A program made the translations under genes and the position numbers. A model generated the notes under the pieces. That model was not told the origin of the DNA and ran no database searches. It saw nothing but the letters and a program-made list of their open reading frames with translations. DNA of 64,000 bases from contig JBJEWD010000025.1 in assembly GCA_051884875.1 (NCBI GenBank), positions 58,514-122,513 on the forward strand, read 5' to 3'. Origin of the DNA: Kiritimatiellia bacterium (lineage in GTDB: Bacteria; Verrucomicrobiota; Kiritimatiellia; RFP12; UBA1067). Below, one piece after another: positions 1 through 64,000 of the stretch. How positions within the stretch are numbered: the stretch's first letter is position 1; every line of letters starts with the position of its first letter.

Positions 1-3000
1 TGTCGTAGATTCCGCCGTAGACGCCGAGAATGGCGAACCGGTTGCCGACCGTCGCGTAAGGCTCGGCCTCCGGCGCGGCCAGAACCACCCGGGGATTGTC
101 CTTGCTGACGGAGGCGGCGTTTTTCTTGATGCGCAGCACGACGCCCGCGCGCGCGCCGGACTTGTAGACCGAAATCGGCAGATACGCCCACTGCGCGCCA
201 TCATCGCCGGTCGACGCGCCCGAGAGATACGCGTAGCCGCTGAACGCGCGCCCGTTGGGCAGCATGCCGGCGTAGGAAACCTTGCCCAGGCGGCTGAACG
301 TCGAGGTCGACATCTTCAGGTTCACGTATCCGGTTCCCGTCGGGAACGTCGTGCCGCCGTTGCCGACCGGGCCGAGGAACGGCAGCGTGACGGTGTAGTA
401 GCCGGCGTAGGCGGAAAGGTTGCCGTTGATCACCGGGTATCCGCCCAAGGTGCTCAGCGTCGAGCCGTAGCTGTTCGCCAGGCCCGCGATCCGCAATGTC
501 GCCTTGCCGTTGCCGTCGATCGCGAAGTTCATCGAAACGCTGCCGCGGCTGTAGGCGAGCGAAATCGTGCCCGAATCGTCGAGCGTCAGCACGCCGGAGC
601 CGGTAACGCGCGCATTGTCCGCGCCGCGGTAGGATACGCTCGCGCGACCCGTGCGATAGGCTTTGACCGTGGCCACGCCCGCGAGAACGTCGTAGCCGTT
701 GCTCTTGCCGTAGACCGGAACCGAAGCGTAGACCGTGGTGCCCGCGGTGAGGACGGGGTTGTACCCGGCCTGGCCGGGCGTCAGCTTGGTCGGGTCGACC
801 ACGGTGACGGTGAACGTCGAGGCGGTGCCGGTGGCCGTCTTGTCGGAACGGCGCTCGGTGACGGCGACGGTGAATTTGTAGCTGCCGGCGCGGGTGGGCT
901 TGCCGGAGAACACCAGCTGCTTGCTGCTCGAATCGTAGACGAGTTTCATTCCGCTCGGGAGCGAGCCGCCGCGCACGACGCTCACGTGCTTGTTTTCGCG
1001 GATGTTGTTGACGGCGTAGCGGCTTTCGTGCGTCATGCCCTTGTAGAGGCGCAGGGAGTAATCGGCCTCGGGCAGCACGGGATCGTCGGAATCGCTGATC
1101 TTCAGCGAAAACTTCGTGTTACCGCCGAGCGCAGCGGCGGTAGCAGCCGATTTGACGAGCGTCAGCACGAAAGTCTCCTCGGCGTGGAACGTCGCGTCCT
1201 GGGCGATTTTGTAGGTAAGCGTCTTCGATCCGGAAACGCCGTCGCCCCAGGTGAACGTGCTGGCGGAAAGGCTTACCCGACCGGTGCCGAGGCTGCCCGA
1301 GTCGACCGAAACGGTTACCGTAGCCGCGCCGGACGAGCCGCCCGTGCGGGCGATCGTGATCGTGCCGGAGCCGTCGGCTTCGAGTTTGGAGGCCGAGGCG
1401 ACGGCGAACTGGATGCTGCCGGGAACCCAAAGCTGATAGGTGAGCGTGGCGTTGGCCGACGCGCTCATTGTCACGTCGCCGGTCAAATTGGCCGTGTAGG
1501 TGCCGTCGGTGTTCGCGGTAAACCCTGCGTAGCTGGAGAACCCGGAGAGCTTGTATTTAGACCCTTTCACGACGCTCAGCTTGACGACGCCGCTCTTCGT
1601 GGTGAACGTGGACGCTTTTTCGACGGGAACGAGCGTCATGGTCGATCTGACCGTGAATTGATAGGCGGTGTTTCCGCCGAATACGCTCAGATTGTCGCCG
1701 TAATGCGAAACGGCCAGATACTTGTTTTGGCCGTCGGCGAAAGTCACCGTGAGCGAGCCGGCGGCCGAGCCGAGCTTTTTCGCGTTGGCCAGCGTCGAGG
1801 ACGTTTCGTATACGGTCAGAACCGGCGTGACGGCGGACTGCCCCCTTGTCGCTTGCACCTCGAATGCGACCTTGCCCGCGGGCACGTTTGCGAGCTTGAA
1901 GAAAGTGGTGTTGGCGTTTACCTGTCCGCCGCCCTGAGAGGTCTCTTCAATCGAAAGCGTCTTGGTGGTGGTGGAAGGCGCCGAATCGCGCATATTGCTG
2001 CCATCGAGAGCCAACAGCTCGTTGAGACGGCTGAGCGTTTCCGCCAGCGAAAGGCCCCACGAAGTGGTTGCGCTGTCGCAACCGCTCAGCAGATGCGCCG
2101 CGGCCGTGCCGTCGGAATTGACGAGAATGAGCGTGGGATAGCCCGTGCGCATCGCCTCGGGGGCCACCAGCTTGCCGCCTTTGTAGAGCAGGTCGTGGTT
2201 GCGCTGCAGGATTTTCTCGGCGTCGGCCACGGCAATATCCTTGCGGCTGAGATAAGCCGCGCCCGACTTGCCGTTCGAACCGATCTCGTAGCGCAGCAGC
2301 GTGGGCGGCGCGCCGTCGTTCTTCGTGCCGACGGACGTGACGTTGCCGTTGGCGTCCTTGATATCGGAAGCGGAACGCTTGGGGTTGTCGAGAAGCACGA
2401 GATTGACGTTGTTGGCCTTCGCCCACGCGGTGAAATTGGTCGTGGCCAGAACCTTCGATTCGAGCGACGCGCAATACGGGCACCACAAAACGCCCGAGGC
2501 ATAGGCCAGCGTGTACTGGCGGGTGGTCGTGGCCGCTTTGGCTTTCGCGAGCGCGGCGTCGAGATCCATCGTCCATTCGCCCGCCGAGAAACTCTCGCCG
2601 ATCCACTTCGGGTTGGTGAGCGAAACGGCCGGCGCGTTGACAATAGTGACGTAGGTGGTCGATTTGACCGTTTTGCCGTCCGCAGCAAGCAGATTCAGCG
2701 TCAGCTTCGTTCCGGCCGCCTGGCCGGAGGGCAGCGTGCATTTGACAACCTGGTTGGTCACGCCCTTCGCCCAGATGACGCTCGACGACGTTCCGCCGAC
2801 GACCTGCAGAGTGTTCGTCGCCACCACGCTCGCCGTGCGAACCAGCGGGATGTTGACGGACGTCTTGCCGACGAGTGCTTCGAGCCGGGCGTTGGCGGTG
2901 TTGTTCGTCACGGTGAAATAACCGCCGGTATAATCCTCGGCCGGCTTGTAGCTGCCGAAATACTGGTTCAGGCCCGCCACAAACTGCGCACCCGTCGTTC

Positions 3001-3466
3001 CCGAAACGTAGGGCGGAATCGACCCTTTGCGTCCGCTGAAATCTACCTTCACCTGCGAGCCGTCGGCCTTCTTCCAGTAGAAGGTCATGAAAGGATAAAG
3101 TCCGGAAGTGTTGGAACCCTTGATGAACTTCTTCGCATCCGTCATCACCAATGTTTCGCTGGCGGCAACCTCGACGAAGCACATTACGATTTTATGCGTT
3201 TGCACCCACTCGAGAAACTCGCTCGACAACAGCCCCGATGATTTCATGAGTGCGCAATACCCGCATCCGGAAGAGCCCCAAAAACCGACAAACGGAACAT
3301 TGTGCGCGTCGGCATAGGCCTTGGCCGCGGCAAAATCGCTCGTCCAATACCCTAGGCGCACGCCGGAAGTATCGTGCTCGATTTCCACTTGCGTAACGGC
3401 TCGAACCTGGAACGCCAACGCCGTCAAAAAGACGAACAACGCCCCTTTCCACCATTTTCCGATCAT
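1..3466 (-). CDS. Large secreted multidomain protein, partial (3' end runs off the window). It has a signal peptide, two thioredoxin-like CxxC modules, beta-sandwich repeats and a Calx-beta-like module.
   Basis: Hand translation from the ATG at 3466-3464 (MIGKWWKGALFVFLTALAFQ...) showed no stop in the stretches checked. This minus-strand frame has no separate ORFs in the track, which fits one open frame leaving the window. It contains FWGSSGCGYCALM and VLWCPYCASLE, plus a Calx-beta-like stretch (TITIARTGGSSGAATVTVSV...ETFVLTLV). Its start overlaps the stop of the upstream PPIase gene (ATGA). Confidence 0.7.
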   Translation of the reverse strand, partial: MIGKWWKGALFVFLTALAFQVRAVTQVEIEHDTSGVRLGYWTSDFAAAKAYADAHNVPFVGFWGSSGCGYCALMKSSGLLSSEFLEWVQTHKIVMCFVEVAASETLVMTDAKKFIKGSNTSGLYPFMTFYWKKADGSQVKVDFSGRKGSIPPYVSGTTGAQFVAGLNQYFGSYKPAEDYTGGYFTVTNNTANARLEALVGKTSVNIPLVRTASVVATNTLQVVGGTSSSVIWAKGVTNQVVKCTLPSGQAAGTKLTLNLLAADGKTVKSTTYVTIVNAPAVSLTNPKWIGESFSAGEWTMDLDAALAKAKAATTTRQYTLAYASGVLWCPYCASLESKVLATTNFTAWAKANNVNLVLLDNPKRSASDIKDANGNVTSVGTKNDGAPPTLLRYEIGSNGKSGAAYLSRKDIAVADAEKILQRNHDLLYKGGKLVAPEAMRTGYPTLILVNSDGTAAAHLLSGCDSATTSWGLSLAETLSRLNELLALDGSNMRDSAPSTTTKTLSIEETSQGGGQVNANTTFFKLANVPAGKVAFEVQATRGQSAVTPVLTVYETSSTLANAKKLGSAAGSLTVTFADGQNKYLAVSHYGDNLSVFGGNTAYQFTVRSTMTLVPVEKASTFTTKSGVVKLSVVKGSKYKLSGFSSYAGFTANTDGTYTANLTGDVTMSASANATLTYQLWVPGSIQFAVASASKLEADGSGTITIARTGGSSGAATVTVSVDSGSLGTGRVSLSASTFTWGDGVSGSKTLTYKIAQDATFHAEETFVLTLVKSAATAAALGGNTKFSLKISDSDDPVLPEADYSLRLYKGMTHESRYAVNNIRENKHVSVVRGGSLPSGMKLVYDSSSKQLVFSGKPTRAGSYKFTVAVTERRSDKTATGTASTFTVTVVDPTKLTPGQAGYNPVLTAGTTVYASVPVYGKSNGYDVLAGVATVKAYRTGRASVSYRGADNARVTGSGVLTLDDSGTISLAYSRGSVSMNFAIDGNGKATLRIAGLANSYGSTLSTLGGYPVINGNLSAYAGYYTVTLPFLGPVGNGGTTFPTGTGYVNLKMSTSTFSRLGKVSYAGMLPNGRAFSGYAYLSGASTGDDGAQWAYLPISVYKSGARAGVVLRIKKNAASVSKDNPRVVLAAPEAEPYATVGNRFAILGVYGGIYD

Positions 3467-4908
3467 TTTTTGCCTCCTTTAGATGATTTGGTCTTTTTGT
3501 GCAGCAAAGTGATTTTGACCTCGCTCTTGAGCTTGCCTTCAGCCATGGCCTTTTCCAGCGCGGCGGCTTGGGCTTGGCGAGTTCGTTCCCCGAGCTTTTG
3601 CCTGCGCACTTCGTCCGCGGCGGATTGCTCGTCCAATTCCGGCAGAATCGGTGTTTTCTCCAGCATGATCTGTTGAACGTGCACGCGCGAGGGCGATCGC
3701 GCCTCGGTTTCGGGCGCGAGCGCGGCGAAAAAGCCAACTCCGGCAATCGCCCCGGCCGCCCAGATCGCGCCGCACGTCGCAATGCGCGCCCGGACGGAGC
3801 GGCGCCGAAGCGCCAGTGCCGACAACACGCTCAGCGCCAGCGCCGCCAGCGCGATTGCCGCCAAAGGCACGGCGGCATTCGCCGGCGACGATTGCCGCGC
3901 TGGCGCAACAGAGGCGGCCTCGTGCTCGTCGTCATCGTCGTAGCAGCGCTCGAGAATCTTGATGATGTGGTAGGAATAAGGGGTTTCGATAACCTTGCTC
4001 ATCTGCGCCATAGAAGGTGCGAAGATGAAATCCTTCAACGGCTGGAGCAAGTTGTTGTTGTCCGCATCGAAAAAGCCCCAATCGCCGTTGTCCATGCTCG
4101 AACCGCAATCGGAATACTCGTAGGCCGCCTCGCCGAAATCCAGCTTCCCCGACCGGATTTTCCGGTACAAATCTTCGATTTTCGCCCTCAAAAGCGTGTT
4201 GGTCGCCGCGGCGGACTCATTAGCCCGGCGGCGGTCGGCAATGCACTCGGCAAGCTCGGCCGGCGTAACTTCGATCGCCGGGGCGAGAATCTGCTCGCGG
4301 TATTTCCGCGTCAAAAGGTAATTCGCCTGCCGCCGGGCGAAATAGCCGTCTTTCTTGAGCAGTTGGGCGGCGACTTCCCCGTCGCCGCCTCTGCCGACCG
4401 ACTTCTCGACGGCCTTCTTCAAGGCGGCGGACAACTCTTCTTCGGTTATCGATAAATTCGCTTTTTTCGCCTCGGCGGCCAGCAGCGCCTCTTTCAGATA
4501 GGCGTTGGCCGCGATTTCTTCCATCCTGATTTTGGAATTGGCGATGATCGTATTGACCTGTTCAAGCGTCGCCTGCGGAGGAATGTTCAAGGGCGAGGCC
4601 TTGAGCTGCAGCTCGACGTAATCTTCCAGATCGCCCCAGGTGAGCTTTTCGCCGTCAAAATCCAGGCAAATATCGTCGCGACCGTGGGCCAGGCGCTCGT
4701 TGCGCTTTTCCTGATTGATCTTCGCCGAACCGCGCCCGACGGAATCTTTCAGCTCGATGCGTCCGCCGACGATCCTGTTCGTATTGATTGCAATGCCCGC
4801 GCCACCGGCAGATTTGGACAAGCCCGTATCGCCGCCGGGGAGCTCTTGGGCGGCAACGTTGCCGGCGATTGCCCAGACAACGAAAAGATATGCGGCTTTT
4901 CCATTCAT
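3463..4908 (-). CDS. Parvulin-type peptidyl-prolyl cis-trans isomerase (SurA/PpiD-like) with predicted membrane-spanning segments near the C-terminus
   Basis: Track ORF 3463..4953. The parvulin region is ...SSMDNGDWGFFDADNN...ETPYSYHIIKILER. The ATG at 4908 gives the signal-like N-terminus MNGKAAYLFVVWAIAGNVAAQ. The GTG at 4953 is the longest alternative start. Confidence 0.8.
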   Translation of the reverse strand: MNGKAAYLFVVWAIAGNVAAQELPGGDTGLSKSAGGAGIAINTNRIVGGRIELKDSVGRGSAKINQEKRNERLAHGRDDICLDFDGEKLTWGDLEDYVELQLKASPLNIPPQATLEQVNTIIANSKIRMEEIAANAYLKEALLAAEAKKANLSITEEELSAALKKAVEKSVGRGGDGEVAAQLLKKDGYFARRQANYLLTRKYREQILAPAIEVTPAELAECIADRRRANESAAATNTLLRAKIEDLYRKIRSGKLDFGEAAYEYSDCGSSMDNGDWGFFDADNNNLLQPLKDFIFAPSMAQMSKVIETPYSYHIIKILERCYDDDDEHEAASVAPARQSSPANAAVPLAAIALAALALSVLSALALRRRSVRARIATCGAIWAAGAIAGVGFFAALAPETEARSPSRVHVQQIMLEKTPILPELDEQSAADEVRRQKLGERTRQAQAAALEKAMAEGKLKSEVKITLLHKKTKSSKGGKK

Positions 4909-4986
4909 GGCGCAAAGGACAATGGGGGTCAGGCGCAAGCACCCAACCCCCACTGCGCTATTAGCTGATTTGAATCAGCATGTCAA

Positions 4987-5643
4987 TTACTTGACCGTGG
5001 CCGACCAAGTGCCGCCCATATAAGCGGTGATCTCATCGGCGTCGAAGCTATTGCAATCATCTTCGTAGCCAGCCTCGTCAAGGCAGGTCTCGAAGCAACC
5101 GACGAACCAACCGGAGTACTTCTTGAGCGTCACCTGCGGAACGCAGCCGAGGATTTCCTCATCTTCGCCGCAAGCACCGCCGCTGATGGTCTGGTTCTTG
5201 GTGACGTAGATCTTGGCCGAGCCGAAAGCAACCTGAGTGATGCTGACGACGTCGATATCCTGATCTTCAAAACCAAGAGCGATGTCGGTTTCGGCCGAGT
5301 AGGTCTTGCCGGGCTTCATCGTGTTCTCATTGGTAGCATTCTCGAGGTTCTTGCCGAAAACGGTAAGCTTGTAGACTTCGCCGTCTTCGAGGAGCCAATC
5401 GTAAGTCTCCTTGCCGATCTTGACCGTGAGCGCCTCGGTGACGTACTCGCCGATAACGAGCGTGCCCTTGCCCGAGATCTTCTGCACCGTCTTGTAGGTA
5501 TTCTTGTACTCGGTGGCGGTCTTGCCAGAGAGCTTGACGGTCATCTCGAGGCAATCCTCGACGTCGGGGGTTTCAGCGCAAACACCGGCGTAAATACCGG
5601 CGGTCATGGCCGCAACGGCGGCTGCAATCATGAGCTTCTTCAT
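4987..5643 (-). CDS. Secreted hypothetical protein (218 aa, signal peptide, Cys-containing)
   Basis: Track ORF with protein-like composition and the N-terminal signal MKKLMIAAAVAAMTAGIYAGVCA. I recognise no family. Confidence 0.7.
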   Translation of the reverse strand: MKKLMIAAAVAAMTAGIYAGVCAETPDVEDCLEMTVKLSGKTATEYKNTYKTVQKISGKGTLVIGEYVTEALTVKIGKETYDWLLEDGEVYKLTVFGKNLENATNENTMKPGKTYSAETDIALGFEDQDIDVVSITQVAFGSAKIYVTKNQTISGGACGEDEEILGCVPQVTLKKYSGWFVGCFETCLDEAGYEDDCNSFDADEITAYMGGTWSATVK

Positions 5644-5950
5644 TGTATTTGTTTCCTTTTGCTTTTTCCTTGGCGCGTTCGTTTCACCGAAGTTGCCGCA
5701 GACGGAGCTACCCGTTCGATCCTTTTATTCCGGAGGTATCTTTCCGACCCACTTTTTTACACCCGCGTGAGCACGGTCGACGCACATGTTTCGCCATTCA
5801 GCCGGAGAAGGAAGGTTTGGTTTTCGCATCCCTCCCGACAGAACCCTTCAGTGCCCAAAGGCCGTCATACGACATGCCCGGGTTTGACCCATGGGCCCGG
5901 ACATCTCATCCGAGCTGAATGCCCGCCGATGCGGATGCCAACGCCTGCGC

Positions 5951-6075
5951 TTCTAATGTTCTTCTAATCGCCGTACTGCGGTTTCCCCGGCGACGGCGGC
6001 GGATTTCGGCAGAATAACGGCCAAATCAAAGGGTGAAAGCGCCGCCCGGCTTCTTCTAACCGGCTTCTAACGCGC
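5951..6075 (+). repeat. Two pairs of 11-bp-phased direct repeats with core TTCTAA(T/C)
   Basis: TTCTAATGTTC and TTCTAATCGCC lie at 5951-5972. TTCTAACCGGC and TTCTAACGCGC lie at 6054-6075. The core and phasing match the array upstream of the pst operon. Confidence 0.5.
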
Positions 6076-6111
6076 GCGGGACTGCGGTCGCGCAGGAGCA
6101 CGCCCCTATTA

Positions 6112-7227
6112 TCAGGGGAAAAGCGGCGGGATGCCGCGCAATACCGCATCCACCTTGGCCTGATAGGTGGGCTGGGTGTAGCGCGCATGCATTCCGCCGC
6201 CCCCGTGCCCCGTAATCGAATCGGTTATGTGCGGAGGGATTCCGGCTTCGTCCATCAGCGTGATGAAGGTGGCGCGAAGCGAGTGAAAACTGGCGCGGCC
6301 GTCGCCTTTTTTCCCGATCTTCGCCCGATGGAAGCCGGCGGTGATTTTGCGGGTAGGCCGTTTTCTGGCCGCCGATGAAAACAGATAGCCCTCCCCGGCG
6401 GCCCGACACCGGCGCTCGACGATCTGCCGCGCCTCGCGCACCAATGGGATGGTCAAGGGACGGCGTTTTTTCAGTTTCGTCTTGTTGGGAACGATTTTAA
6501 GGCACCAGTTCGAGGAATCCACCTCGGCGACGGCCAGTTCGGCGACATCGCTCAGGCGCAGTCCCGTATAATAGCCGATCACGACCATGTCGTAAAGCTC
6601 GGCGTAAGTTGGATTCGCCGCTGCGCACGCGCGCAATTCGTCAAGCACGCCGATTACCTCCGCCGTGGTCAGCCGACGGTAGAATTCCCGCTGACGGCCG
6701 GTCGCGGCCGCTGACGGCTTGACGTTCGCGGCGGCCTGCCAGATTCCCGCATCCCAGCCCATCGCCCGCCAGACGTTGCGGAAGAACCGAACCATCCGAT
6801 CGGCGGAAAGGTAGTTCTGGTGCAATCTATAGGCAATCTTCCGGACATCGGCGGACGTCAGGGATTGCGGCGGTTTGTCGGGCGAAAGCTTTCCGAGGTG
6901 GCGCAAATAGCGCCGGTGGTCTTCAAATGTGGCGCTGGCGGGGGTTTCGCCGGTCAAGGCGGCAAAATGGTCGTGGAGGTTCTGCCAGGTGCAGACCTCG
7001 CCGATCGAACAAGTCCTGATTGAACGTTCCGCGCGTCTGCCGATTGCGATCAGGTGATTGAGCCACGCCATATTCTCGTCGGCGATTCCCAACAAATGGT
7101 GGGCGCGAACAACGGCCAGATCGGCATTGTCGGTTTTCAGGGCCACCCATTTGAGTTTGCTGCCCTGATGCACGGTCAAATACCAGCGTCGCCCCTTGCG
7201 TTGCAGCGAACCAAAGCCAAGCTTCAT
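6112..7227 (-). CDS. Tyrosine-type site-specific recombinase/integrase
   Basis: Track ORF 6112..7350. The C-terminal catalytic region contains HSLRATFITLMDEAG (HxxR) and GGGMHARYTQ (catalytic Tyr). I prefer the ATG at 7227 because an extended -10 box lies inside the TTG-started extension. Confidence 0.85.
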   Translation of the reverse strand: MKLGFGSLQRKGRRWYLTVHQGSKLKWVALKTDNADLAVVRAHHLLGIADENMAWLNHLIAIGRRAERSIRTCSIGEVCTWQNLHDHFAALTGETPASATFEDHRRYLRHLGKLSPDKPPQSLTSADVRKIAYRLHQNYLSADRMVRFFRNVWRAMGWDAGIWQAAANVKPSAAATGRQREFYRRLTTAEVIGVLDELRACAAANPTYAELYDMVVIGYYTGLRLSDVAELAVAEVDSSNWCLKIVPNKTKLKKRRPLTIPLVREARQIVERRCRAAGEGYLFSSAARKRPTRKITAGFHRAKIGKKGDGRASFHSLRATFITLMDEAGIPPHITDSITGHGGGGMHARYTQPTYQAKVDAVLRGIPPLFP

Positions 7228-7330
7228 GATGTTGCCCACCGTTGGTGGGGATGCAATGCGCCCATCTTGCTCCGTTTTGCAATTTGCAATTCGTAGTTTC
7301 AGTTCCCTAGTATTTTTGTCGCTTTCATGG

Positions 7331-7339
7331 ATTATACCA
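7331..7339 (-). promoter_or_regulatory. Extended -10 box (TGGTATAAT) upstream of the recombinase gene
   Basis: The reverse complement of 7331-7339 reads TGGTATAAT. It sits about 100 nt upstream of the ATG at 7227. Confidence 0.4.
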
Positions 7340-7352
7340 TATTCGCACAAAT

Positions 7353-7460
7353 GTTAGTCGGTTGCGCGGCGGCCGCGCAACCGACTAACCCGCAGCAGGG
7401 GTGCGCTTCGCTGGGGGTGAGGGCGTGAGGGTTAGGGCTAGCCCCAAAGAAGTTCGCCGA
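7353..7460. repeat. REP-like element, family A (37-nt GC-rich hairpin plus conserved flank)
   Basis: GTTAGTCGGTTGCGCG-GCGGC-CGCGCAACCGACTAAC forms a perfect 16-bp stem. It is followed by CCGCAGCAGGGGTGCGCTTCGCTGGGGGTGAGGGC. Related copies lie at 20940-21320 and 45670-45793. Confidence 0.85.
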
Positions 7461-7610
7461 CGTCATCGCCGCGATGGAACACGAGCGGCATCGCGAATTG
7501 AAAATCTGAAAGCGACGATCATGTCGCTGACGATGGGCATTCGCGCCTACGGCAAGTCGCTGATGCAACCCTGCCGCCATCACCCCAGCGAAGCGTACCC
7601 GCATCACCGA

Positions 7611-7774
7611 CCGTCGAAGGTGAATGCCGGACGCGAAGCCCCAGGTATTCGGCGGAGCGGTAGCGAGAGCCGTACGAATCGGAGTTGAATCAACAGGCGG
7701 GGAACGGGGCTGTCCACCCGATTTATAATAAACACCGATGGTTCGTGCTCCCGCTACCGCTGCGCAGCTTCGCA
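7611..7774 (+). repeat. Dispersed repeat, family B, copy 1 (about 165 bp)
   Basis: Near-identical to 7834-7997. Inverted copies lie at 40021-40347 and 40580-40830. Confidence 0.85.
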
Positions 7775-7833
7775 TAAGACAACCACTTCTTATAGGGGCG
7801 GCGAAGCCGCAGCCTGAAACACCCTTCACCGTT

Positions 7834-7997
7834 CGTCGAAGGTGAATGCCGGACGCGAAGCCCCAGGTATTCGGCGGAGCGGTAGCGAGAGCCGTACGAA
7901 TCGGAGTTGAATCAACAGGCGGGGAACGGGGCTGTCCACCCGATTTATAATAAACACCGATGGTTCGTGCTCCCGCTACCGCTCCGCAGCTTCGCAC
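7834..7997 (+). repeat. Dispersed repeat, family B, copy 2
   Basis: Near-identical to 7611-7774, with about 223 bp between copy starts. Confidence 0.85.
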
Positions 7998-8050
7998 AGA
8001 TCAACCGCTCACCTTCGTAGCCGACCCTCCTTTCATTGCATTTTTCGCAT

Positions 8051-8206
8051 CCTTTGCGTCCTTTGCGTTCTTTGCGGCTAAAACATACTTCTTTTTGCGG
8101 CTAGAACGTAGTTTGCTCTGTCCTGCCATGCCACTAATTTGTGCCTTTGCAGCTTCCCATTTCAGCCGGATGTTTTTGGCCGCAAAGAACGCAAAGGACG
8201 CAAAGG
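8051..8206. mobile_element. MITE-like element, family C (156 bp, perfect 28-bp terminal inverted repeats, no ORF)
   Basis: CCTTTGCGTCCTTTGCGTTCTTTGCGGC at 8051-8078 is the exact reverse complement of 8179-8206. A second copy in inverted orientation lies at 39831-39990. Confidence 0.6.
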
Positions 8207-8444
8207 GGCGTGGACGCGATTCCACGTGCCAGCCGGGTGTTTGGCCGCAAAGGACGCAAAGGGGTGGTGTTGCAAGCCAATGCAAATGTCATCACGGAAG
8301 TGAAATCGTCGTGGCCGCCAGTAGCCGAGCGGTCGGTTTTATCCGCCGCCGTTGCCCTGGAAATCCGCGCGCGTACCCCTTAAGGGGAACGATGAGAGGC
8401 TTTGCTTTGTGTTAGACTTCCTCCGTGACAGGGAGGAGTATTCT

Positions 8445-10739
8445 GTGTTTTCTTCTATTCTTATACTGGCTGCCGTGCTGCAGGCGAAGGCGCCGGCGGT
8501 CACCGACTATCTGGCTTTCGGAAATGAGAAGAGTGAAAAGGCGCACGCCTTTGCGGACGGCGGACGCTCCTTTAAGGACACCGGGCTTTATGGCGAAAGC
8601 TGCCGACGTATCCGCAAGCCGGAGCAAAGCTTCTGGAGGGCAGGCCCGATGGCGTTCACGCTGAAGGTGAAGCCGGAGGAGCGCAACTACATCACCTACA
8701 AGTTCAGTGGCAACGACATGTCACGCGACATGCTCTTCATGACCATTGACGGCAAGGTCTTGGGGCAGCTTCACCTCGGACAATACGACGTCGTCGATTA
8801 CGAGCCGGAAGAGGCCCCCTACACGAACCGCTGGATGCACTCGACGTTTCTCATTCCGACGAATGCGACGGCGGACAGGGTCGAGATTCGCATTCAGCTT
8901 TTCTCGTGCGGCAGGGTGTGGGGGTATGGACAGAACTTCGAGCAATTCCAGAAACAGGTCCATGGCGATTCACGCGGCATCTATTCCGTGACGATTCACC
9001 GCGATCCGCTCTGCCCGGAGACGAAAAGGGAACGATTGCAGATAAAAGTCCCGCCCCATGTCCCCGTCGATCCGCCGCCGATTGACATCGAGAAGGTGAA
9101 GGAACTCTGCAATCATCATCTCGAACGCTACATGGGCAGAGAGCGCGGACTTCTCAAGACACGCGGCGGGGCGGCGACATTTCTCGCCGATGGCTACAAT
9201 ACGCCGTGGACGGTGGCCTACCGCAACCCCAGGGCCGTGGAGGCGATGGTCGAGGCTGTCGATCACGTGGGTTGGAAATACCATGAAGACCCGAAGAGCG
9301 TGGTGCAGAATGGCAGTTGGACGGGGCCGTGGGATGTCGAGATTCCCGTGCCGATTTTCGGTCCCAAGGCCTTTGCCCCGTATCTCGACCGGGAGATCGA
9401 GCGCAACGGCACGAAGATGCCGCGCCGCAAGCTCTGGGGCGAGATGTATCTGGCGAACGTGAAGCAGCTGACGACCCACCGCCGTTTCTTCGGCAACCAG
9501 GGACAGATCGTGGATATGAGCGGACACTGGGCCAACCGTTGTGCGCACATGTGCGGGTATACGGAGATTCCGCTGGAGACGACGCGCACGTTCGTGAAGC
9601 AGTCGATGGGCATGGAGCCGTGTCCGAACGGATACGTCGCGCTGACGCCTGCAGCGCTTTCGAAAGAGGACGGGTATGTCGGCAAGTACGGTGAGTCGAC
9701 GATCTGGGCAGCGAATTTTGCGATGGCCTGCACGAAGAATTATGAGACCGGCGAGCTTGATAAGGAGCTCCTGCCGTGGTGCCGCAAGGCGATAGAGTCC
9801 CGGCTCATCTTCCGCTATCCCGGAGTTGATCCGCGGGGTCGCAAGCTCTATCGCCTGGAGAGCCAGATCGGCTGGCGCAACGAGCACATGCCCGGCGAAC
9901 ACGATTACCTCGACCGGCATTTCATGGTCTCGCCGCTTTTCTGGTCCAAGTCGAAGATCATTTTCGGGGCCATCGTCGAGCAGGTGGCGGATGGCTGGTT
10001 CGAGGATTCGGTGATGCGGGCGGTTCATAAAAAGGATCGTTCGGGCGAACTCATGAAACTCGTTACCGCCTGGCCATCCCTTGAGAAAGCCCTGGCGCGT
10101 GCGAAAAAAGAGAAGGGACTTAAGTTCACCATGCCGATGGGCGGCGAGGACTTCGTCTGGTGCGACAGCGAGAATGCGGTCGTGGCGCTCAAGAACGGAG
10201 ACGAGGTGCTCTACGTCAATTCCTATTGGCGTGCCAAAGGGCTTATCAACGGCCTGGCCAAGATTCATTATGTGACGCCCAGGGGCGACTGGGTCGCCAC
10301 GATATACCAGGACGAGGAGTTTGAACAGGCGCGGGACAAGAGCGGCAATCCGAGGGTGGAGATGCTGCACAACTACTTTGCCTACGGTTGGAAGGGCAAG
10401 CTCTACAACGGCTATCGCGCGGAGGACCCGAACTGGGCCGAGGCGCCGTCCTGGCCGCCGAAGAGTGTGGATGGCGGCATCCTGCGGCCGGTGGGCGAGC
10501 GCGGCGGACGCGCGACGCACTATCACGTGAGCTTCGGGGACTATGAGGTCTATATCAATGATCACCAGCAGGGCGAGAAGTGGCGGATCAGGATTCCCCA
10601 GGGTACGTGGCGGGTGCTGGCCTGGAATGTCGGCGGCGAGATGATGCCGCCGCCCGGAAAATCCGTCAAAGGCGGAAAGACCGTGCCGCTCAACGCCGGA
10701 ACCTGCCTGGTCCTCCGGCGAACTTCCATCCCCCTTTAA
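8445..10739 (+). CDS. Secreted hypothetical protein of about 764 aa that heads the glycoside-hydrolase cluster (function unknown)
   Basis: Track ORF 8352..10739 with protein-like composition throughout. I prefer the in-frame GTG at 8445 because GGGAGGAG lies 6 nt upstream. It gives the signal-like N-terminus VFSSILILAAVLQAKA. Confidence 0.7.
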   Translation: MFSSILILAAVLQAKAPAVTDYLAFGNEKSEKAHAFADGGRSFKDTGLYGESCRRIRKPEQSFWRAGPMAFTLKVKPEERNYITYKFSGNDMSRDMLFMTIDGKVLGQLHLGQYDVVDYEPEEAPYTNRWMHSTFLIPTNATADRVEIRIQLFSCGRVWGYGQNFEQFQKQVHGDSRGIYSVTIHRDPLCPETKRERLQIKVPPHVPVDPPPIDIEKVKELCNHHLERYMGRERGLLKTRGGAATFLADGYNTPWTVAYRNPRAVEAMVEAVDHVGWKYHEDPKSVVQNGSWTGPWDVEIPVPIFGPKAFAPYLDREIERNGTKMPRRKLWGEMYLANVKQLTTHRRFFGNQGQIVDMSGHWANRCAHMCGYTEIPLETTRTFVKQSMGMEPCPNGYVALTPAALSKEDGYVGKYGESTIWAANFAMACTKNYETGELDKELLPWCRKAIESRLIFRYPGVDPRGRKLYRLESQIGWRNEHMPGEHDYLDRHFMVSPLFWSKSKIIFGAIVEQVADGWFEDSVMRAVHKKDRSGELMKLVTAWPSLEKALARAKKEKGLKFTMPMGGEDFVWCDSENAVVALKNGDEVLYVNSYWRAKGLINGLAKIHYVTPRGDWVATIYQDEEFEQARDKSGNPRVEMLHNYFAYGWKGKLYNGYRAEDPNWAEAPSWPPKSVDGGILRPVGERGGRATHYHVSFGDYEVYINDHQQGEKWRIRIPQGTWRVLAWNVGGEMMPPPGKSVKGGKTVPLNAGTCLVLRRTSIPL

Positions 10740-10801
10740 GGGTAAGAGGGGGCGACGCGGTCTTTGATAAAATTCGGCCATCTTAGGGAAGGGGTCTATC
10801 T

Positions 10802-12163
10802 ATGAAAGTTGCCAAATCGTCCTTTGCCGCCTGTGCGGTGTTCATGGCCGCAAGCGCTTTTGCCGCCGCCACCGTTGATGAAAACGGTCTCACGCCGACG
10901 CTGTGGTACCAGTTCGAGGGTGATTTTGCGTCCTACGGTTCGCAGGCGGTGACGTGGAACAATTTCGCAACGACGGCGGACTATTTTGAGACGATCAACG
11001 GCCGTAGGGCTCTCAAATATAACAGCAAGGACCCCTACACGTCCAAGATCGATGACTTCACCCCCTATTTCGGGGCCAATGGTTTCACGATTGCGACATA
11101 TTGCCGCATGAGCAGCGTGAATAAGCGGGTGACGGTCTCGTTCGGATCACTGAAGGATGCTTACGCCAACCATGAGCTCATGCTCGTAACGGCCAATGAC
11201 AGCACCAACGTTCGTATCGCCTACCAGGGCGCGGACGGCACGAAGCTCAGCCCTGTTGACGGCGTGAATCCGGGTACCCGCACCGCTTTCCACCATTATG
11301 CCATAACCTGTACGCCCAACGTCGACGAATCGACCGCCTCGGTGACGAATTGGACGGTGGCGTTGTATGTTGACGGCACGAAGAAAGGATCCGGTACGAT
11401 TCCGGGCGTGCCGACGAAGGGCGGCATCCAGCTCTTCAATGTGTTCGACGACAGTGGCACCGGGTATAGTGGCAGTGCGACCGGGGCGTCCGTTGACGAT
11501 CTGCGCATCTACGATCAGGTGCTGACGGAGGAGCAGATTCAGCAGATGAACAGGATCGCCCAGGCGACGCGCGATGCGCAGGGCCGTTACCCGAACGTAT
11601 GGCTGTCACTTGACGGCAACATGGATTCGCAGGGACTCGTCACGCTCGCCTGGGGTACGGGCGACGGGATCACTTATTCCGACAACTACATTGCGACGCC
11701 GACGGGCAAGGCGCTCTACTATTGGTCGCTCACCGAAGGCAAGCGCCACGACCCCTACACGTCAGGGGCCAACGTCCCGGAAATCCTTGGCGAGAGCGGG
11801 TTTACCGTCATGACTTCGGCCCGCATGGGCACGGGGACGAAGAATACGCTCTTCGGCATCGGATCGATGACGGCGGGGAGCCTGCATGAACTCATCTTGG
11901 CGCAGGGTGGGACACTCGGTCAGGTTGCGCTGGTGGATGCGGTCAAGGGAGCTGTTGCGACCGTCGTTTCAACGAATGTGAGTGACTGTGCGCGCGTCCT
12001 TCATCACTACGCCGTCTCCGTGGCCCCGGGCGAGGGGGGGGGGGTATGCGGCGACGCTGTATGTAGACGGCGCCCTGGCCGGAACGGGGACGCTGGGCGA
12101 TCTTCCGAGTGGTGGCGGCTTGCAGTTCTTCAACGTCTACCAAAACGACGGCAGCGGCTATAA
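10802..12163 (+). CDS. LamG-repeat protein, N-terminal fragment as currently framed
   Basis: Signal peptide MKVAKSSFAACAVFMAASAFAAA and an LamG-type motif (DDLRIYDQVLTEEQIQQM). Sequence after about 12045 in this frame is Arg/Gly-rich and out of frame. Confidence 0.75.
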   Translation: MKVAKSSFAACAVFMAASAFAAATVDENGLTPTLWYQFEGDFASYGSQAVTWNNFATTADYFETINGRRALKYNSKDPYTSKIDDFTPYFGANGFTIATYCRMSSVNKRVTVSFGSLKDAYANHELMLVTANDSTNVRIAYQGADGTKLSPVDGVNPGTRTAFHHYAITCTPNVDESTASVTNWTVALYVDGTKKGSGTIPGVPTKGGIQLFNVFDDSGTGYSGSATGASVDDLRIYDQVLTEEQIQQMNRIAQATRDAQGRYPNVWLSLDGNMDSQGLVTLAWGTGDGITYSDNYIATPTGKALYYWSLTEGKRHDPYTSGANVPEILGESGFTVMTSARMGTGTKNTLFGIGSMTAGSLHELILAQGGTLGQVALVDAVKGAVATVVSTNVSDCARVLHHYAVSVAPGEGGGVCGDAVCRRRPGRNGDAGRSSEWWRLAVLQRLPKRRQRL

Positions 12164-13655
12164 CGCCGATCTCGTCGGCGCGGCCATGGATGATTTCCGT
12201 ATCTACACCGAGGTGCTTGACGCCGCGACGATTGCCGCTTATGCCTCGGAATTCCCGGTCTTTGTCCGGAGGGACGAAAACGACAGTGCCGTAGACGTCT
12301 GGATGCGTTTCGATGGTGATAGCGCACAGGATGGTCTCGATGATATCGGAATCTCCTCATCGTCCGCATGGGCAGGAACGTACGAGACGTCTCGCCAGGG
12401 GAAGGCTCTCAAGACGTCGAAGGACAGCTACAGTTCCGCGACCGGCGTTGATTTCGGCGACGGAGACTGGACGCTCGTCCTCTCGGCGCGTGCGCAGGTG
12501 GTCACGGATGGTCAGCCGACCTGCCTTTGGACCTTCGGCAAGAAGCAAGACACGGCGAATACGCTCGGCTTCTTCGCGACCGAGGGCGGTCTCATGGTCT
12601 CGACTTGGAGCAACCAGAGTCTTGCGGAAGCCCCCATCTTCAATCTGACGGATGCGAAGCTTGCGAAGTCCATCAACACCTATGCTCTCGTCTACACGAA
12701 GGCGACCGGCGCGCTGGAGCTGTTCCTGAACGGCGTCTCCCAGGGGTCCGTCCCGGCCCCGGCAACGGCGGCGATCCAGGGTCAGGTGACCTGGCAGCTG
12801 GTCTCGCTTTACAACGGCGTGTTCGGTTCGCTGACGCGGTATAACTACACGGGGGCTGTCGATGACTTCCGCCTTTACAAGAAGGCGCTGACGACGACGG
12901 AGGTGCAGACGGTCGCGGCCGCGAACAGGCCGTACCCGAGTCTGGACGAAAACACCGTGCGTCCGGCCTACTGGTATATGTTCGACGGCAATCTCTCGGC
13001 GGAGGGTTCGCGCAGCTGGACGGTCGGGGGTAATAGCGCTGTCACGTATAAGACGGAGGATAACGGTATTCAGGCTCTCGACATCTCAGTGACGCACCCG
13101 TACGGCACGGGTATCTCGTTCGGCGACAGCGGCTGGACGGTCGTCCTCCGTGCGATGGGCGAGGCGACCGACAATGCCGTCATCATGGGGCTTGGGGATC
13201 GTCGCTCCAACAACGCGTTCGCCTTCGTGATGGGCGGGAAGTCGAGTTTCACCGTGGCGACCTGGACCTATCCGGGCAACGACACCGATGTCGTTGGCCA
13301 TGAGCATCTCTTCAACGTCACCGTTTTCAATGCCCATCGCCAGTATCATGACTATGCGCTCGTCTACGAGCCGCCGACGTCGACTGAAGAGGATGCGACG
13401 GGTACGCTGACGCTGTATGTTGACGGCAAGAACAGGGGGTCGGTCGCCAAGACGCTCAACATGGAAGGCCAGTGGCAGATCGGAAGCGTCTATAGCGGTC
13501 CGGCGCAAGTGGAACTCGTGCGCTCCTCCGCGTCTCGTGTGGATGACTTCCGCCTCTACACCGAGGTGCTCACGGCCGAGCAGATCGGGAGGATTGCCGC
13601 CGCGAATCCCGTCTGGCCGTATTATTCGATCCCGTTCAGCATTATCCTCAGATAG
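11982..13655 (+). CDS. LamG-repeat protein, C-terminal fragment as currently framed
   Basis: The real protein sequence begins at the G tract (...GGGYAATLYVDGALAGTG...). It contains the motifs DDFRIYTEVL, DDFRLYKKAL and DDFRLYTEVL. Confidence 0.75.
   Translation: MTVRASFITTPSPWPRARGGGYAATLYVDGALAGTGTLGDLPSGGGLQFFNVYQNDGSGYNADLVGAAMDDFRIYTEVLDAATIAAYASEFPVFVRRDENDSAVDVWMRFDGDSAQDGLDDIGISSSSAWAGTYETSRQGKALKTSKDSYSSATGVDFGDGDWTLVLSARAQVVTDGQPTCLWTFGKKQDTANTLGFFATEGGLMVSTWSNQSLAEAPIFNLTDAKLAKSINTYALVYTKATGALELFLNGVSQGSVPAPATAAIQGQVTWQLVSLYNGVFGSLTRYNYTGAVDDFRLYKKALTTTEVQTVAAANRPYPSLDENTVRPAYWYMFDGNLSAEGSRSWTVGGNSAVTYKTEDNGIQALDISVTHPYGTGISFGDSGWTVVLRAMGEATDNAVIMGLGDRRSNNAFAFVMGGKSSFTVATWTYPGNDTDVVGHEHLFNVTVFNAHRQYHDYALVYEPPTSTEEDATGTLTLYVDGKNRGSVAKTLNMEGQWQIGSVYSGPAQVELVRSSASRVDDFRLYTEVLTAEQIGRIAAANPVWPYYSIPFSIILR
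12034..12044 (+). repeat. Homopolymeric G11 tract at the frameshift point
   Basis: Counted directly from cgaGGGGGGG GGGGtatgcg. Confidence 0.9.
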
Positions 13656-13684
13656 TCCGCGCACGGCGATTTTCCACCCTCCCG

Positions 13685-13715
13685 CCCGCCGCCTCGTTCG
13701 AGGCGGCGGGTTTTC
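13685..13715 (+). terminator. Rho-independent terminator after the LamG gene
   Basis: CCCGCCGCC-tcgttcga-GGCGGCGGG forms a perfect 9-bp GC stem and is followed by TTTTC. Confidence 0.7.
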
Positions 13716-13776
13716 GGTTGCGGGCAGGTAAAGGGGTACTCCCCGATAGGGGGATGAGCGGATCGCTTGAAAATTG

Positions 13777-13782
13777 TAGAAT
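13777..13782 (+). promoter_or_regulatory. -10-like box TAGAAT, 6 nt upstream of the fucosidase ATG
   Basis: The sequence reads ttgTAGAATaccggcATG, with no Shine-Dalgarno sequence between the box and the ATG. Confidence 0.4.
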
Positions 13783-13788
13783 ACCGGC

Positions 13789-15219
13789 ATGAACATCGCA
13801 CCGATCTTTGCGGCGGCGCTGGCGGCGTCGACCGCCGGAAAGTTTCAGCCGGACTGGGATTCGCTGGAACGGAACTACAGCGTGCCTGAATGGTACGAAA
13901 ACGCCAAGTTCGGCATCTTCTGTCATTGGGGGCCGCAGTGCATACCCGAGTGTGGCGACTGGTATGCGCGCAATATGTACAATCCCGGCCATCGGCAGGC
14001 CAGGTTCCATGCCGAGAAGTACGGCGACCCGAAGACTTTTGGCTTCAAAGATCTGATTCCGCTCTGGAAGGCGGAGAAGTGGGATCCCGATGAGCTCTGT
14101 GCGCTCTACAAGCGAATGGGCGCGCGCTACATCCAGGCGATGGCGAACCACCATGACAATTTCGACATGTTCGACTCGACCTACCAGCCGTGGAATTCGG
14201 TGAAGATGGGCCCGAAGAAGGACATTCTCGCCGGATGGAAGAGCGCGGCGGAGAAGAACGGGCTGCGCTTCGGCGTGTCGATCCATGCCGCGCACGCGTG
14301 GATGTTCTATGAATACGGGCAGAAGAACGGTGACACGAACATGACGGGCGGCGACCCCGAGATCCAACTCCTCTATCGCCAGAACCATCCGTGCGGCTCG
14401 ATCGGCAAGAAGAACAACTGGCAGTGGCAGGGGCCGAAGGATTCGCTCCCGACCGAGGATTTCATGGAGAACGTCCGCCTCAGGACGATGGAGATCGTGA
14501 CGAAGTACCGGCCCGACCTCCTCTATTTCGACGATACGGTGGTGCCGTTCCACAAGATCTCCGACAAGGGGCTGCGCATCGTCTCCGACTTCTATAACAT
14601 GAATTCCAATGCGGTCTGCACGGGCAAGATCCTTGACCGGCGGCAGCGCAAGGCGATGATCTGGGACGTTGAACGCGGCACGCCGCCGGAGCCGATGTCG
14701 CCCAAGTGGCAGACCGACACCTGCATCGGCTCCTGGCACTACAGTACCGACGTCTACGAGAAGAACCGGTACAAGAGCGCGGCCTATGTGCTGCGCATGC
14801 TCGCGGACATCGTGGCCAAGAACGGCAACCTCTGCCTTTCGGTGCCGATTCGTGCGGATGGTTCGATCGACGACAAGGAGCGCGCGATCTGCGAGGATAT
14901 CGCCGCGTGGATGGCGGTCAACGGCACGGCGGTCTTCGATACCGTTCCGCACACCGTCTGCGGTGAAGGGCCGCAGCTTGCGAAGAAGGTCCCGATGAGG
15001 GATGAGGGCTTCAACGAGGGCGCCATCCCGAAGGCGACGGAGAAGGACATCCGCTATCTCGCGACGAAGGACGGCCGGACGATCTACGCGATCGTGCTCG
15101 TTCCGCCGGCGCAGGACGTGACGCCCGCGTTTGCCGCGCTCGGCGATTTGAGCGCCGCGAAGATCTCGCGCCTGAAGCAGGTCAAGGATCTCCCTGCGGT
15201 CTTCAGGATCGAAAGGTAG
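13789..15219 (+). CDS. Alpha-L-fucosidase (GH29)
   Basis: Contains KFGIFCHWGPQ...WYARNMY...GARYIQAMANHHDNFDMFDSTYQPWNS, which is typical GH29 N-terminal catalytic-domain sequence. Confidence 0.85.
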   Translation: MNIAPIFAAALAASTAGKFQPDWDSLERNYSVPEWYENAKFGIFCHWGPQCIPECGDWYARNMYNPGHRQARFHAEKYGDPKTFGFKDLIPLWKAEKWDPDELCALYKRMGARYIQAMANHHDNFDMFDSTYQPWNSVKMGPKKDILAGWKSAAEKNGLRFGVSIHAAHAWMFYEYGQKNGDTNMTGGDPEIQLLYRQNHPCGSIGKKNNWQWQGPKDSLPTEDFMENVRLRTMEIVTKYRPDLLYFDDTVVPFHKISDKGLRIVSDFYNMNSNAVCTGKILDRRQRKAMIWDVERGTPPEPMSPKWQTDTCIGSWHYSTDVYEKNRYKSAAYVLRMLADIVAKNGNLCLSVPIRADGSIDDKERAICEDIAAWMAVNGTAVFDTVPHTVCGEGPQLAKKVPMRDEGFNEGAIPKATEKDIRYLATKDGRTIYAIVLVPPAQDVTPAFAALGDLSAAKISRLKQVKDLPAVFRIER

Positions 15220-15231
15220 GGAGTCTGTCCT

Positions 15232-16671
15232 ATGATCGCCCTCACGCTCCTCGCCGTTGCCGCGTTGCCGTTCTCCAACGGAACCGTCGGTGAATACCAG
15301 GCTCCGGTGGCGGTCCGCAGCGGGGTTTCCGATTTCGGCAAGGACGCCTTTGGCTGGCTGGAGGTCAAGGGTGAAGGCGAACTGACCGTCCGCCTCGGCG
15401 AGAAGCTGCGGCAGGACGGAAAGATCGAGATGAAGCCGGGCGGCACGATCCGCGCAGCGGAGTCGACGGTCACGGCCAAGAAGGGCGAATGGACACGCGT
15501 CCCGCTCAAGGCCGACAAGCGCAACACGCGGCAGAAGGGCAGCGACGGATCGGCCGTGCTGCTCCCGAAGGACGTCGGGGTCGTGATGCCGTTCCGCTAT
15601 GTCGAGGTGGACGGCGGTAAGGCGGAAATCCGCCGTGTCTTCGTCCATTGGCCGATTGACATGAAGAAGAGCGAGCGGAAGTTCAAGGACAAGCGCCTCC
15701 AGCAGGTCTACGACCTCTGCCGCTATTCGATTCTGGCGACGAGCTTCACGGGCAAGTACATCGACGGAGACCGCGAGCGCATTCCGTACGAGGGCGACGC
15801 CTTCATCAACCAGCTCGGTGAACAGGCCCTTTGGAACGATCCGACGATGGCCCGCAACACGATGGCCTATCTCGTCAACCATCCGACCTGGCCGACGGAG
15901 TGGAAGCAGCACTTCATCATGATGGTCTATGCGGACTGGAAGATGACGAAGGAGACGTCGCAGATCGAGAAGTTCTACGAGGCGATGAAGTCGAAGAAGC
16001 TGCTCATGGAGTTCGCGCGCGAGGACGGGCTCCTCCGCACCGGCGGCGAGCGCGGACATCACGTCAAGAAGGGCTGGGGCGATCTCGTGGACTGGCCCGG
16101 CTGCGAACGCGACGGCTACCGTTTCTCGGCCGTGAACACGGTCGTCAACGCCTTCCATTACCGCAATCTCCTCGAGATGAGCGAAATGGCCGCGGCAATC
16201 GGCAAGAAGGACGATGCGAGGGATTTTGCCGCGCGTGCGGCGAAGCTGAAGAAGTCCTTCAACGAGCAGCTCTTTGACGCCGAGACCGGACTCTACGTCG
16301 ACGGCGAGGAAAGTGATCCCAAGAAGCGCCATTCCTCCCTCCACGCGAATGCGGCGGCGGTTTCTTGCGGTCTCGTCGATGACAAGCGCAAGAACGCCAA
16401 GATCGCCGACTTCCTCGTGAAGAAGGGCCTTGCGTGCAGCGTCTACTTCGCCCAGCACTACCTGGATGCGCTCTTCCTGCTCGGCAGGGGCAAGGATGCC
16501 GTCGAACTGATGGTCTCCGACGGCGAGCGCAGCTGGATGAACATGATGCGCGAAGGCGCGACGATTACGATGGAGGCCTGGGGGCAGAAATTCAAGCCCA
16601 ATCAGGACTGGAATCACGCGTGGGGCGCCGTGCCGCTCAATATCATTCACCGACACCTGTTGCGGCGTTAA
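15232..16671 (+). CDS. Alpha-L-rhamnosidase family protein (GH78-like six-hairpin domain)
   Basis: Contains GDRERIPYEGDAFINQLG...NAFHYRNLLEMSEMA...LHANAAAV...YFAQHYLDALF...MEAWG...NHAWGAVP, which resembles the GH78 catalytic domain. Confidence 0.7.
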   Translation: MIALTLLAVAALPFSNGTVGEYQAPVAVRSGVSDFGKDAFGWLEVKGEGELTVRLGEKLRQDGKIEMKPGGTIRAAESTVTAKKGEWTRVPLKADKRNTRQKGSDGSAVLLPKDVGVVMPFRYVEVDGGKAEIRRVFVHWPIDMKKSERKFKDKRLQQVYDLCRYSILATSFTGKYIDGDRERIPYEGDAFINQLGEQALWNDPTMARNTMAYLVNHPTWPTEWKQHFIMMVYADWKMTKETSQIEKFYEAMKSKKLLMEFAREDGLLRTGGERGHHVKKGWGDLVDWPGCERDGYRFSAVNTVVNAFHYRNLLEMSEMAAAIGKKDDARDFAARAAKLKKSFNEQLFDAETGLYVDGEESDPKKRHSSLHANAAAVSCGLVDDKRKNAKIADFLVKKGLACSVYFAQHYLDALFLLGRGKDAVELMVSDGERSWMNMMREGATITMEAWGQKFKPNQDWNHAWGAVPLNIIHRHLLRR

Positions 16672-16686
16672 GGAGACAGTCAGGAT

Positions 16687-18837
16687 ATGAAAAAATCTTA
16701 TAATCACACGGTCGCGTTCTGTATTCTTGTGGCTTTGGGGGCATTTCCCTCGATCGCCGCCATTGAACGCCTGCCATTCGATAAAGACTGGAAATTCCGT
16801 GTTGAGGGAACGGGCGCGTGGGAGGATATAGCGCTTCCTCATGACTGGTCGATCAAATCTTCCCCGTTTGAGGAGGCGATCACGGGTCGCGGCGGCGGTT
16901 ACTATCCAACCGGCACGGGTCTCTACATCAAGGAGTTTACGCTCACGGAAGAGGATGCCATGGCCGACCTGTGTCTCGTCTTTGATGGTGTCTATCGCCA
17001 AGCCGAGGTCTCGCTCAATGATCGGCGGGTCTTTGATGGGAGTGCCTACGGTTATACAGGCTTTGAGATTCCGTTGACATTCAACCCGAAGGGGCGCAAG
17101 GGCTGTCTTCGGGCTCAGGTTGGCGTGAATCATCTCCGCGTGGTTGTTCGTAACGGCGACCAGCCGAACTGTCGCTGGTATTCGGGCTCGGGTATCTTCC
17201 GTCATGTTTGGCTCGAAAAGCGCACGGGAGAATGGCCTGAGGACATCCGCGTGACGACCTCGAATAACGTGGCGACAATCTCCGGTCGCGTGGGTGGCAA
17301 AGCGGTGTCCCGGTCCTACACGGTTGAGAACGTCGAGCTGTGGTCGCCGGAGAATCCGAAACTGTACACGTTTGATTTCTACGGCGAACAGGTCAATGTC
17401 GGCTTTCGCACGCTTGCGTGGTCCTTTGAAACGGGCCTTGAATTGAATGGAAAGCCAATCAAACTGCATGGAGCCTGCGTTCATCACGATCATGGCCCCC
17501 TCGGTGCGGCGAGCTACGACGCGGCGGAACGGCGCAAGGTGCGCCAACTCAAGCGCGCGGGATTCAATGCCGTCCGCACATCGCACAATCCCGTTTCGAG
17601 AGCGTTCCTTGACGCGTGTGATGAGGAGGGGCTTCTGGTGATGAATGACCTCTTCGACGGTTGGCGCGCGCGGAAGAACATCCACGACTACCACGAGATC
17701 ATTGACCGCGATTGGAAAAAGGATCTTACGTGGATCCTGAAGCGTGACCGCAATCATCCCTCAATCGTGATGTGGTCCGTCGGAAACGAGGTCATTGAAA
17801 TCGACAAGCCCGAATGCATCCGCCTTGCACAGGCTATGGTGGAGATGTGTCACAAGATGGATGGGACACGTCCCGTTACCTCGGCGATTGACAACTGGAT
17901 GGATAAAAAGCGCAAGTGGCCGGCGATTGATCCCTTTGCCGATTCCTTCGACGTGGCGGGACTCAACTATCTCGAGCACCACGCGGCCGAGGATCGCGTT
18001 CGTAAACCCGGGCGGATGCACGTCTTCACGGAGACGTTTCCGAAGGACGCGATCCGCAACTGGCGACTCATCACCGAGCAATCCCAGCTGATGGGGGAGT
18101 TCGTGTGGACGGGCATCGACTATCTCGGAGAAGCGTCGATCGGCCGCTACTACTACAAGGGAGTTGAGCCGGACGGGCCGCACTTCACATCCAATCGTCT
18201 CTTCCCCTGGCACGGTGCCTATTGCGGAGATATTGATCTCACCGGGTGGCGCAAGCCGATTTCACATCTCCGTGAGACGCTTTGGAACGACAAGGCCCCC
18301 ACCTATCTCGCGACACGCGAACCGAACGGCTGGCGTGGTGACATCCAATTGACCGAGTGGGCGGTCTGGCCTACGTGGGAAAGCTGGAATTACGAGGGAT
18401 GGGAAGGGAAACCCGTGACGGTCGAAGTCTATAGCCGTCAACCCTCTGTGACGCTAAAGCTGAATGGGAAGGAGCTTGGCACGAAGACGAACGGGGCGGA
18501 GAATGGCTATTGTGTGACCTTCGAAGTTCCCTATGCGCCGGGCATTCTGAAGGCGGTTGCCGGCGATGAATGCGCTGTCCTGAAGACGGCGGGCGCGTTT
18601 GATCATTTCGTCTACGATGAAGAAACTGTGGGAGACCTCACCTGGGTGGTGGCGACGGCTGTTGATAAGGAGGGCACGGTGTGTCCTAATGCGGAGGTTG
18701 ATGTCACCTTTACGGGAGATGTCCTTGCGACCTGTAGTGCCAACATGAAGGACTCCGTGGCAGCACCTTCATGCACCCGCCGAACCTGGAAGGGTCGTGC
18801 TATGGCGGTCATCCGTAAAGGTAATGGGATATTCTAA
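16687..18837 (+). CDS. Glycoside hydrolase family 2 (beta-galactosidase/beta-glucuronidase-like)
   Basis: Contains PHDWSI, RWYSGSGIFRHVWLE, WSPENPKLY, NGKPIKLHGACVHHDHGPLGAA, NAVRTSHNP and MWSVGNEV. AGGAG lies upstream of the ATG. Confidence 0.85.
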   Translation: MKKSYNHTVAFCILVALGAFPSIAAIERLPFDKDWKFRVEGTGAWEDIALPHDWSIKSSPFEEAITGRGGGYYPTGTGLYIKEFTLTEEDAMADLCLVFDGVYRQAEVSLNDRRVFDGSAYGYTGFEIPLTFNPKGRKGCLRAQVGVNHLRVVVRNGDQPNCRWYSGSGIFRHVWLEKRTGEWPEDIRVTTSNNVATISGRVGGKAVSRSYTVENVELWSPENPKLYTFDFYGEQVNVGFRTLAWSFETGLELNGKPIKLHGACVHHDHGPLGAASYDAAERRKVRQLKRAGFNAVRTSHNPVSRAFLDACDEEGLLVMNDLFDGWRARKNIHDYHEIIDRDWKKDLTWILKRDRNHPSIVMWSVGNEVIEIDKPECIRLAQAMVEMCHKMDGTRPVTSAIDNWMDKKRKWPAIDPFADSFDVAGLNYLEHHAAEDRVRKPGRMHVFTETFPKDAIRNWRLITEQSQLMGEFVWTGIDYLGEASIGRYYYKGVEPDGPHFTSNRLFPWHGAYCGDIDLTGWRKPISHLRETLWNDKAPTYLATREPNGWRGDIQLTEWAVWPTWESWNYEGWEGKPVTVEVYSRQPSVTLKLNGKELGTKTNGAENGYCVTFEVPYAPGILKAVAGDECAVLKTAGAFDHFVYDEETVGDLTWVVATAVDKEGTVCPNAEVDVTFTGDVLATCSANMKDSVAAPSCTRRTWKGRAMAVIRKGNGIF

Positions 18838-18849
18838 AACACGCCGTTA

Positions 18850-18858
18850 TGATATAAT
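18850..18858 (+). promoter_or_regulatory. Extended -10 box TGATATAAT, 6 nt upstream of the kinase start codon
   Basis: The sequence reads TGATATAATtgggatGTG. Confidence 0.4.
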
Positions 18859-18864
18859 TGGGAT

Positions 18865-20322
18865 GTGCGAGTGATAATCACCACGCTTCTTGCCGCTGTC
18901 TTGGCGGCCTCACTCCCTGCCGATGAGGTGTCGGGACGTGAGTCCTATGAAGGCGTCGTGACCTTGCATCGTCCCGGCGACCAGTATTTCTTCGTTCATG
19001 CGGCGGACGGACGCAGCTGGCGCTGCGAGACGGGTTTTGAGATGCCGGGGCCGCAGGTCGGTGACGTCGTCTCGGTCACGGACGCCTATCTGGAGAACCC
19101 CAGGAAGCGCTTCACGACGCGTTCCTTCGGCGGCGAACTGAAGGTGATAGGCCACGACGAGAGCCTTCTGCCCGAACCCGTCTTCCTGTCGCTTCCCGCG
19201 ATGCGCCGGCTCGGCAAACGGCATCTTCCCGATCCTGACTATTATGCGAAGATCATCTATACCGAGGGTCTGGTCTATGACATCGTCCGGCGTGAGACGC
19301 AGACGGACATCCTCCTCAAGGATGGCGGGGTGAATCTGAAGGTGAGCGTCGTTGTGCCGCTCACCGCCCCGATGCCGTCGGAAATCAAGCTGGGCGCCTG
19401 CGTCCGCGTCCGGGGTGCCGTCGTCTACTCGCCCGTCCTCGACCGGCAGGGGGCGATTGCGGGCATTCGGAGCGTGTCCGTGCTGATGAGCGGCTTTGAC
19501 GACATCAAGGTCGTCGATCGTGCTCCGTGGTGGACGCCGATACGCATTCTAGTTGCGGCGGGCGTCCTCATCCTCATCCTTCTTGCAAGCTGGATCTGGG
19601 CGTTCATGTTGCGCCGTGCGGTCATCCGTCAGACGCAGTGCCTGGAGATCTCGATTCGCACCCATCACAACGAGCGGCTTGAGGCGGACGCCGCCCATCG
19701 CGAACGCCTGCGCCTGGCGGCCGAACTGCATGATGGGTTCCAGCAGCTGCTGGCGGGCGCGATGTTCCGCATCGATGCGGCCTTTGGCGCGCTCCCCGAC
19801 AATATCGCCGCGGCCATGCAGCAGCTCGCCGGTGCGCGCGACGCCCTCGAACATACCCAGACGGGGCTCCGGTCCGCGTTGTGGTCGATGATCGAGGAGT
19901 CCGAAGGGCCGGGTTCGCTGATGGGACTCTTTCGCTATGCCGCGGGGCGTTTGTGCCATTGGCGCGACCGCGTGTTCATCTCCGCTTCGGGTACGGAGGT
20001 CGCCTTCGCGCGGCGTGTGCGCGGCAGTCTTCTGATGGTGCTCCAGGAGGCGGTCGGCAACGCCCTCCGGCACGGACGCGCCACGCGCGTCGACGTGACG
20101 CTTGATTATCGCGCCGATCGTCTGGTGATGACGGTCGCCGACAACGGCTCGGGCTTTGATGTCGCCAACTGCGTGCAGGGCATCGGACGCGACAGCATGC
20201 GCCGGCGCGTGCAGGAGCTGAACGGCGAGTTCAGGATTACGAGCGAAATCGGGAAGGGGACGACCCTCACGGCGGAAGTCCCCTATCCGAAGATGTCGGA
20301 GGATTCCCATGTCCAAGGTTAA
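18865..20322 (+). CDS. Sensor histidine kinase (HisKA_3/NarX-type) with a periplasmic N-terminal domain
   Basis: H-box RLRLAAELHDGFQQ. ATPase motifs EAVGNALRHG and DNGSGFD...GIGRDSMRRRV...GKGTTL. A transmembrane segment follows the N-terminal domain. The start codon is GTG. Confidence 0.85.
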   Translation: MRVIITTLLAAVLAASLPADEVSGRESYEGVVTLHRPGDQYFFVHAADGRSWRCETGFEMPGPQVGDVVSVTDAYLENPRKRFTTRSFGGELKVIGHDESLLPEPVFLSLPAMRRLGKRHLPDPDYYAKIIYTEGLVYDIVRRETQTDILLKDGGVNLKVSVVVPLTAPMPSEIKLGACVRVRGAVVYSPVLDRQGAIAGIRSVSVLMSGFDDIKVVDRAPWWTPIRILVAAGVLILILLASWIWAFMLRRAVIRQTQCLEISIRTHHNERLEADAAHRERLRLAAELHDGFQQLLAGAMFRIDAAFGALPDNIAAAMQQLAGARDALEHTQTGLRSALWSMIEESEGPGSLMGLFRYAAGRLCHWRDRVFISASGTEVAFARRVRGSLLMVLQEAVGNALRHGRATRVDVTLDYRADRLVMTVADNGSGFDVANCVQGIGRDSMRRRVQELNGEFRITSEIGKGTTLTAEVPYPKMSEDSHVQG

Positions 20323-20920
20323 GGTTCTGATTGTCGACGATCATCCGATCGTGAGGGACGGACTCGAGGCCATGCTCTCCTTCCGCCCGGGCTTTGCCAT
20401 CGCGGGCAAGATGGCGACGGGCGAGGAGGCCGTTGCGTGCATCCGCCGGCAGGGCGCTCCCGATGTGGTGTTGATGGATATCCGCATGCCGGGGATGGAT
20501 GGCTTCGAGACGCTGGTGAAGATGCAGCGCTTCTATCCCGACATCCGCGTTCTCCTGCTGGCGGGCATGCCGCTTCACGCCGAGGAGGAGAAGGCCCGGA
20601 CGCTGCGTGCCGGCGGCTATCTTCCCAAGAGCGCGTCGCAGATCGTGATCTGCGACGCGCTCAAGACGATTGCCAGGGACAAGAATGCGTTTCTTACCGA
20701 CGAATGGAAGCCGACCTTCGAAAGCCCGCTTACCACGCGCGAGCAGGAGGTGCTGCAGGCGCTGGCGGGCGGTTATTCGCGTGAAGAGGTCGGCGATCGG
20801 CTCGGCATTGCGCATGAGACCGTCAAGGCCCATGCGAAGAACATCCTCCTGAAAATGGAGGCGCCGAACATGCCCAACGCCATCGCGAAGGGCTTCCAGC
20901 TCGGCATCCTCCGCGCGTAA
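20309..20920 (+). CDS. Response regulator, NarL/LuxR family
   Basis: Receiver domain (KVLIVDDHPIVRDGL...DVVLMDIRMPGMDG) and a LuxR-type HTH (LTTREQEVLQALAGGYSREEVGDRLGIAHETVKAHAKNIL). It overlaps the kinase gene by 14 nt. Confidence 0.9.
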   Translation: MSKVKVLIVDDHPIVRDGLEAMLSFRPGFAIAGKMATGEEAVACIRRQGAPDVVLMDIRMPGMDGFETLVKMQRFYPDIRVLLLAGMPLHAEEEKARTLRAGGYLPKSASQIVICDALKTIARDKNAFLTDEWKPTFESPLTTREQEVLQALAGGYSREEVGDRLGIAHETVKAHAKNILLKMEAPNMPNAIAKGFQLGILRA

Positions 20921-20939
20921 CGCGGCGCGAAATGCCGCA

Positions 20940-21320
20940 TCAGGGGAGGGGTACGCTTCGCTGGGGGTGAGGGCATCAGGGGTACGCTTCGCTGGGGGTG
21001 AGGGCATTAGGGTTGCGTCAGCGACGTTCAGCACAGGTCTCTCCCTCCAATGTGGACATTCCATCATTTTTTCCTCGGAACGTTTCGATGTGCTTGCTCG
21101 CAATCGCGACGCAGGCGTCGGCTAACTTCTTTGGGGCAAGCCCAAACCCTGGCGCCCTCACCCCCGGCGAAGCGCACCCCTGCTGCGGGTTAGTCGGTTC
21201 GCGGCGGGGAACGAGCCGCGCAACCCTGCCGCCCTCACCCCCAGCGAAGCGTACCCCTGCTGCGGGTTAGTCGGTTCGCGGCGAGGGACGCGCCGCGCAA
21301 CCGACTAACCCATTACCTTT
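20940..21320. repeat. Cluster of family-A REP-like elements (at least four core copies, two hairpins)
   Basis: The core GGGGTACGCTTCGCTGGGGGTGAGGGC occurs twice at 20948-21005. The inverse core CCCTCACCCCCAGCGAAGCGTACCCCTGCTGCGGGTTAGTCGGTT occurs twice at 21160-21310, each with a hairpin. Confidence 0.8.
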
Positions 21321-21347
21321 TGGGGGTATGCGGCGACAACCCGCATG

Positions 21348-24494
<3,147 letters not shown>

Positions 24495-24497
24495 AAG

Positions 24498-24506
24498 TGG
24501 TATAAT
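24498..24506 (+). promoter_or_regulatory. Extended -10 box TGGTATAAT, 6 nt upstream of the proB ATG
   Basis: The sequence reads TGGTATAATacccgcATG. Confidence 0.45.
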
Positions 24507-24512
24507 ACCCGC

Positions 24513-25271
24513 ATGAGAGTTGTCGTCAAGGTTGGTACGCACGCGATCGCGAAGAAGACGGGGCGCCCGGATTATCCGGCGCTTCGGCGTCTGGTCGCCC
24601 AGCTGTGCGCGGTTCGCGCGGCGGGGCATGAGGTCCTTTTCGTTTCCTCGGGCGCGGTGGCGGCCGGTGTCGAGGCCCTGGGGCTTTCGGCCCGCCCGAC
24701 GGACGTCAACGAGATCCAGATGTGTGCGGCGGTCGGGCAGGCCCGCTTCATCTACGAGTATGAAAAGCTCTTCGCGGAGCATGGCGTCAAAATCGGGCAG
24801 ATCCTCCTCACGCACTACGAGTTCGAGGACCACCGCCGCGCGCAGAACGTGAGAACCTCGCTCGACCGTCTCGTGCGCGCCGGCATCGTCCCGATCATCA
24901 ACGAGAACGACGTCGTCGTGGACGAAGAGCTCAAGGGCAAGACCTTCAGCGACAACGATTGGCTGAGCTTCCTCATCGCCAGGCTCGTCAGGGCCGATAC
25001 GCTCATTCTGCTCACGACGGTGGACGGGCTTCTCGACGCGAACCGGAAGCGCATCCCGCGCGTTGATTCGTTCAGGAATGTCCTCCGGCTCGTCCATGCG
25101 GGTGAAAAGGGCAGACTTTCCAAGGGCGGCATGGACTCGAAACTCAAGGCCGTCAAGGCGGCCGTCGAGGCGGGCGTCGATACCTACATCGCGAACGGCC
25201 GCAAGTCCGTGCTGCTGCCGCTTCTCGCGGGCAAGTCCGTCGGGACCTTCTTCCCGGGCAGCGCGCTCTAG
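24513..25271 (+). CDS. proB: Glutamate 5-kinase (short form, no PUA domain)
   Basis: Contains VVKVGTHAI...VLFVSSGAVAAG...IVPIINENDVV. The 252-aa length matches an amino-acid-kinase fold only. Confidence 0.8.
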   Translation: MRVVVKVGTHAIAKKTGRPDYPALRRLVAQLCAVRAAGHEVLFVSSGAVAAGVEALGLSARPTDVNEIQMCAAVGQARFIYEYEKLFAEHGVKIGQILLTHYEFEDHRRAQNVRTSLDRLVRAGIVPIINENDVVVDEELKGKTFSDNDWLSFLIARLVRADTLILLTTVDGLLDANRKRIPRVDSFRNVLRLVHAGEKGRLSKGGMDSKLKAVKAAVEAGVDTYIANGRKSVLLPLLAGKSVGTFFPGSAL

Positions 25272-25294
25272 GCATTTCGGGTGGACGCATAGGT

Positions 25295-26506
25295 ATGGAG
25301 ACCGCACTTCTGATCGTCGGCCTTGCGCTGGCCGTGGCCGTGGCACTGGGGCTCGCGTTCCGCCGTCCGGCGGGCGTTTCGTCCGAGGAGGTCGGCCGCC
25401 TCCTGGCGGCGGAGGACGCCAAGTTCAACGAGCTGCTGTCGGCGGCGAAGGAGACCCACGCGGCGAACGTGCGTGCGCTGCGGCAGGAATTCGCCGCGCT
25501 CGCGGCCGAGATGCTGACGGGCAAGGTGGAGCAGCTGTCGCGCGAGAACGCGAAGAACGTGAAGCCGCTGTTCGATCAGCTGAAGATCACCTTCGACGAA
25601 CTGAAGACCGCCTCGGAGTCCGCCCGCGAAGCCAATGTGAAGTTGGGCGAAAGCCTGCGGGGGAAGCTGGACGAGGTCGGATTCAAGGCGCAGTCCCTCG
25701 GGCGCCAGGCCGATGAATTCGTCGCCGCCCTGCGCGGCGGGAACAAGGTGCAGGGCAACTGGGGCGAGGGCATTCTCGCGAAGGTGCTGGAGGATGCGGG
25801 CCTCCGGCGCGGGGAGAATTTCGTCGAGCAGACGGGGGCGCAGGGCGCGGGGCTGCCCGACGTCACGGTCTTCGACGGCGCCCACCGGCGCATCCTCATC
25901 GACGCAAAGGTCAACATCACGTCTTTCATCGAGGCGGTCAACGCCGATAAGGAGGGGCGGCGGGAGGATGCCGCGCGGGCGATGAAGGAGCACGCGAAGA
26001 GCGTGCGCCAGCAGGTCAGGAATCTCGCGGACAGGCAGTATCCGGTTCGGCTGAAGGAGAAGGATGCCGATCCGGCGGCGGACTATTCCGACATTGTCAT
26101 CATGATGATGCCGAGCGAGGCGACCTATGCGGCGGCGGTGACCGCCGACCCGGCGCTCATCGCCTACGCCAACGCGCAGAAGGTGGTGCTGGCCGCGCCG
26201 CAGATGCTCTTCGGTTATCTCGTCCTCTTCAAGATGGGGCTGGATCGTCTGCAGGTCGATCGCCACAATCAGGAGATCGGCAGATGCGCGGAGCGTATCG
26301 TCGAGCGGATGGATGCCGCGCTGGCGGAACTGGAGGCGGCCGGCAAGGCGCTGGGGGATGCGCAGAACCGCTACGCCACGGCGCTCGGCCGGCTGGGCAA
26401 CGGCACCAACAATCAGAACGTGCTGACCCCCGCGAAGGAAATCCTGCGTCTCGTGGGCGCCAAGAAACCGCTCAAATCCGCCGCCTTGCGGGATGGGACG
26501 GCCTAA
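25295..26506 (+). CDS. rmuC: DNA recombination protein RmuC
   Basis: N-terminal transmembrane segment, a coiled region, then GNWGEGILAKVLEDAGLRRGENF...PDVTVF...ILIDAKV...VIMMMPSE, which is typical of RmuC. Confidence 0.85.
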   Translation: METALLIVGLALAVAVALGLAFRRPAGVSSEEVGRLLAAEDAKFNELLSAAKETHAANVRALRQEFAALAAEMLTGKVEQLSRENAKNVKPLFDQLKITFDELKTASESAREANVKLGESLRGKLDEVGFKAQSLGRQADEFVAALRGGNKVQGNWGEGILAKVLEDAGLRRGENFVEQTGAQGAGLPDVTVFDGAHRRILIDAKVNITSFIEAVNADKEGRREDAARAMKEHAKSVRQQVRNLADRQYPVRLKEKDADPAADYSDIVIMMMPSEATYAAAVTADPALIAYANAQKVVLAAPQMLFGYLVLFKMGLDRLQVDRHNQEIGRCAERIVERMDAALAELEAAGKALGDAQNRYATALGRLGNGTNNQNVLTPAKEILRLVGAKKPLKSAALRDGTA

Positions 26507-26510
26507 GGTC

Positions 26511-26549
26511 GGAACGGGTTCCCGAGTTCCTCCGTTTTTTTTTGGTATA
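26511..26549 (+). terminator. Possible intrinsic terminator after rmuC (weak stem, T9 tract)
   Basis: GGAAC...GTTCC forms a short stem and is followed by tccgTTTTTTTTT. The T tract abuts the next promoter box. Confidence 0.4.
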
Positions 26550-26551
26550 AT
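26543..26551 (+). promoter_or_regulatory. Extended -10 box TGGTATAAT, 9 nt upstream of the phosphofructokinase ATG
   Basis: The sequence reads TGGTATAATcttgccgctATG. Confidence 0.45.
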
Positions 26552-26560
26552 CTTGCCGCT

Positions 26561-27745
26561 ATGAAAAAGATGAATATGGTCATCGCCCAGTCGGGCGGCC
26601 CCTCGATGGTCATTAACCAGTCGCTCGTCGGTGCGGTTCTCGAAGCCCGCGGCAGTGCGCGGATCGGGAAGATCCTCGGTGCGCGGCATGGGATTCTCGG
26701 CATCCTCGGCAACGATTACATCGATCTGCGCAAGCCGTCGGTGAAGAAGCTGGAGGCCATCGCCGAAACGCCCTCGTCGGCCCTCGGCAGCTGCCGCCGG
26801 AAACCGGATGCGGACGACTGCAAGGCCATTTTCGAGGAATTCCGCAAGCTGAACGTCGGCTACTTCTTCTATATCGGCGGCAACGATTCCGCCGATGCCG
26901 CGCGCATCGTTGCGGAAGAGGCCGAGGCGGCGGACTATCCGCTCGTCGTCTACCATGTCCCGAAGACGATCGACAACGACCTCCGGAGCTGCGACCATAC
27001 GCCGGGCTTCGGTTCGGCGGCGCGTTTCGTCGCGAGTGCGATCCGGGGCGACGATCTCGACAACCGCGCCCTCGGCGGCGTGAAGATCGATATCATCATG
27101 GGGCGCGATGCGGGCTTTCTGACGGCGGCGTCGGCGCTCGCGCGTGTCCATGAGGACGACGGCCCGCATCTCATCTACCTGCCCGAGGTGCCGTTCTCCG
27201 AGGAGAAGTTCATCAAGGACGTCCGGGCGGCGATGAAGAAGTACGGTCGCTGCGTCTGCGCGATTTCCGAAGGCATTCGCGGCAAGGACGGCGTGCCGAT
27301 GGGCGCAAAGCTCGGTTCGGGCGAGACGGACAGCCACGGCAACGTCCAGATGTCGGGTACGGGGGCGCTGGGTGATGCACTCGCGACCGTGCTCAAGACG
27401 AAGGCCGCGATCAAGCGCGTGCGCGCCGACACGTTCGGCTATCTGCAGCGTTCGTTCCCCGGCATCGCCTCGAAGGTCGATCAGGCCGAGGCCCGTGCGG
27501 TCGGCATCGCGGCGGTCAAGGCGGCGCTCAAGGGCGAACGGACGAAGGGCACCATCGCCATCGTGCGCGCACCGGGCAGGAAGTACAAGGTGGCGTTCGA
27601 ACCCGTTGCCATCCAGAACGCGGCGAAATACACGCGGTCGGTTCCGGCGGCGTACATTGCGAAGAATGGTCACGACGTGACGCCGGCGTTCATCGACTAC
27701 GCCAGGCCCATCGTCGGCGAACTTCCGAAGTGCGCAATCTTCTGA
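26561..27745 (+). CDS. pfp: Phosphofructokinase (PfkA family), predicted pyrophosphate-dependent type
   Basis: Contains SGGPS...YIGGNDSA...VPKTIDNDL...TPGFGSAA. Asp and Lys occupy the two positions that are Gly in ATP-dependent PFK. Confidence 0.75.
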   Translation: MKKMNMVIAQSGGPSMVINQSLVGAVLEARGSARIGKILGARHGILGILGNDYIDLRKPSVKKLEAIAETPSSALGSCRRKPDADDCKAIFEEFRKLNVGYFFYIGGNDSADAARIVAEEAEAADYPLVVYHVPKTIDNDLRSCDHTPGFGSAARFVASAIRGDDLDNRALGGVKIDIIMGRDAGFLTAASALARVHEDDGPHLIYLPEVPFSEEKFIKDVRAAMKKYGRCVCAISEGIRGKDGVPMGAKLGSGETDSHGNVQMSGTGALGDALATVLKTKAAIKRVRADTFGYLQRSFPGIASKVDQAEARAVGIAAVKAALKGERTKGTIAIVRAPGRKYKVAFEPVAIQNAAKYTRSVPAAYIAKNGHDVTPAFIDYARPIVGELPKCAIF

Positions 27746-27849
27746 GACGCCAGGCGCCGGGCGGCAAACCCCCGGTGGCGGGCGCAGAAGCCGCGGTGCA
27801 CCCAGCCGGTGACGCAAGGCCGGGGGCTGGTGCACGCGCGCGGCGTTTT

Positions 27850-27858
27850 TGATATAAT
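27850..27858 (+). promoter_or_regulatory. Extended -10 box TGATATAAT, 8 nt upstream of the TPR-gene ATG
   Basis: The sequence reads TGATATAATatgccgcaATG. Confidence 0.45.
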
Positions 27859-27866
27859 ATGCCGCA

Positions 27867-28784
27867 ATGAACAAGTTTTGCGCCGTATTTGTCATTTGTT
27901 TCGTCAGTCTGGCCTCGCAGGGGGCCTGGTACTGGCCGTTTGGCGGCAAGGGCGGGGATCCGGCCAAACCGCGCATTTCCGAACTGATGGAACCGGCATC
28001 GCTGCTCATAGACTCGGCGGCGGATTACGCCGAGTCGGGCAGGATCGAAGAGGCCGTCGGGGCCTACCGCAAGGCTCTGGCGGAGCTTGACCGCATCGAG
28101 TACGAGAATCCCGATCGCGTCGGCACGCCTGATTTCGCGACCGTCAACAACAAGCGGGCCTATGTGGACGCCGCCATCGATTCCCTGCTGCTCAAGCAGG
28201 CGATGCAGAACGCGAAGGCGGTGGCCATTTCCGATACGACGGAGCTCGAGAAGAGGTATGCGCGGCTGAAAGGCCGGGACGTCCCCGCCGAAGAGCCGGC
28301 GCCGGCGGCGAAGAGACCGGTGGCGGAGAAACCGGCCGCGACCCGCAATCCGGCGGTCGGGTCCGCCCCGGCGGAATCCGTCGCGCCGGCGGCGAAACCG
28401 GATGCGGCGGGGAAGAAGGAGGCGGTCGATTCGACGAGTCGCAAGGCGCGGCTCATGCTGGCGTTGGAGGATCTGCGCGCAAAGGACTATGAGGCGGCGA
28501 AGCTGACCTTGAAGGCCTTGCTCGCCGAGAAGCCCAACGATGCGGCGGCGCTGAACATACGGGCGGCCGTCGAGTCGGGAATGGGCGACTACAAGGCGGC
28601 CGAACGCACGCTCGACCAGGCCATCCGGTCCAATCCGCGCAGCCACCATGCCTTCTACAACATGGCGCGGCTCTTCATCCGCACGCGCGGGGCGGACGGC
28701 AAGGACTCGGCGCGGCGTTACTATGAGGCGGGGCGCACGTTAGGCGGGCCCGTCGATGCCGAGTTGGAGGGGTTGCTCAGATGA
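27867..28784 (+). CDS. Secreted TPR-repeat protein
   Basis: Signal-like N-terminus. TPR-like helices (EEAVGAYRKALAEL..., YEAAKLTLKALLAEKPNDAAALNIRAAVESGMGDYKAAERTLDQAIRSNPRSHHAFYNMARL). Confidence 0.7.
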   Translation: MNKFCAVFVICFVSLASQGAWYWPFGGKGGDPAKPRISELMEPASLLIDSAADYAESGRIEEAVGAYRKALAELDRIEYENPDRVGTPDFATVNNKRAYVDAAIDSLLLKQAMQNAKAVAISDTTELEKRYARLKGRDVPAEEPAPAAKRPVAEKPAATRNPAVGSAPAESVAPAAKPDAAGKKEAVDSTSRKARLMLALEDLRAKDYEAAKLTLKALLAEKPNDAAALNIRAAVESGMGDYKAAERTLDQAIRSNPRSHHAFYNMARLFIRTRGADGKDSARRYYEAGRTLGGPVDAELEGLLR

Positions 28785-29410
28785 CGGTACTGGCCGCCAG
28801 CATCCTGATGTTCGCCCAGGTCGCCGCGCCGTCGGCGCCCGCGTTGCCGGCTGAAGCGACGGCGGCCGAGCTCGTGCAGAGCTGCCGCACCATGATTCCG
28901 CGCGAAATCACGGTCGAGGGGCGGATCGTCCTGCGCAACCGCAAGGGCATCGTCCAGTCCGAGCACGCCTACGCCCTCCGCCGGACGGCCGGGCGGACGG
29001 CGCTCGCGATCGACGGCCGGGACATCGCCGCGCCCGAAGCGTCCGCCGCGCCGCAGAGCCTGCTCGGCACCGACGTCACCTGGAGCGACATTACGCTCGA
29101 CTACCTGTGGTGGGATGAATTCGCCTATGATGAGGTGCGGGCGCAGGAGTCCGTCCACGGCCAGCTCTGCCAGGTCGTCCTTATGAAAAAGGGCGATCGG
29201 CAGGTCCGGGTCTGGGTCGATCGCAAGACGGGCGCCCTGATGCAGGCCGAGGAGCTTAGGGACGGCAAGGCGGTGCGTCGGCTCTGGGGGACGCGGATCA
29301 AGAAGTTCGACGGGCGCTGGATGCCCTCGCAGCTGGAGGTGGAGACGCTCGGCTCGGGCCATCGGACGAAAATCACCGTAGAGAAATTGAAGGGGGAGGA
29401 TCTGCCGTGA
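28781..29410 (+). CDS. LolA-like outer-membrane lipoprotein-sorting family protein (putative)
   Basis: Signal peptide. Its size and C-terminal pattern (RVWVDRKTGALMQAEE...RIKKFDGRWMPSQLEVE) resemble LolA-like domain proteins. ATGA overlap with the upstream gene. Confidence 0.5.
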   Translation: MTVLAASILMFAQVAAPSAPALPAEATAAELVQSCRTMIPREITVEGRIVLRNRKGIVQSEHAYALRRTAGRTALAIDGRDIAAPEASAAPQSLLGTDVTWSDITLDYLWWDEFAYDEVRAQESVHGQLCQVVLMKKGDRQVRVWVDRKTGALMQAEELRDGKAVRRLWGTRIKKFDGRWMPSQLEVETLGSGHRTKITVEKLKGEDLP

Positions 29411-30228
29411 GAAAGATACTGAAAAGGCTCGGCCTGGCACTGCTGGGTCTGGCGGGTCTCGCGCTGCTGCTCGTACTGCTGCATCCGCTCTGGATCGGCC
29501 TTGTGGCGCGGCCGGTGGCGAACGCGGTCGTGTCGGCGACGACGGGGGCGAACTTCCGTCTGGGCGAGCTGGCGCTCAATGCGTATGCCGGCGCGCTCCA
29601 GGTCGGCGACGTGCGGCTTTCCAATCCTACCAACGGCGGGTTCAAGGTGGAGGAGAACTGCGTCGAACTCGGCCAGCTGGACGTCGACGTCGCCATGGGT
29701 ACGGTCCTTTCGGATAAGATCGTGATCAGGTCGATCGTGCTGGACGGCCTGACGGTCCGCACGACGCTTGCGGGCGGCAACTTCCAGCAGATCGCCGAGA
29801 ACGCCGGCGGCGGCGCCCGCGACGAGGACTCGACCCAGGCGGCGGCGCCGGGGAAGGAGGATGAAAAGAAGTCGTCCGGCGGCCCCCGGGTGCAGATCGA
29901 CCGCATCGTCCTCCGGAACTGCACGATCAGGTACGGCGGGGTGACGATCCCGATTCCGACGCTGACGATCGAGAGCATCGGGGCCGATGAGTCGGAGGGC
30001 GCCACGTTCATCGATGCGGTCATGGCCGTCTGGAACAAGATCCTGGCGTCCGCCGGCGTCGTGGGCGGCAAGCTCGGCGAACTGGGCGCGCAGGCGGCGG
30101 ATGCCATCGGCGACAGGGCGGCGGCATCCGCCGAGAGGCTCGGCAAAGAGGCGGGCAAGGCTGCCGAGAGGCTCGGCAAAGAAGCGGGCAAGGCCGCCGA
30201 CGCCCTCCGGGGCATCTTCGGCAATTAG
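29407..30228 (+). CDS. AsmA-like/DUF748-like membrane-anchored protein (putative)
   Basis: N-terminal transmembrane anchor followed by a beta-rich region (IVIRSIVLDGLTVRTTLAGGNF...). GTGA overlap with the upstream gene. Confidence 0.45.
   Translation: MRKILKRLGLALLGLAGLALLLVLLHPLWIGLVARPVANAVVSATTGANFRLGELALNAYAGALQVGDVRLSNPTNGGFKVEENCVELGQLDVDVAMGTVLSDKIVIRSIVLDGLTVRTTLAGGNFQQIAENAGGGARDEDSTQAAAPGKEDEKKSSGGPRVQIDRIVLRNCTIRYGGVTIPIPTLTIESIGADESEGATFIDAVMAVWNKILASAGVVGGKLGELGAQAADAIGDRAAASAERLGKEAGKAAERLGKEAGKAADALRGIFGN
30130..30195 (+). repeat. Tandem 33-bp duplication inside the CDS (encodes AERLGKEAGKA twice)
   Basis: 30130-30162 and 30163-30195 differ at 2 positions. Confidence 0.85.
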
Positions 30229-30263
30229 TCTTTTGTTTGTACAGCAGACCACAAGGGAACCAC

Positions 30264-32726
30264 ATGGAAAAGAAAACGAAGAAGAAAGACCGCCGCGTCG
30301 AAATGTCCGTCGAGGGACTTAAGGAAGATTTCGCGTGGCATCTCCGCTACACGCTCGCCAAGGACGCGGACCATGCCACGCCGCGCGACCAGTACACCGC
30401 TTTCGCGAGCGCGGTCCGCGACCGCATCGTCGAACGTTGGATGAACACGCAGGCCGAGTACGCGAAGCAGAACACGAAGCGCGTATACTACATGTCGCTG
30501 GAATTCCTGATCGGGCGTCTCCTCGGCAACAACGTCATCAACCTCAAGGCCGATCGGCTCTGCCATGAGGCGCTGGCGGACTACGGCATCGACTGGAACA
30601 ATCTGCGCGACTACGAGACCGACGCAGGTCTCGGCAACGGCGGTCTCGGGCGCCTCGCGGCGTGCTACGTCGATTCGATGTCGACGCTGAACCTCGCGGG
30701 CATGGGCTACGGCCTGCGCTACGACTACGGCATCTTCCGGCAGAAGATCGTCAACGGCTGCCAGGTCGAGGAACCCGACGGCTGGCTCAAGGACGGCTAT
30801 CCGTGGGAGATGAAGCGCCCCGAGTACGTGCAGCACGTCCATTTCGGCGGGCACGTCGAGTACGCGACCATCAAGGGCCGCCAGCAGTGGCGCTGGGTTC
30901 CCGCCGAGACGGTCGAGGGCCTGCCGTTCGACCTGCCGATCGTCGGCTACCGGGACGCGGTCAACACGCTGCGCCTGTGGAGCGCCAAGGCCGTCGACGA
31001 GTTCGACCTCCAGGACTTCAACAAGGGCTCCTACGTCGAGGCGGTCGAAGGCAAGGTGCTGGCCGAGAACCTCACCAAGGTCCTCTACCCGAACGACAAC
31101 ACGATGGCCGGCAAGGAGCTTCGCCTCAGGCAGCAGTACTTCTTCGTCTGCTGCTCGGTGCGCGATATCCTGCGCCGCTACCGTCAGCTCAACGACACGT
31201 GGGCGGATCTGCCGAACAAGGTCTTCATCCACCTCAACGACACGCACCCGACGCTCGTCGTCCCCGAACTCATGCGCATCCTCCTCGACGAGGAGGGCCT
31301 GGACTGGGACATGGCGTGGGATCTCACGCGGCGCTCCACGGGCTACACCAACCACACGATCCTCCAGGAGGCCCTCGAGAAGTGGCCGGTCGGCATGATG
31401 GAGCGTCTCCTGCCGCGTCACCTCCAGATCATCTACGAGATCAACGGCCGCTTCATGCAGCAGGTCTCCTCGCAATATCCGGGGGACGTCAAGCGCCTGC
31501 AGCGCATGTCGCTCATCGACGAGAGCGGCGAGCGCTACGTCCGCATGGCGAACCTCTGTCTCGTGGGCACCTCGTCGGTGAACGGCGTCGCCGAACTCCA
31601 CACGCAGATCCTCAAGGACGATCTCTTCCACGACTTCTACCAGCTCTGGCCGAACAAGTTCCACAACGTCACCAACGGCATCACGCCGCGCCGCTGGCTG
31701 CTCAAGGCCAACCCGATGCTCGCGCAGCTCATCACCGAGCAGATCGGCGATGGCTGGATCACCGAACTCGACCGGCTCCGGCAGCTGGAGAAGTTCGAGG
31801 GCGACAAGGGCTTCCTTGACGCGCTCGCGAAGATCAAGCGGTCCAACAAGGGCCAGCTCGCCGGCTGGTGCACGAAGAACCTCGGCATCACGCTCAACCC
31901 CGAGGCGATCTTCGACGTCCAGGTCAAGCGTCTGCACGAGTACAAGCGCCAGCTTCTCCTCGCGCTCTACATCATCATCTTCTACAATCGCCTGCTGAAC
32001 GATCCGAAGTACGACCCCGTGCCGCGTCAGTTCATCTTCGCGGCGAAGGCGGCGCCGGGCTACTACATGGCGAAGCTCATCATCCGTCTCATCCATGGCA
32101 TCGCGGGCGTCGTCAACGCCAACCCGAAGACGCGCGGCCGGCTGTCGGTGGCGTTCCTCCCCGACTACCGCGTGTCGCTGGCGGAGAAGATCATGCCGGC
32201 GTCCGAAGTCTCCGAGCAGATCTCGCTCGCGGGCATGGAGGCGTCGGGCACGGGCAACATGAAGTTCATGATGAACGGTGCGCTCACCCTCGGTACCTTC
32301 GACGGCGCGAACGTCGAGATCAACCAGGAGGTCGGCGACGACAACATGTTCCTCTTCGGCATGCGCACCGAGGATGTCGCCAAACGCCGTCCGACGTACG
32401 TCTCGCGTGATTTCTACCGCAACGATCCCGAGATCAGGCTGGCCCTCGACATGATCAAGTCGAATGTCTTCTCGCTCCTCGAGCCGGGGCTTTTCGACCC
32501 GATCCTCCGTTCGCTTCTCGACTACAACGACTACTATATGCTCCTCGCCGACCTGCGCAGCTACAGCGAGGCCCAGGACCGCGTCGATGCGACGTATCGC
32601 AACGCCAGGAAGTGGAACAGGATGTCGCTCGTCAACATCGCCCGTTCGGGACGCTTCTCGTCCGACCGTGCGATTCTTGAGTACGCGAAAAACATCTGGG
32701 GCGTCGCGCCGGTCAAGTTCGGCTAA
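30264..32726 (+). CDS. glgP: Glycogen/alpha-glucan phosphorylase
   Basis: Contains GLGNGGLGRLAAC and the PLP-site region EASGTGNMKFMMNGALTLGTFDGANVEI. About 820 aa. I prefer the ATG at 30264 over the TTG at 30237. Confidence 0.92.
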   Translation: MEKKTKKKDRRVEMSVEGLKEDFAWHLRYTLAKDADHATPRDQYTAFASAVRDRIVERWMNTQAEYAKQNTKRVYYMSLEFLIGRLLGNNVINLKADRLCHEALADYGIDWNNLRDYETDAGLGNGGLGRLAACYVDSMSTLNLAGMGYGLRYDYGIFRQKIVNGCQVEEPDGWLKDGYPWEMKRPEYVQHVHFGGHVEYATIKGRQQWRWVPAETVEGLPFDLPIVGYRDAVNTLRLWSAKAVDEFDLQDFNKGSYVEAVEGKVLAENLTKVLYPNDNTMAGKELRLRQQYFFVCCSVRDILRRYRQLNDTWADLPNKVFIHLNDTHPTLVVPELMRILLDEEGLDWDMAWDLTRRSTGYTNHTILQEALEKWPVGMMERLLPRHLQIIYEINGRFMQQVSSQYPGDVKRLQRMSLIDESGERYVRMANLCLVGTSSVNGVAELHTQILKDDLFHDFYQLWPNKFHNVTNGITPRRWLLKANPMLAQLITEQIGDGWITELDRLRQLEKFEGDKGFLDALAKIKRSNKGQLAGWCTKNLGITLNPEAIFDVQVKRLHEYKRQLLLALYIIIFYNRLLNDPKYDPVPRQFIFAAKAAPGYYMAKLIIRLIHGIAGVVNANPKTRGRLSVAFLPDYRVSLAEKIMPASEVSEQISLAGMEASGTGNMKFMMNGALTLGTFDGANVEINQEVGDDNMFLFGMRTEDVAKRRPTYVSRDFYRNDPEIRLALDMIKSNVFSLLEPGLFDPILRSLLDYNDYYMLLADLRSYSEAQDRVDATYRNARKWNRMSLVNIARSGRFSSDRAILEYAKNIWGVAPVKFG

Positions 32727-32879
32727 GGGACGGCGTCCGAAACGCTCAAAAATTCGCGCACTTTCGCCGTAGAGGCGGCGTGCGCGGATTTGCTATCATA
32801 TGGGCGGGAAAGGCATCGGGGGGTGCTTTTCCTTTTCATTTTGCCGGGGACGAATCGGCAGTCTGGGAGAGAACGAGGG

Positions 32880-34178
32880 ATGGAGGAGACGGAGCAGCTG
32901 AAGTATGCGGCCGAGCCGCTGGCGATCGCGACGGCGCGCGAGATCACCGTCGCCGTGATGGGCGCGGGTGCGCGCGGGCGGGAGTACACCGCCTACGGCA
33001 AGATCTATCCCGGCACGTTGAAGGTCGTGGCGGTCGCCGACGTCGATGCCGCGCGTCGCGACCGCATGGGCGACGCGTGGGATATCCCCGCCGGTCGGCG
33101 TTTTGGCGATTTCCGCGAGATGCTCGCCGCCGGCCGGCTTGCCGACGTCCTCATCGTCAGCCTGCCGGACGATCTCCATTATGAGGCGGCCATGGCGGCC
33201 ATGCGCCAGGGCTACGACCTCCTGCTGGAAAAACCGATGGCCCGCACCGCGCAGGAGTGCCGCGACCTTCTGCGCCGACAGCGGGAGACGGGCGTTTTCG
33301 TCGCGGTCGGGCACGTCCTGCGCTACGCGCCGTACTTTCGTGCGCTCAAGCGGGCGATCGACGAGGGCCTTGTCGGCGAACTGGTGAGCCTTCAGCACCA
33401 GGAACCCGTCCTCTACGCCCACATGGCGCACTCGTTCGTCCGCGGCAACTGGCGCGATTCCAAGGCGACGACGCCGATGATCCTCGCCAAGTGCTGTCAT
33501 GACATGGATATCCTCCGGTGGATGGCGGGGCGTCGCTGTGAGCGGATCAGTGCGGTGGGGGGGCTCCATCTCTTCCGCCGCGACAAGGCGCCCGCCGGCG
33601 CGCCCGCGCGCTGCACCGACGGTTGTCCGCACGAGGCGACGTGTCCCTATTCGGCCCTCGACATCTATCTGCGCCGCCGCTGGTTTCTCTATGCCCTGGA
33701 TCTCGACCGCCGGACGGCGGCCGACGGGGAGATTCGCGCGAAGCTCGCGGCGTCGGGGTACGCCCGCTGCGTCTATCGGTGCGACAACGACCAGCCCGAC
33801 CACATCGTCGCCGCGCTCGGTTTCGCGGGCGGCGTCACCGCGAGCTTTACGATGGATGCCTTTACGCCGTGGGGTGGTCGCCGTACGCGCATCATGGGGA
33901 CGACGGGCTACATCGAGGGCGACGGGACGACGTTTTCCGTTCATTCGTTCCGCACGGGCCGTCGGCTCGTCTGGAAGTTCGAGGCCCCCGAGGGCACGTA
34001 CAAGGACAGCGGCCATGCCGGTGGCGACCTCGCGCTCATCCGCGACCTCCTCCGTGCCGTCGATACGCGCGATGCCGCCTATCTTTCATCCGATCTGGCG
34101 ACCAGCGTCGAAAGCCACCTCATGGCCTTCGCCTGCGAAGCCAGCCGCCTGAACGGCACCGTCGAGCGGGTGGAGTAG
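32880..34178 (+). CDS. Gfo/Idh/MocA-family NAD(P)-dependent oxidoreductase
   Basis: Rossmann N-terminus ITVAVMGAGARGREY...VVAVADVD, followed by LLEKPMA. The start codon is uncertain. Confidence 0.75.
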   Translation: MEETEQLKYAAEPLAIATAREITVAVMGAGARGREYTAYGKIYPGTLKVVAVADVDAARRDRMGDAWDIPAGRRFGDFREMLAAGRLADVLIVSLPDDLHYEAAMAAMRQGYDLLLEKPMARTAQECRDLLRRQRETGVFVAVGHVLRYAPYFRALKRAIDEGLVGELVSLQHQEPVLYAHMAHSFVRGNWRDSKATTPMILAKCCHDMDILRWMAGRRCERISAVGGLHLFRRDKAPAGAPARCTDGCPHEATCPYSALDIYLRRRWFLYALDLDRRTAADGEIRAKLAASGYARCVYRCDNDQPDHIVAALGFAGGVTASFTMDAFTPWGGRRTRIMGTTGYIEGDGTTFSVHSFRTGRRLVWKFEAPEGTYKDSGHAGGDLALIRDLLRAVDTRDAAYLSSDLATSVESHLMAFACEASRLNGTVERVE

Positions 34179-34324
34179 GCGCCGCGCCGGCGAACCGGCC
34201 CCGGCTTTTCCTCTCTCGCCGGCCACGCCCCGTTCCCGCGCACCGGCGTGAAACGGGCCGTATCCGGGCAGGTTGTGGAGCATCCCCGTCACAAGGGACG
34301 GGCGACCGCATGGAAAATCGGAAA

Positions 34325-34368
34325 TTCTAATGAATTTCTAATGCAACGCTAATGCGCACCTAACGGAC
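34325..34368 (+). promoter_or_regulatory. Candidate Pho box: four 11-bp-phased direct repeats ending 6 nt upstream of a GATAAT -10 box
   Basis: The repeats are TTCTAATGAAT, TTCTAATGCAA, CGCTAATGCGC and ACCTAACGGAC. The -10-like GATAAT lies at 34375-34380, upstream of porin-pstSCAB-phoU. Confidence 0.45.
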
Positions 34369-34414
34369 AAAGCGGATAATATGCGTGTCTTAAGAAAACG
34401 AGGAAAACCAAACA

Positions 34415-35755
34415 ATGAAAGAGAAGAAGATGGGTCTTGTCGCGCTTGCCGCAACCATGACGGTTGCCTGTGCGTATGCCGACACGAACGGAGTTGACGG
34501 GGTCAAGGTCAAGGCGGGCGCCGATGTTCGCCTGCGCTACGACGTAACCAAGGGACTGCCGAAGGCCAGTCATGGCGAGTCGCCCCATTCCGATTACGCG
34601 CGTGTCCGGATTCGTCCCTGGGTGCAGGTCGGGAGCCAGGAGTGGGGTCTGTACACGCGGCTGGCCGACGAGTTCCGCTACTACCGCCGCCCCGAATCGA
34701 ATTCGCGCAAGCAGCGCTTCCCCGACGTCGTCTTCATCGACAACCTCTATTGGTATCAGAACGGGATCTTCGGCCTGTTCGACCTCAAGGTAGGCCGTCA
34801 GGACATGGCCTTCGGCGCCAAGCGCGTCATCTCGGACGGCAGTGGCGGCGATGGCTCGCGTTCGGCGTATTTCGACGCCGTGCGCCTCACCTATCATGTG
34901 GACGACCGGCGGACGCTGGACGTGTTTGCGCTCTACAACGCCCACAAGGACTGGCTGCCGACGCTCGGCAAGGAGCACGAGAATGGCAAGAAGGCCCACT
35001 ACTACGACATGAACGGCTACTACGAGGACGAGCTGGGCGGCGGACTCTACTGGCAGGACCGGAGCTGCGCGAATCTCGGCTACGACCTCTACTACATCGC
35101 CAAGGACGAGATTCGCGGACACAAGGCGAAGTTCCGCAGCGAAGGCCGCCACGCCCAGACCCACACGCTCGGCTTCCGGCTGCTGCCGCGCTTCTCCGAG
35201 ACGTGGACGGGCGAACTGGAAATGGCCGTTCAGGCCGGCGACAACGACCTCTTCGCCGGCCAGGGATACGCGGGCGTGACCTACCAGCCCAAGGCGTCCT
35301 GGAAGCCCTACCTGACCGGCGCCGTCTGGGCGCTCTCGGGCGACAGCGACGGCGCGCGCGGCAATCATGCATGGCACGCGGTCTTCAACCGTGAAACGGG
35401 CCTGGGCGAATCCATTGCGCCGATGTACGAGAAATACAACTACACGAACCTCGTCTACCCGCATCTCGCCGCCGGGTGCGAAATCGGCACGGCATCCGTG
35501 CTGAAGGGGCAGATGGGCCCGATGTTTGCACCCGTGGCGGAGGATCGCGCGAACGGGGACGACTATGGCAACTATCGCGGCTTCTATCTCCAGCTGCGCT
35601 ATGAAATGAAGCTCGACAAGATGACCGGCCTTGAGCTCTTCAAGGGCGCCAAACTCGCCTTGCAGGGCGAATGCTTCGAGAAAGGCAATTACTTCGTCGA
35701 GGACGCCGATGGTGCGGCCCTGTTCGCGCGCTGCGAGCTTTCGTGGAAATTCTGA
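34415..35755 (+). CDS. Outer-membrane beta-barrel porin (alginate-export/OprO-P-like), first gene of the pst cluster
   Basis: Signal peptide MKEKKMGLVALAATMTVACAYA, alternating beta-strand pattern, and C-terminal ...ELSWKF (terminal Phe). Confidence 0.65.
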   Translation: MKEKKMGLVALAATMTVACAYADTNGVDGVKVKAGADVRLRYDVTKGLPKASHGESPHSDYARVRIRPWVQVGSQEWGLYTRLADEFRYYRRPESNSRKQRFPDVVFIDNLYWYQNGIFGLFDLKVGRQDMAFGAKRVISDGSGGDGSRSAYFDAVRLTYHVDDRRTLDVFALYNAHKDWLPTLGKEHENGKKAHYYDMNGYYEDELGGGLYWQDRSCANLGYDLYYIAKDEIRGHKAKFRSEGRHAQTHTLGFRLLPRFSETWTGELEMAVQAGDNDLFAGQGYAGVTYQPKASWKPYLTGAVWALSGDSDGARGNHAWHAVFNRETGLGESIAPMYEKYNYTNLVYPHLAAGCEIGTASVLKGQMGPMFAPVAEDRANGDDYGNYRGFYLQLRYEMKLDKMTGLELFKGAKLALQGECFEKGNYFVEDADGAALFARCELSWKF

Positions 35756-35803
35756 TGAATCGGGAAAAGGGAAACAAGAAAACCAAATCAAAGGAGAAAT
35801 AGT

Positions 35804-36682
35804 ATGAAGAAACAGATTGTCGGTTTGTGCATGGCGGGTCTTGCCCTTGGCGCGGTCGCCGCCGAACGCATCGAACTCAACGGCGCGGGCGGGAGTTTCC
35901 CGGCGCCGCTGTACCAGGCGTGGGCGTATGCCTATACGCAGGGGAACTACGGCGCGAAGGTCAACTACCAGTCGGTCGGTTCGTCCGCCGGCATCAGCCA
36001 GATCAAGGCGGGGACGGTGGATTTCGCCGGAACGGACGCGCCGCTCAGCGACGCGGACTGCAAGGCGGCGGGTCTCGAGCAGTTCCACATGGTCTCGGGC
36101 GCGGTCGTCGCCGCCGTCAACCTGCCGGGCCTGGACGAGGGGCTGGCGCTTGACGGCAAGACGCTCGCGGACATCTTCCTCGGCAAGATCGTCCGCTGGA
36201 ACGACGCGCGCATTGCCGCGCTCAATCCGGGGCTGAACCTGCCCGACCTCAAGATCACCACCATCCATCGCGGCGACGGCTCGGGAACGACGCACATCTT
36301 CAGCTCCTACCTGAGCCAGGTCAGCGACGACTGGAAGAAGGAGATCGGCGCCGGAACCCTGCTGAAGTGGCCCTGCGGCATCGCCGGACAGAAGAACCCC
36401 GGCGTCTGCAACAACATCCGTCGGATCAAGGGCGCCATCGGCTACACCGAATATACGTTTGCGCTGGAATCCAAGCTTGCGATCGCGCGGCTGAAGGTCA
36501 ACGGCGAAACGACGTCGCCCGACCGTGCGAGCTGGCCGATTCTGGGCAAGACCTACATCCTGACGCGCACCGATACGCCGTCCGAGCGGCGAGCGGCCAT
36601 GAAGGACTACTTCCAGTGGTGCTTCCGGCACGGCGCGGAGACGGCGGTGAAGCTCCACTACATCCCGGTTGCGTGTAAATGA
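35804..36682 (+). CDS. pstS: Phosphate ABC transporter, substrate-binding protein
   Basis: Contains LNGAGGSFPAPLY...YQSVGSSAGISQIKAGTVDFAGTDAPL. AGGAG lies upstream of the ATG. Confidence 0.92.
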   Translation: MKKQIVGLCMAGLALGAVAAERIELNGAGGSFPAPLYQAWAYAYTQGNYGAKVNYQSVGSSAGISQIKAGTVDFAGTDAPLSDADCKAAGLEQFHMVSGAVVAAVNLPGLDEGLALDGKTLADIFLGKIVRWNDARIAALNPGLNLPDLKITTIHRGDGSGTTHIFSSYLSQVSDDWKKEIGAGTLLKWPCGIAGQKNPGVCNNIRRIKGAIGYTEYTFALESKLAIARLKVNGETTSPDRASWPILGKTYILTRTDTPSERRAAMKDYFQWCFRHGAETAVKLHYIPVACK

Positions 36683-37533
36683 ACATCGACAACCTCTTTC
36701 GCCGGACCTGCCAGATATGCGCGGCGGCGGGACTGATCGTCGCCGTCGCCGTCCTCGCGGAACTGGCGTGGTCCTCCGGCGAGATCTGGCGGAGCCGGGC
36801 GTTCGGATTCCTCTTCACCGACAACTGGAATCCGTCCCAGCTGTCGTTCGGCGCGGCCGGCGCGATTCTGGGGACGATCGAGACGACGCTTCTCGCGCTC
36901 CTGATCGCGGTGCCGCTGGCATTTGCCGCGGCGCTCTTCGTGAATGCCGTTCCCCCGTGGGCGGCACGCCCGCTCGCGCACGCCCTCGATCTGCTGGCGG
37001 CCATCCCCAGCATCATCTACGGGATGTGGGGGCTGTTCGTGCTGTGTCCGCTTCTGCAGGGCCTGCTCGCGCGCCTGGGAGTCGAGACCACCGGTTTCGG
37101 CCTTTTGGCCTCTTCGCTCGTGCTGGCGCTGATGATCCTGCCGTATATCTCGGCCGTCATGCGCGACGCGCTGGCGCAGGCGCCCGTCGCGCTCAGCGAG
37201 GCGGCGATGGGCGTGGGGTGCACGCGCTGGGAGGCGATGTGGCACATCGTGGTGCGCGCGCAGAAGCGCGGCATCGGCGGCGGCATCCTCATCGGCCTCG
37301 GGCGCGCCCTTGGCGAAACCATGGCCGTCCTTTTCGTCTGCGGTGGAATTGCGGAAATCCCGAAAAGCCTGTTCGACGGCTGCACGACCATCGCCGCAAC
37401 GCTGGCCAACGACTTCGCCGAGGCGGAGAGCCTGCATAAGAGCGCGCTGTTCGCCCTCGGCATCGTGCTGCTCGGCATGGAGTTCGTCATCCAGATCATC
37501 GCCGAAAGGCTGCTCCGCGAAAGGAAGGGTTGA
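36679..37533 (+). CDS. pstC: Phosphate ABC transporter permease
   Basis: Multi-pass membrane protein in the pst context, with an EAA-like loop (EAAMGVGCTRWE). ATGA overlap with pstS. Confidence 0.9.
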   Translation: MNIDNLFRRTCQICAAAGLIVAVAVLAELAWSSGEIWRSRAFGFLFTDNWNPSQLSFGAAGAILGTIETTLLALLIAVPLAFAAALFVNAVPPWAARPLAHALDLLAAIPSIIYGMWGLFVLCPLLQGLLARLGVETTGFGLLASSLVLALMILPYISAVMRDALAQAPVALSEAAMGVGCTRWEAMWHIVVRAQKRGIGGGILIGLGRALGETMAVLFVCGGIAEIPKSLFDGCTTIAATLANDFAEAESLHKSALFALGIVLLGMEFVIQIIAERLLRERKG

Positions 37534-37534
37534 G

Positions 37535-38386
37535 ATGAAAAGAAGACATGTCGGACCGCGAAAGGTCTGCGACGGACTGATCCGCGCCTTTTCGCTCCTG
37601 GCGACGGTCCTGGCGCTCGCACTGATGGCCTGGATCCTGTTCACCCTGGTCCGCGAGGGCGTTGGCGCCCTTTCGTGGGAGGTGCTGGTCAACCGGTCGC
37701 GGCCGTTCGGCGAAAGCGGCGGCGGCATCGCCAATGCGCTTCTCGGCACGCTGCTGATTACCGCCGGCGCCGGCGCACTGGCCATCCCTCCGGCGATTGC
37801 CGCCGGTATCGGACTGGCCGAGTTTGGCGGCGTGGGCCGTTTCGCGGCGGTCTGCCGGTCGGCCATCAACCTGATGATGGGCATTCCGAGCGTCATCGCG
37901 GGCCTGTTCGTCTATGGACTCGTCATCGTGCCGACGGGGCATTTCTCCGGCTTCGCCGGTTCGATCGCCCTGGCGATACTGATGTTCGCGGTCGTCGAGC
38001 GCACCACGGAAGACCAGCTCGCGCTGGTGGGCGTCGCCCTGCGGGAGTCGGCCCTGGCGCTGGGGATTTCCCGGACGCGCGTCACGTTGCAGATCGTCTG
38101 CCGCGCGGCGAAAGGCGGTATGCTGACCGGCATCCTCCTCGCGATTGCACGCGTCGCCGGCGAGACCGCCCCGCTGCTCTTCACCGCGCTTTTCGCCGAC
38201 AGCTGGCCGACCGGCTATTTCAGCGGCCCAACCCCCTCCGTGTCGGTGCTCATCACCAACTACACGCTGGACTCGCCCTTCGAGTCGATGCAGCGCCTCG
38301 GATGGGGTGCCGCGCTGATCATGGCCGTCCTCATCCTGTCGCTCAATATCATCGTCCGCCGTACGGCAAGGACCAAGAACCTGTAG
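37535..38386 (+). CDS. pstA: Phosphate ABC transporter permease
   Basis: The ATG lies 1 nt after the pstC stop. Contains ESALALGISRTR...GETAPLLFTA. The track ORF 37310..38386 carries a spurious N-terminal extension that overlaps pstC. Confidence 0.9.
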   Translation: MKRRHVGPRKVCDGLIRAFSLLATVLALALMAWILFTLVREGVGALSWEVLVNRSRPFGESGGGIANALLGTLLITAGAGALAIPPAIAAGIGLAEFGGVGRFAAVCRSAINLMMGIPSVIAGLFVYGLVIVPTGHFSGFAGSIALAILMFAVVERTTEDQLALVGVALRESALALGISRTRVTLQIVCRAAKGGMLTGILLAIARVAGETAPLLFTALFADSWPTGYFSGPTPSVSVLITNYTLDSPFESMQRLGWGAALIMAVLILSLNIIVRRTARTKNL

Positions 38387-38404
38387 GACAATCAATCCAT
38401 AATT

Positions 38405-39163
38405 ATGCCTAAATACAAAATACAGACCGTCAGCCTCAACTTCTTCTACGGGGAGCACCAGGCCCTGTTCGACAACAACCTCAAGATAGAGGAGAATCGG
38501 ATCACGGCGATAATCGGCCCCTCGGGCTGCGGAAAGTCGACGCATCTGCGGATCTACAACCGCATCTTCGAACTGCACCGCCAGCAGCGCGCCGAGGGCC
38601 AGGTCCTCATCGACGGGAAGAACATCCTGGACCGGGACGTCGACCTGCTCGAGCTGCGCCGCCGCATCGGCATGATCTTCCAGAAGCCCACGCCGTTCCC
38701 GATGAGCGTCTATGACAACATCGCCTACCCGCTTCGCCTGCACTTCCGCGCCACGCGAAAGGAGCTGGATGAACGCGTCGAAGCCGCCTTGCGCGGCGCG
38801 GCGCTCTGGGACGAGGTCAAGGACAAGCTCAAGGAGCCGGGCGGCGCCCTTTCCGGCGGGCAGCAGCAGCGCCTCTGCATTGCGCGGGCGATCGCCGCCG
38901 AGCCGGAGGTCTTGCTGATGGACGAGCCCACGAGCGCCATCGACCCCGTGGGCACCCTCAAGATCGAGGAACTGATGGACCGTCTGCGCAAACGCTTCAC
39001 GATCGTCATCGTGACCCACAATATGCAGCAGGCGTCGCGCATATCGGACGTCACCGCCTTCTTCTACAAAGGCCGGATCGTCGAAGTCGGCCCGACGCGG
39101 CAGATATTCCAAAACCCCAAGAACAAACAAACCGAGGATTATGTATCCGGGAGGTTCGGCTGA
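38405..39163 (+). CDS. pstB: Phosphate ABC transporter ATP-binding protein
   Basis: Walker [13 protein letters not shown] signature [14 protein letters not shown], Walker [12 protein letters not shown]. Confidence 0.95.
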
Positions 39164-39165
39164 TC

Positions 39166-39813
39166 ATGAAAATCCATTTTGAACTGGCTCTCGCCAAATT
39201 GAATCGACTGCTCGAAGAGAATGCCGCGCGTACGGAGGATGCGGTGAACGCGGCGGTCCGGGCCATGGAACGCGGCGAGTCCGATCTCGCCCAGCGCGTC
39301 ATCGACGACGACGAAGCGATCGACCGGGCCGAGAACCAGATTGAAGAGGAATGTCTCGAAATACTGGCCCTCTACCAGCCGGTCGCCACGGATCTGCGCC
39401 GCGTCATGACGATATTCAAGGCGAACGGGGAGATCGAACGCGCGGGCGACCTGGCCGTGAACATCGCCAATCGCGTCGCCGATGCCACCGCCTACGGCAT
39501 TGCCGACCGGTGGAACTTCGCCACGATCTCCGACAGGGCCACGCGGATGTTTTCGGATGCGTTGCTGTCCCTGCACAAAGGCGATGCCATGCTCGCCCGG
39601 CGGGTGATCGAGGCGGATGAAGAGGTGGACGCCCTGCATCGCGCATCCTATTCGAAAGTCGCCGAGGGCATCGTGTCCGAACCGGCGTCGGCGGGATACT
39701 ATCTCGACGCCCTGACCGTCTCGCGCGCCCTGGAGCGCCTGGCCGACATCGCGACGAACATTGCGGAAGACGTGATCTACCTCGAGACGGCCGAAATCGT
39801 CCGCCACCGCTGA
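39166..39813 (+). CDS. phoU: Phosphate signalling regulator PhoU
   Basis: Two PhoU repeats (DDDEAIDRAENQIEEECLEIL... and ADEEVDALHRASY...) directly after pstB. Confidence 0.9.
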   Translation: MKIHFELALAKLNRLLEENAARTEDAVNAAVRAMERGESDLAQRVIDDDEAIDRAENQIEEECLEILALYQPVATDLRRVMTIFKANGEIERAGDLAVNIANRVADATAYGIADRWNFATISDRATRMFSDALLSLHKGDAMLARRVIEADEEVDALHRASYSKVAEGIVSEPASAGYYLDALTVSRALERLADIATNIAEDVIYLETAEIVRHR

Positions 39814-39830
39814 GGAAGCGCAGCTACACC

Positions 39831-39990
39831 CCCTTGCGATCCTTGCGTCCTTTGCGGCTAAAAACACCCTGATGAACTGGGAAGCTGCAAAGGACACAAA
39901 TCAGGGGGCAGGGGGCATGGCAGAGAAAACTACGTTCTAGCCGCAAAAAGGGATATGTTTTAGCCGCAAAGAACGCAAAGGACGCAAAGG
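39831..39990. mobile_element. MITE-like element, family C, second copy (internally inverted relative to 8051-8206)
   Basis: The reverse complement of its interior aligns with the interior of 8079-8178. The right TIR GCCGCAAAGAACGCAAAGGACGCAAAGG is identical and the left TIR is degenerate. Confidence 0.6.
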
Positions 39991-40020
39991 GTTCGAAAAC
40001 GCAGAGAATGTGAAGGATTC

Positions 40021-40347
40021 AACGAAAGGAGGGTTGGCTACGAAGGTAAGTGGTTGTCCAGTGCGAAGCAGCGGAGCGGGACAGCCGAGCGGAGCGAGAC
40101 AGCCGAAGGCCGCGGGAGCGCGAATCCTCGGTGTTAATTATACCCACTACCCCGCACACCCTCAAAAGCAAATGGTTGACCATCGCGAAGCTGCGGAGCG
40201 GTAGCGAGAGCACGAACCATCGGTGTTAATTATAAACAGGGTGGACAGCCCCGTTCCCCGCCTTTTGATTCAACTCCGATCCGTGCGGCTCTCGCTACCG
40301 CTCCGCCGAATACCTGGGGCTTCGCGTCCGGCATTCACCTTCGACGG
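40021..40347 (-). repeat. Two family-B repeat copies in inverted orientation (one variant, one close copy at about 40185-40347)
   Basis: The reverse complement matches 7611-8040, including the B-to-C junction sequence. Confidence 0.8.
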
Positions 40348-40410
40348 TCGGTGATAGGGATGAGGGATGAGGGAGGAGGGATGAGGTTTGCGCTCCTTTG
40401 TTCCGGAATA

Positions 40411-40535
40411 TGCGCAACCCCGACCCCCGAACATGCGCAACCTTTGGGGTGGATCCTGCGCACCATTTACCCCAAACCCTGCGCAGCCTTTGCCCCGGAC
40501 CTGCGCACCTTTGCCCCAAACCCTGCGCACCGATT
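40411..40535 (+). repeat. Six tandem 22-23-bp degenerate repeats with core (A/C)TGCGCA(A/C/G)C
   Basis: TGCGCA occurs at 40411, 40434, 40457, 40480, 40502 and 40524, giving spacings of 23, 23, 23, 22 and 22. Confidence 0.75.
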
Positions 40536-40579
40536 AGGTAACGGCTTACGCCCGACGGAGGTGGTTCGTGTTTTACTTG

Positions 40580-40830
40580 CCGCCTGTTGATTCAACTCCG
40601 ATCCGTGCGGCTCTCGCGGCCTTCGGCTGTCTCGCTCCGCTCGGCTGTCCCGCTCCGCCGAATACCCGGGGCTTCGCGTCCCGCATTCACCTTCGACGGT
40701 CGGTGATGAGGATGTTTCAGACTGCGGCTTCGCCGCCGGGAAATAGGGTTGGCTCCCCGAGCCGATCACGAAGGTAAGTGGTTGTCCAGTGCGAAGCAGC
40801 GGAGCGGTAGCGAGAGCACGAACCATCGGG
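40580..40830 (-). repeat. Further family-B-related sequence in inverted orientation (partial copy, spacer homologue and 3' module)
   Basis: The reverse complement aligns with 7680-7997 in segments. Confidence 0.7.
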
Positions 40831-40961
40831 GTTTATAAATCGCGGGGACATACCCCACACGACCCGAACCATGGGAGTTTCTAAATTGTGGGGACGGAGC
40901 CCGATCATCCCGCCGCCGCTCCTAGGCGTCGAAGATTTCAAGTCCATGGTGCGGCTATTTT

Positions 40962-40970
40962 TGATACAAT
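40962..40970 (+). promoter_or_regulatory. Extended -10 box TGATACAAT, 9 nt upstream of the ATG at 40980
   Basis: The sequence reads TGATACAATagcggagatATG. Confidence 0.4.
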
Positions 40971-40979
40971 AGCGGAGAT

Positions 40980-41852
40980 ATGTTCAAAATTCTCGTTATG
41001 GTCGTGGCGGCGGCGATGGCATCGGGGGGGTATGCCTACGAATGGGATAACGTCGGCCCGGACAGACGTCTGGGCGGGCGCATGATTTCCGCCGGCTACC
41101 TGCGCGGCAAGGTGGTGCTGCTGGATCGGCGCGATTATACGGATCCGGCGAACGCGGAGGCCATTCGCCAGCTGCAGACCCTGTGGGCGACCTATAAATC
41201 GAAGCCGTTCATTCTGCTGGCGAGTCAGCACGGCGCGGTGAGCCGGGAGAAGATGGCGCAGGCGCTCAAGCAGCTGGGCGTGACCTATCCCGTCTACGCG
41301 GATGCGCGGCTGACGAAGCCCGACGCCACCGAAGAGGAGCTTGAGGCGATGGCGAAGGCCTTTGCGGACACGCGCCCGTCCCTCGTCATCCTCGATTCGA
41401 CCTGCCGGCGCAAGCTTTACAGCGGGCGCGACATGCGTGTGGCGCAGGGCGTGGTCGGCGGGGCGATTCTCGCGGCGTCGGTCCCGACCTCGCCCAGACA
41501 GTACGACTTCCTCCTCGACTGGGAGCTCAGGAACCTGCCGGGCCGCGCCTATGTTCGCCTGAAGGAGTACCGCGCGCGGTTTCCGCAGGACGCCGCGAAG
41601 TATGCGGACGACTGGCAGACGCTCGCGGCGCGCGATGAAATCCGGCAGCTGGCGAAGCTCGTGGAGCTTTCGCGGATGATCAAGGACCGCGATGTCGCGA
41701 GCGCGTCCGCGCGGCGGCTGACGCCGGAGATCCTGGAGCGCGCGATGGAGAAATATGCGCCGCTCAAGCAGAGCGCGGATGCGTTCGTCGCGCAGGAGGC
41801 GAAGAATGCGCTCGCGGACATCCGGTTCAGCGAGGCGACGCTGGGGTCTTGA
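40980..41852 (+). CDS. Secreted TlpA/thioredoxin-like fold protein lacking the CxxC motif, with a helical C-terminal domain
   Basis: Paralogous to the next gene (GKVVLLD...WATYKSKPFILLASQHG...LGVTYPVY versus GKVVLVDLWGVGCPPC...WDAFKSKPFMLIGSHCQ...KLTYPIY). It has no Cys pair at the equivalent position. Confidence 0.65.
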   Translation: MFKILVMVVAAAMASGGYAYEWDNVGPDRRLGGRMISAGYLRGKVVLLDRRDYTDPANAEAIRQLQTLWATYKSKPFILLASQHGAVSREKMAQALKQLGVTYPVYADARLTKPDATEEELEAMAKAFADTRPSLVILDSTCRRKLYSGRDMRVAQGVVGGAILAASVPTSPRQYDFLLDWELRNLPGRAYVRLKEYRARFPQDAAKYADDWQTLAARDEIRQLAKLVELSRMIKDRDVASASARRLTPEILERAMEKYAPLKQSADAFVAQEAKNALADIRFSEATLGS

Positions 41853-41895
41853 GGCCTTGGACACGAACAAACGGACAGGAAAAAGGAGTCGAACC

Positions 41896-42786
41896 GTGAA
41901 AAGACTGATGGTTGCGGTATGGGTCGCCGGTGGTGCGCTGGCGCTGCATGCGGATGCATGGAAGGGGTTGTCGGCCAATAACTATTACTCAGGGCCGGAG
42001 ATCACCGAGGCGGATCTCGCGGGCAAGGTCGTCCTCGTCGATCTGTGGGGCGTGGGCTGCCCGCCCTGCCGTGCTCTGCTGCCGTCGATGCAGAAAACGT
42101 GGGACGCCTTCAAGTCCAAGCCGTTCATGCTCATCGGTTCGCACTGTCAGGGTCGTCGTCCCGAGCAGGTGAAGCAGCTTGTCGATGCGAACAAGCTCAC
42201 CTACCCGATCTACGATTTCGCCGGTCTTGTCAACGAGCCGCCGGGCGGCGGGGGACTGCCGTTCATGTACGTCGTCAACCACCGCGGCCAGGTCGTCTAC
42301 TCGGGGCGGTCCCATCAGGAGGCGACGGCGGCCGTGGTCAACGCCCTGGGCGAACTCAATGCGCCGCCGACGCTGACGCCCGGTTTCGTCTTCGGGAGGA
42401 AGAGCTACCACAAGGCGCTGGAGAAGAGCCTCGTCCTCGGCAAGCCCACGGCCGGCGTCATCCGGAAACTGGAAGGCGAGGTGAAGAAGGCCGGCTCGAA
42501 GACGGCATCGGCGCAGCAGAAGGAGGCGGCGGAGGAGGCCGAGGCCATTCTCAAGGCGATTGCCGAGGCGAAGGTCTGCCTGAAGGAGGACATCGCGCGC
42601 ACGCGGAAGACCGATCCCGTCGAGTGCCTCAAGCTGGTCAAGGGCTATATGGGCTCCTTCCCCGAGGAGGGCGCGGCCTACAAGGCGGAGCTCCCCGATC
42701 TGACGGCGGCGGCGAAAGAGGCCGAGGCGGCGAAGAAAAAGGAAGCGGCGGAAGCCAGGAAGAACGGCGCGAAGGGCAAGAAGTAG
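41896..42786 (+). CDS. Secreted thiol:disulfide oxidoreductase (TlpA/ResA-like, CPPC active site) with a helical C-terminal domain
   Basis: Contains VVLVDLWGVGCPPCRALLP. The GTG at 41896 is preceded by AAAAGGAG at a 7-nt spacing. Signal-like N-terminus KRLMVAVWVAGGALALHA. Confidence 0.75.
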   Translation: MKRLMVAVWVAGGALALHADAWKGLSANNYYSGPEITEADLAGKVVLVDLWGVGCPPCRALLPSMQKTWDAFKSKPFMLIGSHCQGRRPEQVKQLVDANKLTYPIYDFAGLVNEPPGGGGLPFMYVVNHRGQVVYSGRSHQEATAAVVNALGELNAPPTLTPGFVFGRKSYHKALEKSLVLGKPTAGVIRKLEGEVKKAGSKTASAQQKEAAEEAEAILKAIAEAKVCLKEDIARTRKTDPVECLKLVKGYMGSFPEEGAAYKAELPDLTAAAKEAEAAKKKEAAEARKNGAKGKK

Positions 42787-42789
42787 ACG

Positions 42790-44451
42790 ATGGACACCAC
42801 CGACGCGATGTTGGACAACATTACCGAAATCCTCGAACGCAACGCCCGGCAGTGGCCGGACGACGTCGCGCTCGTCGAAATCAACCCGCAGGAGCTCGAG
42901 TCGCGGCATACGACCTGGCGCGAGTATTCGCTCATCGAGAGTTCGCCAATCGAGAAGTTCCGCACCGAGCTGACCTGGTCGCAGTTCGAGAGGAAGGCCA
43001 ACCGCTTCGCGAACTTCCTGCTCTCGCGCGGACTCACCAAGGGCGACAAGGTCGCCATCCTGCTCATGAACAGCCTGGAGTGGCTGCCGATCTACTTCGG
43101 TGCGCTCAAGGCGGGATGCCTCGCCGTGCCGCTCAACTTCCGCTACACGGCGGAGGAGATCCGGTACTGCCTGGAGCTCGCCGATGCGGACGTACTCGTG
43201 TTCGGCCCCGAATTCACGGGGCGCGTCGAGCAGATCGCGAATCGCATTCCGCGCGTGAAGACGCGCCTCTACGTAGGCGAGGACTGCCCGACGTTCGCGC
43301 AGAGCTATCTGAAGCTCGTGAAGTACGCCGCGTCGGATGCGCCCGGCTTCCACCACCGGCCCGAGGACGATGCCGCGATCTACTTCTCGTCCGGCACGAC
43401 CGGCTTCCCGAAGGCGATCGTCCTCCAGCACAAGGCGCTCCTGCACAGCTGCCGCGTGGAGCAGAACCACCATGGACAGACGAAGGAGGACGTCTTCCTC
43501 TGCATTCCGCCGCTCTACCACACGGGCGCGAAGATGCACTGGTTCGGCAGTCTCCTCGTCGGCGGCAAAGCGGTGCTCCTCAAGGGCGTGAAGCCCGAAT
43601 GGATCATCCGCTGCGTCAGCGAGGAGAAGTGCACGATCGTCTGGCTGCTCGTGCCGTGGGCGCAGGACATCCTCGATGCCATCGACCGCGGCGAAATCCG
43701 GCTGGACGACTACACGCTGTCGCAGTGGCGGCTCATGCACATCGGCGCCCAGCCCGTGCCGCCCGCGCTCATTCGTCGCTGGAAGACGGTCTTCCCGCAC
43801 CACGACTACGATACGAACTACGGACTCTCCGAATCGACGGGGCCGGGTGCGGTCCACCTCGGCATCGCGAACATCGACCACGTCGGCGCCATCGGCATAC
43901 CCGGCTTCGGCTGGGAGGCGAAGATCGTCGATCCCGATTTCAACGAGGTGAAGCCGGGCGCGGTCGGCGAGCTCGCGATCAGGGGCCCCGGCGTCATGAA
44001 GGAGTACTACCACAACCGGCAGGCGACGGAGGAGGTGCTGCGGCCGGGCGGTTGGCTGCTGACGGGCGACATGGCCGAACTGCGCGACGGCTTCATCTAT
44101 CTCGTCGACCGGGCGAAGGACGTCATCATCTCCGGCGGCGAGAATCTCTATCCCGTCCAGATCGAGGACTTCCTGCGCGCCAATCCCGCCATCAAGGACG
44201 TGGCGGTGATCGGCCTTCCCGATCCGCGCCTCGGCGAAATCGCCGCGGCGATCATCTCCGTCAAGGAGGGGATGGCGCTCACGGAGCGGGATATCGCCGA
44301 CTTCTGCCTCGACCTGCCGCGCTACAAGCGGCCGCGCAAGGTCATCTTCGCGGAGGTGCCGCGCAACCCGACCGGGAAGATCGAGAAACCGAAGCTCCGC
44401 CGGATATACGGCGCGGCGGATCTCATCGCCGCGCAGAACGGTCTCGCCTGA
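42790..44451 (+). CDS. AMP-dependent acyl-CoA synthetase/ligase (long-chain fatty-acid-CoA ligase-like)
   Basis: AMP-binding motif IYFSSGTTGFPKAIV. Also contains TGDMAE...YLVDRAKDVIISGGENLYP and PRNPTGKIEK. Confidence 0.88.
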   Translation: MDTTDAMLDNITEILERNARQWPDDVALVEINPQELESRHTTWREYSLIESSPIEKFRTELTWSQFERKANRFANFLLSRGLTKGDKVAILLMNSLEWLPIYFGALKAGCLAVPLNFRYTAEEIRYCLELADADVLVFGPEFTGRVEQIANRIPRVKTRLYVGEDCPTFAQSYLKLVKYAASDAPGFHHRPEDDAAIYFSSGTTGFPKAIVLQHKALLHSCRVEQNHHGQTKEDVFLCIPPLYHTGAKMHWFGSLLVGGKAVLLKGVKPEWIIRCVSEEKCTIVWLLVPWAQDILDAIDRGEIRLDDYTLSQWRLMHIGAQPVPPALIRRWKTVFPHHDYDTNYGLSESTGPGAVHLGIANIDHVGAIGIPGFGWEAKIVDPDFNEVKPGAVGELAIRGPGVMKEYYHNRQATEEVLRPGGWLLTGDMAELRDGFIYLVDRAKDVIISGGENLYPVQIEDFLRANPAIKDVAVIGLPDPRLGEIAAAIISVKEGMALTERDIADFCLDLPRYKRPRKVIFAEVPRNPTGKIEKPKLRRIYGAADLIAAQNGLA

Positions 44452-44864
44452 TGCGCGCGATCGTCTCCCTCGGCTCCAACGTCGGCGCGCGCGCGGCCTA
44501 TCTCGCGCAGGCGCTCGCCGCGCTGTCGGCGCTGCCCGGTACGCGGCGAATCGCCGCCAGCCCGGTGATCGAGACCGAGCCGGTGGGGGTGCCGGCGGAA
44601 TTCGCCGCGCTCAGGTTCCTCAATCAGGTCGCGGTCTTCGAGACGGCGCTCACGCCCGAGGATTTCGCGCGGCGGATGCACGGCATCGAGGATGCGCTCG
44701 GGCGCGTGCGCACCGTCCGCAACGGACCGCGCACGATCGATCTCGACCTCATCGACTTCGGCGGTCTGGTCCGCCGCACGCCCGACCTCATCCTGCCGCA
44801 CCCGAGGGCGAGGGCGCGCGCGTTCGTCATGGAACCCCTCAAAGAACTGCAAATTGAATTCTGA
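44451..44864 (+). CDS. folK: 2-amino-4-hydroxy-6-hydroxymethyldihydropteridine pyrophosphokinase (HPPK)
   Basis: Contains AIVSLGSNVG...SPVIETEPVG...FLNQVAVFET...RTIDLDLI...LILPHPRARARAFVMEPL. Its start overlaps the ligase stop (TGATG). Confidence 0.88.
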   Translation: MRAIVSLGSNVGARAAYLAQALAALSALPGTRRIAASPVIETEPVGVPAEFAALRFLNQVAVFETALTPEDFARRMHGIEDALGRVRTVRNGPRTIDLDLIDFGGLVRRTPDLILPHPRARARAFVMEPLKELQIEF

Positions 44865-44931
44865 TTCCACCCGACTCACCGGACGCTCCTCCCGGGCGTT
44901 TCCGGCATCATCAGGCACCTTCCCCCCTACC

Positions 44932-45648
44932 ATGACCGATTTCATCGCCATCGAGCATCCGGACGCGGATGCGAACCGGTGCATCACCGAAGCGACTTTA
45001 CCGGATGTCCGCCGCTGGCTGGCGGAGGGATGCCGCGTGCTGCTGCTCGTGCGGCACGCGGAGCGCCCGCGCATCGACTTCGAGGATACGAGCTTTGGCG
45101 AAAGCCTGCCGCTGACGGCGGCGGGCGAAAAGATGAGCGTCGACTTCGGTCGGCTGCTGGCCGGGGCCTCGGACGACGTGCAGTTTCGGGCGAGTCCGCT
45201 GCGGCGCACGGTGATGACCGCCGAACGCATCGCCGAAGGCATGGGGGTCGGATCCGTCGATATAACGGAGGACGCCCGGATCGGCAACGGGAGCGCCTTC
45301 GTCGCCTCCGAACGACAGGTCTGGGAGCTTTTCCGCGACGGCTCCTTCTTCGCGCGCATGGACGAATGGCTGCGGCAGGGGCGCCAATACGGCTTCAACG
45401 ACCTTGCGCCCGCCTGCGATGCCTTTGAGGAATACGCGCTTTCGACCTTCACGGGCCGGCTCGGCATCTACACCTCGCACGACGTCTATCTGGTCGCCTA
45501 CCTCCACGGCCGCGGCGTGAAGACCGATTTCCGCAAGGAGAACTGGCCGTGTTTCCTCGATGCGGCGGCAATCATCCTCGCTCCCGGCGGCGACCGCCGC
45601 TATGCGTTCGTCCGCGCCGGCCTTTCCGACAAATGCTGCGGCGTCTAG
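44932..45648 (+). CDS. Histidine phosphatase (phosphoglycerate-mutase-like) family protein
   Basis: RHG/RHA-type motif LLLVRHAERP near the N-terminus. The first in-frame ATG of track ORF 44692..45648 that yields protein-like sequence is at 44932. Confidence 0.65.
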   Translation: MTDFIAIEHPDADANRCITEATLPDVRRWLAEGCRVLLLVRHAERPRIDFEDTSFGESLPLTAAGEKMSVDFGRLLAGASDDVQFRASPLRRTVMTAERIAEGMGVGSVDITEDARIGNGSAFVASERQVWELFRDGSFFARMDEWLRQGRQYGFNDLAPACDAFEEYALSTFTGRLGIYTSHDVYLVAYLHGRGVKTDFRKENWPCFLDAAAIILAPGGDRRYAFVRAGLSDKCCGV

Positions 45649-45669
45649 GCCGGACAAGGGATGGCGCCC

Positions 45670-45793
45670 GGCGTCGGCTAACTTCGTTGGGGCAAGTAGT
45701 CCAAACCCTGCCGCCCTCACCCCCAGCGAAGCGTACCCCTGCTGCGGGTTAGTCGGTTGCGCAGCTCGTTCCTCCCCGCGACAACCGACTAAC
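45670..45793. repeat. REP-like element, family A, with hairpin
   Basis: Reads AACTTCGTTGGGGCAAG...CCCTCACCCCCAGCGAAGCGTACCCCTGCTGCGGGTTAGTCGGTTGCGC...GCGACAACCGACTAAC. Confidence 0.8.
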
Positions 45794-45826
45794 TGAAAAT
45801 CCCGTCTATGAAGCGGCGGAGAAAAA

Positions 45827-45835
45827 TGGTATAAT
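45827..45835 (+). promoter_or_regulatory. Extended -10 box TGGTATAAT about 317 nt upstream of the sigma-like gene
   Basis: Exact TGGTATAAT. There is no convincing ORF between it and 46152. Confidence 0.4.
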
Positions 45836-46151
45836 TGGCGGCGAAAGCGTTGAATTGCGTCCGGATGGCGGTAAGGCCGCCGGGAACGGTGCAGGATAAC
45901 GCGGCGATATACCGGTCGTGCGGCAACGGCGGCCGGCTTCTCCACGGGGCAACCCGGAGCGAGAGGTGTGCGGGGTGGGTAACCTAACCCGTGCAACGTA
46001 CGCAACTTGCGTATTTGGCTTTGTTGGAAAACGACCAATCTTCAAGCAAAGAGCCGGATATGTAAGGTGCGCTGCGTGTGATTCACGCGGCGTGTCTTTA
46101 TGTTCGTTGTTTTTTGCAAGGCGCTTGGTCGTGCCTCCAACAGAACAGGAT

Positions 46152-46850
46152 ATGAAGGCACGCCCCTTTCTTTTTGCGCCCGGGATGCGCGTGCCTCGAC
46201 CGGCGGGTGCAGGAAGGAAGACGGCGATAAGAACGCGTGGGTTCGATTGCAAGGCATTCGCGAGAGCGCTGAAAGACGGCGATCCGGAGGCTTGGATGGA
46301 GGCGAAGCGCCTTGCCGTGCTGCCGGTTTTCGCCGACGCCAGATTCATGGCCATGGCCGCCGCCAAATGCATCACCGAAGACGAAGCCCTGGCCGATTTG
46401 TTCGAGAAGATGATGGCCGGCGGCAAACTTGATTTGCTCAAGAACTGCCGCCAGATCGTCCCGTATCTTCAGATATACGTCAAGAAGTACATCCGGAGTT
46501 TTTATGCCGCCAAGGAGGACCGGATCGTCCCTCTGGCGGAGTTGAGCAGTCTGATCGACGACGACGGCGTCGACGGCGAAACCGCCGTCGTGCGGATACC
46601 CGGCGACGAGAGCGTCCTCCCGCATGGTCGGAGCGTCCCGGACGACGAGAAGCAGCTGATTCAGCGTTCTTTCCACAAGTTGTGGAAGAAGAATCCGATC
46701 CGGGCGTATGTGCTGATGTTCCGCATGAAGGAAAACATCTCGTCGAAGACGATCATGAAACTTTGCCATCTCGCCTCCGAGAACTACGTCAACAAGACGT
46801 TGGAGCGGGCGAAGCGCGACATGACGGAATTGCTGAAGGAAACGCTATGA
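46152..46850 (+). CDS. Divergent sigma-70/ECF-like RNA polymerase sigma factor (putative)
   Basis: About 232 aa. Region-2-like segment (GDPEAWMEAKRL...EDEALADLFEKM...IVPYLQIYVKKYIRSFY) and region-4-like HTH segment (IRAYVLMFRMKENISSKTIMKLCHLASENYVNKTLERAKRDM). Assignment is by pattern only. Confidence 0.5.
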   Translation: MKARPFLFAPGMRVPRPAGAGRKTAIRTRGFDCKAFARALKDGDPEAWMEAKRLAVLPVFADARFMAMAAAKCITEDEALADLFEKMMAGGKLDLLKNCRQIVPYLQIYVKKYIRSFYAAKEDRIVPLAELSSLIDDDGVDGETAVVRIPGDESVLPHGRSVPDDEKQLIQRSFHKLWKKNPIRAYVLMFRMKENISSKTIMKLCHLASENYVNKTLERAKRDMTELLKETL

Positions 46851-47191
46851 CGGCAGACAAAACCGACCGATCCGTAGCCATTGCGTACGAAGCGTACGAC
46901 ATCGCCGATGCCGACGATTATTGGCTCGCGCGCCTCGTCGTCGAAGATGCGACATCCCCCGGGCCGATTGCGAAAATCTCGGTGACGGATCGTGGCGGGA
47001 GTCTCATTCGCGGCGCCCGGTTCTCGTTGACGGGCGTGATGCTCGATTTGTCCGAAGGCGAGACGGTGGTGGAGTTCGGCCTATTCAGCCGCAATTTCTC
47101 CAATACCGAGGTGTTCCTTGTCCATCCCGGCGGGAAGCGCGTTGCCGGAACCTTGAAATTCGGAGATTCAGGTGTCACAAAATCGGGTTGA
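46847..47191 (+). CDS. Small hypothetical protein (114 aa, no transmembrane segment), translationally coupled to the sigma-like gene
   Basis: ATGA overlap with the upstream stop. Composition is protein-like and beta-rich. Confidence 0.55.
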   Translation: MTADKTDRSVAIAYEAYDIADADDYWLARLVVEDATSPGPIAKISVTDRGGSLIRGARFSLTGVMLDLSEGETVVEFGLFSRNFSNTEVFLVHPGGKRVAGTLKFGDSGVTKSG

Positions 47192-47294
47192 ACAAGTCTA
47201 TTTGGAAAATGGGTGTGAGAGTCCTCAAAACCGGCGGATTCGTCTCTTGCGCTCAGCAACGATACAAGAATCTGCCGGAAAACAGGGAAAAACA

Positions 47295-48119
47295 ATGAAT
47301 AAATTGAAAATGTCGGCAAAGGCGGGTGTAACGCTCGTCGAATTGCTCGTCGTCATCCTCATCGTGACCATTCTTTCGGTGGGCCTTCTCCCGCTGTTGA
47401 AGCCTTATATCGAGCAGTCTAAATATGCTGCCGAAGCACTTCCAACTCTCGGTAATATTCAGACGAAGATTAATCTTTACCAGTATGAGAAAGATAAACT
47501 TCCGTGCACGATAGAAACGACAGATAGCAATGGAGTTAAAACGGAGAGTGCGCAAGATAGCATAGCCTATACATGGGTGTTGGATACCACGAATTCAGAC
47601 GGGAAAGCGCGTGTTTATAAATTAGCAACGGATGCCGGTCTAACGAGCGGGACGGCAAATGTGTCAGATTATGCAGGAAGTGCGCACTTAAAACATTTTG
47701 TTGATGTCGATTGGCAGGATTTGTCGGGTAAGCGCATTAATCCTTCTCAATTCAGCTATCATGTCATAAAAGGAAGCGGTGCCGCTAAGTATGGTTATGC
47801 GATTGGTATTTTTGGCGATGGCGATGGTATTGCCAAGGGTACAGGCTATGCAATCCTTGTTCTGGTCGATACAGCGAGTCAGAGAAAAGTTATTGCCACA
47901 TGGGAACGCTATAAGCCCGTCAGTGATGAAACTGTTATGTTTAAGACAGTTGCTACTGCTTCTACACCATCGGAAGACAAATTTTGTAAGATTCCTACAA
48001 TGAATATGCTTCTCTCCGCAACCGATTCTTCGAGTTGGAGTACTATACTTGAATGGCTGAAGGGTGAAGGCTGGTCATTCAATTTTGATGATATTACGTC
48101 GTCGGCGACTACGCCATAA
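47295..48119 (+). CDS. Prepilin-type N-terminal cleavage/methylation-domain protein (pilin/pseudopilin-like, 274 aa)
   Basis: Contains MNKLKMSAKAG|VTLVELLVVILIVTILSVGLL, with Gly at -1, Glu at +5 and a hydrophobic helix. The gene is low in GC. Confidence 0.8.
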   Translation: MNKLKMSAKAGVTLVELLVVILIVTILSVGLLPLLKPYIEQSKYAAEALPTLGNIQTKINLYQYEKDKLPCTIETTDSNGVKTESAQDSIAYTWVLDTTNSDGKARVYKLATDAGLTSGTANVSDYAGSAHLKHFVDVDWQDLSGKRINPSQFSYHVIKGSGAAKYGYAIGIFGDGDGIAKGTGYAILVLVDTASQRKVIATWERYKPVSDETVMFKTVATASTPSEDKFCKIPTMNMLLSATDSSSWSTILEWLKGEGWSFNFDDITSSATTP

Positions 48120-48129
48120 TCTATATGGG

Positions 48130-48176
48130 ATAAATCACACCCATTCCGACTAAGGTGCGGAATGGGCGTGATTTAT
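48130..48176 (+). terminator. Strong hairpin (18 of 19 bp, 9-nt loop) between the pilin-like gene and the giant gene; possible attenuator or terminator
   Basis: ATAAATCACACCCATTCCG-actaaggtg-CGGAATGGGCGTGATTTAT, followed by tctcaagttatctt. Confidence 0.5.
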
Positions 48177-48207
48177 TCTCAAGTTATCTTGGAAGAGGAG
48201 ATTTAGA

Positions 48208-51200
48208 ATGGGCGCCAAAGCTTTATTCGTTTTGTTGGTTGGGTGTTTGGTTGAAATTAGTTTTGGTGCTATCACTTTCTCGTTTGAAGGCGGAGTTCCA
48301 GCCGATTGGGAAGCGACGTCACAATGGCGATCGTATGCTTTTGACGGTTCTACATATCTTCGCACCAGTATTGCTTCGTCGAACGCCGGGACGACGGGTC
48401 TCGTAAAATCGAATGTATCAGTTGAAGAGGAACTTCTGCCGACATGCAATAATGTTGTTGCGGAAGTTGTTCTGTCAAATACCAAGCCGGTGACCTCCGG
48501 ATTGATTGATAGTTTTCAGGTTGTCATTTCAACCGACAACTGGCAGACGGAAATTCCCGTCGGAGAACCTTTTGAATATTATGATGCGAGTTCAAGCGAC
48601 ACTTGGGCGGTTCATAGGGTTGTCGCGCCAATAGACGGTCTGAGCGATTGCAGCCAGCTTTATGTTGGCTTGCGGGTCATAGCGGCAGGCTGGAGTTCAA
48701 ACTATATTTATGTAAAATCAATTTCCTTTGATTTTCTGTCGGGCGCTACTTGCAGTGATGTCGGGTTTGCAAATGGAATAGAGCCGAAGATCGGGGATCG
48801 GTCTGTAATTGTCCAAGCAACTGTCAATAAAGAGCCTGAAGAGGCCATTTCCGAATTATCGGTTTGGGCGGTTGTCGACAGGAATGGTTTTATCTATACC
48901 AACCAAATGTTCGAGGCGGGGGCAAACGTCTATACCAACGACATTATCGGCGTTGATGCGACGAACAGCGGCAGTCAAGCAATGCCTGCATTGGACGCGG
49001 GCGATTGTGTGAGAGTCGAGGTGCTTACCCGATATGTTTCTTCAATGGGGGCTATCGGCACTCCTGATGAAATAAATCCCGGCGCATATATCGAAACATC
49101 GGCAAATACGATTGATTATCAAGTCGCACAGCAAGGAAGCGTCTGGATCAATGAGTTTACGTTGTCCAAGGTAGAGCTGTGCGGAACCACGAATCGTTAT
49201 TATATGCCGGGGTGGAAACTGGTGTTGTTGGACGGTTCTTCTGCAATCGCAGCTGAAAAAGTCTTTGAAGAGGCGTTTGATTTCTCGGCAAACATGCCGA
49301 ATAAAATGGTTGGTCTCTTGGTGTATGATCTTGCTTGGAAAATGGGAACCTTGAATAATCCATACTCCCTCCAGTTGGTCAATTCGGCGGGGATAGTGGA
49401 ACATCGGTGTGATAATCTGATATTGTCCGGCGGTGACAGTATTTTCGGCATGACCGGCATTGCGGATTGGCCGGAAGAAGGCGAGGCTTATGATTGGAGC
49501 GGCACCGCCACCAATGGTACATTCAGATTTGCGGCTATTGGAAATGAGACGTTCGGGAAATTGAACGACGGTCAATATTTCGAGATAGAAAATACCGGTT
49601 GGTTCAGTGTCAATACGTATATACCGATAAAAGACGGAGTGACGCCGGGCTTTCAATATGCTAATGTGGATTATGCTCTGGATTTCTCGGGTGGAGCGAT
49701 AAATGGTGCGTTGCAGACAGGCGAGAATGGTTCCACGCCAATTGTCGAATTTACCGGAACGCATACAAATTTGGAATCGGTAGTTGCGGAGTTTGACGTT
49801 TCGGCATTTGGTTGGTTGTCGGATCCTGTTACATATAATTTGAACTTCGGAATGACAAGCGACAGCAATAATGTGGTTTTGAGTCCGACAATTGCAAAGG
49901 ATGATTTTTCGGATGGGAAACTGGGGATTTATTGGGAAAATACAGGAACCAGAACGTTCAAATATGGTAGTGCCGACGACAATGGGTTCGCAAGATTCGA
50001 TTCAAGGACTGCCAACAATGGCAGCCATTACGCCGTGATTCGTTGCAGCAACCCCGTAATGACGAGAGGGAAGTCAAATGCATCTGTGTCATTTTCGGTG
50101 ATGAATTATGTCTACGGTGACATGAATGCTATCGATTATGCTTATGTGCAGATAGCCACCAATATAGATTTTTCCACTGAATCGATAATTGTACAATCGG
50201 CATCGGTCTCGAATAAAATAACGGGGGTTGCAACGGGTGTTTGGAATAAAGGAAAAACAGTTGTAAAACTTCCCGGAGAAATCGATGAATCGATACCTCT
50301 GTATGTGAGAATAAGGGGTGAGGCTGGAGGCTGGAGTTCAGCGTATTTGGATGTTGACGATTTGAAAATAGCGTTTCAGGATGTGGCGATGCCGACCGAT
50401 TTGAGGTTGACGGCAGACGAGTTGAAGCATGGAGGAATCACGGGATTCGAGTTGGATGTTCTGCCGCAAACCGCAGATAAAGTGGCGGATGTTTCGGCCG
50501 ATTTGCATTTGACTTTGAATGGTGTGGAGCAGGTGATTCCCTTTGCGTTTCCGAATTCGGAGTGCGTGACGAATGACCTCTCGCTGGTGGAGGGTGAGGC
50601 GAAGCCCGTGACGCTGAGCATCTCCGGGGAGGCGCTGGCGGACGCCTTGGGCGGACCGTTCCTGTCGGGTGACGAAGTGTCGTACTACGCGGCCGTTCAC
50701 TACGATGCCGCCAATGGCGCGACAGATCCGGCGGAGCGGTACGAGACGCGCTTCTTCCCGGATAACAGCACCACGAGCGAGATCGACGGGACCACCTACT
50801 GGGTGGTCGAAGGCGATTATGGAGTTGCCGCCGACCTGTCGGCCAACACGTTCACGGTTTCGGGGGCGCCGCTGAGCTGCATAGGCGAGCCGGTGGTGAC
50901 CACCGATGGCGTGAGTTTCGATTTGCACGGCTATGCGGCGGCGGGAATTACCAATCTGACCGTTTCCCTCAACGGCAAAGACTACGCGCCCTTTGAGGGA
51001 CTGGAGACCAACGCGCAGGTGCGGGTGACCGGCTCGTTTGCGCTGCCGGAGTCGGACAAGCTGGACGCGAATACGGAATATGTCGTCACAATTGCCGCGA
51101 CCGACGCGAATGGCGAGGCAATCGAGCCGTCGGTGTTTACGATCGTCACCCTTCCGACGGTGACGGGAGCGACGATTACGGGACTGTCGGCGGACACGGT

Positions 51201-54200
51201 GAGGCTCACGGTGAGCGGCAACGCGGCGGGATTTGTGGCGCCGGCGGAATGGACGCAGACGGGCGCCCGCGCGTGGGAGCGTTCGGGCATTGCGCCCAAT
51301 ACGCGCGTCGAGGCGACGGTCTTCGCGACGAACCAGGTCGGCGCGGCGAGCGTCGGGTCGGTGACGGCTGCGGGCTACACGCTCGCGGCGGTTGCGACCA
51401 AGGCGCCGGTGATCGAAAAAGGCGTGACCACGGTGACGGTGGGCGCCGATCACACGGCTTCGGCCGACGGCAATCCCGAAGCGACCGAATACGCGGTTCG
51501 GGTGACGACGAGCGCGGGCGGCGAGGCGACCTCGGCGTGGAAGACGCTGACCCAATGGCGGGACGCGCCCGAAACCTTCGCCGCGCCGATGATCGATCTC
51601 ACAGCGACGAACTTCTTCAGCTTTGTCACGCGCAATGCGGACGGCGCGGTGACGGCGAACCCGACGCCCGTGACCACCAACTGCTGGTTCGAGATGACGG
51701 CCCAGTTCGAGCCGGAGAGCGTCGTTCAGGTCGCCGAGCCGTATGGCACGGTTCGGCTGGGCCTCGCCTTCAGCGATCCCGCGCAGGGTGCGGATGCCAC
51801 GGCGACCGTCGAGTACAAGCTTGGCGCGGAGGGCGCGTGGACGCCGCTGTGCGCCGACTTCGACGTCGTCTTCGACGAACAGCTGTCGATGACGACGAAT
51901 CTCGCCTGGGACGCTTGGACGGCTGTCGGCGGGATTGCCGGCACCTACGCCTACACGCTCCGTACGCGCGTGGTTTCGGGTGCGCGCGCATCCGAATGGG
52001 CGGAGGTCGCCGACACGCTTGATTTTGCCGCCCCGACAGGCCTGGTCCTCTCCGGAACACCCGCCTCGGGCGCGGTGACGGCGGAGGCGGCGGTCAGCCT
52101 CGCGGCGACGGCGACGGATGCGGCGGCTGTGACGTATCACTGGACGTTCAACGGGGTCGAGTCGACGGGCGCGATGCTGACGGGCACGGCGCAGGAGGGC
52201 GCGAACGAGGTGCGCGTCTATGCGGTGGACGCGCTGGGCAACCGTGGTGAACCGGTTGTCTACACGTGGACGCTCGACACGACGGCGCCGACGGGTCTCA
52301 CCATTTCCGGCACGCCCGCGCCGGGCGCGGTGACGGCGGAGGCGGCGGTCAGCCTCGCGGCGACGGCGACGGATGCGACGGCCGTGACGTATCACTGGAC
52401 GTTCAACGGCGTCGAGTCGACGGGCGCGACGCTGACGGGTACGGCGCAGGAGGGCGCGAACGAGGCGAGCGTCTGCGCGGTGGACGCGGCGGGCAACACG
52501 TCGGCGACGGTGACGCGCACGTGGACGCTCGACACGACGGCCCCGACGGATCTCACCATTTCCGGCACGCCTGCGCCGGGCGCGCTCACCGCTGCGCCGG
52601 CGGTTGAACTGACGGCGGCGGCGACGGACGCGACGGCCGTGACGTATCACTGGACGTTCAACGGCGTCGAATCGACGGGCGAGACGCTGACGGGTACGGC
52701 GCGGGAGGGCGCGAACGAGGCGAGCGTCTGCGCGGTGGACGCGGCGGGCAACACATCGGCGGCGGTGACGCGCACGTGGACGCTCGACACGACGGCGCCG
52801 ACGGGCCTCACCATCTCCGGCACGCCCGCGCCGGGCGCGGTGACGGCGGAGGCGGCGTTCAGCCTCGCGGCGACGGCGACGGACGCGACAGCCGTGACGT
52901 ATCACTGGACGTTCAACGGCGTCGAGTCGACGGGCGCGACGCTGACGGGCACGGCGCGGGAGGGCGCGAACACGGCGAGCGTCTGCGCGGTGGACGCGGC
53001 GGGCAACACGTCGGCGGCGGTGACGCGCACGTGGACGCTCGACACGACGGCGCCGACGCGGCCGGTCATCGGCGGCGAACCGGCAGCAGACGGCACCACG
53101 AACGCAAAGGAGTTTCGCTTCTTCGCCGAATCGACGGACGCGACAGCCGTGACGTATCACTGGACGTTCGACGGGGTCGAGTCGACGGGCGCGACGCTGG
53201 CGGGTACGGCGCAGGAGGGCGCGAACACGGTGAGCGTCTACGCGGTGGATGCGGCGGGCAACACGTCGGAGACGGCGACGCGGAGCTGGACGGTGGATAC
53301 GGTCGCGCCGACGGTGGTGCTCGCGAGCGCGTCGCCGGCGTATCTCAAGGAAGGGGAGACGCTGACGGTGACGGCGACGTTCAGCGAAGCGGTGACGGGC
53401 TTCACGGCGGCGGCGGTGACGGTCGTGAACGGCACGGCGCAGGTCTCCGGGTCCGGTGCGGTCTATGCGATTGTGGTTTCGCCGACGGCTGACGGCGCGG
53501 TCTCCGTGCGGATTGCCGCCGACGCGGTGACGGATTTGGCCGGCAACGGCAACGCGGCGTCGGCGATGCTCACGCGCACGTACGACACCACCGCGCCGGA
53601 GGTGACGCTCACGCGCGTGACGGCGGAGCGGTTCAACACGGCGCCGATGACGGTCTTGGTCGAGCTGAGCGAACGCGTGACGAACGATTTCACTCTGGCG
53701 GCGCTGGTGGTCGAGAACGGCACGATCGCGGCGATCGAAGCGGTGGCGGACACGCCCAATGCCTATCAGGTGGCGGTGACGCCGGTGGAAGAGGGCGAAG
53801 TCTCGGTCCAGGTGGCGGCGAACACGCTCTTCGACGTGGTGGGCCACGGCAACGCGGCTTCGGCGAAACTCGCGTGCATCTACGACGTGACGAAGCCCAC
53901 GGTCGAGTTAGCGAGCGAAACGCCCGATCCGTTCAAGGCGGGCTCGGTGTTTACGCTGGTTGCGACGTTCAGCGAGGCGGTGACGAACTTCACGGCGGAG
54001 GCGGTGACGGTCGTGAACGGCACGGCGAAGGTCGCGGGCTCGGGGGCGGCCTATACCATCGCCGTCACGCCGGAGGAAGACGGCGAGGTCTCCGTGCGGA
54101 TTGCCGCCGATGCGGTCGCCGACGCGGCGGGCAACGGCAACGAACCGTCGGAGGCGGTCGTGCGCGTGTATGATGCGACGCGGCCGTCCGTGACGCTCGC

Positions 54201-55425
54201 GAGCGAGACGCGCGATCCGTTCAACGGTACGGACGTCTTCACCGTCGTGGCGGCATTCAGCGAGGCGGTGACGAACTTCACGGCGGCGGCGGTGACGGCG
54301 GGCAATGGGACGGTCGGCGAGGTCGTGCCGTTGACTGGAGAGGACTACACGAACGCCTATTCCTTCGTGGTGACGCCGGAGCACGACGGCGAGGTGACGG
54401 TGGCGATCGCGGCCGATGCGGTGACGGATTTGGCCGGCAATGGCAATGCGGCGTCGGAAACGCTCGTGCGCACCTGCGACGTGACGCCGCCGACGGTGAC
54501 CTTCACCTCGTCGACGACGGAATACTTCAACGCCGACAACACCACCTTGACCGTCACCGCCACGTTCTCCGAGCCGATTGCCGAAGAAGTTTCGGCGGAC
54601 GCCTTCGACGTGAGGAACGGGAAGATCGACGTCTTCTCGGGCAGCGGAAAGGTCTATGCGCTGACGCTCGTTCCCGACGGCGAAGGCGAGATTGCGGTGC
54701 GGCTGAAGGCCGGTGTCGTGACGGACGCGGCGGATAATGCGAACGTCGAATCCGGAGAGTTCGTCAGGGTCAACGACACGACCAGTCCGACGGACCTTGC
54801 GGTCTCCGGCGTGCCGCAGGGCGAGACGAGCGAGCGGAGCTGCCGCCTCGTGGCGTCGGCGACGGACAAGAGTCCCGTGCGGTATCAATGGATGGTGCTC
54901 TTCAACGGTGTGCGCGTCGCCATGACCACGACGGCGGAGGGTGTCGCATTCGAACGCGAGTTTGATGGCGCGGGTACCGTTCGAATCGTTGTCCAGCCCA
55001 TCGACGCGGCCAACAATTACGGCGAGCAGAAGAGCTTCACCTGGACGATTGCGGAGGGCGGCGAAAGCGAGTTCTCGGATGTCGCGTTTGGCGACGACGT
55101 CAGTCTCCCGGTCGATTCGGAGACGGGGGCGACGAACCGCGTGACGTTCACGTCCGTCGCGTTCAGGCCGGGCGCGGAGAGCACGTTCACCCTGCAGGGC
55201 TTTGCCGCCAAGCAGACCGAGATCGCCAATCTCAACATGTGGCTGGTCGTCAGGGAGACGTTGGCGGGACCGTCGTGGCGGGTCGCCCTCGAGGCGACGG
55301 CGACCTACGATGCGGCGGCGGGAACCCTGACGGTGACGCTGCCGGCGACGGCGCTGCAGCGCGCGGATGGCACGCCGTTTGGCTCGCTCTTCATCACGGG
55401 CATTGACAATCAGAATCAGGAATGA
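48208..55425 (+). CDS. Giant secreted surface protein (2405 aa): N-terminal beta-sandwich-like modules followed by bacterial Ig-like repeat arrays
   Basis: GGAG lies upstream of the ATG. Signal-like N-terminus MGAKALFVLLVGCLVEISFGA. It contains five near-identical 85-aa repeats, five repeats of 96-102 aa (FSE(A/P)V...NG...V.P..(D/E)GEV.V...A..V.D.AGN.N), and one diverged 85-aa-type unit. Confidence 0.9.
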   Translation: MGAKALFVLLVGCLVEISFGAITFSFEGGVPADWEATSQWRSYAFDGSTYLRTSIASSNAGTTGLVKSNVSVEEELLPTCNNVVAEVVLSNTKPVTSGLIDSFQVVISTDNWQTEIPVGEPFEYYDASSSDTWAVHRVVAPIDGLSDCSQLYVGLRVIAAGWSSNYIYVKSISFDFLSGATCSDVGFANGIEPKIGDRSVIVQATVNKEPEEAISELSVWAVVDRNGFIYTNQMFEAGANVYTNDIIGVDATNSGSQAMPALDAGDCVRVEVLTRYVSSMGAIGTPDEINPGAYIETSANTIDYQVAQQGSVWINEFTLSKVELCGTTNRYYMPGWKLVLLDGSSAIAAEKVFEEAFDFSANMPNKMVGLLVYDLAWKMGTLNNPYSLQLVNSAGIVEHRCDNLILSGGDSIFGMTGIADWPEEGEAYDWSGTATNGTFRFAAIGNETFGKLNDGQYFEIENTGWFSVNTYIPIKDGVTPGFQYANVDYALDFSGGAINGALQTGENGSTPIVEFTGTHTNLESVVAEFDVSAFGWLSDPVTYNLNFGMTSDSNNVVLSPTIAKDDFSDGKLGIYWENTGTRTFKYGSADDNGFARFDSRTANNGSHYAVIRCSNPVMTRGKSNASVSFSVMNYVYGDMNAIDYAYVQIATNIDFSTESIIVQSASVSNKITGVATGVWNKGKTVVKLPGEIDESIPLYVRIRGEAGGWSSAYLDVDDLKIAFQDVAMPTDLRLTADELKHGGITGFELDVLPQTADKVADVSADLHLTLNGVEQVIPFAFPNSECVTNDLSLVEGEAKPVTLSISGEALADALGGPFLSGDEVSYYAAVHYDAANGATDPAERYETRFFPDNSTTSEIDGTTYWVVEGDYGVAADLSANTFTVSGAPLSCIGEPVVTTDGVSFDLHGYAAAGITNLTVSLNGKDYAPFEGLETNAQVRVTGSFALPESDKLDANTEYVVTIAATDANGEAIEPSVFTIVTLPTVTGATITGLSADTVRLTVSGNAAGFVAPAEWTQTGARAWERSGIAPNTRVEATVFATNQVGAASVGSVTAAGYTLAAVATKAPVIEKGVTTVTVGADHTASADGNPEATEYAVRVTTSAGGEATSAWKTLTQWRDAPETFAAPMIDLTATNFFSFVTRNADGAVTANPTPVTTNCWFEMTAQFEPESVVQVAEPYGTVRLGLAFSDPAQGADATATVEYKLGAEGAWTPLCADFDVVFDEQLSMTTNLAWDAWTAVGGIAGTYAYTLRTRVVSGARASEWAEVADTLDFAAPTGLVLSGTPASGAVTAEAAVSLAATATDAAAVTYHWTFNGVESTGAMLTGTAQEGANEVRVYAVDALGNRGEPVVYTWTLDTTAPTGLTISGTPAPGAVTAEAAVSLAATATDATAVTYHWTFNGVESTGATLTGTAQEGANEASVCAVDAAGNTSATVTRTWTLDTTAPTDLTISGTPAPGALTAAPAVELTAAATDATAVTYHWTFNGVESTGETLTGTAREGANEASVCAVDAAGNTSAAVTRTWTLDTTAPTGLTISGTPAPGAVTAEAAFSLAATATDATAVTYHWTFNGVESTGATLTGTAREGANTASVCAVDAAGNTSAAVTRTWTLDTTAPTRPVIGGEPAADGTTNAKEFRFFAESTDATAVTYHWTFDGVESTGATLAGTAQEGANTVSVYAVDAAGNTSETATRSWTVDTVAPTVVLASASPAYLKEGETLTVTATFSEAVTGFTAAAVTVVNGTAQVSGSGAVYAIVVSPTADGAVSVRIAADAVTDLAGNGNAASAMLTRTYDTTAPEVTLTRVTAERFNTAPMTVLVELSERVTNDFTLAALVVENGTIAAIEAVADTPNAYQVAVTPVEEGEVSVQVAANTLFDVVGHGNAASAKLACIYDVTKPTVELASETPDPFKAGSVFTLVATFSEAVTNFTAEAVTVVNGTAKVAGSGAAYTIAVTPEEDGEVSVRIAADAVADAAGNGNEPSEAVVRVYDATRPSVTLASETRDPFNGTDVFTVVAAFSEAVTNFTAAAVTAGNGTVGEVVPLTGEDYTNAYSFVVTPEHDGEVTVAIAADAVTDLAGNGNAASETLVRTCDVTPPTVTFTSSTTEYFNADNTTLTVTATFSEPIAEEVSADAFDVRNGKIDVFSGSGKVYALTLVPDGEGEIAVRLKAGVVTDAADNANVESGEFVRVNDTTSPTDLAVSGVPQGETSERSCRLVASATDKSPVRYQWMVLFNGVRVAMTTTAEGVAFEREFDGAGTVRIVVQPIDAANNYGEQKSFTWTIAEGGESEFSDVAFGDDVSLPVDSETGATNRVTFTSVAFRPGAESTFTLQGFAAKQTEIANLNMWLVVRETLAGPSWRVALEATATYDAAAGTLTVTLPATALQRADGTPFGSLFITGIDNQNQE
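52030..53304 (+). repeat. Five tandem 255-bp coding repeats (85-aa Ig-like units)
   Basis: Units start at 52030, 52285, 52540, 52795 and 53050. The motif is APTGLTISGTPAPGAVTAEAA.SLAATATDATAVTYHWTFNGVESTG.... Confidence 0.9.
53305..54783 (+). repeat. Five tandem diverged coding repeats of about 290-305 bp (96-102-aa Ig-like units)
   Basis: Unit lengths counted from the translation are 96, 100, 96, 102 and 99 aa. Confidence 0.8.
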
Positions 55426-55445
55426 CAAGGAAAGGGAACCGAAGC

Positions 55446-56171
55446 ATGACGATCAAACGATTGACGATAGCGGGCCTCGCGCTGGCGCTGGCGCCATGTG
55501 CCGCCTGGGCCGATGGCGTGTCGCGGACGGTCGAGCCGATCGCGGGCGGATGCAGGGTGACGCTGGCCTGGAGTTTCACCGGGCATATCGAATCCGACCT
55601 GATCATTGAGGAACGGCTGGCGGCGGGATGGACCGTCGACGCGTCGACGGTTCCGCTCGATTCGCTGGACGCGAGTTGGTTCTCGGGTTCCGTGGCGCGT
55701 TTTGCCGTGAAGCCGACCGCGCTGGCTACGGCGGGGTCGATTGCGTTCACCGTGGTGGCGGGCGAAGGCGCCGGGACGGGCACCGTCAACGGCGACTGGA
55801 AGCTGTACATGGACGACGCGCTCCGGAAGGGTGGCGTGACGGGCGACGGGACTCTCGCGACGATCGCCGCGGCGGAGGATGGCGCGAACGGCACGGGCGG
55901 CACGGCTTCGGGCCAGGAGGGCGCGACGGTGACGGAGACGAAAGTCGCGATCGCCGCCTTCAAGCTGACGTCGGGCGGCGGCTGCGAGCTGTCGTACGCC
56001 GACCTCGCCAAGGCGGGGACGCTGGTGGTGGAAGGCTGCGAAGCCCTGGGCGGCGCGTGGCGCGAACTCAAGCGCACGGTCGTTGCGGATGCCGGCGGTA
56101 CGGTGGTTCTTGAAACGGATGAAGTCGGCGCCTGCCGCTTCATGCGAATGAAACTGGTAACGGAGGAATAA
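55446..56171 (+). CDS. Secreted hypothetical protein (about 241 aa)
   Basis: Track ORF 55422..56171 (its ATGA overlaps the giant gene's stop). The ATG at 55446 has AAGGAAAGGGA upstream and gives the signal peptide MTIKRLTIAGLALALAPCAAWA. Confidence 0.7.
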   Translation: MTIKRLTIAGLALALAPCAAWADGVSRTVEPIAGGCRVTLAWSFTGHIESDLIIEERLAAGWTVDASTVPLDSLDASWFSGSVARFAVKPTALATAGSIAFTVVAGEGAGTGTVNGDWKLYMDDALRKGGVTGDGTLATIAAAEDGANGTGGTASGQEGATVTETKVAIAAFKLTSGGGCELSYADLAKAGTLVVEGCEALGGAWRELKRTVVADAGGTVVLETDEVGACRFMRMKLVTEE

Positions 56172-56174
56172 GCG

Positions 56175-57329
56175 ATGCGTGCGTTGGGTTGTGTTGTGTT
56201 GGTTTCGCTCGTCGGCGCGGCGTGGGCCGAAGAGAGCATGGAGAAGACGCTGGTTGAGGAGAACGCGGAAAAAGCCTGGCATTTCCGCATCGGTCCGGTG
56301 ATGTCGCCGCGCGTGCGCACCCGCGTCCGGGGGCCGCGGCCGTCGTTGATCATACCTCCGGTTCCGGACTACTCGCAGTCCGGCGAGACGCTCGGGTCCA
56401 TCGCGGCCGATCCGTCCGCCGGCTATGTCGATCGCACGTATGCGAACGGCTACGTCAGGCCGGACGAAGGCACGGCGGACGACAATTCCATGACGCCGGG
56501 CCTGACCTGGAACTGGGGTGCGGATGACGTCGGCGGACAGTATGCGAACGGTACGATGGAGTTCCGCACCGGCGTGACGCGCTGGACGGAAACGGTCTCG
56601 TCGTCCGCCTATGGCATGGACTCGTCCTCGGCGAGCGACCGCGACATCCTGCTGGGTGTGGAGGCGATGGGCGGCTGGACGTTCTTCGACGATGGCGCGT
56701 TCGACGCCGCCCTCGACGCCGGCTTCCGCTTCTACGGCAGCGGCGATCTGAGCACCTCGTCGCGATACGGCACGTCGGTGACGACGACCCGGGAGGAGTA
56801 CCGTTACGTGGACAGTTACGACGCCTCGGGCTGGACGACGGTTCCGAGCGGGCCGCATAACGGTTCGGAAACGGGGCCGGATGCGTTGATCGGTGCAACG
56901 CCGACGCGGCGCGAGGAGCTGGCGGGCTACAGCACGGCGACCGAGCGCTACGATTACCGCGGACGTACGAAGCTTGACTACCGCATTTGGGATTTGCGGC
57001 TCGGCCCGACGGTGGGGTGGAAGGCGACGGATTGCCTGACGATCCGCGGCGGCGTCTACGGGCTTATCGGCCTCGTGGATGCGACACTGAAGACGGAATA
57101 CCAGAGTGCGGACGGCATCTACCGCGCGAAGCATTCCAAGTGCTCGGCGGTCTTCGGCATGGCGGCGAGCCTTTCGGCGCAGGTCAACCTCACCGACTGC
57201 CTGTTCCTGCTGGGAGGAGTGGAATACGACTGGTGGACGGATTCGACGAGCCTGCATGCCGGCGGCGCGGACGCCAAGATCGAACTGAGCGACATGTCGG
57301 TGTCGCTCGCGGTGGGCATTGAGTTTTGA
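56175..57329 (+). CDS. Putative outer-membrane beta-barrel protein (384 aa)
   Basis: GGAGGA lies 6 nt upstream of the ATG. Signal peptide MRALGCVVLVSLVGAAWA. Aromatic/Gly-rich alternating pattern. The C-terminus ...VSLAVGIEF ends in Phe. Confidence 0.6.
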   Translation: MRALGCVVLVSLVGAAWAEESMEKTLVEENAEKAWHFRIGPVMSPRVRTRVRGPRPSLIIPPVPDYSQSGETLGSIAADPSAGYVDRTYANGYVRPDEGTADDNSMTPGLTWNWGADDVGGQYANGTMEFRTGVTRWTETVSSSAYGMDSSSASDRDILLGVEAMGGWTFFDDGAFDAALDAGFRFYGSGDLSTSSRYGTSVTTTREEYRYVDSYDASGWTTVPSGPHNGSETGPDALIGATPTRREELAGYSTATERYDYRGRTKLDYRIWDLRLGPTVGWKATDCLTIRGGVYGLIGLVDATLKTEYQSADGIYRAKHSKCSAVFGMAASLSAQVNLTDCLFLLGGVEYDWWTDSTSLHAGGADAKIELSDMSVSLAVGIEF

Positions 57330-57347
57330 GCGTGAGGAGTGAAGACG

Positions 57348-60300
57348 ATGAAACGTAACTGTCTACGCGGTGGGTTCGCCCTGGTCGTTTCGCTGGCCAT
57401 GGCGATGGCGGCGTACGCGGAAAACTTCACGAAGACCTACGAGGTGACCGAGTGCCAGGACTACGATCTCATCACCCGGATGCTCGTGGGCGAGAGCGTG
57501 GCGTTGCAGCCCAGCGGCGTGAAGATTCCCCAGACCAGCAACGTCCAGATCGGCGTGTTCTCCAACCTGGTGGCGCAGGTCATACCTTCCTTCACCAATG
57601 GCGTGATTCTCTCCACGGGCAAGATTACGGACGGCCCTTCGACGAGCAATACGGATTCCGCTAAATCCTGGCCGGATGACGCGTTGCCGTCGCTCGGCTT
57701 CGATTCGGACATGAGCAATTACTTCGCGGAGGATCTCGCCGATCCGGCCGGCATCATCCTCTATGTCCAGCCGAAGAACAGGACGCTCAACATTCCGTTC
57801 GTGATGGCGTCGGAAGAATATTACTACTACTCGGATTCGGTCGATTCCCCGACGCTGGAAGAGTATGAGCTGTATTCCGACAAGTTCGCGTTCTTCATCA
57901 AGGAACTGGGCGATGCGTCGGATCCGACGCTGTTTGACGAAAACCACAATGTCATCGACGACGGGTCGCCGATGACGGAAAATCTCGCGAAGCTGCCGAA
58001 CGGAGACGACGTGTCGATCGCTACCGTCAACCAGCATACCAATACGGAATACTTCGTCGCCAACGTCGTCTCGAACGCGGCGGGGAACCTGGAGTTCCCG
58101 GCGGAGGACATCAAGTTGCCGATGGAATTCAACGGCGCCATTGTCGGTCCCATAGCCGTGGTGAACAACCTGGATACGAACAAGGTCTACAAGCTCAAGA
58201 TCGTAGTCGGCGACAGCTACGACAATACCGTCAATTCGGCGATCTTCCTGCGCGAGCGCGGGATTACCTCCGGCGCGGACCTGAAGATTGACGTCGCCGG
58301 CACGGACAGCCTGTCCGCTCCGGGCGCGGCCACGGTTGCCGACACCGTGTCGAATATCGGTCCGGTTGCGGCCGACGGTGTGTCGGTCCGGCACTATCTG
58401 CCGGTGGGGGTCGGCAAGGATGATGTTTCAATCAGCTGCAGCGCGGGCGTGGTCGATCCGGCGGGCTGGGGCGTCGACGGCGGCACGAACTACTTGCTCT
58501 GGGTGATTGGCGACGGCTTTGCGCCGGGCAGCAACGCGGTGATGACGGTGGAGTATCCGCTTGCCTCCGCCGGTACGCACACGAGCGTTGCCGCAGTCGA
58601 GACGACGACGGGCGACTATGACGAGTCGAACAACCGGGACGAGCAGACGACGGTGGTGGGTGCGCCGCCGCCGCTCGTCGTGACGGCAATTTGCACCAAC
58701 AAGGTCTACGGGTCGGAACTCGCGATCGAAAACTTGGCGTATGTGTTTTCGATCGACGGCATGAATGCGGCGCAGACGGCAACGGGTATCGATGTCGCGT
58801 TCACCAATGCGCTCGGGCAGGCCGTCGATCCGACACGTGCCGACACGCCTGTCGGCACGTATGGAATCGTGTTAAGCAACCTGAGAGGAACGGGCTTGGA
58901 CGGGTGTGACGTCATTTACCAGCCCGGCGTTCTGACGATCGAGAAGCGGGCGATCACGATCAAGGCGAGCGACCGGACGAAGACGTATGGACAGGAACTC
59001 TTTTTCTTCGGGACGGAGTTTTTCATCAGCGCTGGCTCGCTGGCGGACGGCGACAGCATTGACGAAGTGACGCTGGCGAGCGATGGTGCCGCGGCAACGG
59101 CGGCATACCGTGCCGATGGCTACCCGATTGAGGTGTCGGACGCCCAGGGTACGGGTCTGGGCAACTACGAAATCACGTACGCGGACGGTTTGCTGACGAT
59201 TACGAAGCGGGCGATCACGATTACGGCGAACGACCGGGCGAAGACCTACGGCGAAGCGGTCGTTTTCGCGGGGACGGAGTTCACGATCACGTCGGGTGCG
59301 CTGGCGGACGGCGATGCGGTGACGGCGGTGACGCTGGCGAGCGATGGCGCGGCGGCGACGGCGGCGTACCGTGCCGACGGCTACCCGATTGAGGTATCGG
59401 CTGCCCAGGGTACGGGTCTCGATAACTACGAGATCACGTACGCGGACGGGTTGCTGACGGTCGAGAAGGTGTCGCTGACGATTACGGCGAACGACCGGAC
59501 GAAGACCTACGGCGAGGCGGTCGTCTTCGCGGGGACGGAGTTCACGATTACGTCGGGTACGCTGGCGGATGGCGACAGCATTGACGCAGTGACGCTGGCG
59601 AGCGCGGGTGCGGCGGCGACGGCGGCGTACCGTGCCGACGGCTATCCGATTGTGGCGTCGGATGCTCAGGGCACGGGTCTTGCGAACTACGCGATCACGT
59701 ACGCGGACGGGTTGCTGACGATTACGAAGCGGGCGATTACGATTACGGCGAACGACCGGACGAAGACCTACGGCGAAGCGGTCGTTTTCGAGGGGACGGA
59801 GTTCGCGATTACGTCGGGCTCGCTGGCGGACGGCGACAGCATTGACGCGGTGACGCTGGCGAGCGATGGCGCGGCGGCGACGGCGGCGTACCGTGCCGGC
59901 GGCTATCCGATCGAAGCGTCGGCTGCCCAGGGAACGGGTCTCGATAACTATGAGATCACGTACGAGGACGGGTTGCTGACGATTACGAAACGGGCGATCA
60001 CGATTACGGCGAACGACCGGACGAAGACCTACGGCGAAGCGGTCGTTTTCGCGGGGACGGAGTTCGCGATTACGTCGGGTTCGCTGGCGGACGGCGACAC
60101 GGTGACGGCGGTGACGCTGGCGAGCGCAGGCGCGGCGGCGACGGCGGCGTACCGTGCCGACGGCTACCCGATTGTGGTTTCGGACGCCCAGGGTACGGGC
60201 CTTGCGAACTACGCGATCACGTACGAGGACGGATTGCTGACGGTCGAGAAGCGGGCGATTACGATCAAGGCGAGCGACCGCACGAAGACGTATGGACAGG

Positions 60301-62687
60301 AACTTCTTTTCTTCGGGACGGAGTTCGCGATCACGTCGGGTACGCTGGCGGACGGCGACAGCATTGACGAAGTGACGCTGGCAAGCGATGGCGCGGCGGC
60401 GACGGCGGCGTACCGTGCCGGCGGCTATCCGATTGTGGTTTCGGACGCCCAGGGTACGGGTCTGGGCAACTACGAGATCACGTACGCGGACGGATTGCTG
60501 ACGATTACCAAGTTGTCGCTGACGATTACGGCGAACGACCGGACGAAGACCTACGGCGACGCGGTTGTTTTCGCGGGGACGGAGTTCACGATTACGTCGG
60601 GTACGCTGCTTACCGGCGATACGGTGACGTCGGTGACGCTGGCGAGTGCTGGCGCGGCGGCGACGGCGGCGTACCGTGCCGACGGCTACCCGATTGTAGC
60701 GTCGGAAGCGCAGGGAACGGGTCTGGGCAACTACGAGATTACGTACGAGGACGGTTTGCTGACGGTCGAGAAACTGTCGCTGACGATTACGGCGAACGAC
60801 CGGACGAAGACCTACGGCGACGCAGTCGTTTTCGCGGGCACGGAGTTCGCGATCACGTCGGGTTCGCTGGCGAACGGCGATGCGGTGACGGCGGTGACGC
60901 TGGCGAGCGATGGCGCGGCGGCGACGGCGGCGTACCGTGCCGACGGCTACCCGATCAAGGCGTCGGACGCCCAGGGCACGGGCCTTGCGAACTACGCGAT
61001 CACGTACGCGGACGGGTTGCTGACGATTGAGAAGCGGGCGATCACGATTACGGCGAACGACCGGATGAAGACCTACGGCGAGGCGGTCGTCTTTGCGGGG
61101 ACGGAGTTTACGATTACGTCGGGTTCGCTGGCGGTCGGCGATGCGGTGACGGCGGTGACGCTGGCGAGCGATGGCGCGGCGGCGACGGCGGCGTACCGTG
61201 CCGGCGGCTATCCGATCGAAGCGTCGGCTGCCCAGGGAACGGGTCTCGATAACTATGAGATCACGTACGAGGACGGGTTGCTGACGATTACGAAACGGGC
61301 GATCACGATTACGGCGAACGACCGGACGAAGACCTACGGCGAAGCGGTCGTTTTCGAGGGGACGGAGTTCGCGATTACGTCGGGCTCGCTGGCGGACGGC
61401 GACAGCATTGACGCAGTGACGCTGGCAAGCGATGGCGCGGCGGCGACGGCGCCGTACCGGACGGACGGTTATCCGATCGTGCCGTCGGCCGCGCGGGGCA
61501 CGGGCCTGGGCAACTACGCAATCACCTACGCGGACGGGTTGCTGACGATTACGCGGCTGTCGCTGACGATTACGGCGAACGACCGGACGAAGACCTACGG
61601 CGAAGCGGTCGTCTTCGAAGGCACGAATTTCACGATCACGGCAGGTACACTGCTCACCGGCGACAAGGTGACTTCGGTGACGTTGGAAAGCGATGGCGCG
61701 GCGGCGACGGCCCCGTGCCGGGAGGGCGGCTACCCGATCAGGGCATCGGCCGCGCAGGGCGACGGCATCGAGAACTACTCCTTCACCTATATAGACGGTA
61801 CGTTGACGGTTACGCAGGCGTTGCTGACGGTCACGGTCAAGGACGCGCGTTGGCCGATTGGGAAAGCGCGCCCCGCCAACGGGTTTGAGGACTTTACCCT
61901 CCAGCTGAAGGCCGGGGATACGGTTGCGGACGTCACCGGCGGCAGCGGGCTGGCATCGGATGTGATGTATACGAATGTTGTCTGGACCGAGGAGCGGGGC
62001 GAGCCGACGGATGCCGACGTGGGGATCTACACGGACGAAATCGGCATCGACATCGCCAGCTTGGACGGGCCGCGGGCGGGGAACTACCTCATCGCCGTTG
62101 AGCCGGGCGATCTGACCATCGATTCGGCTTCGGCGGAACTGCACACGACGATCGCGGGAACGCTGAACTGGAATACGGGCCTCATCGACCTCACGCTGAC
62201 GATTGCCAACAAGGGCGACGGCGAGGTAGATCCGGAATACGACTACTGGGTGGAACTGAAGCCGGGTCCGGCGGCTGCGGGTACGACGACATCGGTGGAG
62301 AAATCGTATTACCTGGCGTCGCCTACCGGCACGATGCCGGACGGATTCAACTACGTGAATCTCACGGCGCGGGTGAAGGCGGCGCTCCGTACGGTCGGCA
62401 ACCGCGACGAGATCTTCGATCCGGGCGAGACGGTGACGGTGAATGGCGTCAGCGTCTATCATTGGAAGCGGTGGCAGCCCTCGCTCTTTATCGATGCGGG
62501 AACGTTCTTCGTCGCCGGGCTGCTCTTCAATCCGGCGGACACGAATGGCGACTTCGTCGTTTCCGAAGCCGAGAAGGTGGCGGCGGAAGCGATGCTGGGG
62601 GCGAGCAGTTCGGACTATCTCGAAGTGACGCGTCTGGCGTTGCTGCCGTATTACCATTGGAATACGGAAGCGGAAACTTGGAAATAG
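57348..62687 (+). CDS. Giant secreted adhesin-like protein (about 1779 aa): choice-of-anchor-L-like N-domain, DUF11-like domain, about 13 MBG-type repeats and a C-terminal domain
   Basis: Track ORF 57339..62687. The ATG at 57348 follows GAGGAG. Signal peptide MKRNCLRGGFALVVSLAMAMAAYA. N-domain motifs GVILSTGKI, FVMASEEYYYY, DKFAFFIKE and KLKIVVGDSYDNTVNSAIFLRERG. Repeats have the form KTYG...G...GD......GYPI....G.GL.NY.ITY.DG.LT(I/V).K. Confidence 0.9.
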   Translation: MKRNCLRGGFALVVSLAMAMAAYAENFTKTYEVTECQDYDLITRMLVGESVALQPSGVKIPQTSNVQIGVFSNLVAQVIPSFTNGVILSTGKITDGPSTSNTDSAKSWPDDALPSLGFDSDMSNYFAEDLADPAGIILYVQPKNRTLNIPFVMASEEYYYYSDSVDSPTLEEYELYSDKFAFFIKELGDASDPTLFDENHNVIDDGSPMTENLAKLPNGDDVSIATVNQHTNTEYFVANVVSNAAGNLEFPAEDIKLPMEFNGAIVGPIAVVNNLDTNKVYKLKIVVGDSYDNTVNSAIFLRERGITSGADLKIDVAGTDSLSAPGAATVADTVSNIGPVAADGVSVRHYLPVGVGKDDVSISCSAGVVDPAGWGVDGGTNYLLWVIGDGFAPGSNAVMTVEYPLASAGTHTSVAAVETTTGDYDESNNRDEQTTVVGAPPPLVVTAICTNKVYGSELAIENLAYVFSIDGMNAAQTATGIDVAFTNALGQAVDPTRADTPVGTYGIVLSNLRGTGLDGCDVIYQPGVLTIEKRAITIKASDRTKTYGQELFFFGTEFFISAGSLADGDSIDEVTLASDGAAATAAYRADGYPIEVSDAQGTGLGNYEITYADGLLTITKRAITITANDRAKTYGEAVVFAGTEFTITSGALADGDAVTAVTLASDGAAATAAYRADGYPIEVSAAQGTGLDNYEITYADGLLTVEKVSLTITANDRTKTYGEAVVFAGTEFTITSGTLADGDSIDAVTLASAGAAATAAYRADGYPIVASDAQGTGLANYAITYADGLLTITKRAITITANDRTKTYGEAVVFEGTEFAITSGSLADGDSIDAVTLASDGAAATAAYRAGGYPIEASAAQGTGLDNYEITYEDGLLTITKRAITITANDRTKTYGEAVVFAGTEFAITSGSLADGDTVTAVTLASAGAAATAAYRADGYPIVVSDAQGTGLANYAITYEDGLLTVEKRAITIKASDRTKTYGQELLFFGTEFAITSGTLADGDSIDEVTLASDGAAATAAYRAGGYPIVVSDAQGTGLGNYEITYADGLLTITKLSLTITANDRTKTYGDAVVFAGTEFTITSGTLLTGDTVTSVTLASAGAAATAAYRADGYPIVASEAQGTGLGNYEITYEDGLLTVEKLSLTITANDRTKTYGDAVVFAGTEFAITSGSLANGDAVTAVTLASDGAAATAAYRADGYPIKASDAQGTGLANYAITYADGLLTIEKRAITITANDRMKTYGEAVVFAGTEFTITSGSLAVGDAVTAVTLASDGAAATAAYRAGGYPIEASAAQGTGLDNYEITYEDGLLTITKRAITITANDRTKTYGEAVVFEGTEFAITSGSLADGDSIDAVTLASDGAAATAPYRTDGYPIVPSAARGTGLGNYAITYADGLLTITRLSLTITANDRTKTYGEAVVFEGTNFTITAGTLLTGDKVTSVTLESDGAAATAPCREGGYPIRASAAQGDGIENYSFTYIDGTLTVTQALLTVTVKDARWPIGKARPANGFEDFTLQLKAGDTVADVTGGSGLASDVMYTNVVWTEERGEPTDADVGIYTDEIGIDIASLDGPRAGNYLIAVEPGDLTIDSASAELHTTIAGTLNWNTGLIDLTLTIANKGDGEVDPEYDYWVELKPGPAAAGTTTSVEKSYYLASPTGTMPDGFNYVNLTARVKAALRTVGNRDEIFDPGETVTVNGVSVYHWKRWQPSLFIDAGTFFVAGLLFNPADTNGDFVVSEAEKVAAEAMLGASSSDYLEVTRLALLPYYHWNTEAETWK
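58950..61820 (+). repeat. Eleven tandem 261-bp near-identical coding repeats (87-aa MBG-type units)
   Basis: The period was verified at 58950/59211. An identical block of about 170 nt recurs at about 59885-60050 and about 61190-61355. Confidence 0.9.
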
Positions 62688-62718
62688 GCGGGAAAGCCGG
62701 GAACAGGAAGGAACGAGA

Positions 62719-64000
62719 ATGAAACAGAAGCTGATAGTCGGCGGATGCTGCGCCATGGCGATGGCGACGGCAATGCTCATGGCGGAGGAGTTGACCTCTC
62801 GGAAAATCAAGGTGGTCGGACTGCAGAGCGACGCGGACAATGCCGTCGTGTCCGCGCCCGCCGAATTGGGCGCCAAGCCCGAGCTGGCGGGAATCTCGGC
62901 AGATGCGCTGATTAAGAACTCGCAGGAAGCCAAGCAGGCGTCCGTCGTCGATACGGCCAACGTCAAGTCGCTGACGCTCGAAGGCATGGTCATTCCGCCT
63001 TCCTTGGAGCAAGCCAGGACGCTGGAAGAGGCGATCCGCAATATTCTCGCGCAGGCGGGCAAGCAGATCGGCACGGTGAGTTCCAACGGCATCGAGAATC
63101 TGACGATGCCGTACCAGCAGCTGGGCGACGGCAAAAGCTACGAGGTGGAATGGCGCAAGGCGCTGCGGCTGCTGCTGTCGCCGGTGGGATACAACTTCAC
63201 GGAGGATGGTGAAATCGCCCTCTTCGGCCTGTCGGGCGAGGTCGACGCCAAGCACAAGCAGCTGGCGCAGGAGCGTCTGGCCGCGAACCGCACGCCGATT
63301 CTCTTCACGACTAACGAGTCCGAGGGTGGCGTGGAATTGCGCAATGCGATCCGGGACGTGTCGATCAAGGCCGGCGTGACGATTACCACCGACTACATGG
63401 ATCCGGCCGATCTCTACGTGCCCATGCAGACGGCTGCCGTCGAAGGCGTGCTGACGGCGGATGACATCGGCAAGGCGAACGGCAAGGCGGCGCAGCAGCA
63501 GGTGAAAGTCAAGCGGACGACGTTCGACACCAACGGACAGCAGCTGGAGTGGCGCATCGTCCTGCGGGAGATTCTCAATCCGCTCGACTACGATTTCGTC
63601 GAAGTCGGCGGCGTCGTGCGCATCGCGAAGAGCGCCAGGATCAAGCAGTGGGCGCAGGATGAAATCGCCCAGAGACCGCTTACGGCCAAGGTTATCCGCC
63701 TCTATCACGCCGATCCCGAGCAGGTCGTGGAGCGGGTGATGAAGATCAAGGGGCTGCTGGTGCACCCGAGCGCCTCGCTGCAGGCGACACGGAAGAAAGA
63801 CGACAATACCGAAGTCGTCAAGAACCTCAATTCTCGCATCCAGACCAGTTCCGGCCAGCAGTCGGGCCAGAGCGATACGACTTCGCAGGTGTTCGACAAG
63901 CTCGTGCGTCCCCGGACGGTGCCGGCGGTCATCGCCTACGATGTGGAAGAGAACATTCCGGCGATTGAGGCGAAGATCCGGCTTTTCGACATCAAGGAAA
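62719..64000 (+). CDS. Secretin-family protein (GspD/PilQ-like), N-terminal part only (3' end off window)
   Basis: Hand translation from the ATG at 62719 is open to 64000 and is not in the track because it is incomplete. Signal-like N-terminus. Two STN/N0-like modules (EWRKALRLLLSPVGYNFTEDGEIALFG and EWRIVLREILNPLDYDFVEVGGVVRIA). A secretin_N-like module (LTAKVIRLYHADPEQVVERVMKI...VIAYDVEENIPAIEAKIRLFD). Confidence 0.6.
   Translation, partial: MKQKLIVGGCCAMAMATAMLMAEELTSRKIKVVGLQSDADNAVVSAPAELGAKPELAGISADALIKNSQEAKQASVVDTANVKSLTLEGMVIPPSLEQARTLEEAIRNILAQAGKQIGTVSSNGIENLTMPYQQLGDGKSYEVEWRKALRLLLSPVGYNFTEDGEIALFGLSGEVDAKHKQLAQERLAANRTPILFTTNESEGGVELRNAIRDVSIKAGVTITTDYMDPADLYVPMQTAAVEGVLTADDIGKANGKAAQQQVKVKRTTFDTNGQQLEWRIVLREILNPLDYDFVEVGGVVRIAKSARIKQWAQDEIAQRPLTAKVIRLYHADPEQVVERVMKIKGLLVHPSASLQATRKKDDNTEVVKNLNSRIQTSSGQQSGQSDTTSQVFDKLVRPRTVPAVIAYDVEENIPAIEAKIRLFDIKE

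Follow-up and report, generated by a model that had tools for sequence, protein, structure and literature searches.

In diderm bacteria, T1SS and T5SS are the known export routes for giant adhesins, of which those of the LapA, SiiE and MpIBP type are repeat proteins exported by T1SS. In T4aP, a large Sec-exported non-pilin protein (PilY1 in Pseudomonas, PilC1/2 in Neisseria) is encoded in the pilus cluster, together with the prepilin, secretin, PilB/PilC/PilT and minor pilin genes. TcpF of the Vibrio cholerae TCP and CofJ of ETEC CFA/III are secreted colonisation factors encoded in type IVb pilus operons; PilY1 and TcpF are thus precedents for a tip adhesin or cargo encoded in the operon of its machine. 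SslE is a protein of about 1500 aa. It provides another precedent of operon-encoded cargo, since in E. coli this large surface-retained protein (SslE/YghJ) comes with a dedicated GspD-type machine, T2SS-beta, and is exported by Sec before passing through the secretin (PMC3707838, PMC5012682). SslE is a single, lipid-anchored lipoprotein enzyme (PMC5012682). Finally, secretion of BsaC in Clostridium perfringens is T4P-dependent (bioRxiv 10.1101/2024.11.04.621531).

The locus described here lies in a window of 64,000 nucleotides, by which we mean the whole stretch of DNA that was analysed. Eight genes (g1 to g8, Table 1) follow each other on one strand and continue past its end. The initial annotation held that they match no known secretion or adhesin system. 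This is too strong, because a type IV filament machine can be recognised in the apparatus, and cargo or tip adhesins encoded in the operon have the precedents named above. It is true that literature searches for such a locus returned nothing relevant, and this architecture was not found in them. In our opinion, the part from 47.3 kb to beyond 64 kb may be the front half of a large operon-like type IV filament locus of an uncultured Lentisphaerae bacterium, whose machine would display the two giant proteins g4 and g7; we give this reading a probability of about one half. That the giants would be displayed by the machine, either as secretin cargo or as pilus-associated adhesins, is the best reading of gene order only: what ties giants to machine is conserved adjacency and nothing else.

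Table 1. Genes and other features of the locus, in window coordinates
Feature	Position	Strand	Description
g1	46152..46850	+	232 aa, very divergent ECF-sigma-like; adjoins the conserved block, not a conserved member
g2	46847..47191	+	114 aa, cytoplasmic-looking; ATGA-coupled to g1
Low-GC cassette	47200..50400		g3 and first ~730 codons of g4
Stem in pilin 5' leader	47231..47278	+	47231-47245 pairs with 47264-47278
g3	47295..48119	+	274-aa prepilin; MNKLKMSAKAG followed by VTLVELLVV
Hairpin and U-rich tract, g3-g4 gap	48128..48178	+	MFE -36.4 kcal/mol, z -6.1
g4	48208..55425	+	2405 aa, giant, predicted Sec-exported; Pfam/NCBIfam matches
g5	55446..56171 (alternative start 55422)	+	241 aa, predicted secreted protein
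g6	56175..57329	+	384 aa, predicted outer-membrane beta-barrel; unnamed lineage-restricted family
g7	57348..62687 (start 57339 or 57348)	+	1779 aa, giant, predicted Sec-exported
g8	62719..64000	+	first 427 aa of GspD-like secretin; gene exceeds window

All eight co-directional genes of the initial annotation were reproduced as open reading frames, nearly all of its domain calls returned in profile-HMM searches (Pfam, NCBIfam), and its spacing was recovered too: an ATGA overlap of g1 and g2 at 46847-46850, a 3-nt gap between g5 and g6 and a 31-nt gap between g7 and g8. Another ATGA that it reported, at 55422, is present in the letters, but g5 does not seem to start there. In independent gene calls the protein has 241 aa, and alignments with its orthologues begin near residue 8-21, so the start is probably 55446 and the ATGA likely incidental. 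From g4 to g8 the intergenic gaps are 3-31 nt in the window and at most 92 nt in relatives; g4, g5, g6, g7 and g8 all have signal peptides. An assembly artefact is excluded, since the g4-g5-g6-g7 junction recurs in three independent SRA assemblies (96-100% identity). The contigs matched in the exact look-up of g6 were only 4.5-4.8 kb long, and that of g7 gave no matching record.

The window ends inside the secretin gene, and the downstream machine is therefore inferred from relatives. In Pfam the 427-aa fragment of g8 gives a sub-threshold STN match only. However, its orthologues (P0001; L006, L007, L009, L010, L030) are 70-76% identical and aligned across all 427 aa, and the full-length ones (742-887 aa) carry PF00263 (E 2e-29), which bears out the secretin call made on the fragment alone. 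In sequence comparison the family scores higher against GspD than against PilQ models and structures, a single full-length orthologue having been used against the structures. A profile of the secretin alignment (A1) had no match in the PDB; its C-domain columns had been dropped, as most rows are fragments. Past the secretin, relatives (L004 and L017) encode three pilin-like proteins, two PilT-family ATPases, PilC/GspF and PilB/GspE, and the cluster ends at rplM-rpsI. The PilT-family paralogues of L004 score 435 and 440 bits on TIGR01420 (cut-off 319), and L008 has T2SSE-family genes at their place. L017 has a GspF/PilC-like protein of 424 aa and a GspE/PilB-like one of 628 aa, both strong matches that stay below the equivalog cut-offs.

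Three unassigned genes of relatives (313, 478 and 342 aa), at the place that PilM/N/O genes take in other clusters, have no HMM match, and none of the cluster genes matches GspC, GspL or GspM. No Peptidase_A24 prepilin peptidase was found in the L004 and L017 clusters, the 255-aa gene between PilC and PilB included; its gene may be elsewhere in the genome. Of the components to be looked for past 64000, relatives have the secretin C-domain, the ATPase and the platform protein, while the prepilin peptidase is missing from the cluster. Judged by sequence, their downstream genes, the secretin and the prepilin form a complete type IV filament gene set. In having a PilT-family retraction ATPase, seen in relatives only, the machine agrees with T4aP. 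A T2SS would have GspC/L/M and no retraction ATPase; here there are two ATPases of the PilT family, and these are missing from T2SS.

The prepilin N-terminus noticed on g3 is matched by PF07963 (N_methyl) and TIGR02532, both above cut-off. It has a G/hydrophobic junction with E at +5, as in a class III signal peptide, matches PilA and geopilin in the PDB, and gives weak matches to ComGC, PpdD and GspG. Orthologues occupy the same position in L009, L010 and L031, and g3 is probably the major pilin. After the pilin gene there is a hairpin in 4/4 loci checked; in L009, L010 and L031 it has 14-20 bp and stands at the same place, with unrelated sequences. In the window it looks like a terminator or attenuator, which would make pilin transcripts abundant and let less transcription run on into the giants. 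The leader of g3 has 73% column identity with L009 and L010, compared with just 39-43% identity of the pilins themselves. RNAalifold finds a 15-bp stem in it with a few compensatory changes, on 3 sequences only. A sigma-54 promoter was considered for this leader, which reads GGCAC-N5-TTGTC in L009 and L010, and was rejected, as the window keeps neither element and the -12 GC is missing. Rfam gave nothing credible over 39.8-48.3 kb.

Both giants are repeat proteins, as had been claimed. Pfam and NCBIfam find Big_12 x5 and OmpL47-type domains in g4, and in g7 a choice_anch_L domain at aa 46-306 (E 1.5e-26), a CLIPPER/DUF11 domain and MBG_2 x13 (E 9e-121). The protein g4 consists of a divergent low-GC head (aa 1-730), five 85-aa repeats (a 255-nt tandem repeat x5), the Big_12 repeats and a conserved C-terminus that ends ...LFIxGIDN...; its orthologues have 2446-3859 aa (L007, L009, L030, L031). 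In g7 a 261-nt tandem repeat occurs x10.8, and a conserved C-terminal region of ~340 aa ends in YHWxxxxxTWK. Relatives of g7 vary from 1342 to 2381 aa: both ends are conserved (44-71% identity in the head, 48-71% in the last 170 aa) and the number of repeats varies. The g7 C-terminus also holds the motif DTNGDFVVSEAE, which resembles an EF-hand or dockerin only to the eye and has no backing from Pfam models. An LVGC lipobox-like start of g4 was considered as a lipoprotein anchor and rejected, because it is not conserved in orthologues.

The head of g4 lies in the low-GC cassette. GC is 0.44-0.49 there and 0.62-0.73 around it, while GC3 is 0.43-0.47 as against 0.81-0.91 elsewhere; L007 and L009 have the same dip. 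The cassette covers the most divergent part of g4 (28-33% identity), and a hypervariable head of low GC3 is as expected for an exposed part. Pilin and adhesin head together are a candidate for diversifying exchange of exposed parts.

The initial annotation saw no recognised sorting signal on either giant, and we agree. No T1SS, T5SS, T9SS, LPXTG or PEP-CTERM signal appeared in the Pfam and NCBIfam scans or on reading the C-termini, which are hydrophilic, and no RTX, autotransporter, ShlB/POTRA or Por_Secre_tail model matched at E <= 0.1. The giants resemble T1SS adhesins in their great length, tandem Ig-like repeats of variable number, a ligand-binding end module and, as predicted here, retention at an outer-membrane protein. 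They differ in having N-terminal Sec signal peptides, with neither RTX nor a C-terminal T1SS signal, and there are no ABC, MFP or TolC genes near the locus.

The likeness to T4aP with PilY1 or PilC1/2 lies in the prepilin, secretin, PilB/PilC/PilT and minor pilin genes, and in a large Sec-exported non-pilin protein encoded among them. However, here there are two such proteins, 1.5-2x larger or more and without PF05567, and they stand between major pilin and secretin rather than in a minor-pilin operon. Their neighbours g5 and g6 add a small secreted protein and an outer-membrane barrel, and the secretin is nearer to GspD than to PilQ. The PilY1/PilC beta-propeller model PF05567 had no match in the giants, whole or as C-terminal fragments, and neither giant has a pilin-like N-terminus. 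Pfam searches with fragments (g4 head, g4 C-terminus, g7 C-terminus, g5) added nothing new, and the two C-termini and g5 have no mutual similarity. With SslE the locus would share a large surface-retained protein and a dedicated GspD-type machine, but instead of one lipoprotein enzyme it encodes two repeat adhesins that are not lipoproteins, plus a separate barrel. With TcpF, CofJ and BsaC it would share a pilus machine that doubles as an exporter of non-pilin proteins, which we propose from the genes. Those cargoes are small to medium, soluble and without a barrel partner, whereas the giants are repeat adhesins of 190-250 kDa.

The beta-barrel predicted for g6 holds on closer analysis. The protein has a signal peptide (cleavage between AWA and EES), its C-terminal Phe, F384, is invariant among 49 homologues, and the AF2 model is all-beta (pLDDT 83.8) with about 10-12 long strands, counted on the DSSP string. 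All 50 Foldseek matches listed are outer-membrane barrels, among them FadL, OmpT/Pla, OmpA, EspP and FapF, at low TM-scores of 0.2-0.3. Judged by this model, g6 is an outer-membrane beta-barrel. Its 133 homologues are 47-69% identical and 0/133 have a Pfam match; phmmer against PDB sequences found nothing useful. Its neighbour g5 has a signal peptide and no family match in Pfam, NCBIfam or PHROGs; it is 48-58% identical in L007, L009, L030 and L031 (the L009 copy is extended to 494 aa) and absent from L010/L011.

Could g6 itself export the giants? It might be a dedicated outer-membrane translocator of one or both, FapF- or autotransporter-like, through which unfolded chains pass. In that case the pilus machine would be merely co-regulated, and pili and adhesins would cooperate in attachment. 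We consider this unlikely, although it has something to recommend it. In every locus examined g6 sits between both giants, and like FapF and the 12-strand autotransporter barrels it is a mid-sized barrel beside putative substrates, with a fitting number of strands and both EspP and FapF among its structural matches. However, the generic barrels FadL, OmpT and OmpA match it equally well at these TM-scores. It has no sequence-family match, no passenger-barrel fusion, and no POTRA, ShlB, autotransporter or other translocator domain (Pfam, NCBIfam). Export of an Ig-repeat protein of 2000 aa by a small barrel encoded separately is not known to us from any system. Nor does such a role explain why the block is placed between pilin and secretin genes in every relative.

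Pilin, giant, small protein, barrel, giant and secretin recur in this order across seven distinct relatives, several of the loci being partial and g5 being absent in the case mentioned above. First giant, g6, second giant and secretin follow each other in L007/L008, L009, L010/L011 and L030; L031 has the order visible up to the start of the second giant, and in L004 and L006 the C-terminus of the second giant adjoins the secretin. Upstream of the first giant, each locus covered at this position (L009, L010, L031) has a pilin-like gene. The order is retained even in the most distant g6 homologues, at 47-50% identity. A scan of a genome collection added one genome, the Lentisphaerae MAG SIG88, whose contig breaks within the MBG repeats. 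An ordinary T2SS or T4P operon preceded by freely varying genes would have spoken against the proposal of the initial annotation. The secretin does open the full set of machine genes, but g3 to g7 keep their order in seven relatives, hence the upstream genes do not vary freely.

One may object that a conserved neighbourhood does not need mechanical coupling. The giants may get to the surface along some general or as yet undescribed route, or stay in the envelope, with g6 an ordinary outer-membrane protein and the order persisting through inheritance in one lineage and shared regulation. Indeed, all relatives come from one lineage (g6 homologues at least 47%, secretins 69-76% identical), so the synteny could partly reflect limited divergence, and no domain links the giants to pilus proteins in the Pfam/NCBIfam and fragment scans. 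Still, protein identities across the block are about 30-76% and those of g3 and g4 fall to 28-43%, yet order and tight spacing are unchanged. The flanks differ as well: in the window they are the pst operon and housekeeping genes, in L009 a Peptidase_C10 gene, in the other genomes something else again. Since the flanking genes differ between genomes, the g3-g8 block behaves as a unit, and we regard the absence of any coupling as quite unlikely.

If the machine does display the giants, they would first be exported by Sec and folded in the periplasm. As rods they would then exit via the secretin, driven by the pilus or a pseudopilus, either as T2SS-style cargo or carried out with a minor-pilin tip complex like PilY1. 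The conserved C-terminal modules would hold them on the surface, and the g6 barrel, perhaps helped by g5, would be their dock in the outer membrane. The variable heads and the stalks of repeats would be adhesive and plausibly bind glycans, because fucosidase, rhamnosidase and GH2 enzymes are also encoded within the window. To our knowledge, giants of 190-250 kDa would exceed any known T2SS substrate.

A bolder version seems less likely. A retractile T4P/T2SS hybrid in a lineage of Lentisphaerae would be a dedicated exporter of giant adhesins; both Sec-exported repeat proteins would pass a GspD-like secretin and be held on a purpose-built barrel or the pilus tip, while pilin and adhesin head would be one cassette that is exchanged horizontally and varies antigenically. 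If true, the hybrid machine would give giant adhesins a route other than T1SS and T5SS. A conserved locus in which two giants and a private barrel are tied to a pilus/secretin machine points towards a further route and towards very large secretin cargo; it suggests an undescribed way of displaying giants. For uncultured, glycan-degrading Lentisphaerae it also offers a concrete set of genes on which surface attachment can be tested, and it defines unnamed families, namely the g6 barrel, g5 and the C-terminal modules of the giants.

That g1 and g2 work as a pair of dedicated regulators, and the whole locus through them as a self-regulated module, as the initial annotation proposed, is very improbable: although g1 is ECF-sigma-like at the profile level and co-directional with the locus, g2 stops 103 nt before g3, and the conserved leader of g3 could carry a specialised promoter, the notion is not supported because both genes fall outside the conserved block, and in L009 the pilin gene follows that of the giant Peptidase_C10 protein, with no g1-g2 pair, and still keeps the leader. 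The pair recurs in one close relative only (L012-L014, 55-57% identity), where a lipoprotein gene and not a pilin gene comes after it, and a more distant g1 homologue (L015) has unrelated, non-pilus surroundings. The two genes would then be neighbours in this genome only, and at most a strain-specific regulator.

On its own, g1 has no Pfam or NCBIfam match at E <= 0.1, and phmmer against PDB sequences found nothing useful; g2 has no family match in Pfam, NCBIfam or PHROGs, and PHROGs showed nothing phage-like in g1, g2 or g5. The AF2 model of g1, from a 2-sequence alignment, is poor (pLDDT 51) and Foldseek on it uninformative. A 184-aa gene-caller version is too short, as the similarity to P0127 begins before its start. 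The sigma-like character claimed for g1 emerges only from a profile of 54 remote homologues, whose top PDB matches are ECF sigma-E and SigH structures (E. coli sigma-E 6jbq_F over the full length at E 7e-4, other ECF sigmas next); Sigma70_r4_2 matches 6/54 members. The protein has two conserved blocks with a variable linker between them, and it defines a divergent, unnamed clade of putative ECF-like sigma proteins.

Eight co-directional ORFs occupy the window from 46.1 kb to its end (g1 to g8 in the table). The initial annotation is confirmed in what it observed and supported in part in how it read this: the module is real and, from g3 to g8, conserved. Its two giant proteins, g4 and g7, are in our opinion most likely passengers of the pilus/secretin machine, a reading to which we give a probability of about one half. 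The spacing of the ORFs is as the initial annotation described it, with 3 nt between g5 and g6, 31 nt between g7 and g8, and an ATGA overlap in which g2 starts at 46847 and g1 ends at 46850. The second overlap, an ATGA at 55422, is indeed present, but g5 more likely starts at 55446, since independent gene calls from other assemblies give a protein of 241 aa and alignments of orthologues begin at about residue 8-21 of that version. The locus is no assembly artefact, because three SRA assemblies independently give the g4-g5-g6-g7 junction at 96-100% identity. Unrelated housekeeping genes lie 5' of the module: a pstSCAB-phoU operon and genes for an AhpC-like protein, an AMP-binding enzyme and a histidine phosphatase.

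Features of the window, in order of position (g1 to g8 on the plus strand)
Feature	Coordinates	Size	Character
Glycan-degrading cluster	10802-24494		Laminin_G_3 protein, alpha-L-fucosidase, rhamnosidase-like six-hairpin enzyme, two GH2 enzymes (one LacZ-like), histidine kinase
Element 3' of phoU	40193-40306	~114 nt	Palindromic, in an intergenic gap
Gap before g1	45649-46151	500 nt	Gene-free, follows the histidine-phosphatase gene
Hairpin before g1	46064-46098	15 bp	Followed by a T-rich run, ~55 nt 5' of the g1 start
g1	46152-46850		Putative ECF-like sigma factor
g2	46847-47191	114 aa	
Low-GC island	47200-50400		g3 and the first ~730 codons of g4
g3 leader	47205-47294		
Leader stem	47231-47245 / 47264-47278	15 bp	
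g3	47295-48119	274 aa	Prepilin; N_methyl and TIGR02532 motif
Post-pilin hairpin	48128-48178		Long, near-perfect; -36 kcal/mol, z -6
g4	48208-55425	2405 aa	Big_12 x5, OmpL47-type domains, 85-aa tandem repeat x5
Repeat in g4	52049-53314	255 nt x5	In-frame DNA tandem repeat, 87% identity
g5	55446-56171	241 aa	Secreted protein
g6	56175-57329	384 aa	Putative outer-membrane barrel; 133 homologues at 47-69% identity; C-terminal Phe invariant in 49 aligned
g7	57348-62687	1779 aa	Choice-of-anchor L head (E 1.5e-26), DUF11/CLIPPER domain, MBG_2 x13 (E 9e-121)
Repeat in g7	58932-61759	261 nt x10.8	In-frame DNA tandem repeat, 84% identity
g8	62719 to >64000		Start of secretin; window fragment itself has only a sub-threshold STN match

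Almost all of the domain calls made earlier by eye were recovered by Pfam/NCBIfam scans, homologues and models. The ORF at 62719, then read as a secretin from its first 427 residues, is one: its orthologues of 742-887 aa carry the Secretin domain and are 70-76% identical to it across all 427 residues. Against solved structures the secretin is clearly nearer GspD (E 5e-25) than PilQ (E 5e-10).

What follows the secretin was taken from relatives, namely JGI contigs (L004, L017), the Lentisphaerae MAG SIG88 (L006) and ENA and NCBI MAG contigs. The order there is three pilin-like genes, one of them (~460 aa) by our reading a GspK-type minor pilin; a membrane-protein gene; two PilT-family ATPases, each above the TIGR01420 cut-off; three genes without a family match, in the position of PilM/N/O of other clusters; a PilC/GspF platform protein; a 255-aa gene without assigned function; a 628-aa PilB/GspE-like ATPase; and a 199-aa gene, also without assigned function, after which the cluster ends at rplM-rpsI. 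Because pilin-like genes, ATPases and a platform protein follow the secretin in relatives, the apparatus would be a complete machine of the type IV filament superfamily, its downstream part known from those relatives. Its classification is mixed: the PilT paralogues speak for a system of T4aP-like type that can retract, and the secretin is the GspD-nearer one. The ATPase and the platform protein score equally on T2SS and T4P models.

Sec signal peptides are found on g4, g5, g6, g7 and g8. Neither giant has a recognised C-terminal sorting signal in the Pfam/NCBIfam scans or by inspection of the C-termini, as the initial annotation had stated, and neither has a pilin-like N-terminus. Both ends of g7 are conserved (the head at 44-71% and the last 170 aa at 48-71% identity), and its length of 1342-2381 aa across relatives follows the repeat number. 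The length of g4 ranges from 2405 to 3859 aa between the window and relatives; its C-terminus bears a conserved LFIxGIDN motif, and residues 1-730 are its most divergent stretch, with 28-33% identity. The CLIPPER domain of g7 belongs to a kind reported to contain an intramolecular isopeptide bond (bioRxiv 10.1101/2025.04.25.650565).

Our mechanistic proposal is based on the type IV filament machine, the four conserved genes for exported proteins embedded in its cluster, their tight spacing, and giants without another export signal. The giants would be exported by Sec, would fold in the periplasm as rod-like proteins and would exit via the GspD-like secretin, either pushed as T2SS-style cargo or carried with a minor-pilin tip complex in the manner of PilY1. 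Their C-terminal modules, which are conserved, may then hold them at the surface by docking on the g6 barrel, perhaps with g5 as part of the dock. Export driven by the machine is what we infer from these genes; that the locus is a dedicated pilus/secretin route for the display of giant adhesins is a more tentative proposition.

The first alternative is that g6 is itself the translocator. A domain-model search gave no family match for g6. Its AF2 model (49 sequences, pLDDT 83.8) is all-beta with long strands, and Foldseek matched it to outer-membrane barrels only (FadL, OmpT/Pla, OmpA, EspP, FapF and porins). These matches support placing g6 in the class of outer-membrane barrels but in no specific family, because their TM-scores are low (0.2-0.3). 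We consider a translocating g6 unlikely.

It is also conceivable that the gene order has been kept although giants and machine are not mechanically coupled. With g6 as anchor and 10-kb flanks, synteny was examined in homologous loci of relatives. Those in L007/L008, L009 and L030 have, in order, a Big-repeat giant, a g5-like gene, g6, a choice-of-anchor-L/CLIPPER/MBG giant, the secretin and an N_methyl protein; in L030 (g6 50% identical) the order is kept through the secretin. The block order of L010/L011 is the same but without g5, and L031, whose g6 homologue is the remotest of all (47% identity), keeps it until its contig runs out at the beginning of the second giant. The first giant is preceded by a pilin-like gene in L009, L010 and L031, which are all the loci fetched that far. 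In L004 and L006 the C-terminus of the MBG giant lies directly 5' of the secretin and the contigs break within the repeats. Thus the genes upstream of the secretin do not vary freely, the decisive point on which the initial annotation had let its idea stand or fall, and the order g3-g7 holds across relatives even at modest identity to the window (g3 39-43%, g4 28-59% by region, g5 48-58%, g6 47-63%, g7 32-64% overall, g8 70-76%). Block and machine behave as one unit, and we regard conservation without coupling as rather improbable. Contigs of relatives often end inside MBG repeats. In L010 (GCA_965124875.1) the g4-homologous region is called as two minus-strand genes at 1592-5054; by tblastn, g4 homology lies on the plus strand, in pieces, across 1269-9273, probably through frameshifts, faulty assembly or decay of g4.

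The least probable reading, compatible with the others, is that g1 controls the locus. The description of g1 as a divergent sigma-like protein is reasonable but weakly supported: the single sequence matches no domain family and its AF2 model is poor, while exhaustive searching with a profile gave 63 remote homologues about as large as ECF sigmas, and a profile of 54 sequences places E. coli sigma-E at the top of the PDB matches (full length, E 7e-4), together with other ECF sigmas. Sigma70_r4_2 matches six of the 54 members, and the roughly 60 clusters of the family seem to make up a divergent ECF-like clade that has no name. The term "self-regulated" used before is not supported, however. The g1-g2 pair occurs in one close relative only, where a lipoprotein gene comes next and not the pilin; a remoter g1 homologue has unrelated surroundings; and another gene stands 5' of the pilin in L009. 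There (GCA_045640385.1, L009 1-59) the pilin is directly preceded by a 2388-aa giant with Peptidase_C10 (streptopain-like), CarboxypepD_reg and fn3 matches, whose gene extends beyond the locus; a third giant exported protein takes the place of g1-g2. In L015 (1141-2703), P0128, a remote homologue of g1, has next to it another sigma-like paralogue and then a series of uncharacterised genes that have no Pfam matches. The gap upstream of g1 has no Rfam match.

The pilin gene lies in a sharp low-GC island, in a window whose GC is 0.58-0.67 over most of its length. GC3 is 0.43-0.47 in the island and 0.81-0.91 in every other gene tested, and the boundary falls within g4. The dip recurs in L007 and L009, though the sequences there are only 28-43% identical. 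Low-GC islands for pilins and O-antigens offer an analogy, by which it may be a cassette exposed at the surface that is often exchanged or on which diversifying selection acts. The hairpin directly 3' of the pilin stop codon has counterparts of unrelated sequence at the matching place in L009 (~1017-1055), L010 (~1140-1188) and L031 (~359-397). Set between g3 and g4, it resembles a conserved attenuator or terminator; an attenuator would fit an abundant pilin transcript with less read-through. The g3 leader shows 73% column identity with L009 104-156 and L010 241-293, the pilin being far less conserved. The stem that it can form, with a few compensatory changes (in three sequences only), stops just 5' of an A-rich stretch and the start codon. 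The sequence TCTGCCGGAAAA occurs exactly once in the window. A sigma-54-like element 5' of g3 was considered and rejected: GGCAC-N5-TTGTC is present in L009 and L010 and absent from the window.

The closest functional precedents for the giants include the PilY1/PilC tip adhesins, encoded within pilus clusters, and TcpF and CofJ, encoded in type IVb operons. SslE, which is encoded alongside the E. coli T2SS-beta and secreted by it (PMC3707838, PMC5012682), and BsaC of Clostridium perfringens, whose secretion depends on T4P (bioRxiv 10.1101/2024.11.04.621531), belong with them. None of these has the combination seen here, in which two giants of 190-250 kDa, an outer-membrane barrel of their own and one small secreted protein are encoded between the genes for major pilin and secretin. 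Full-text literature searches found no published description of such a locus.

The glycan-degrading genes of the window suggest a glycan-foraging organism, and they would also fit adhesion as the role of the locus. The palindromic element 3' of phoU has a sub-threshold match to one (irrelevant) miRNA model on both strands alike, and is probably a long inverted repeat.
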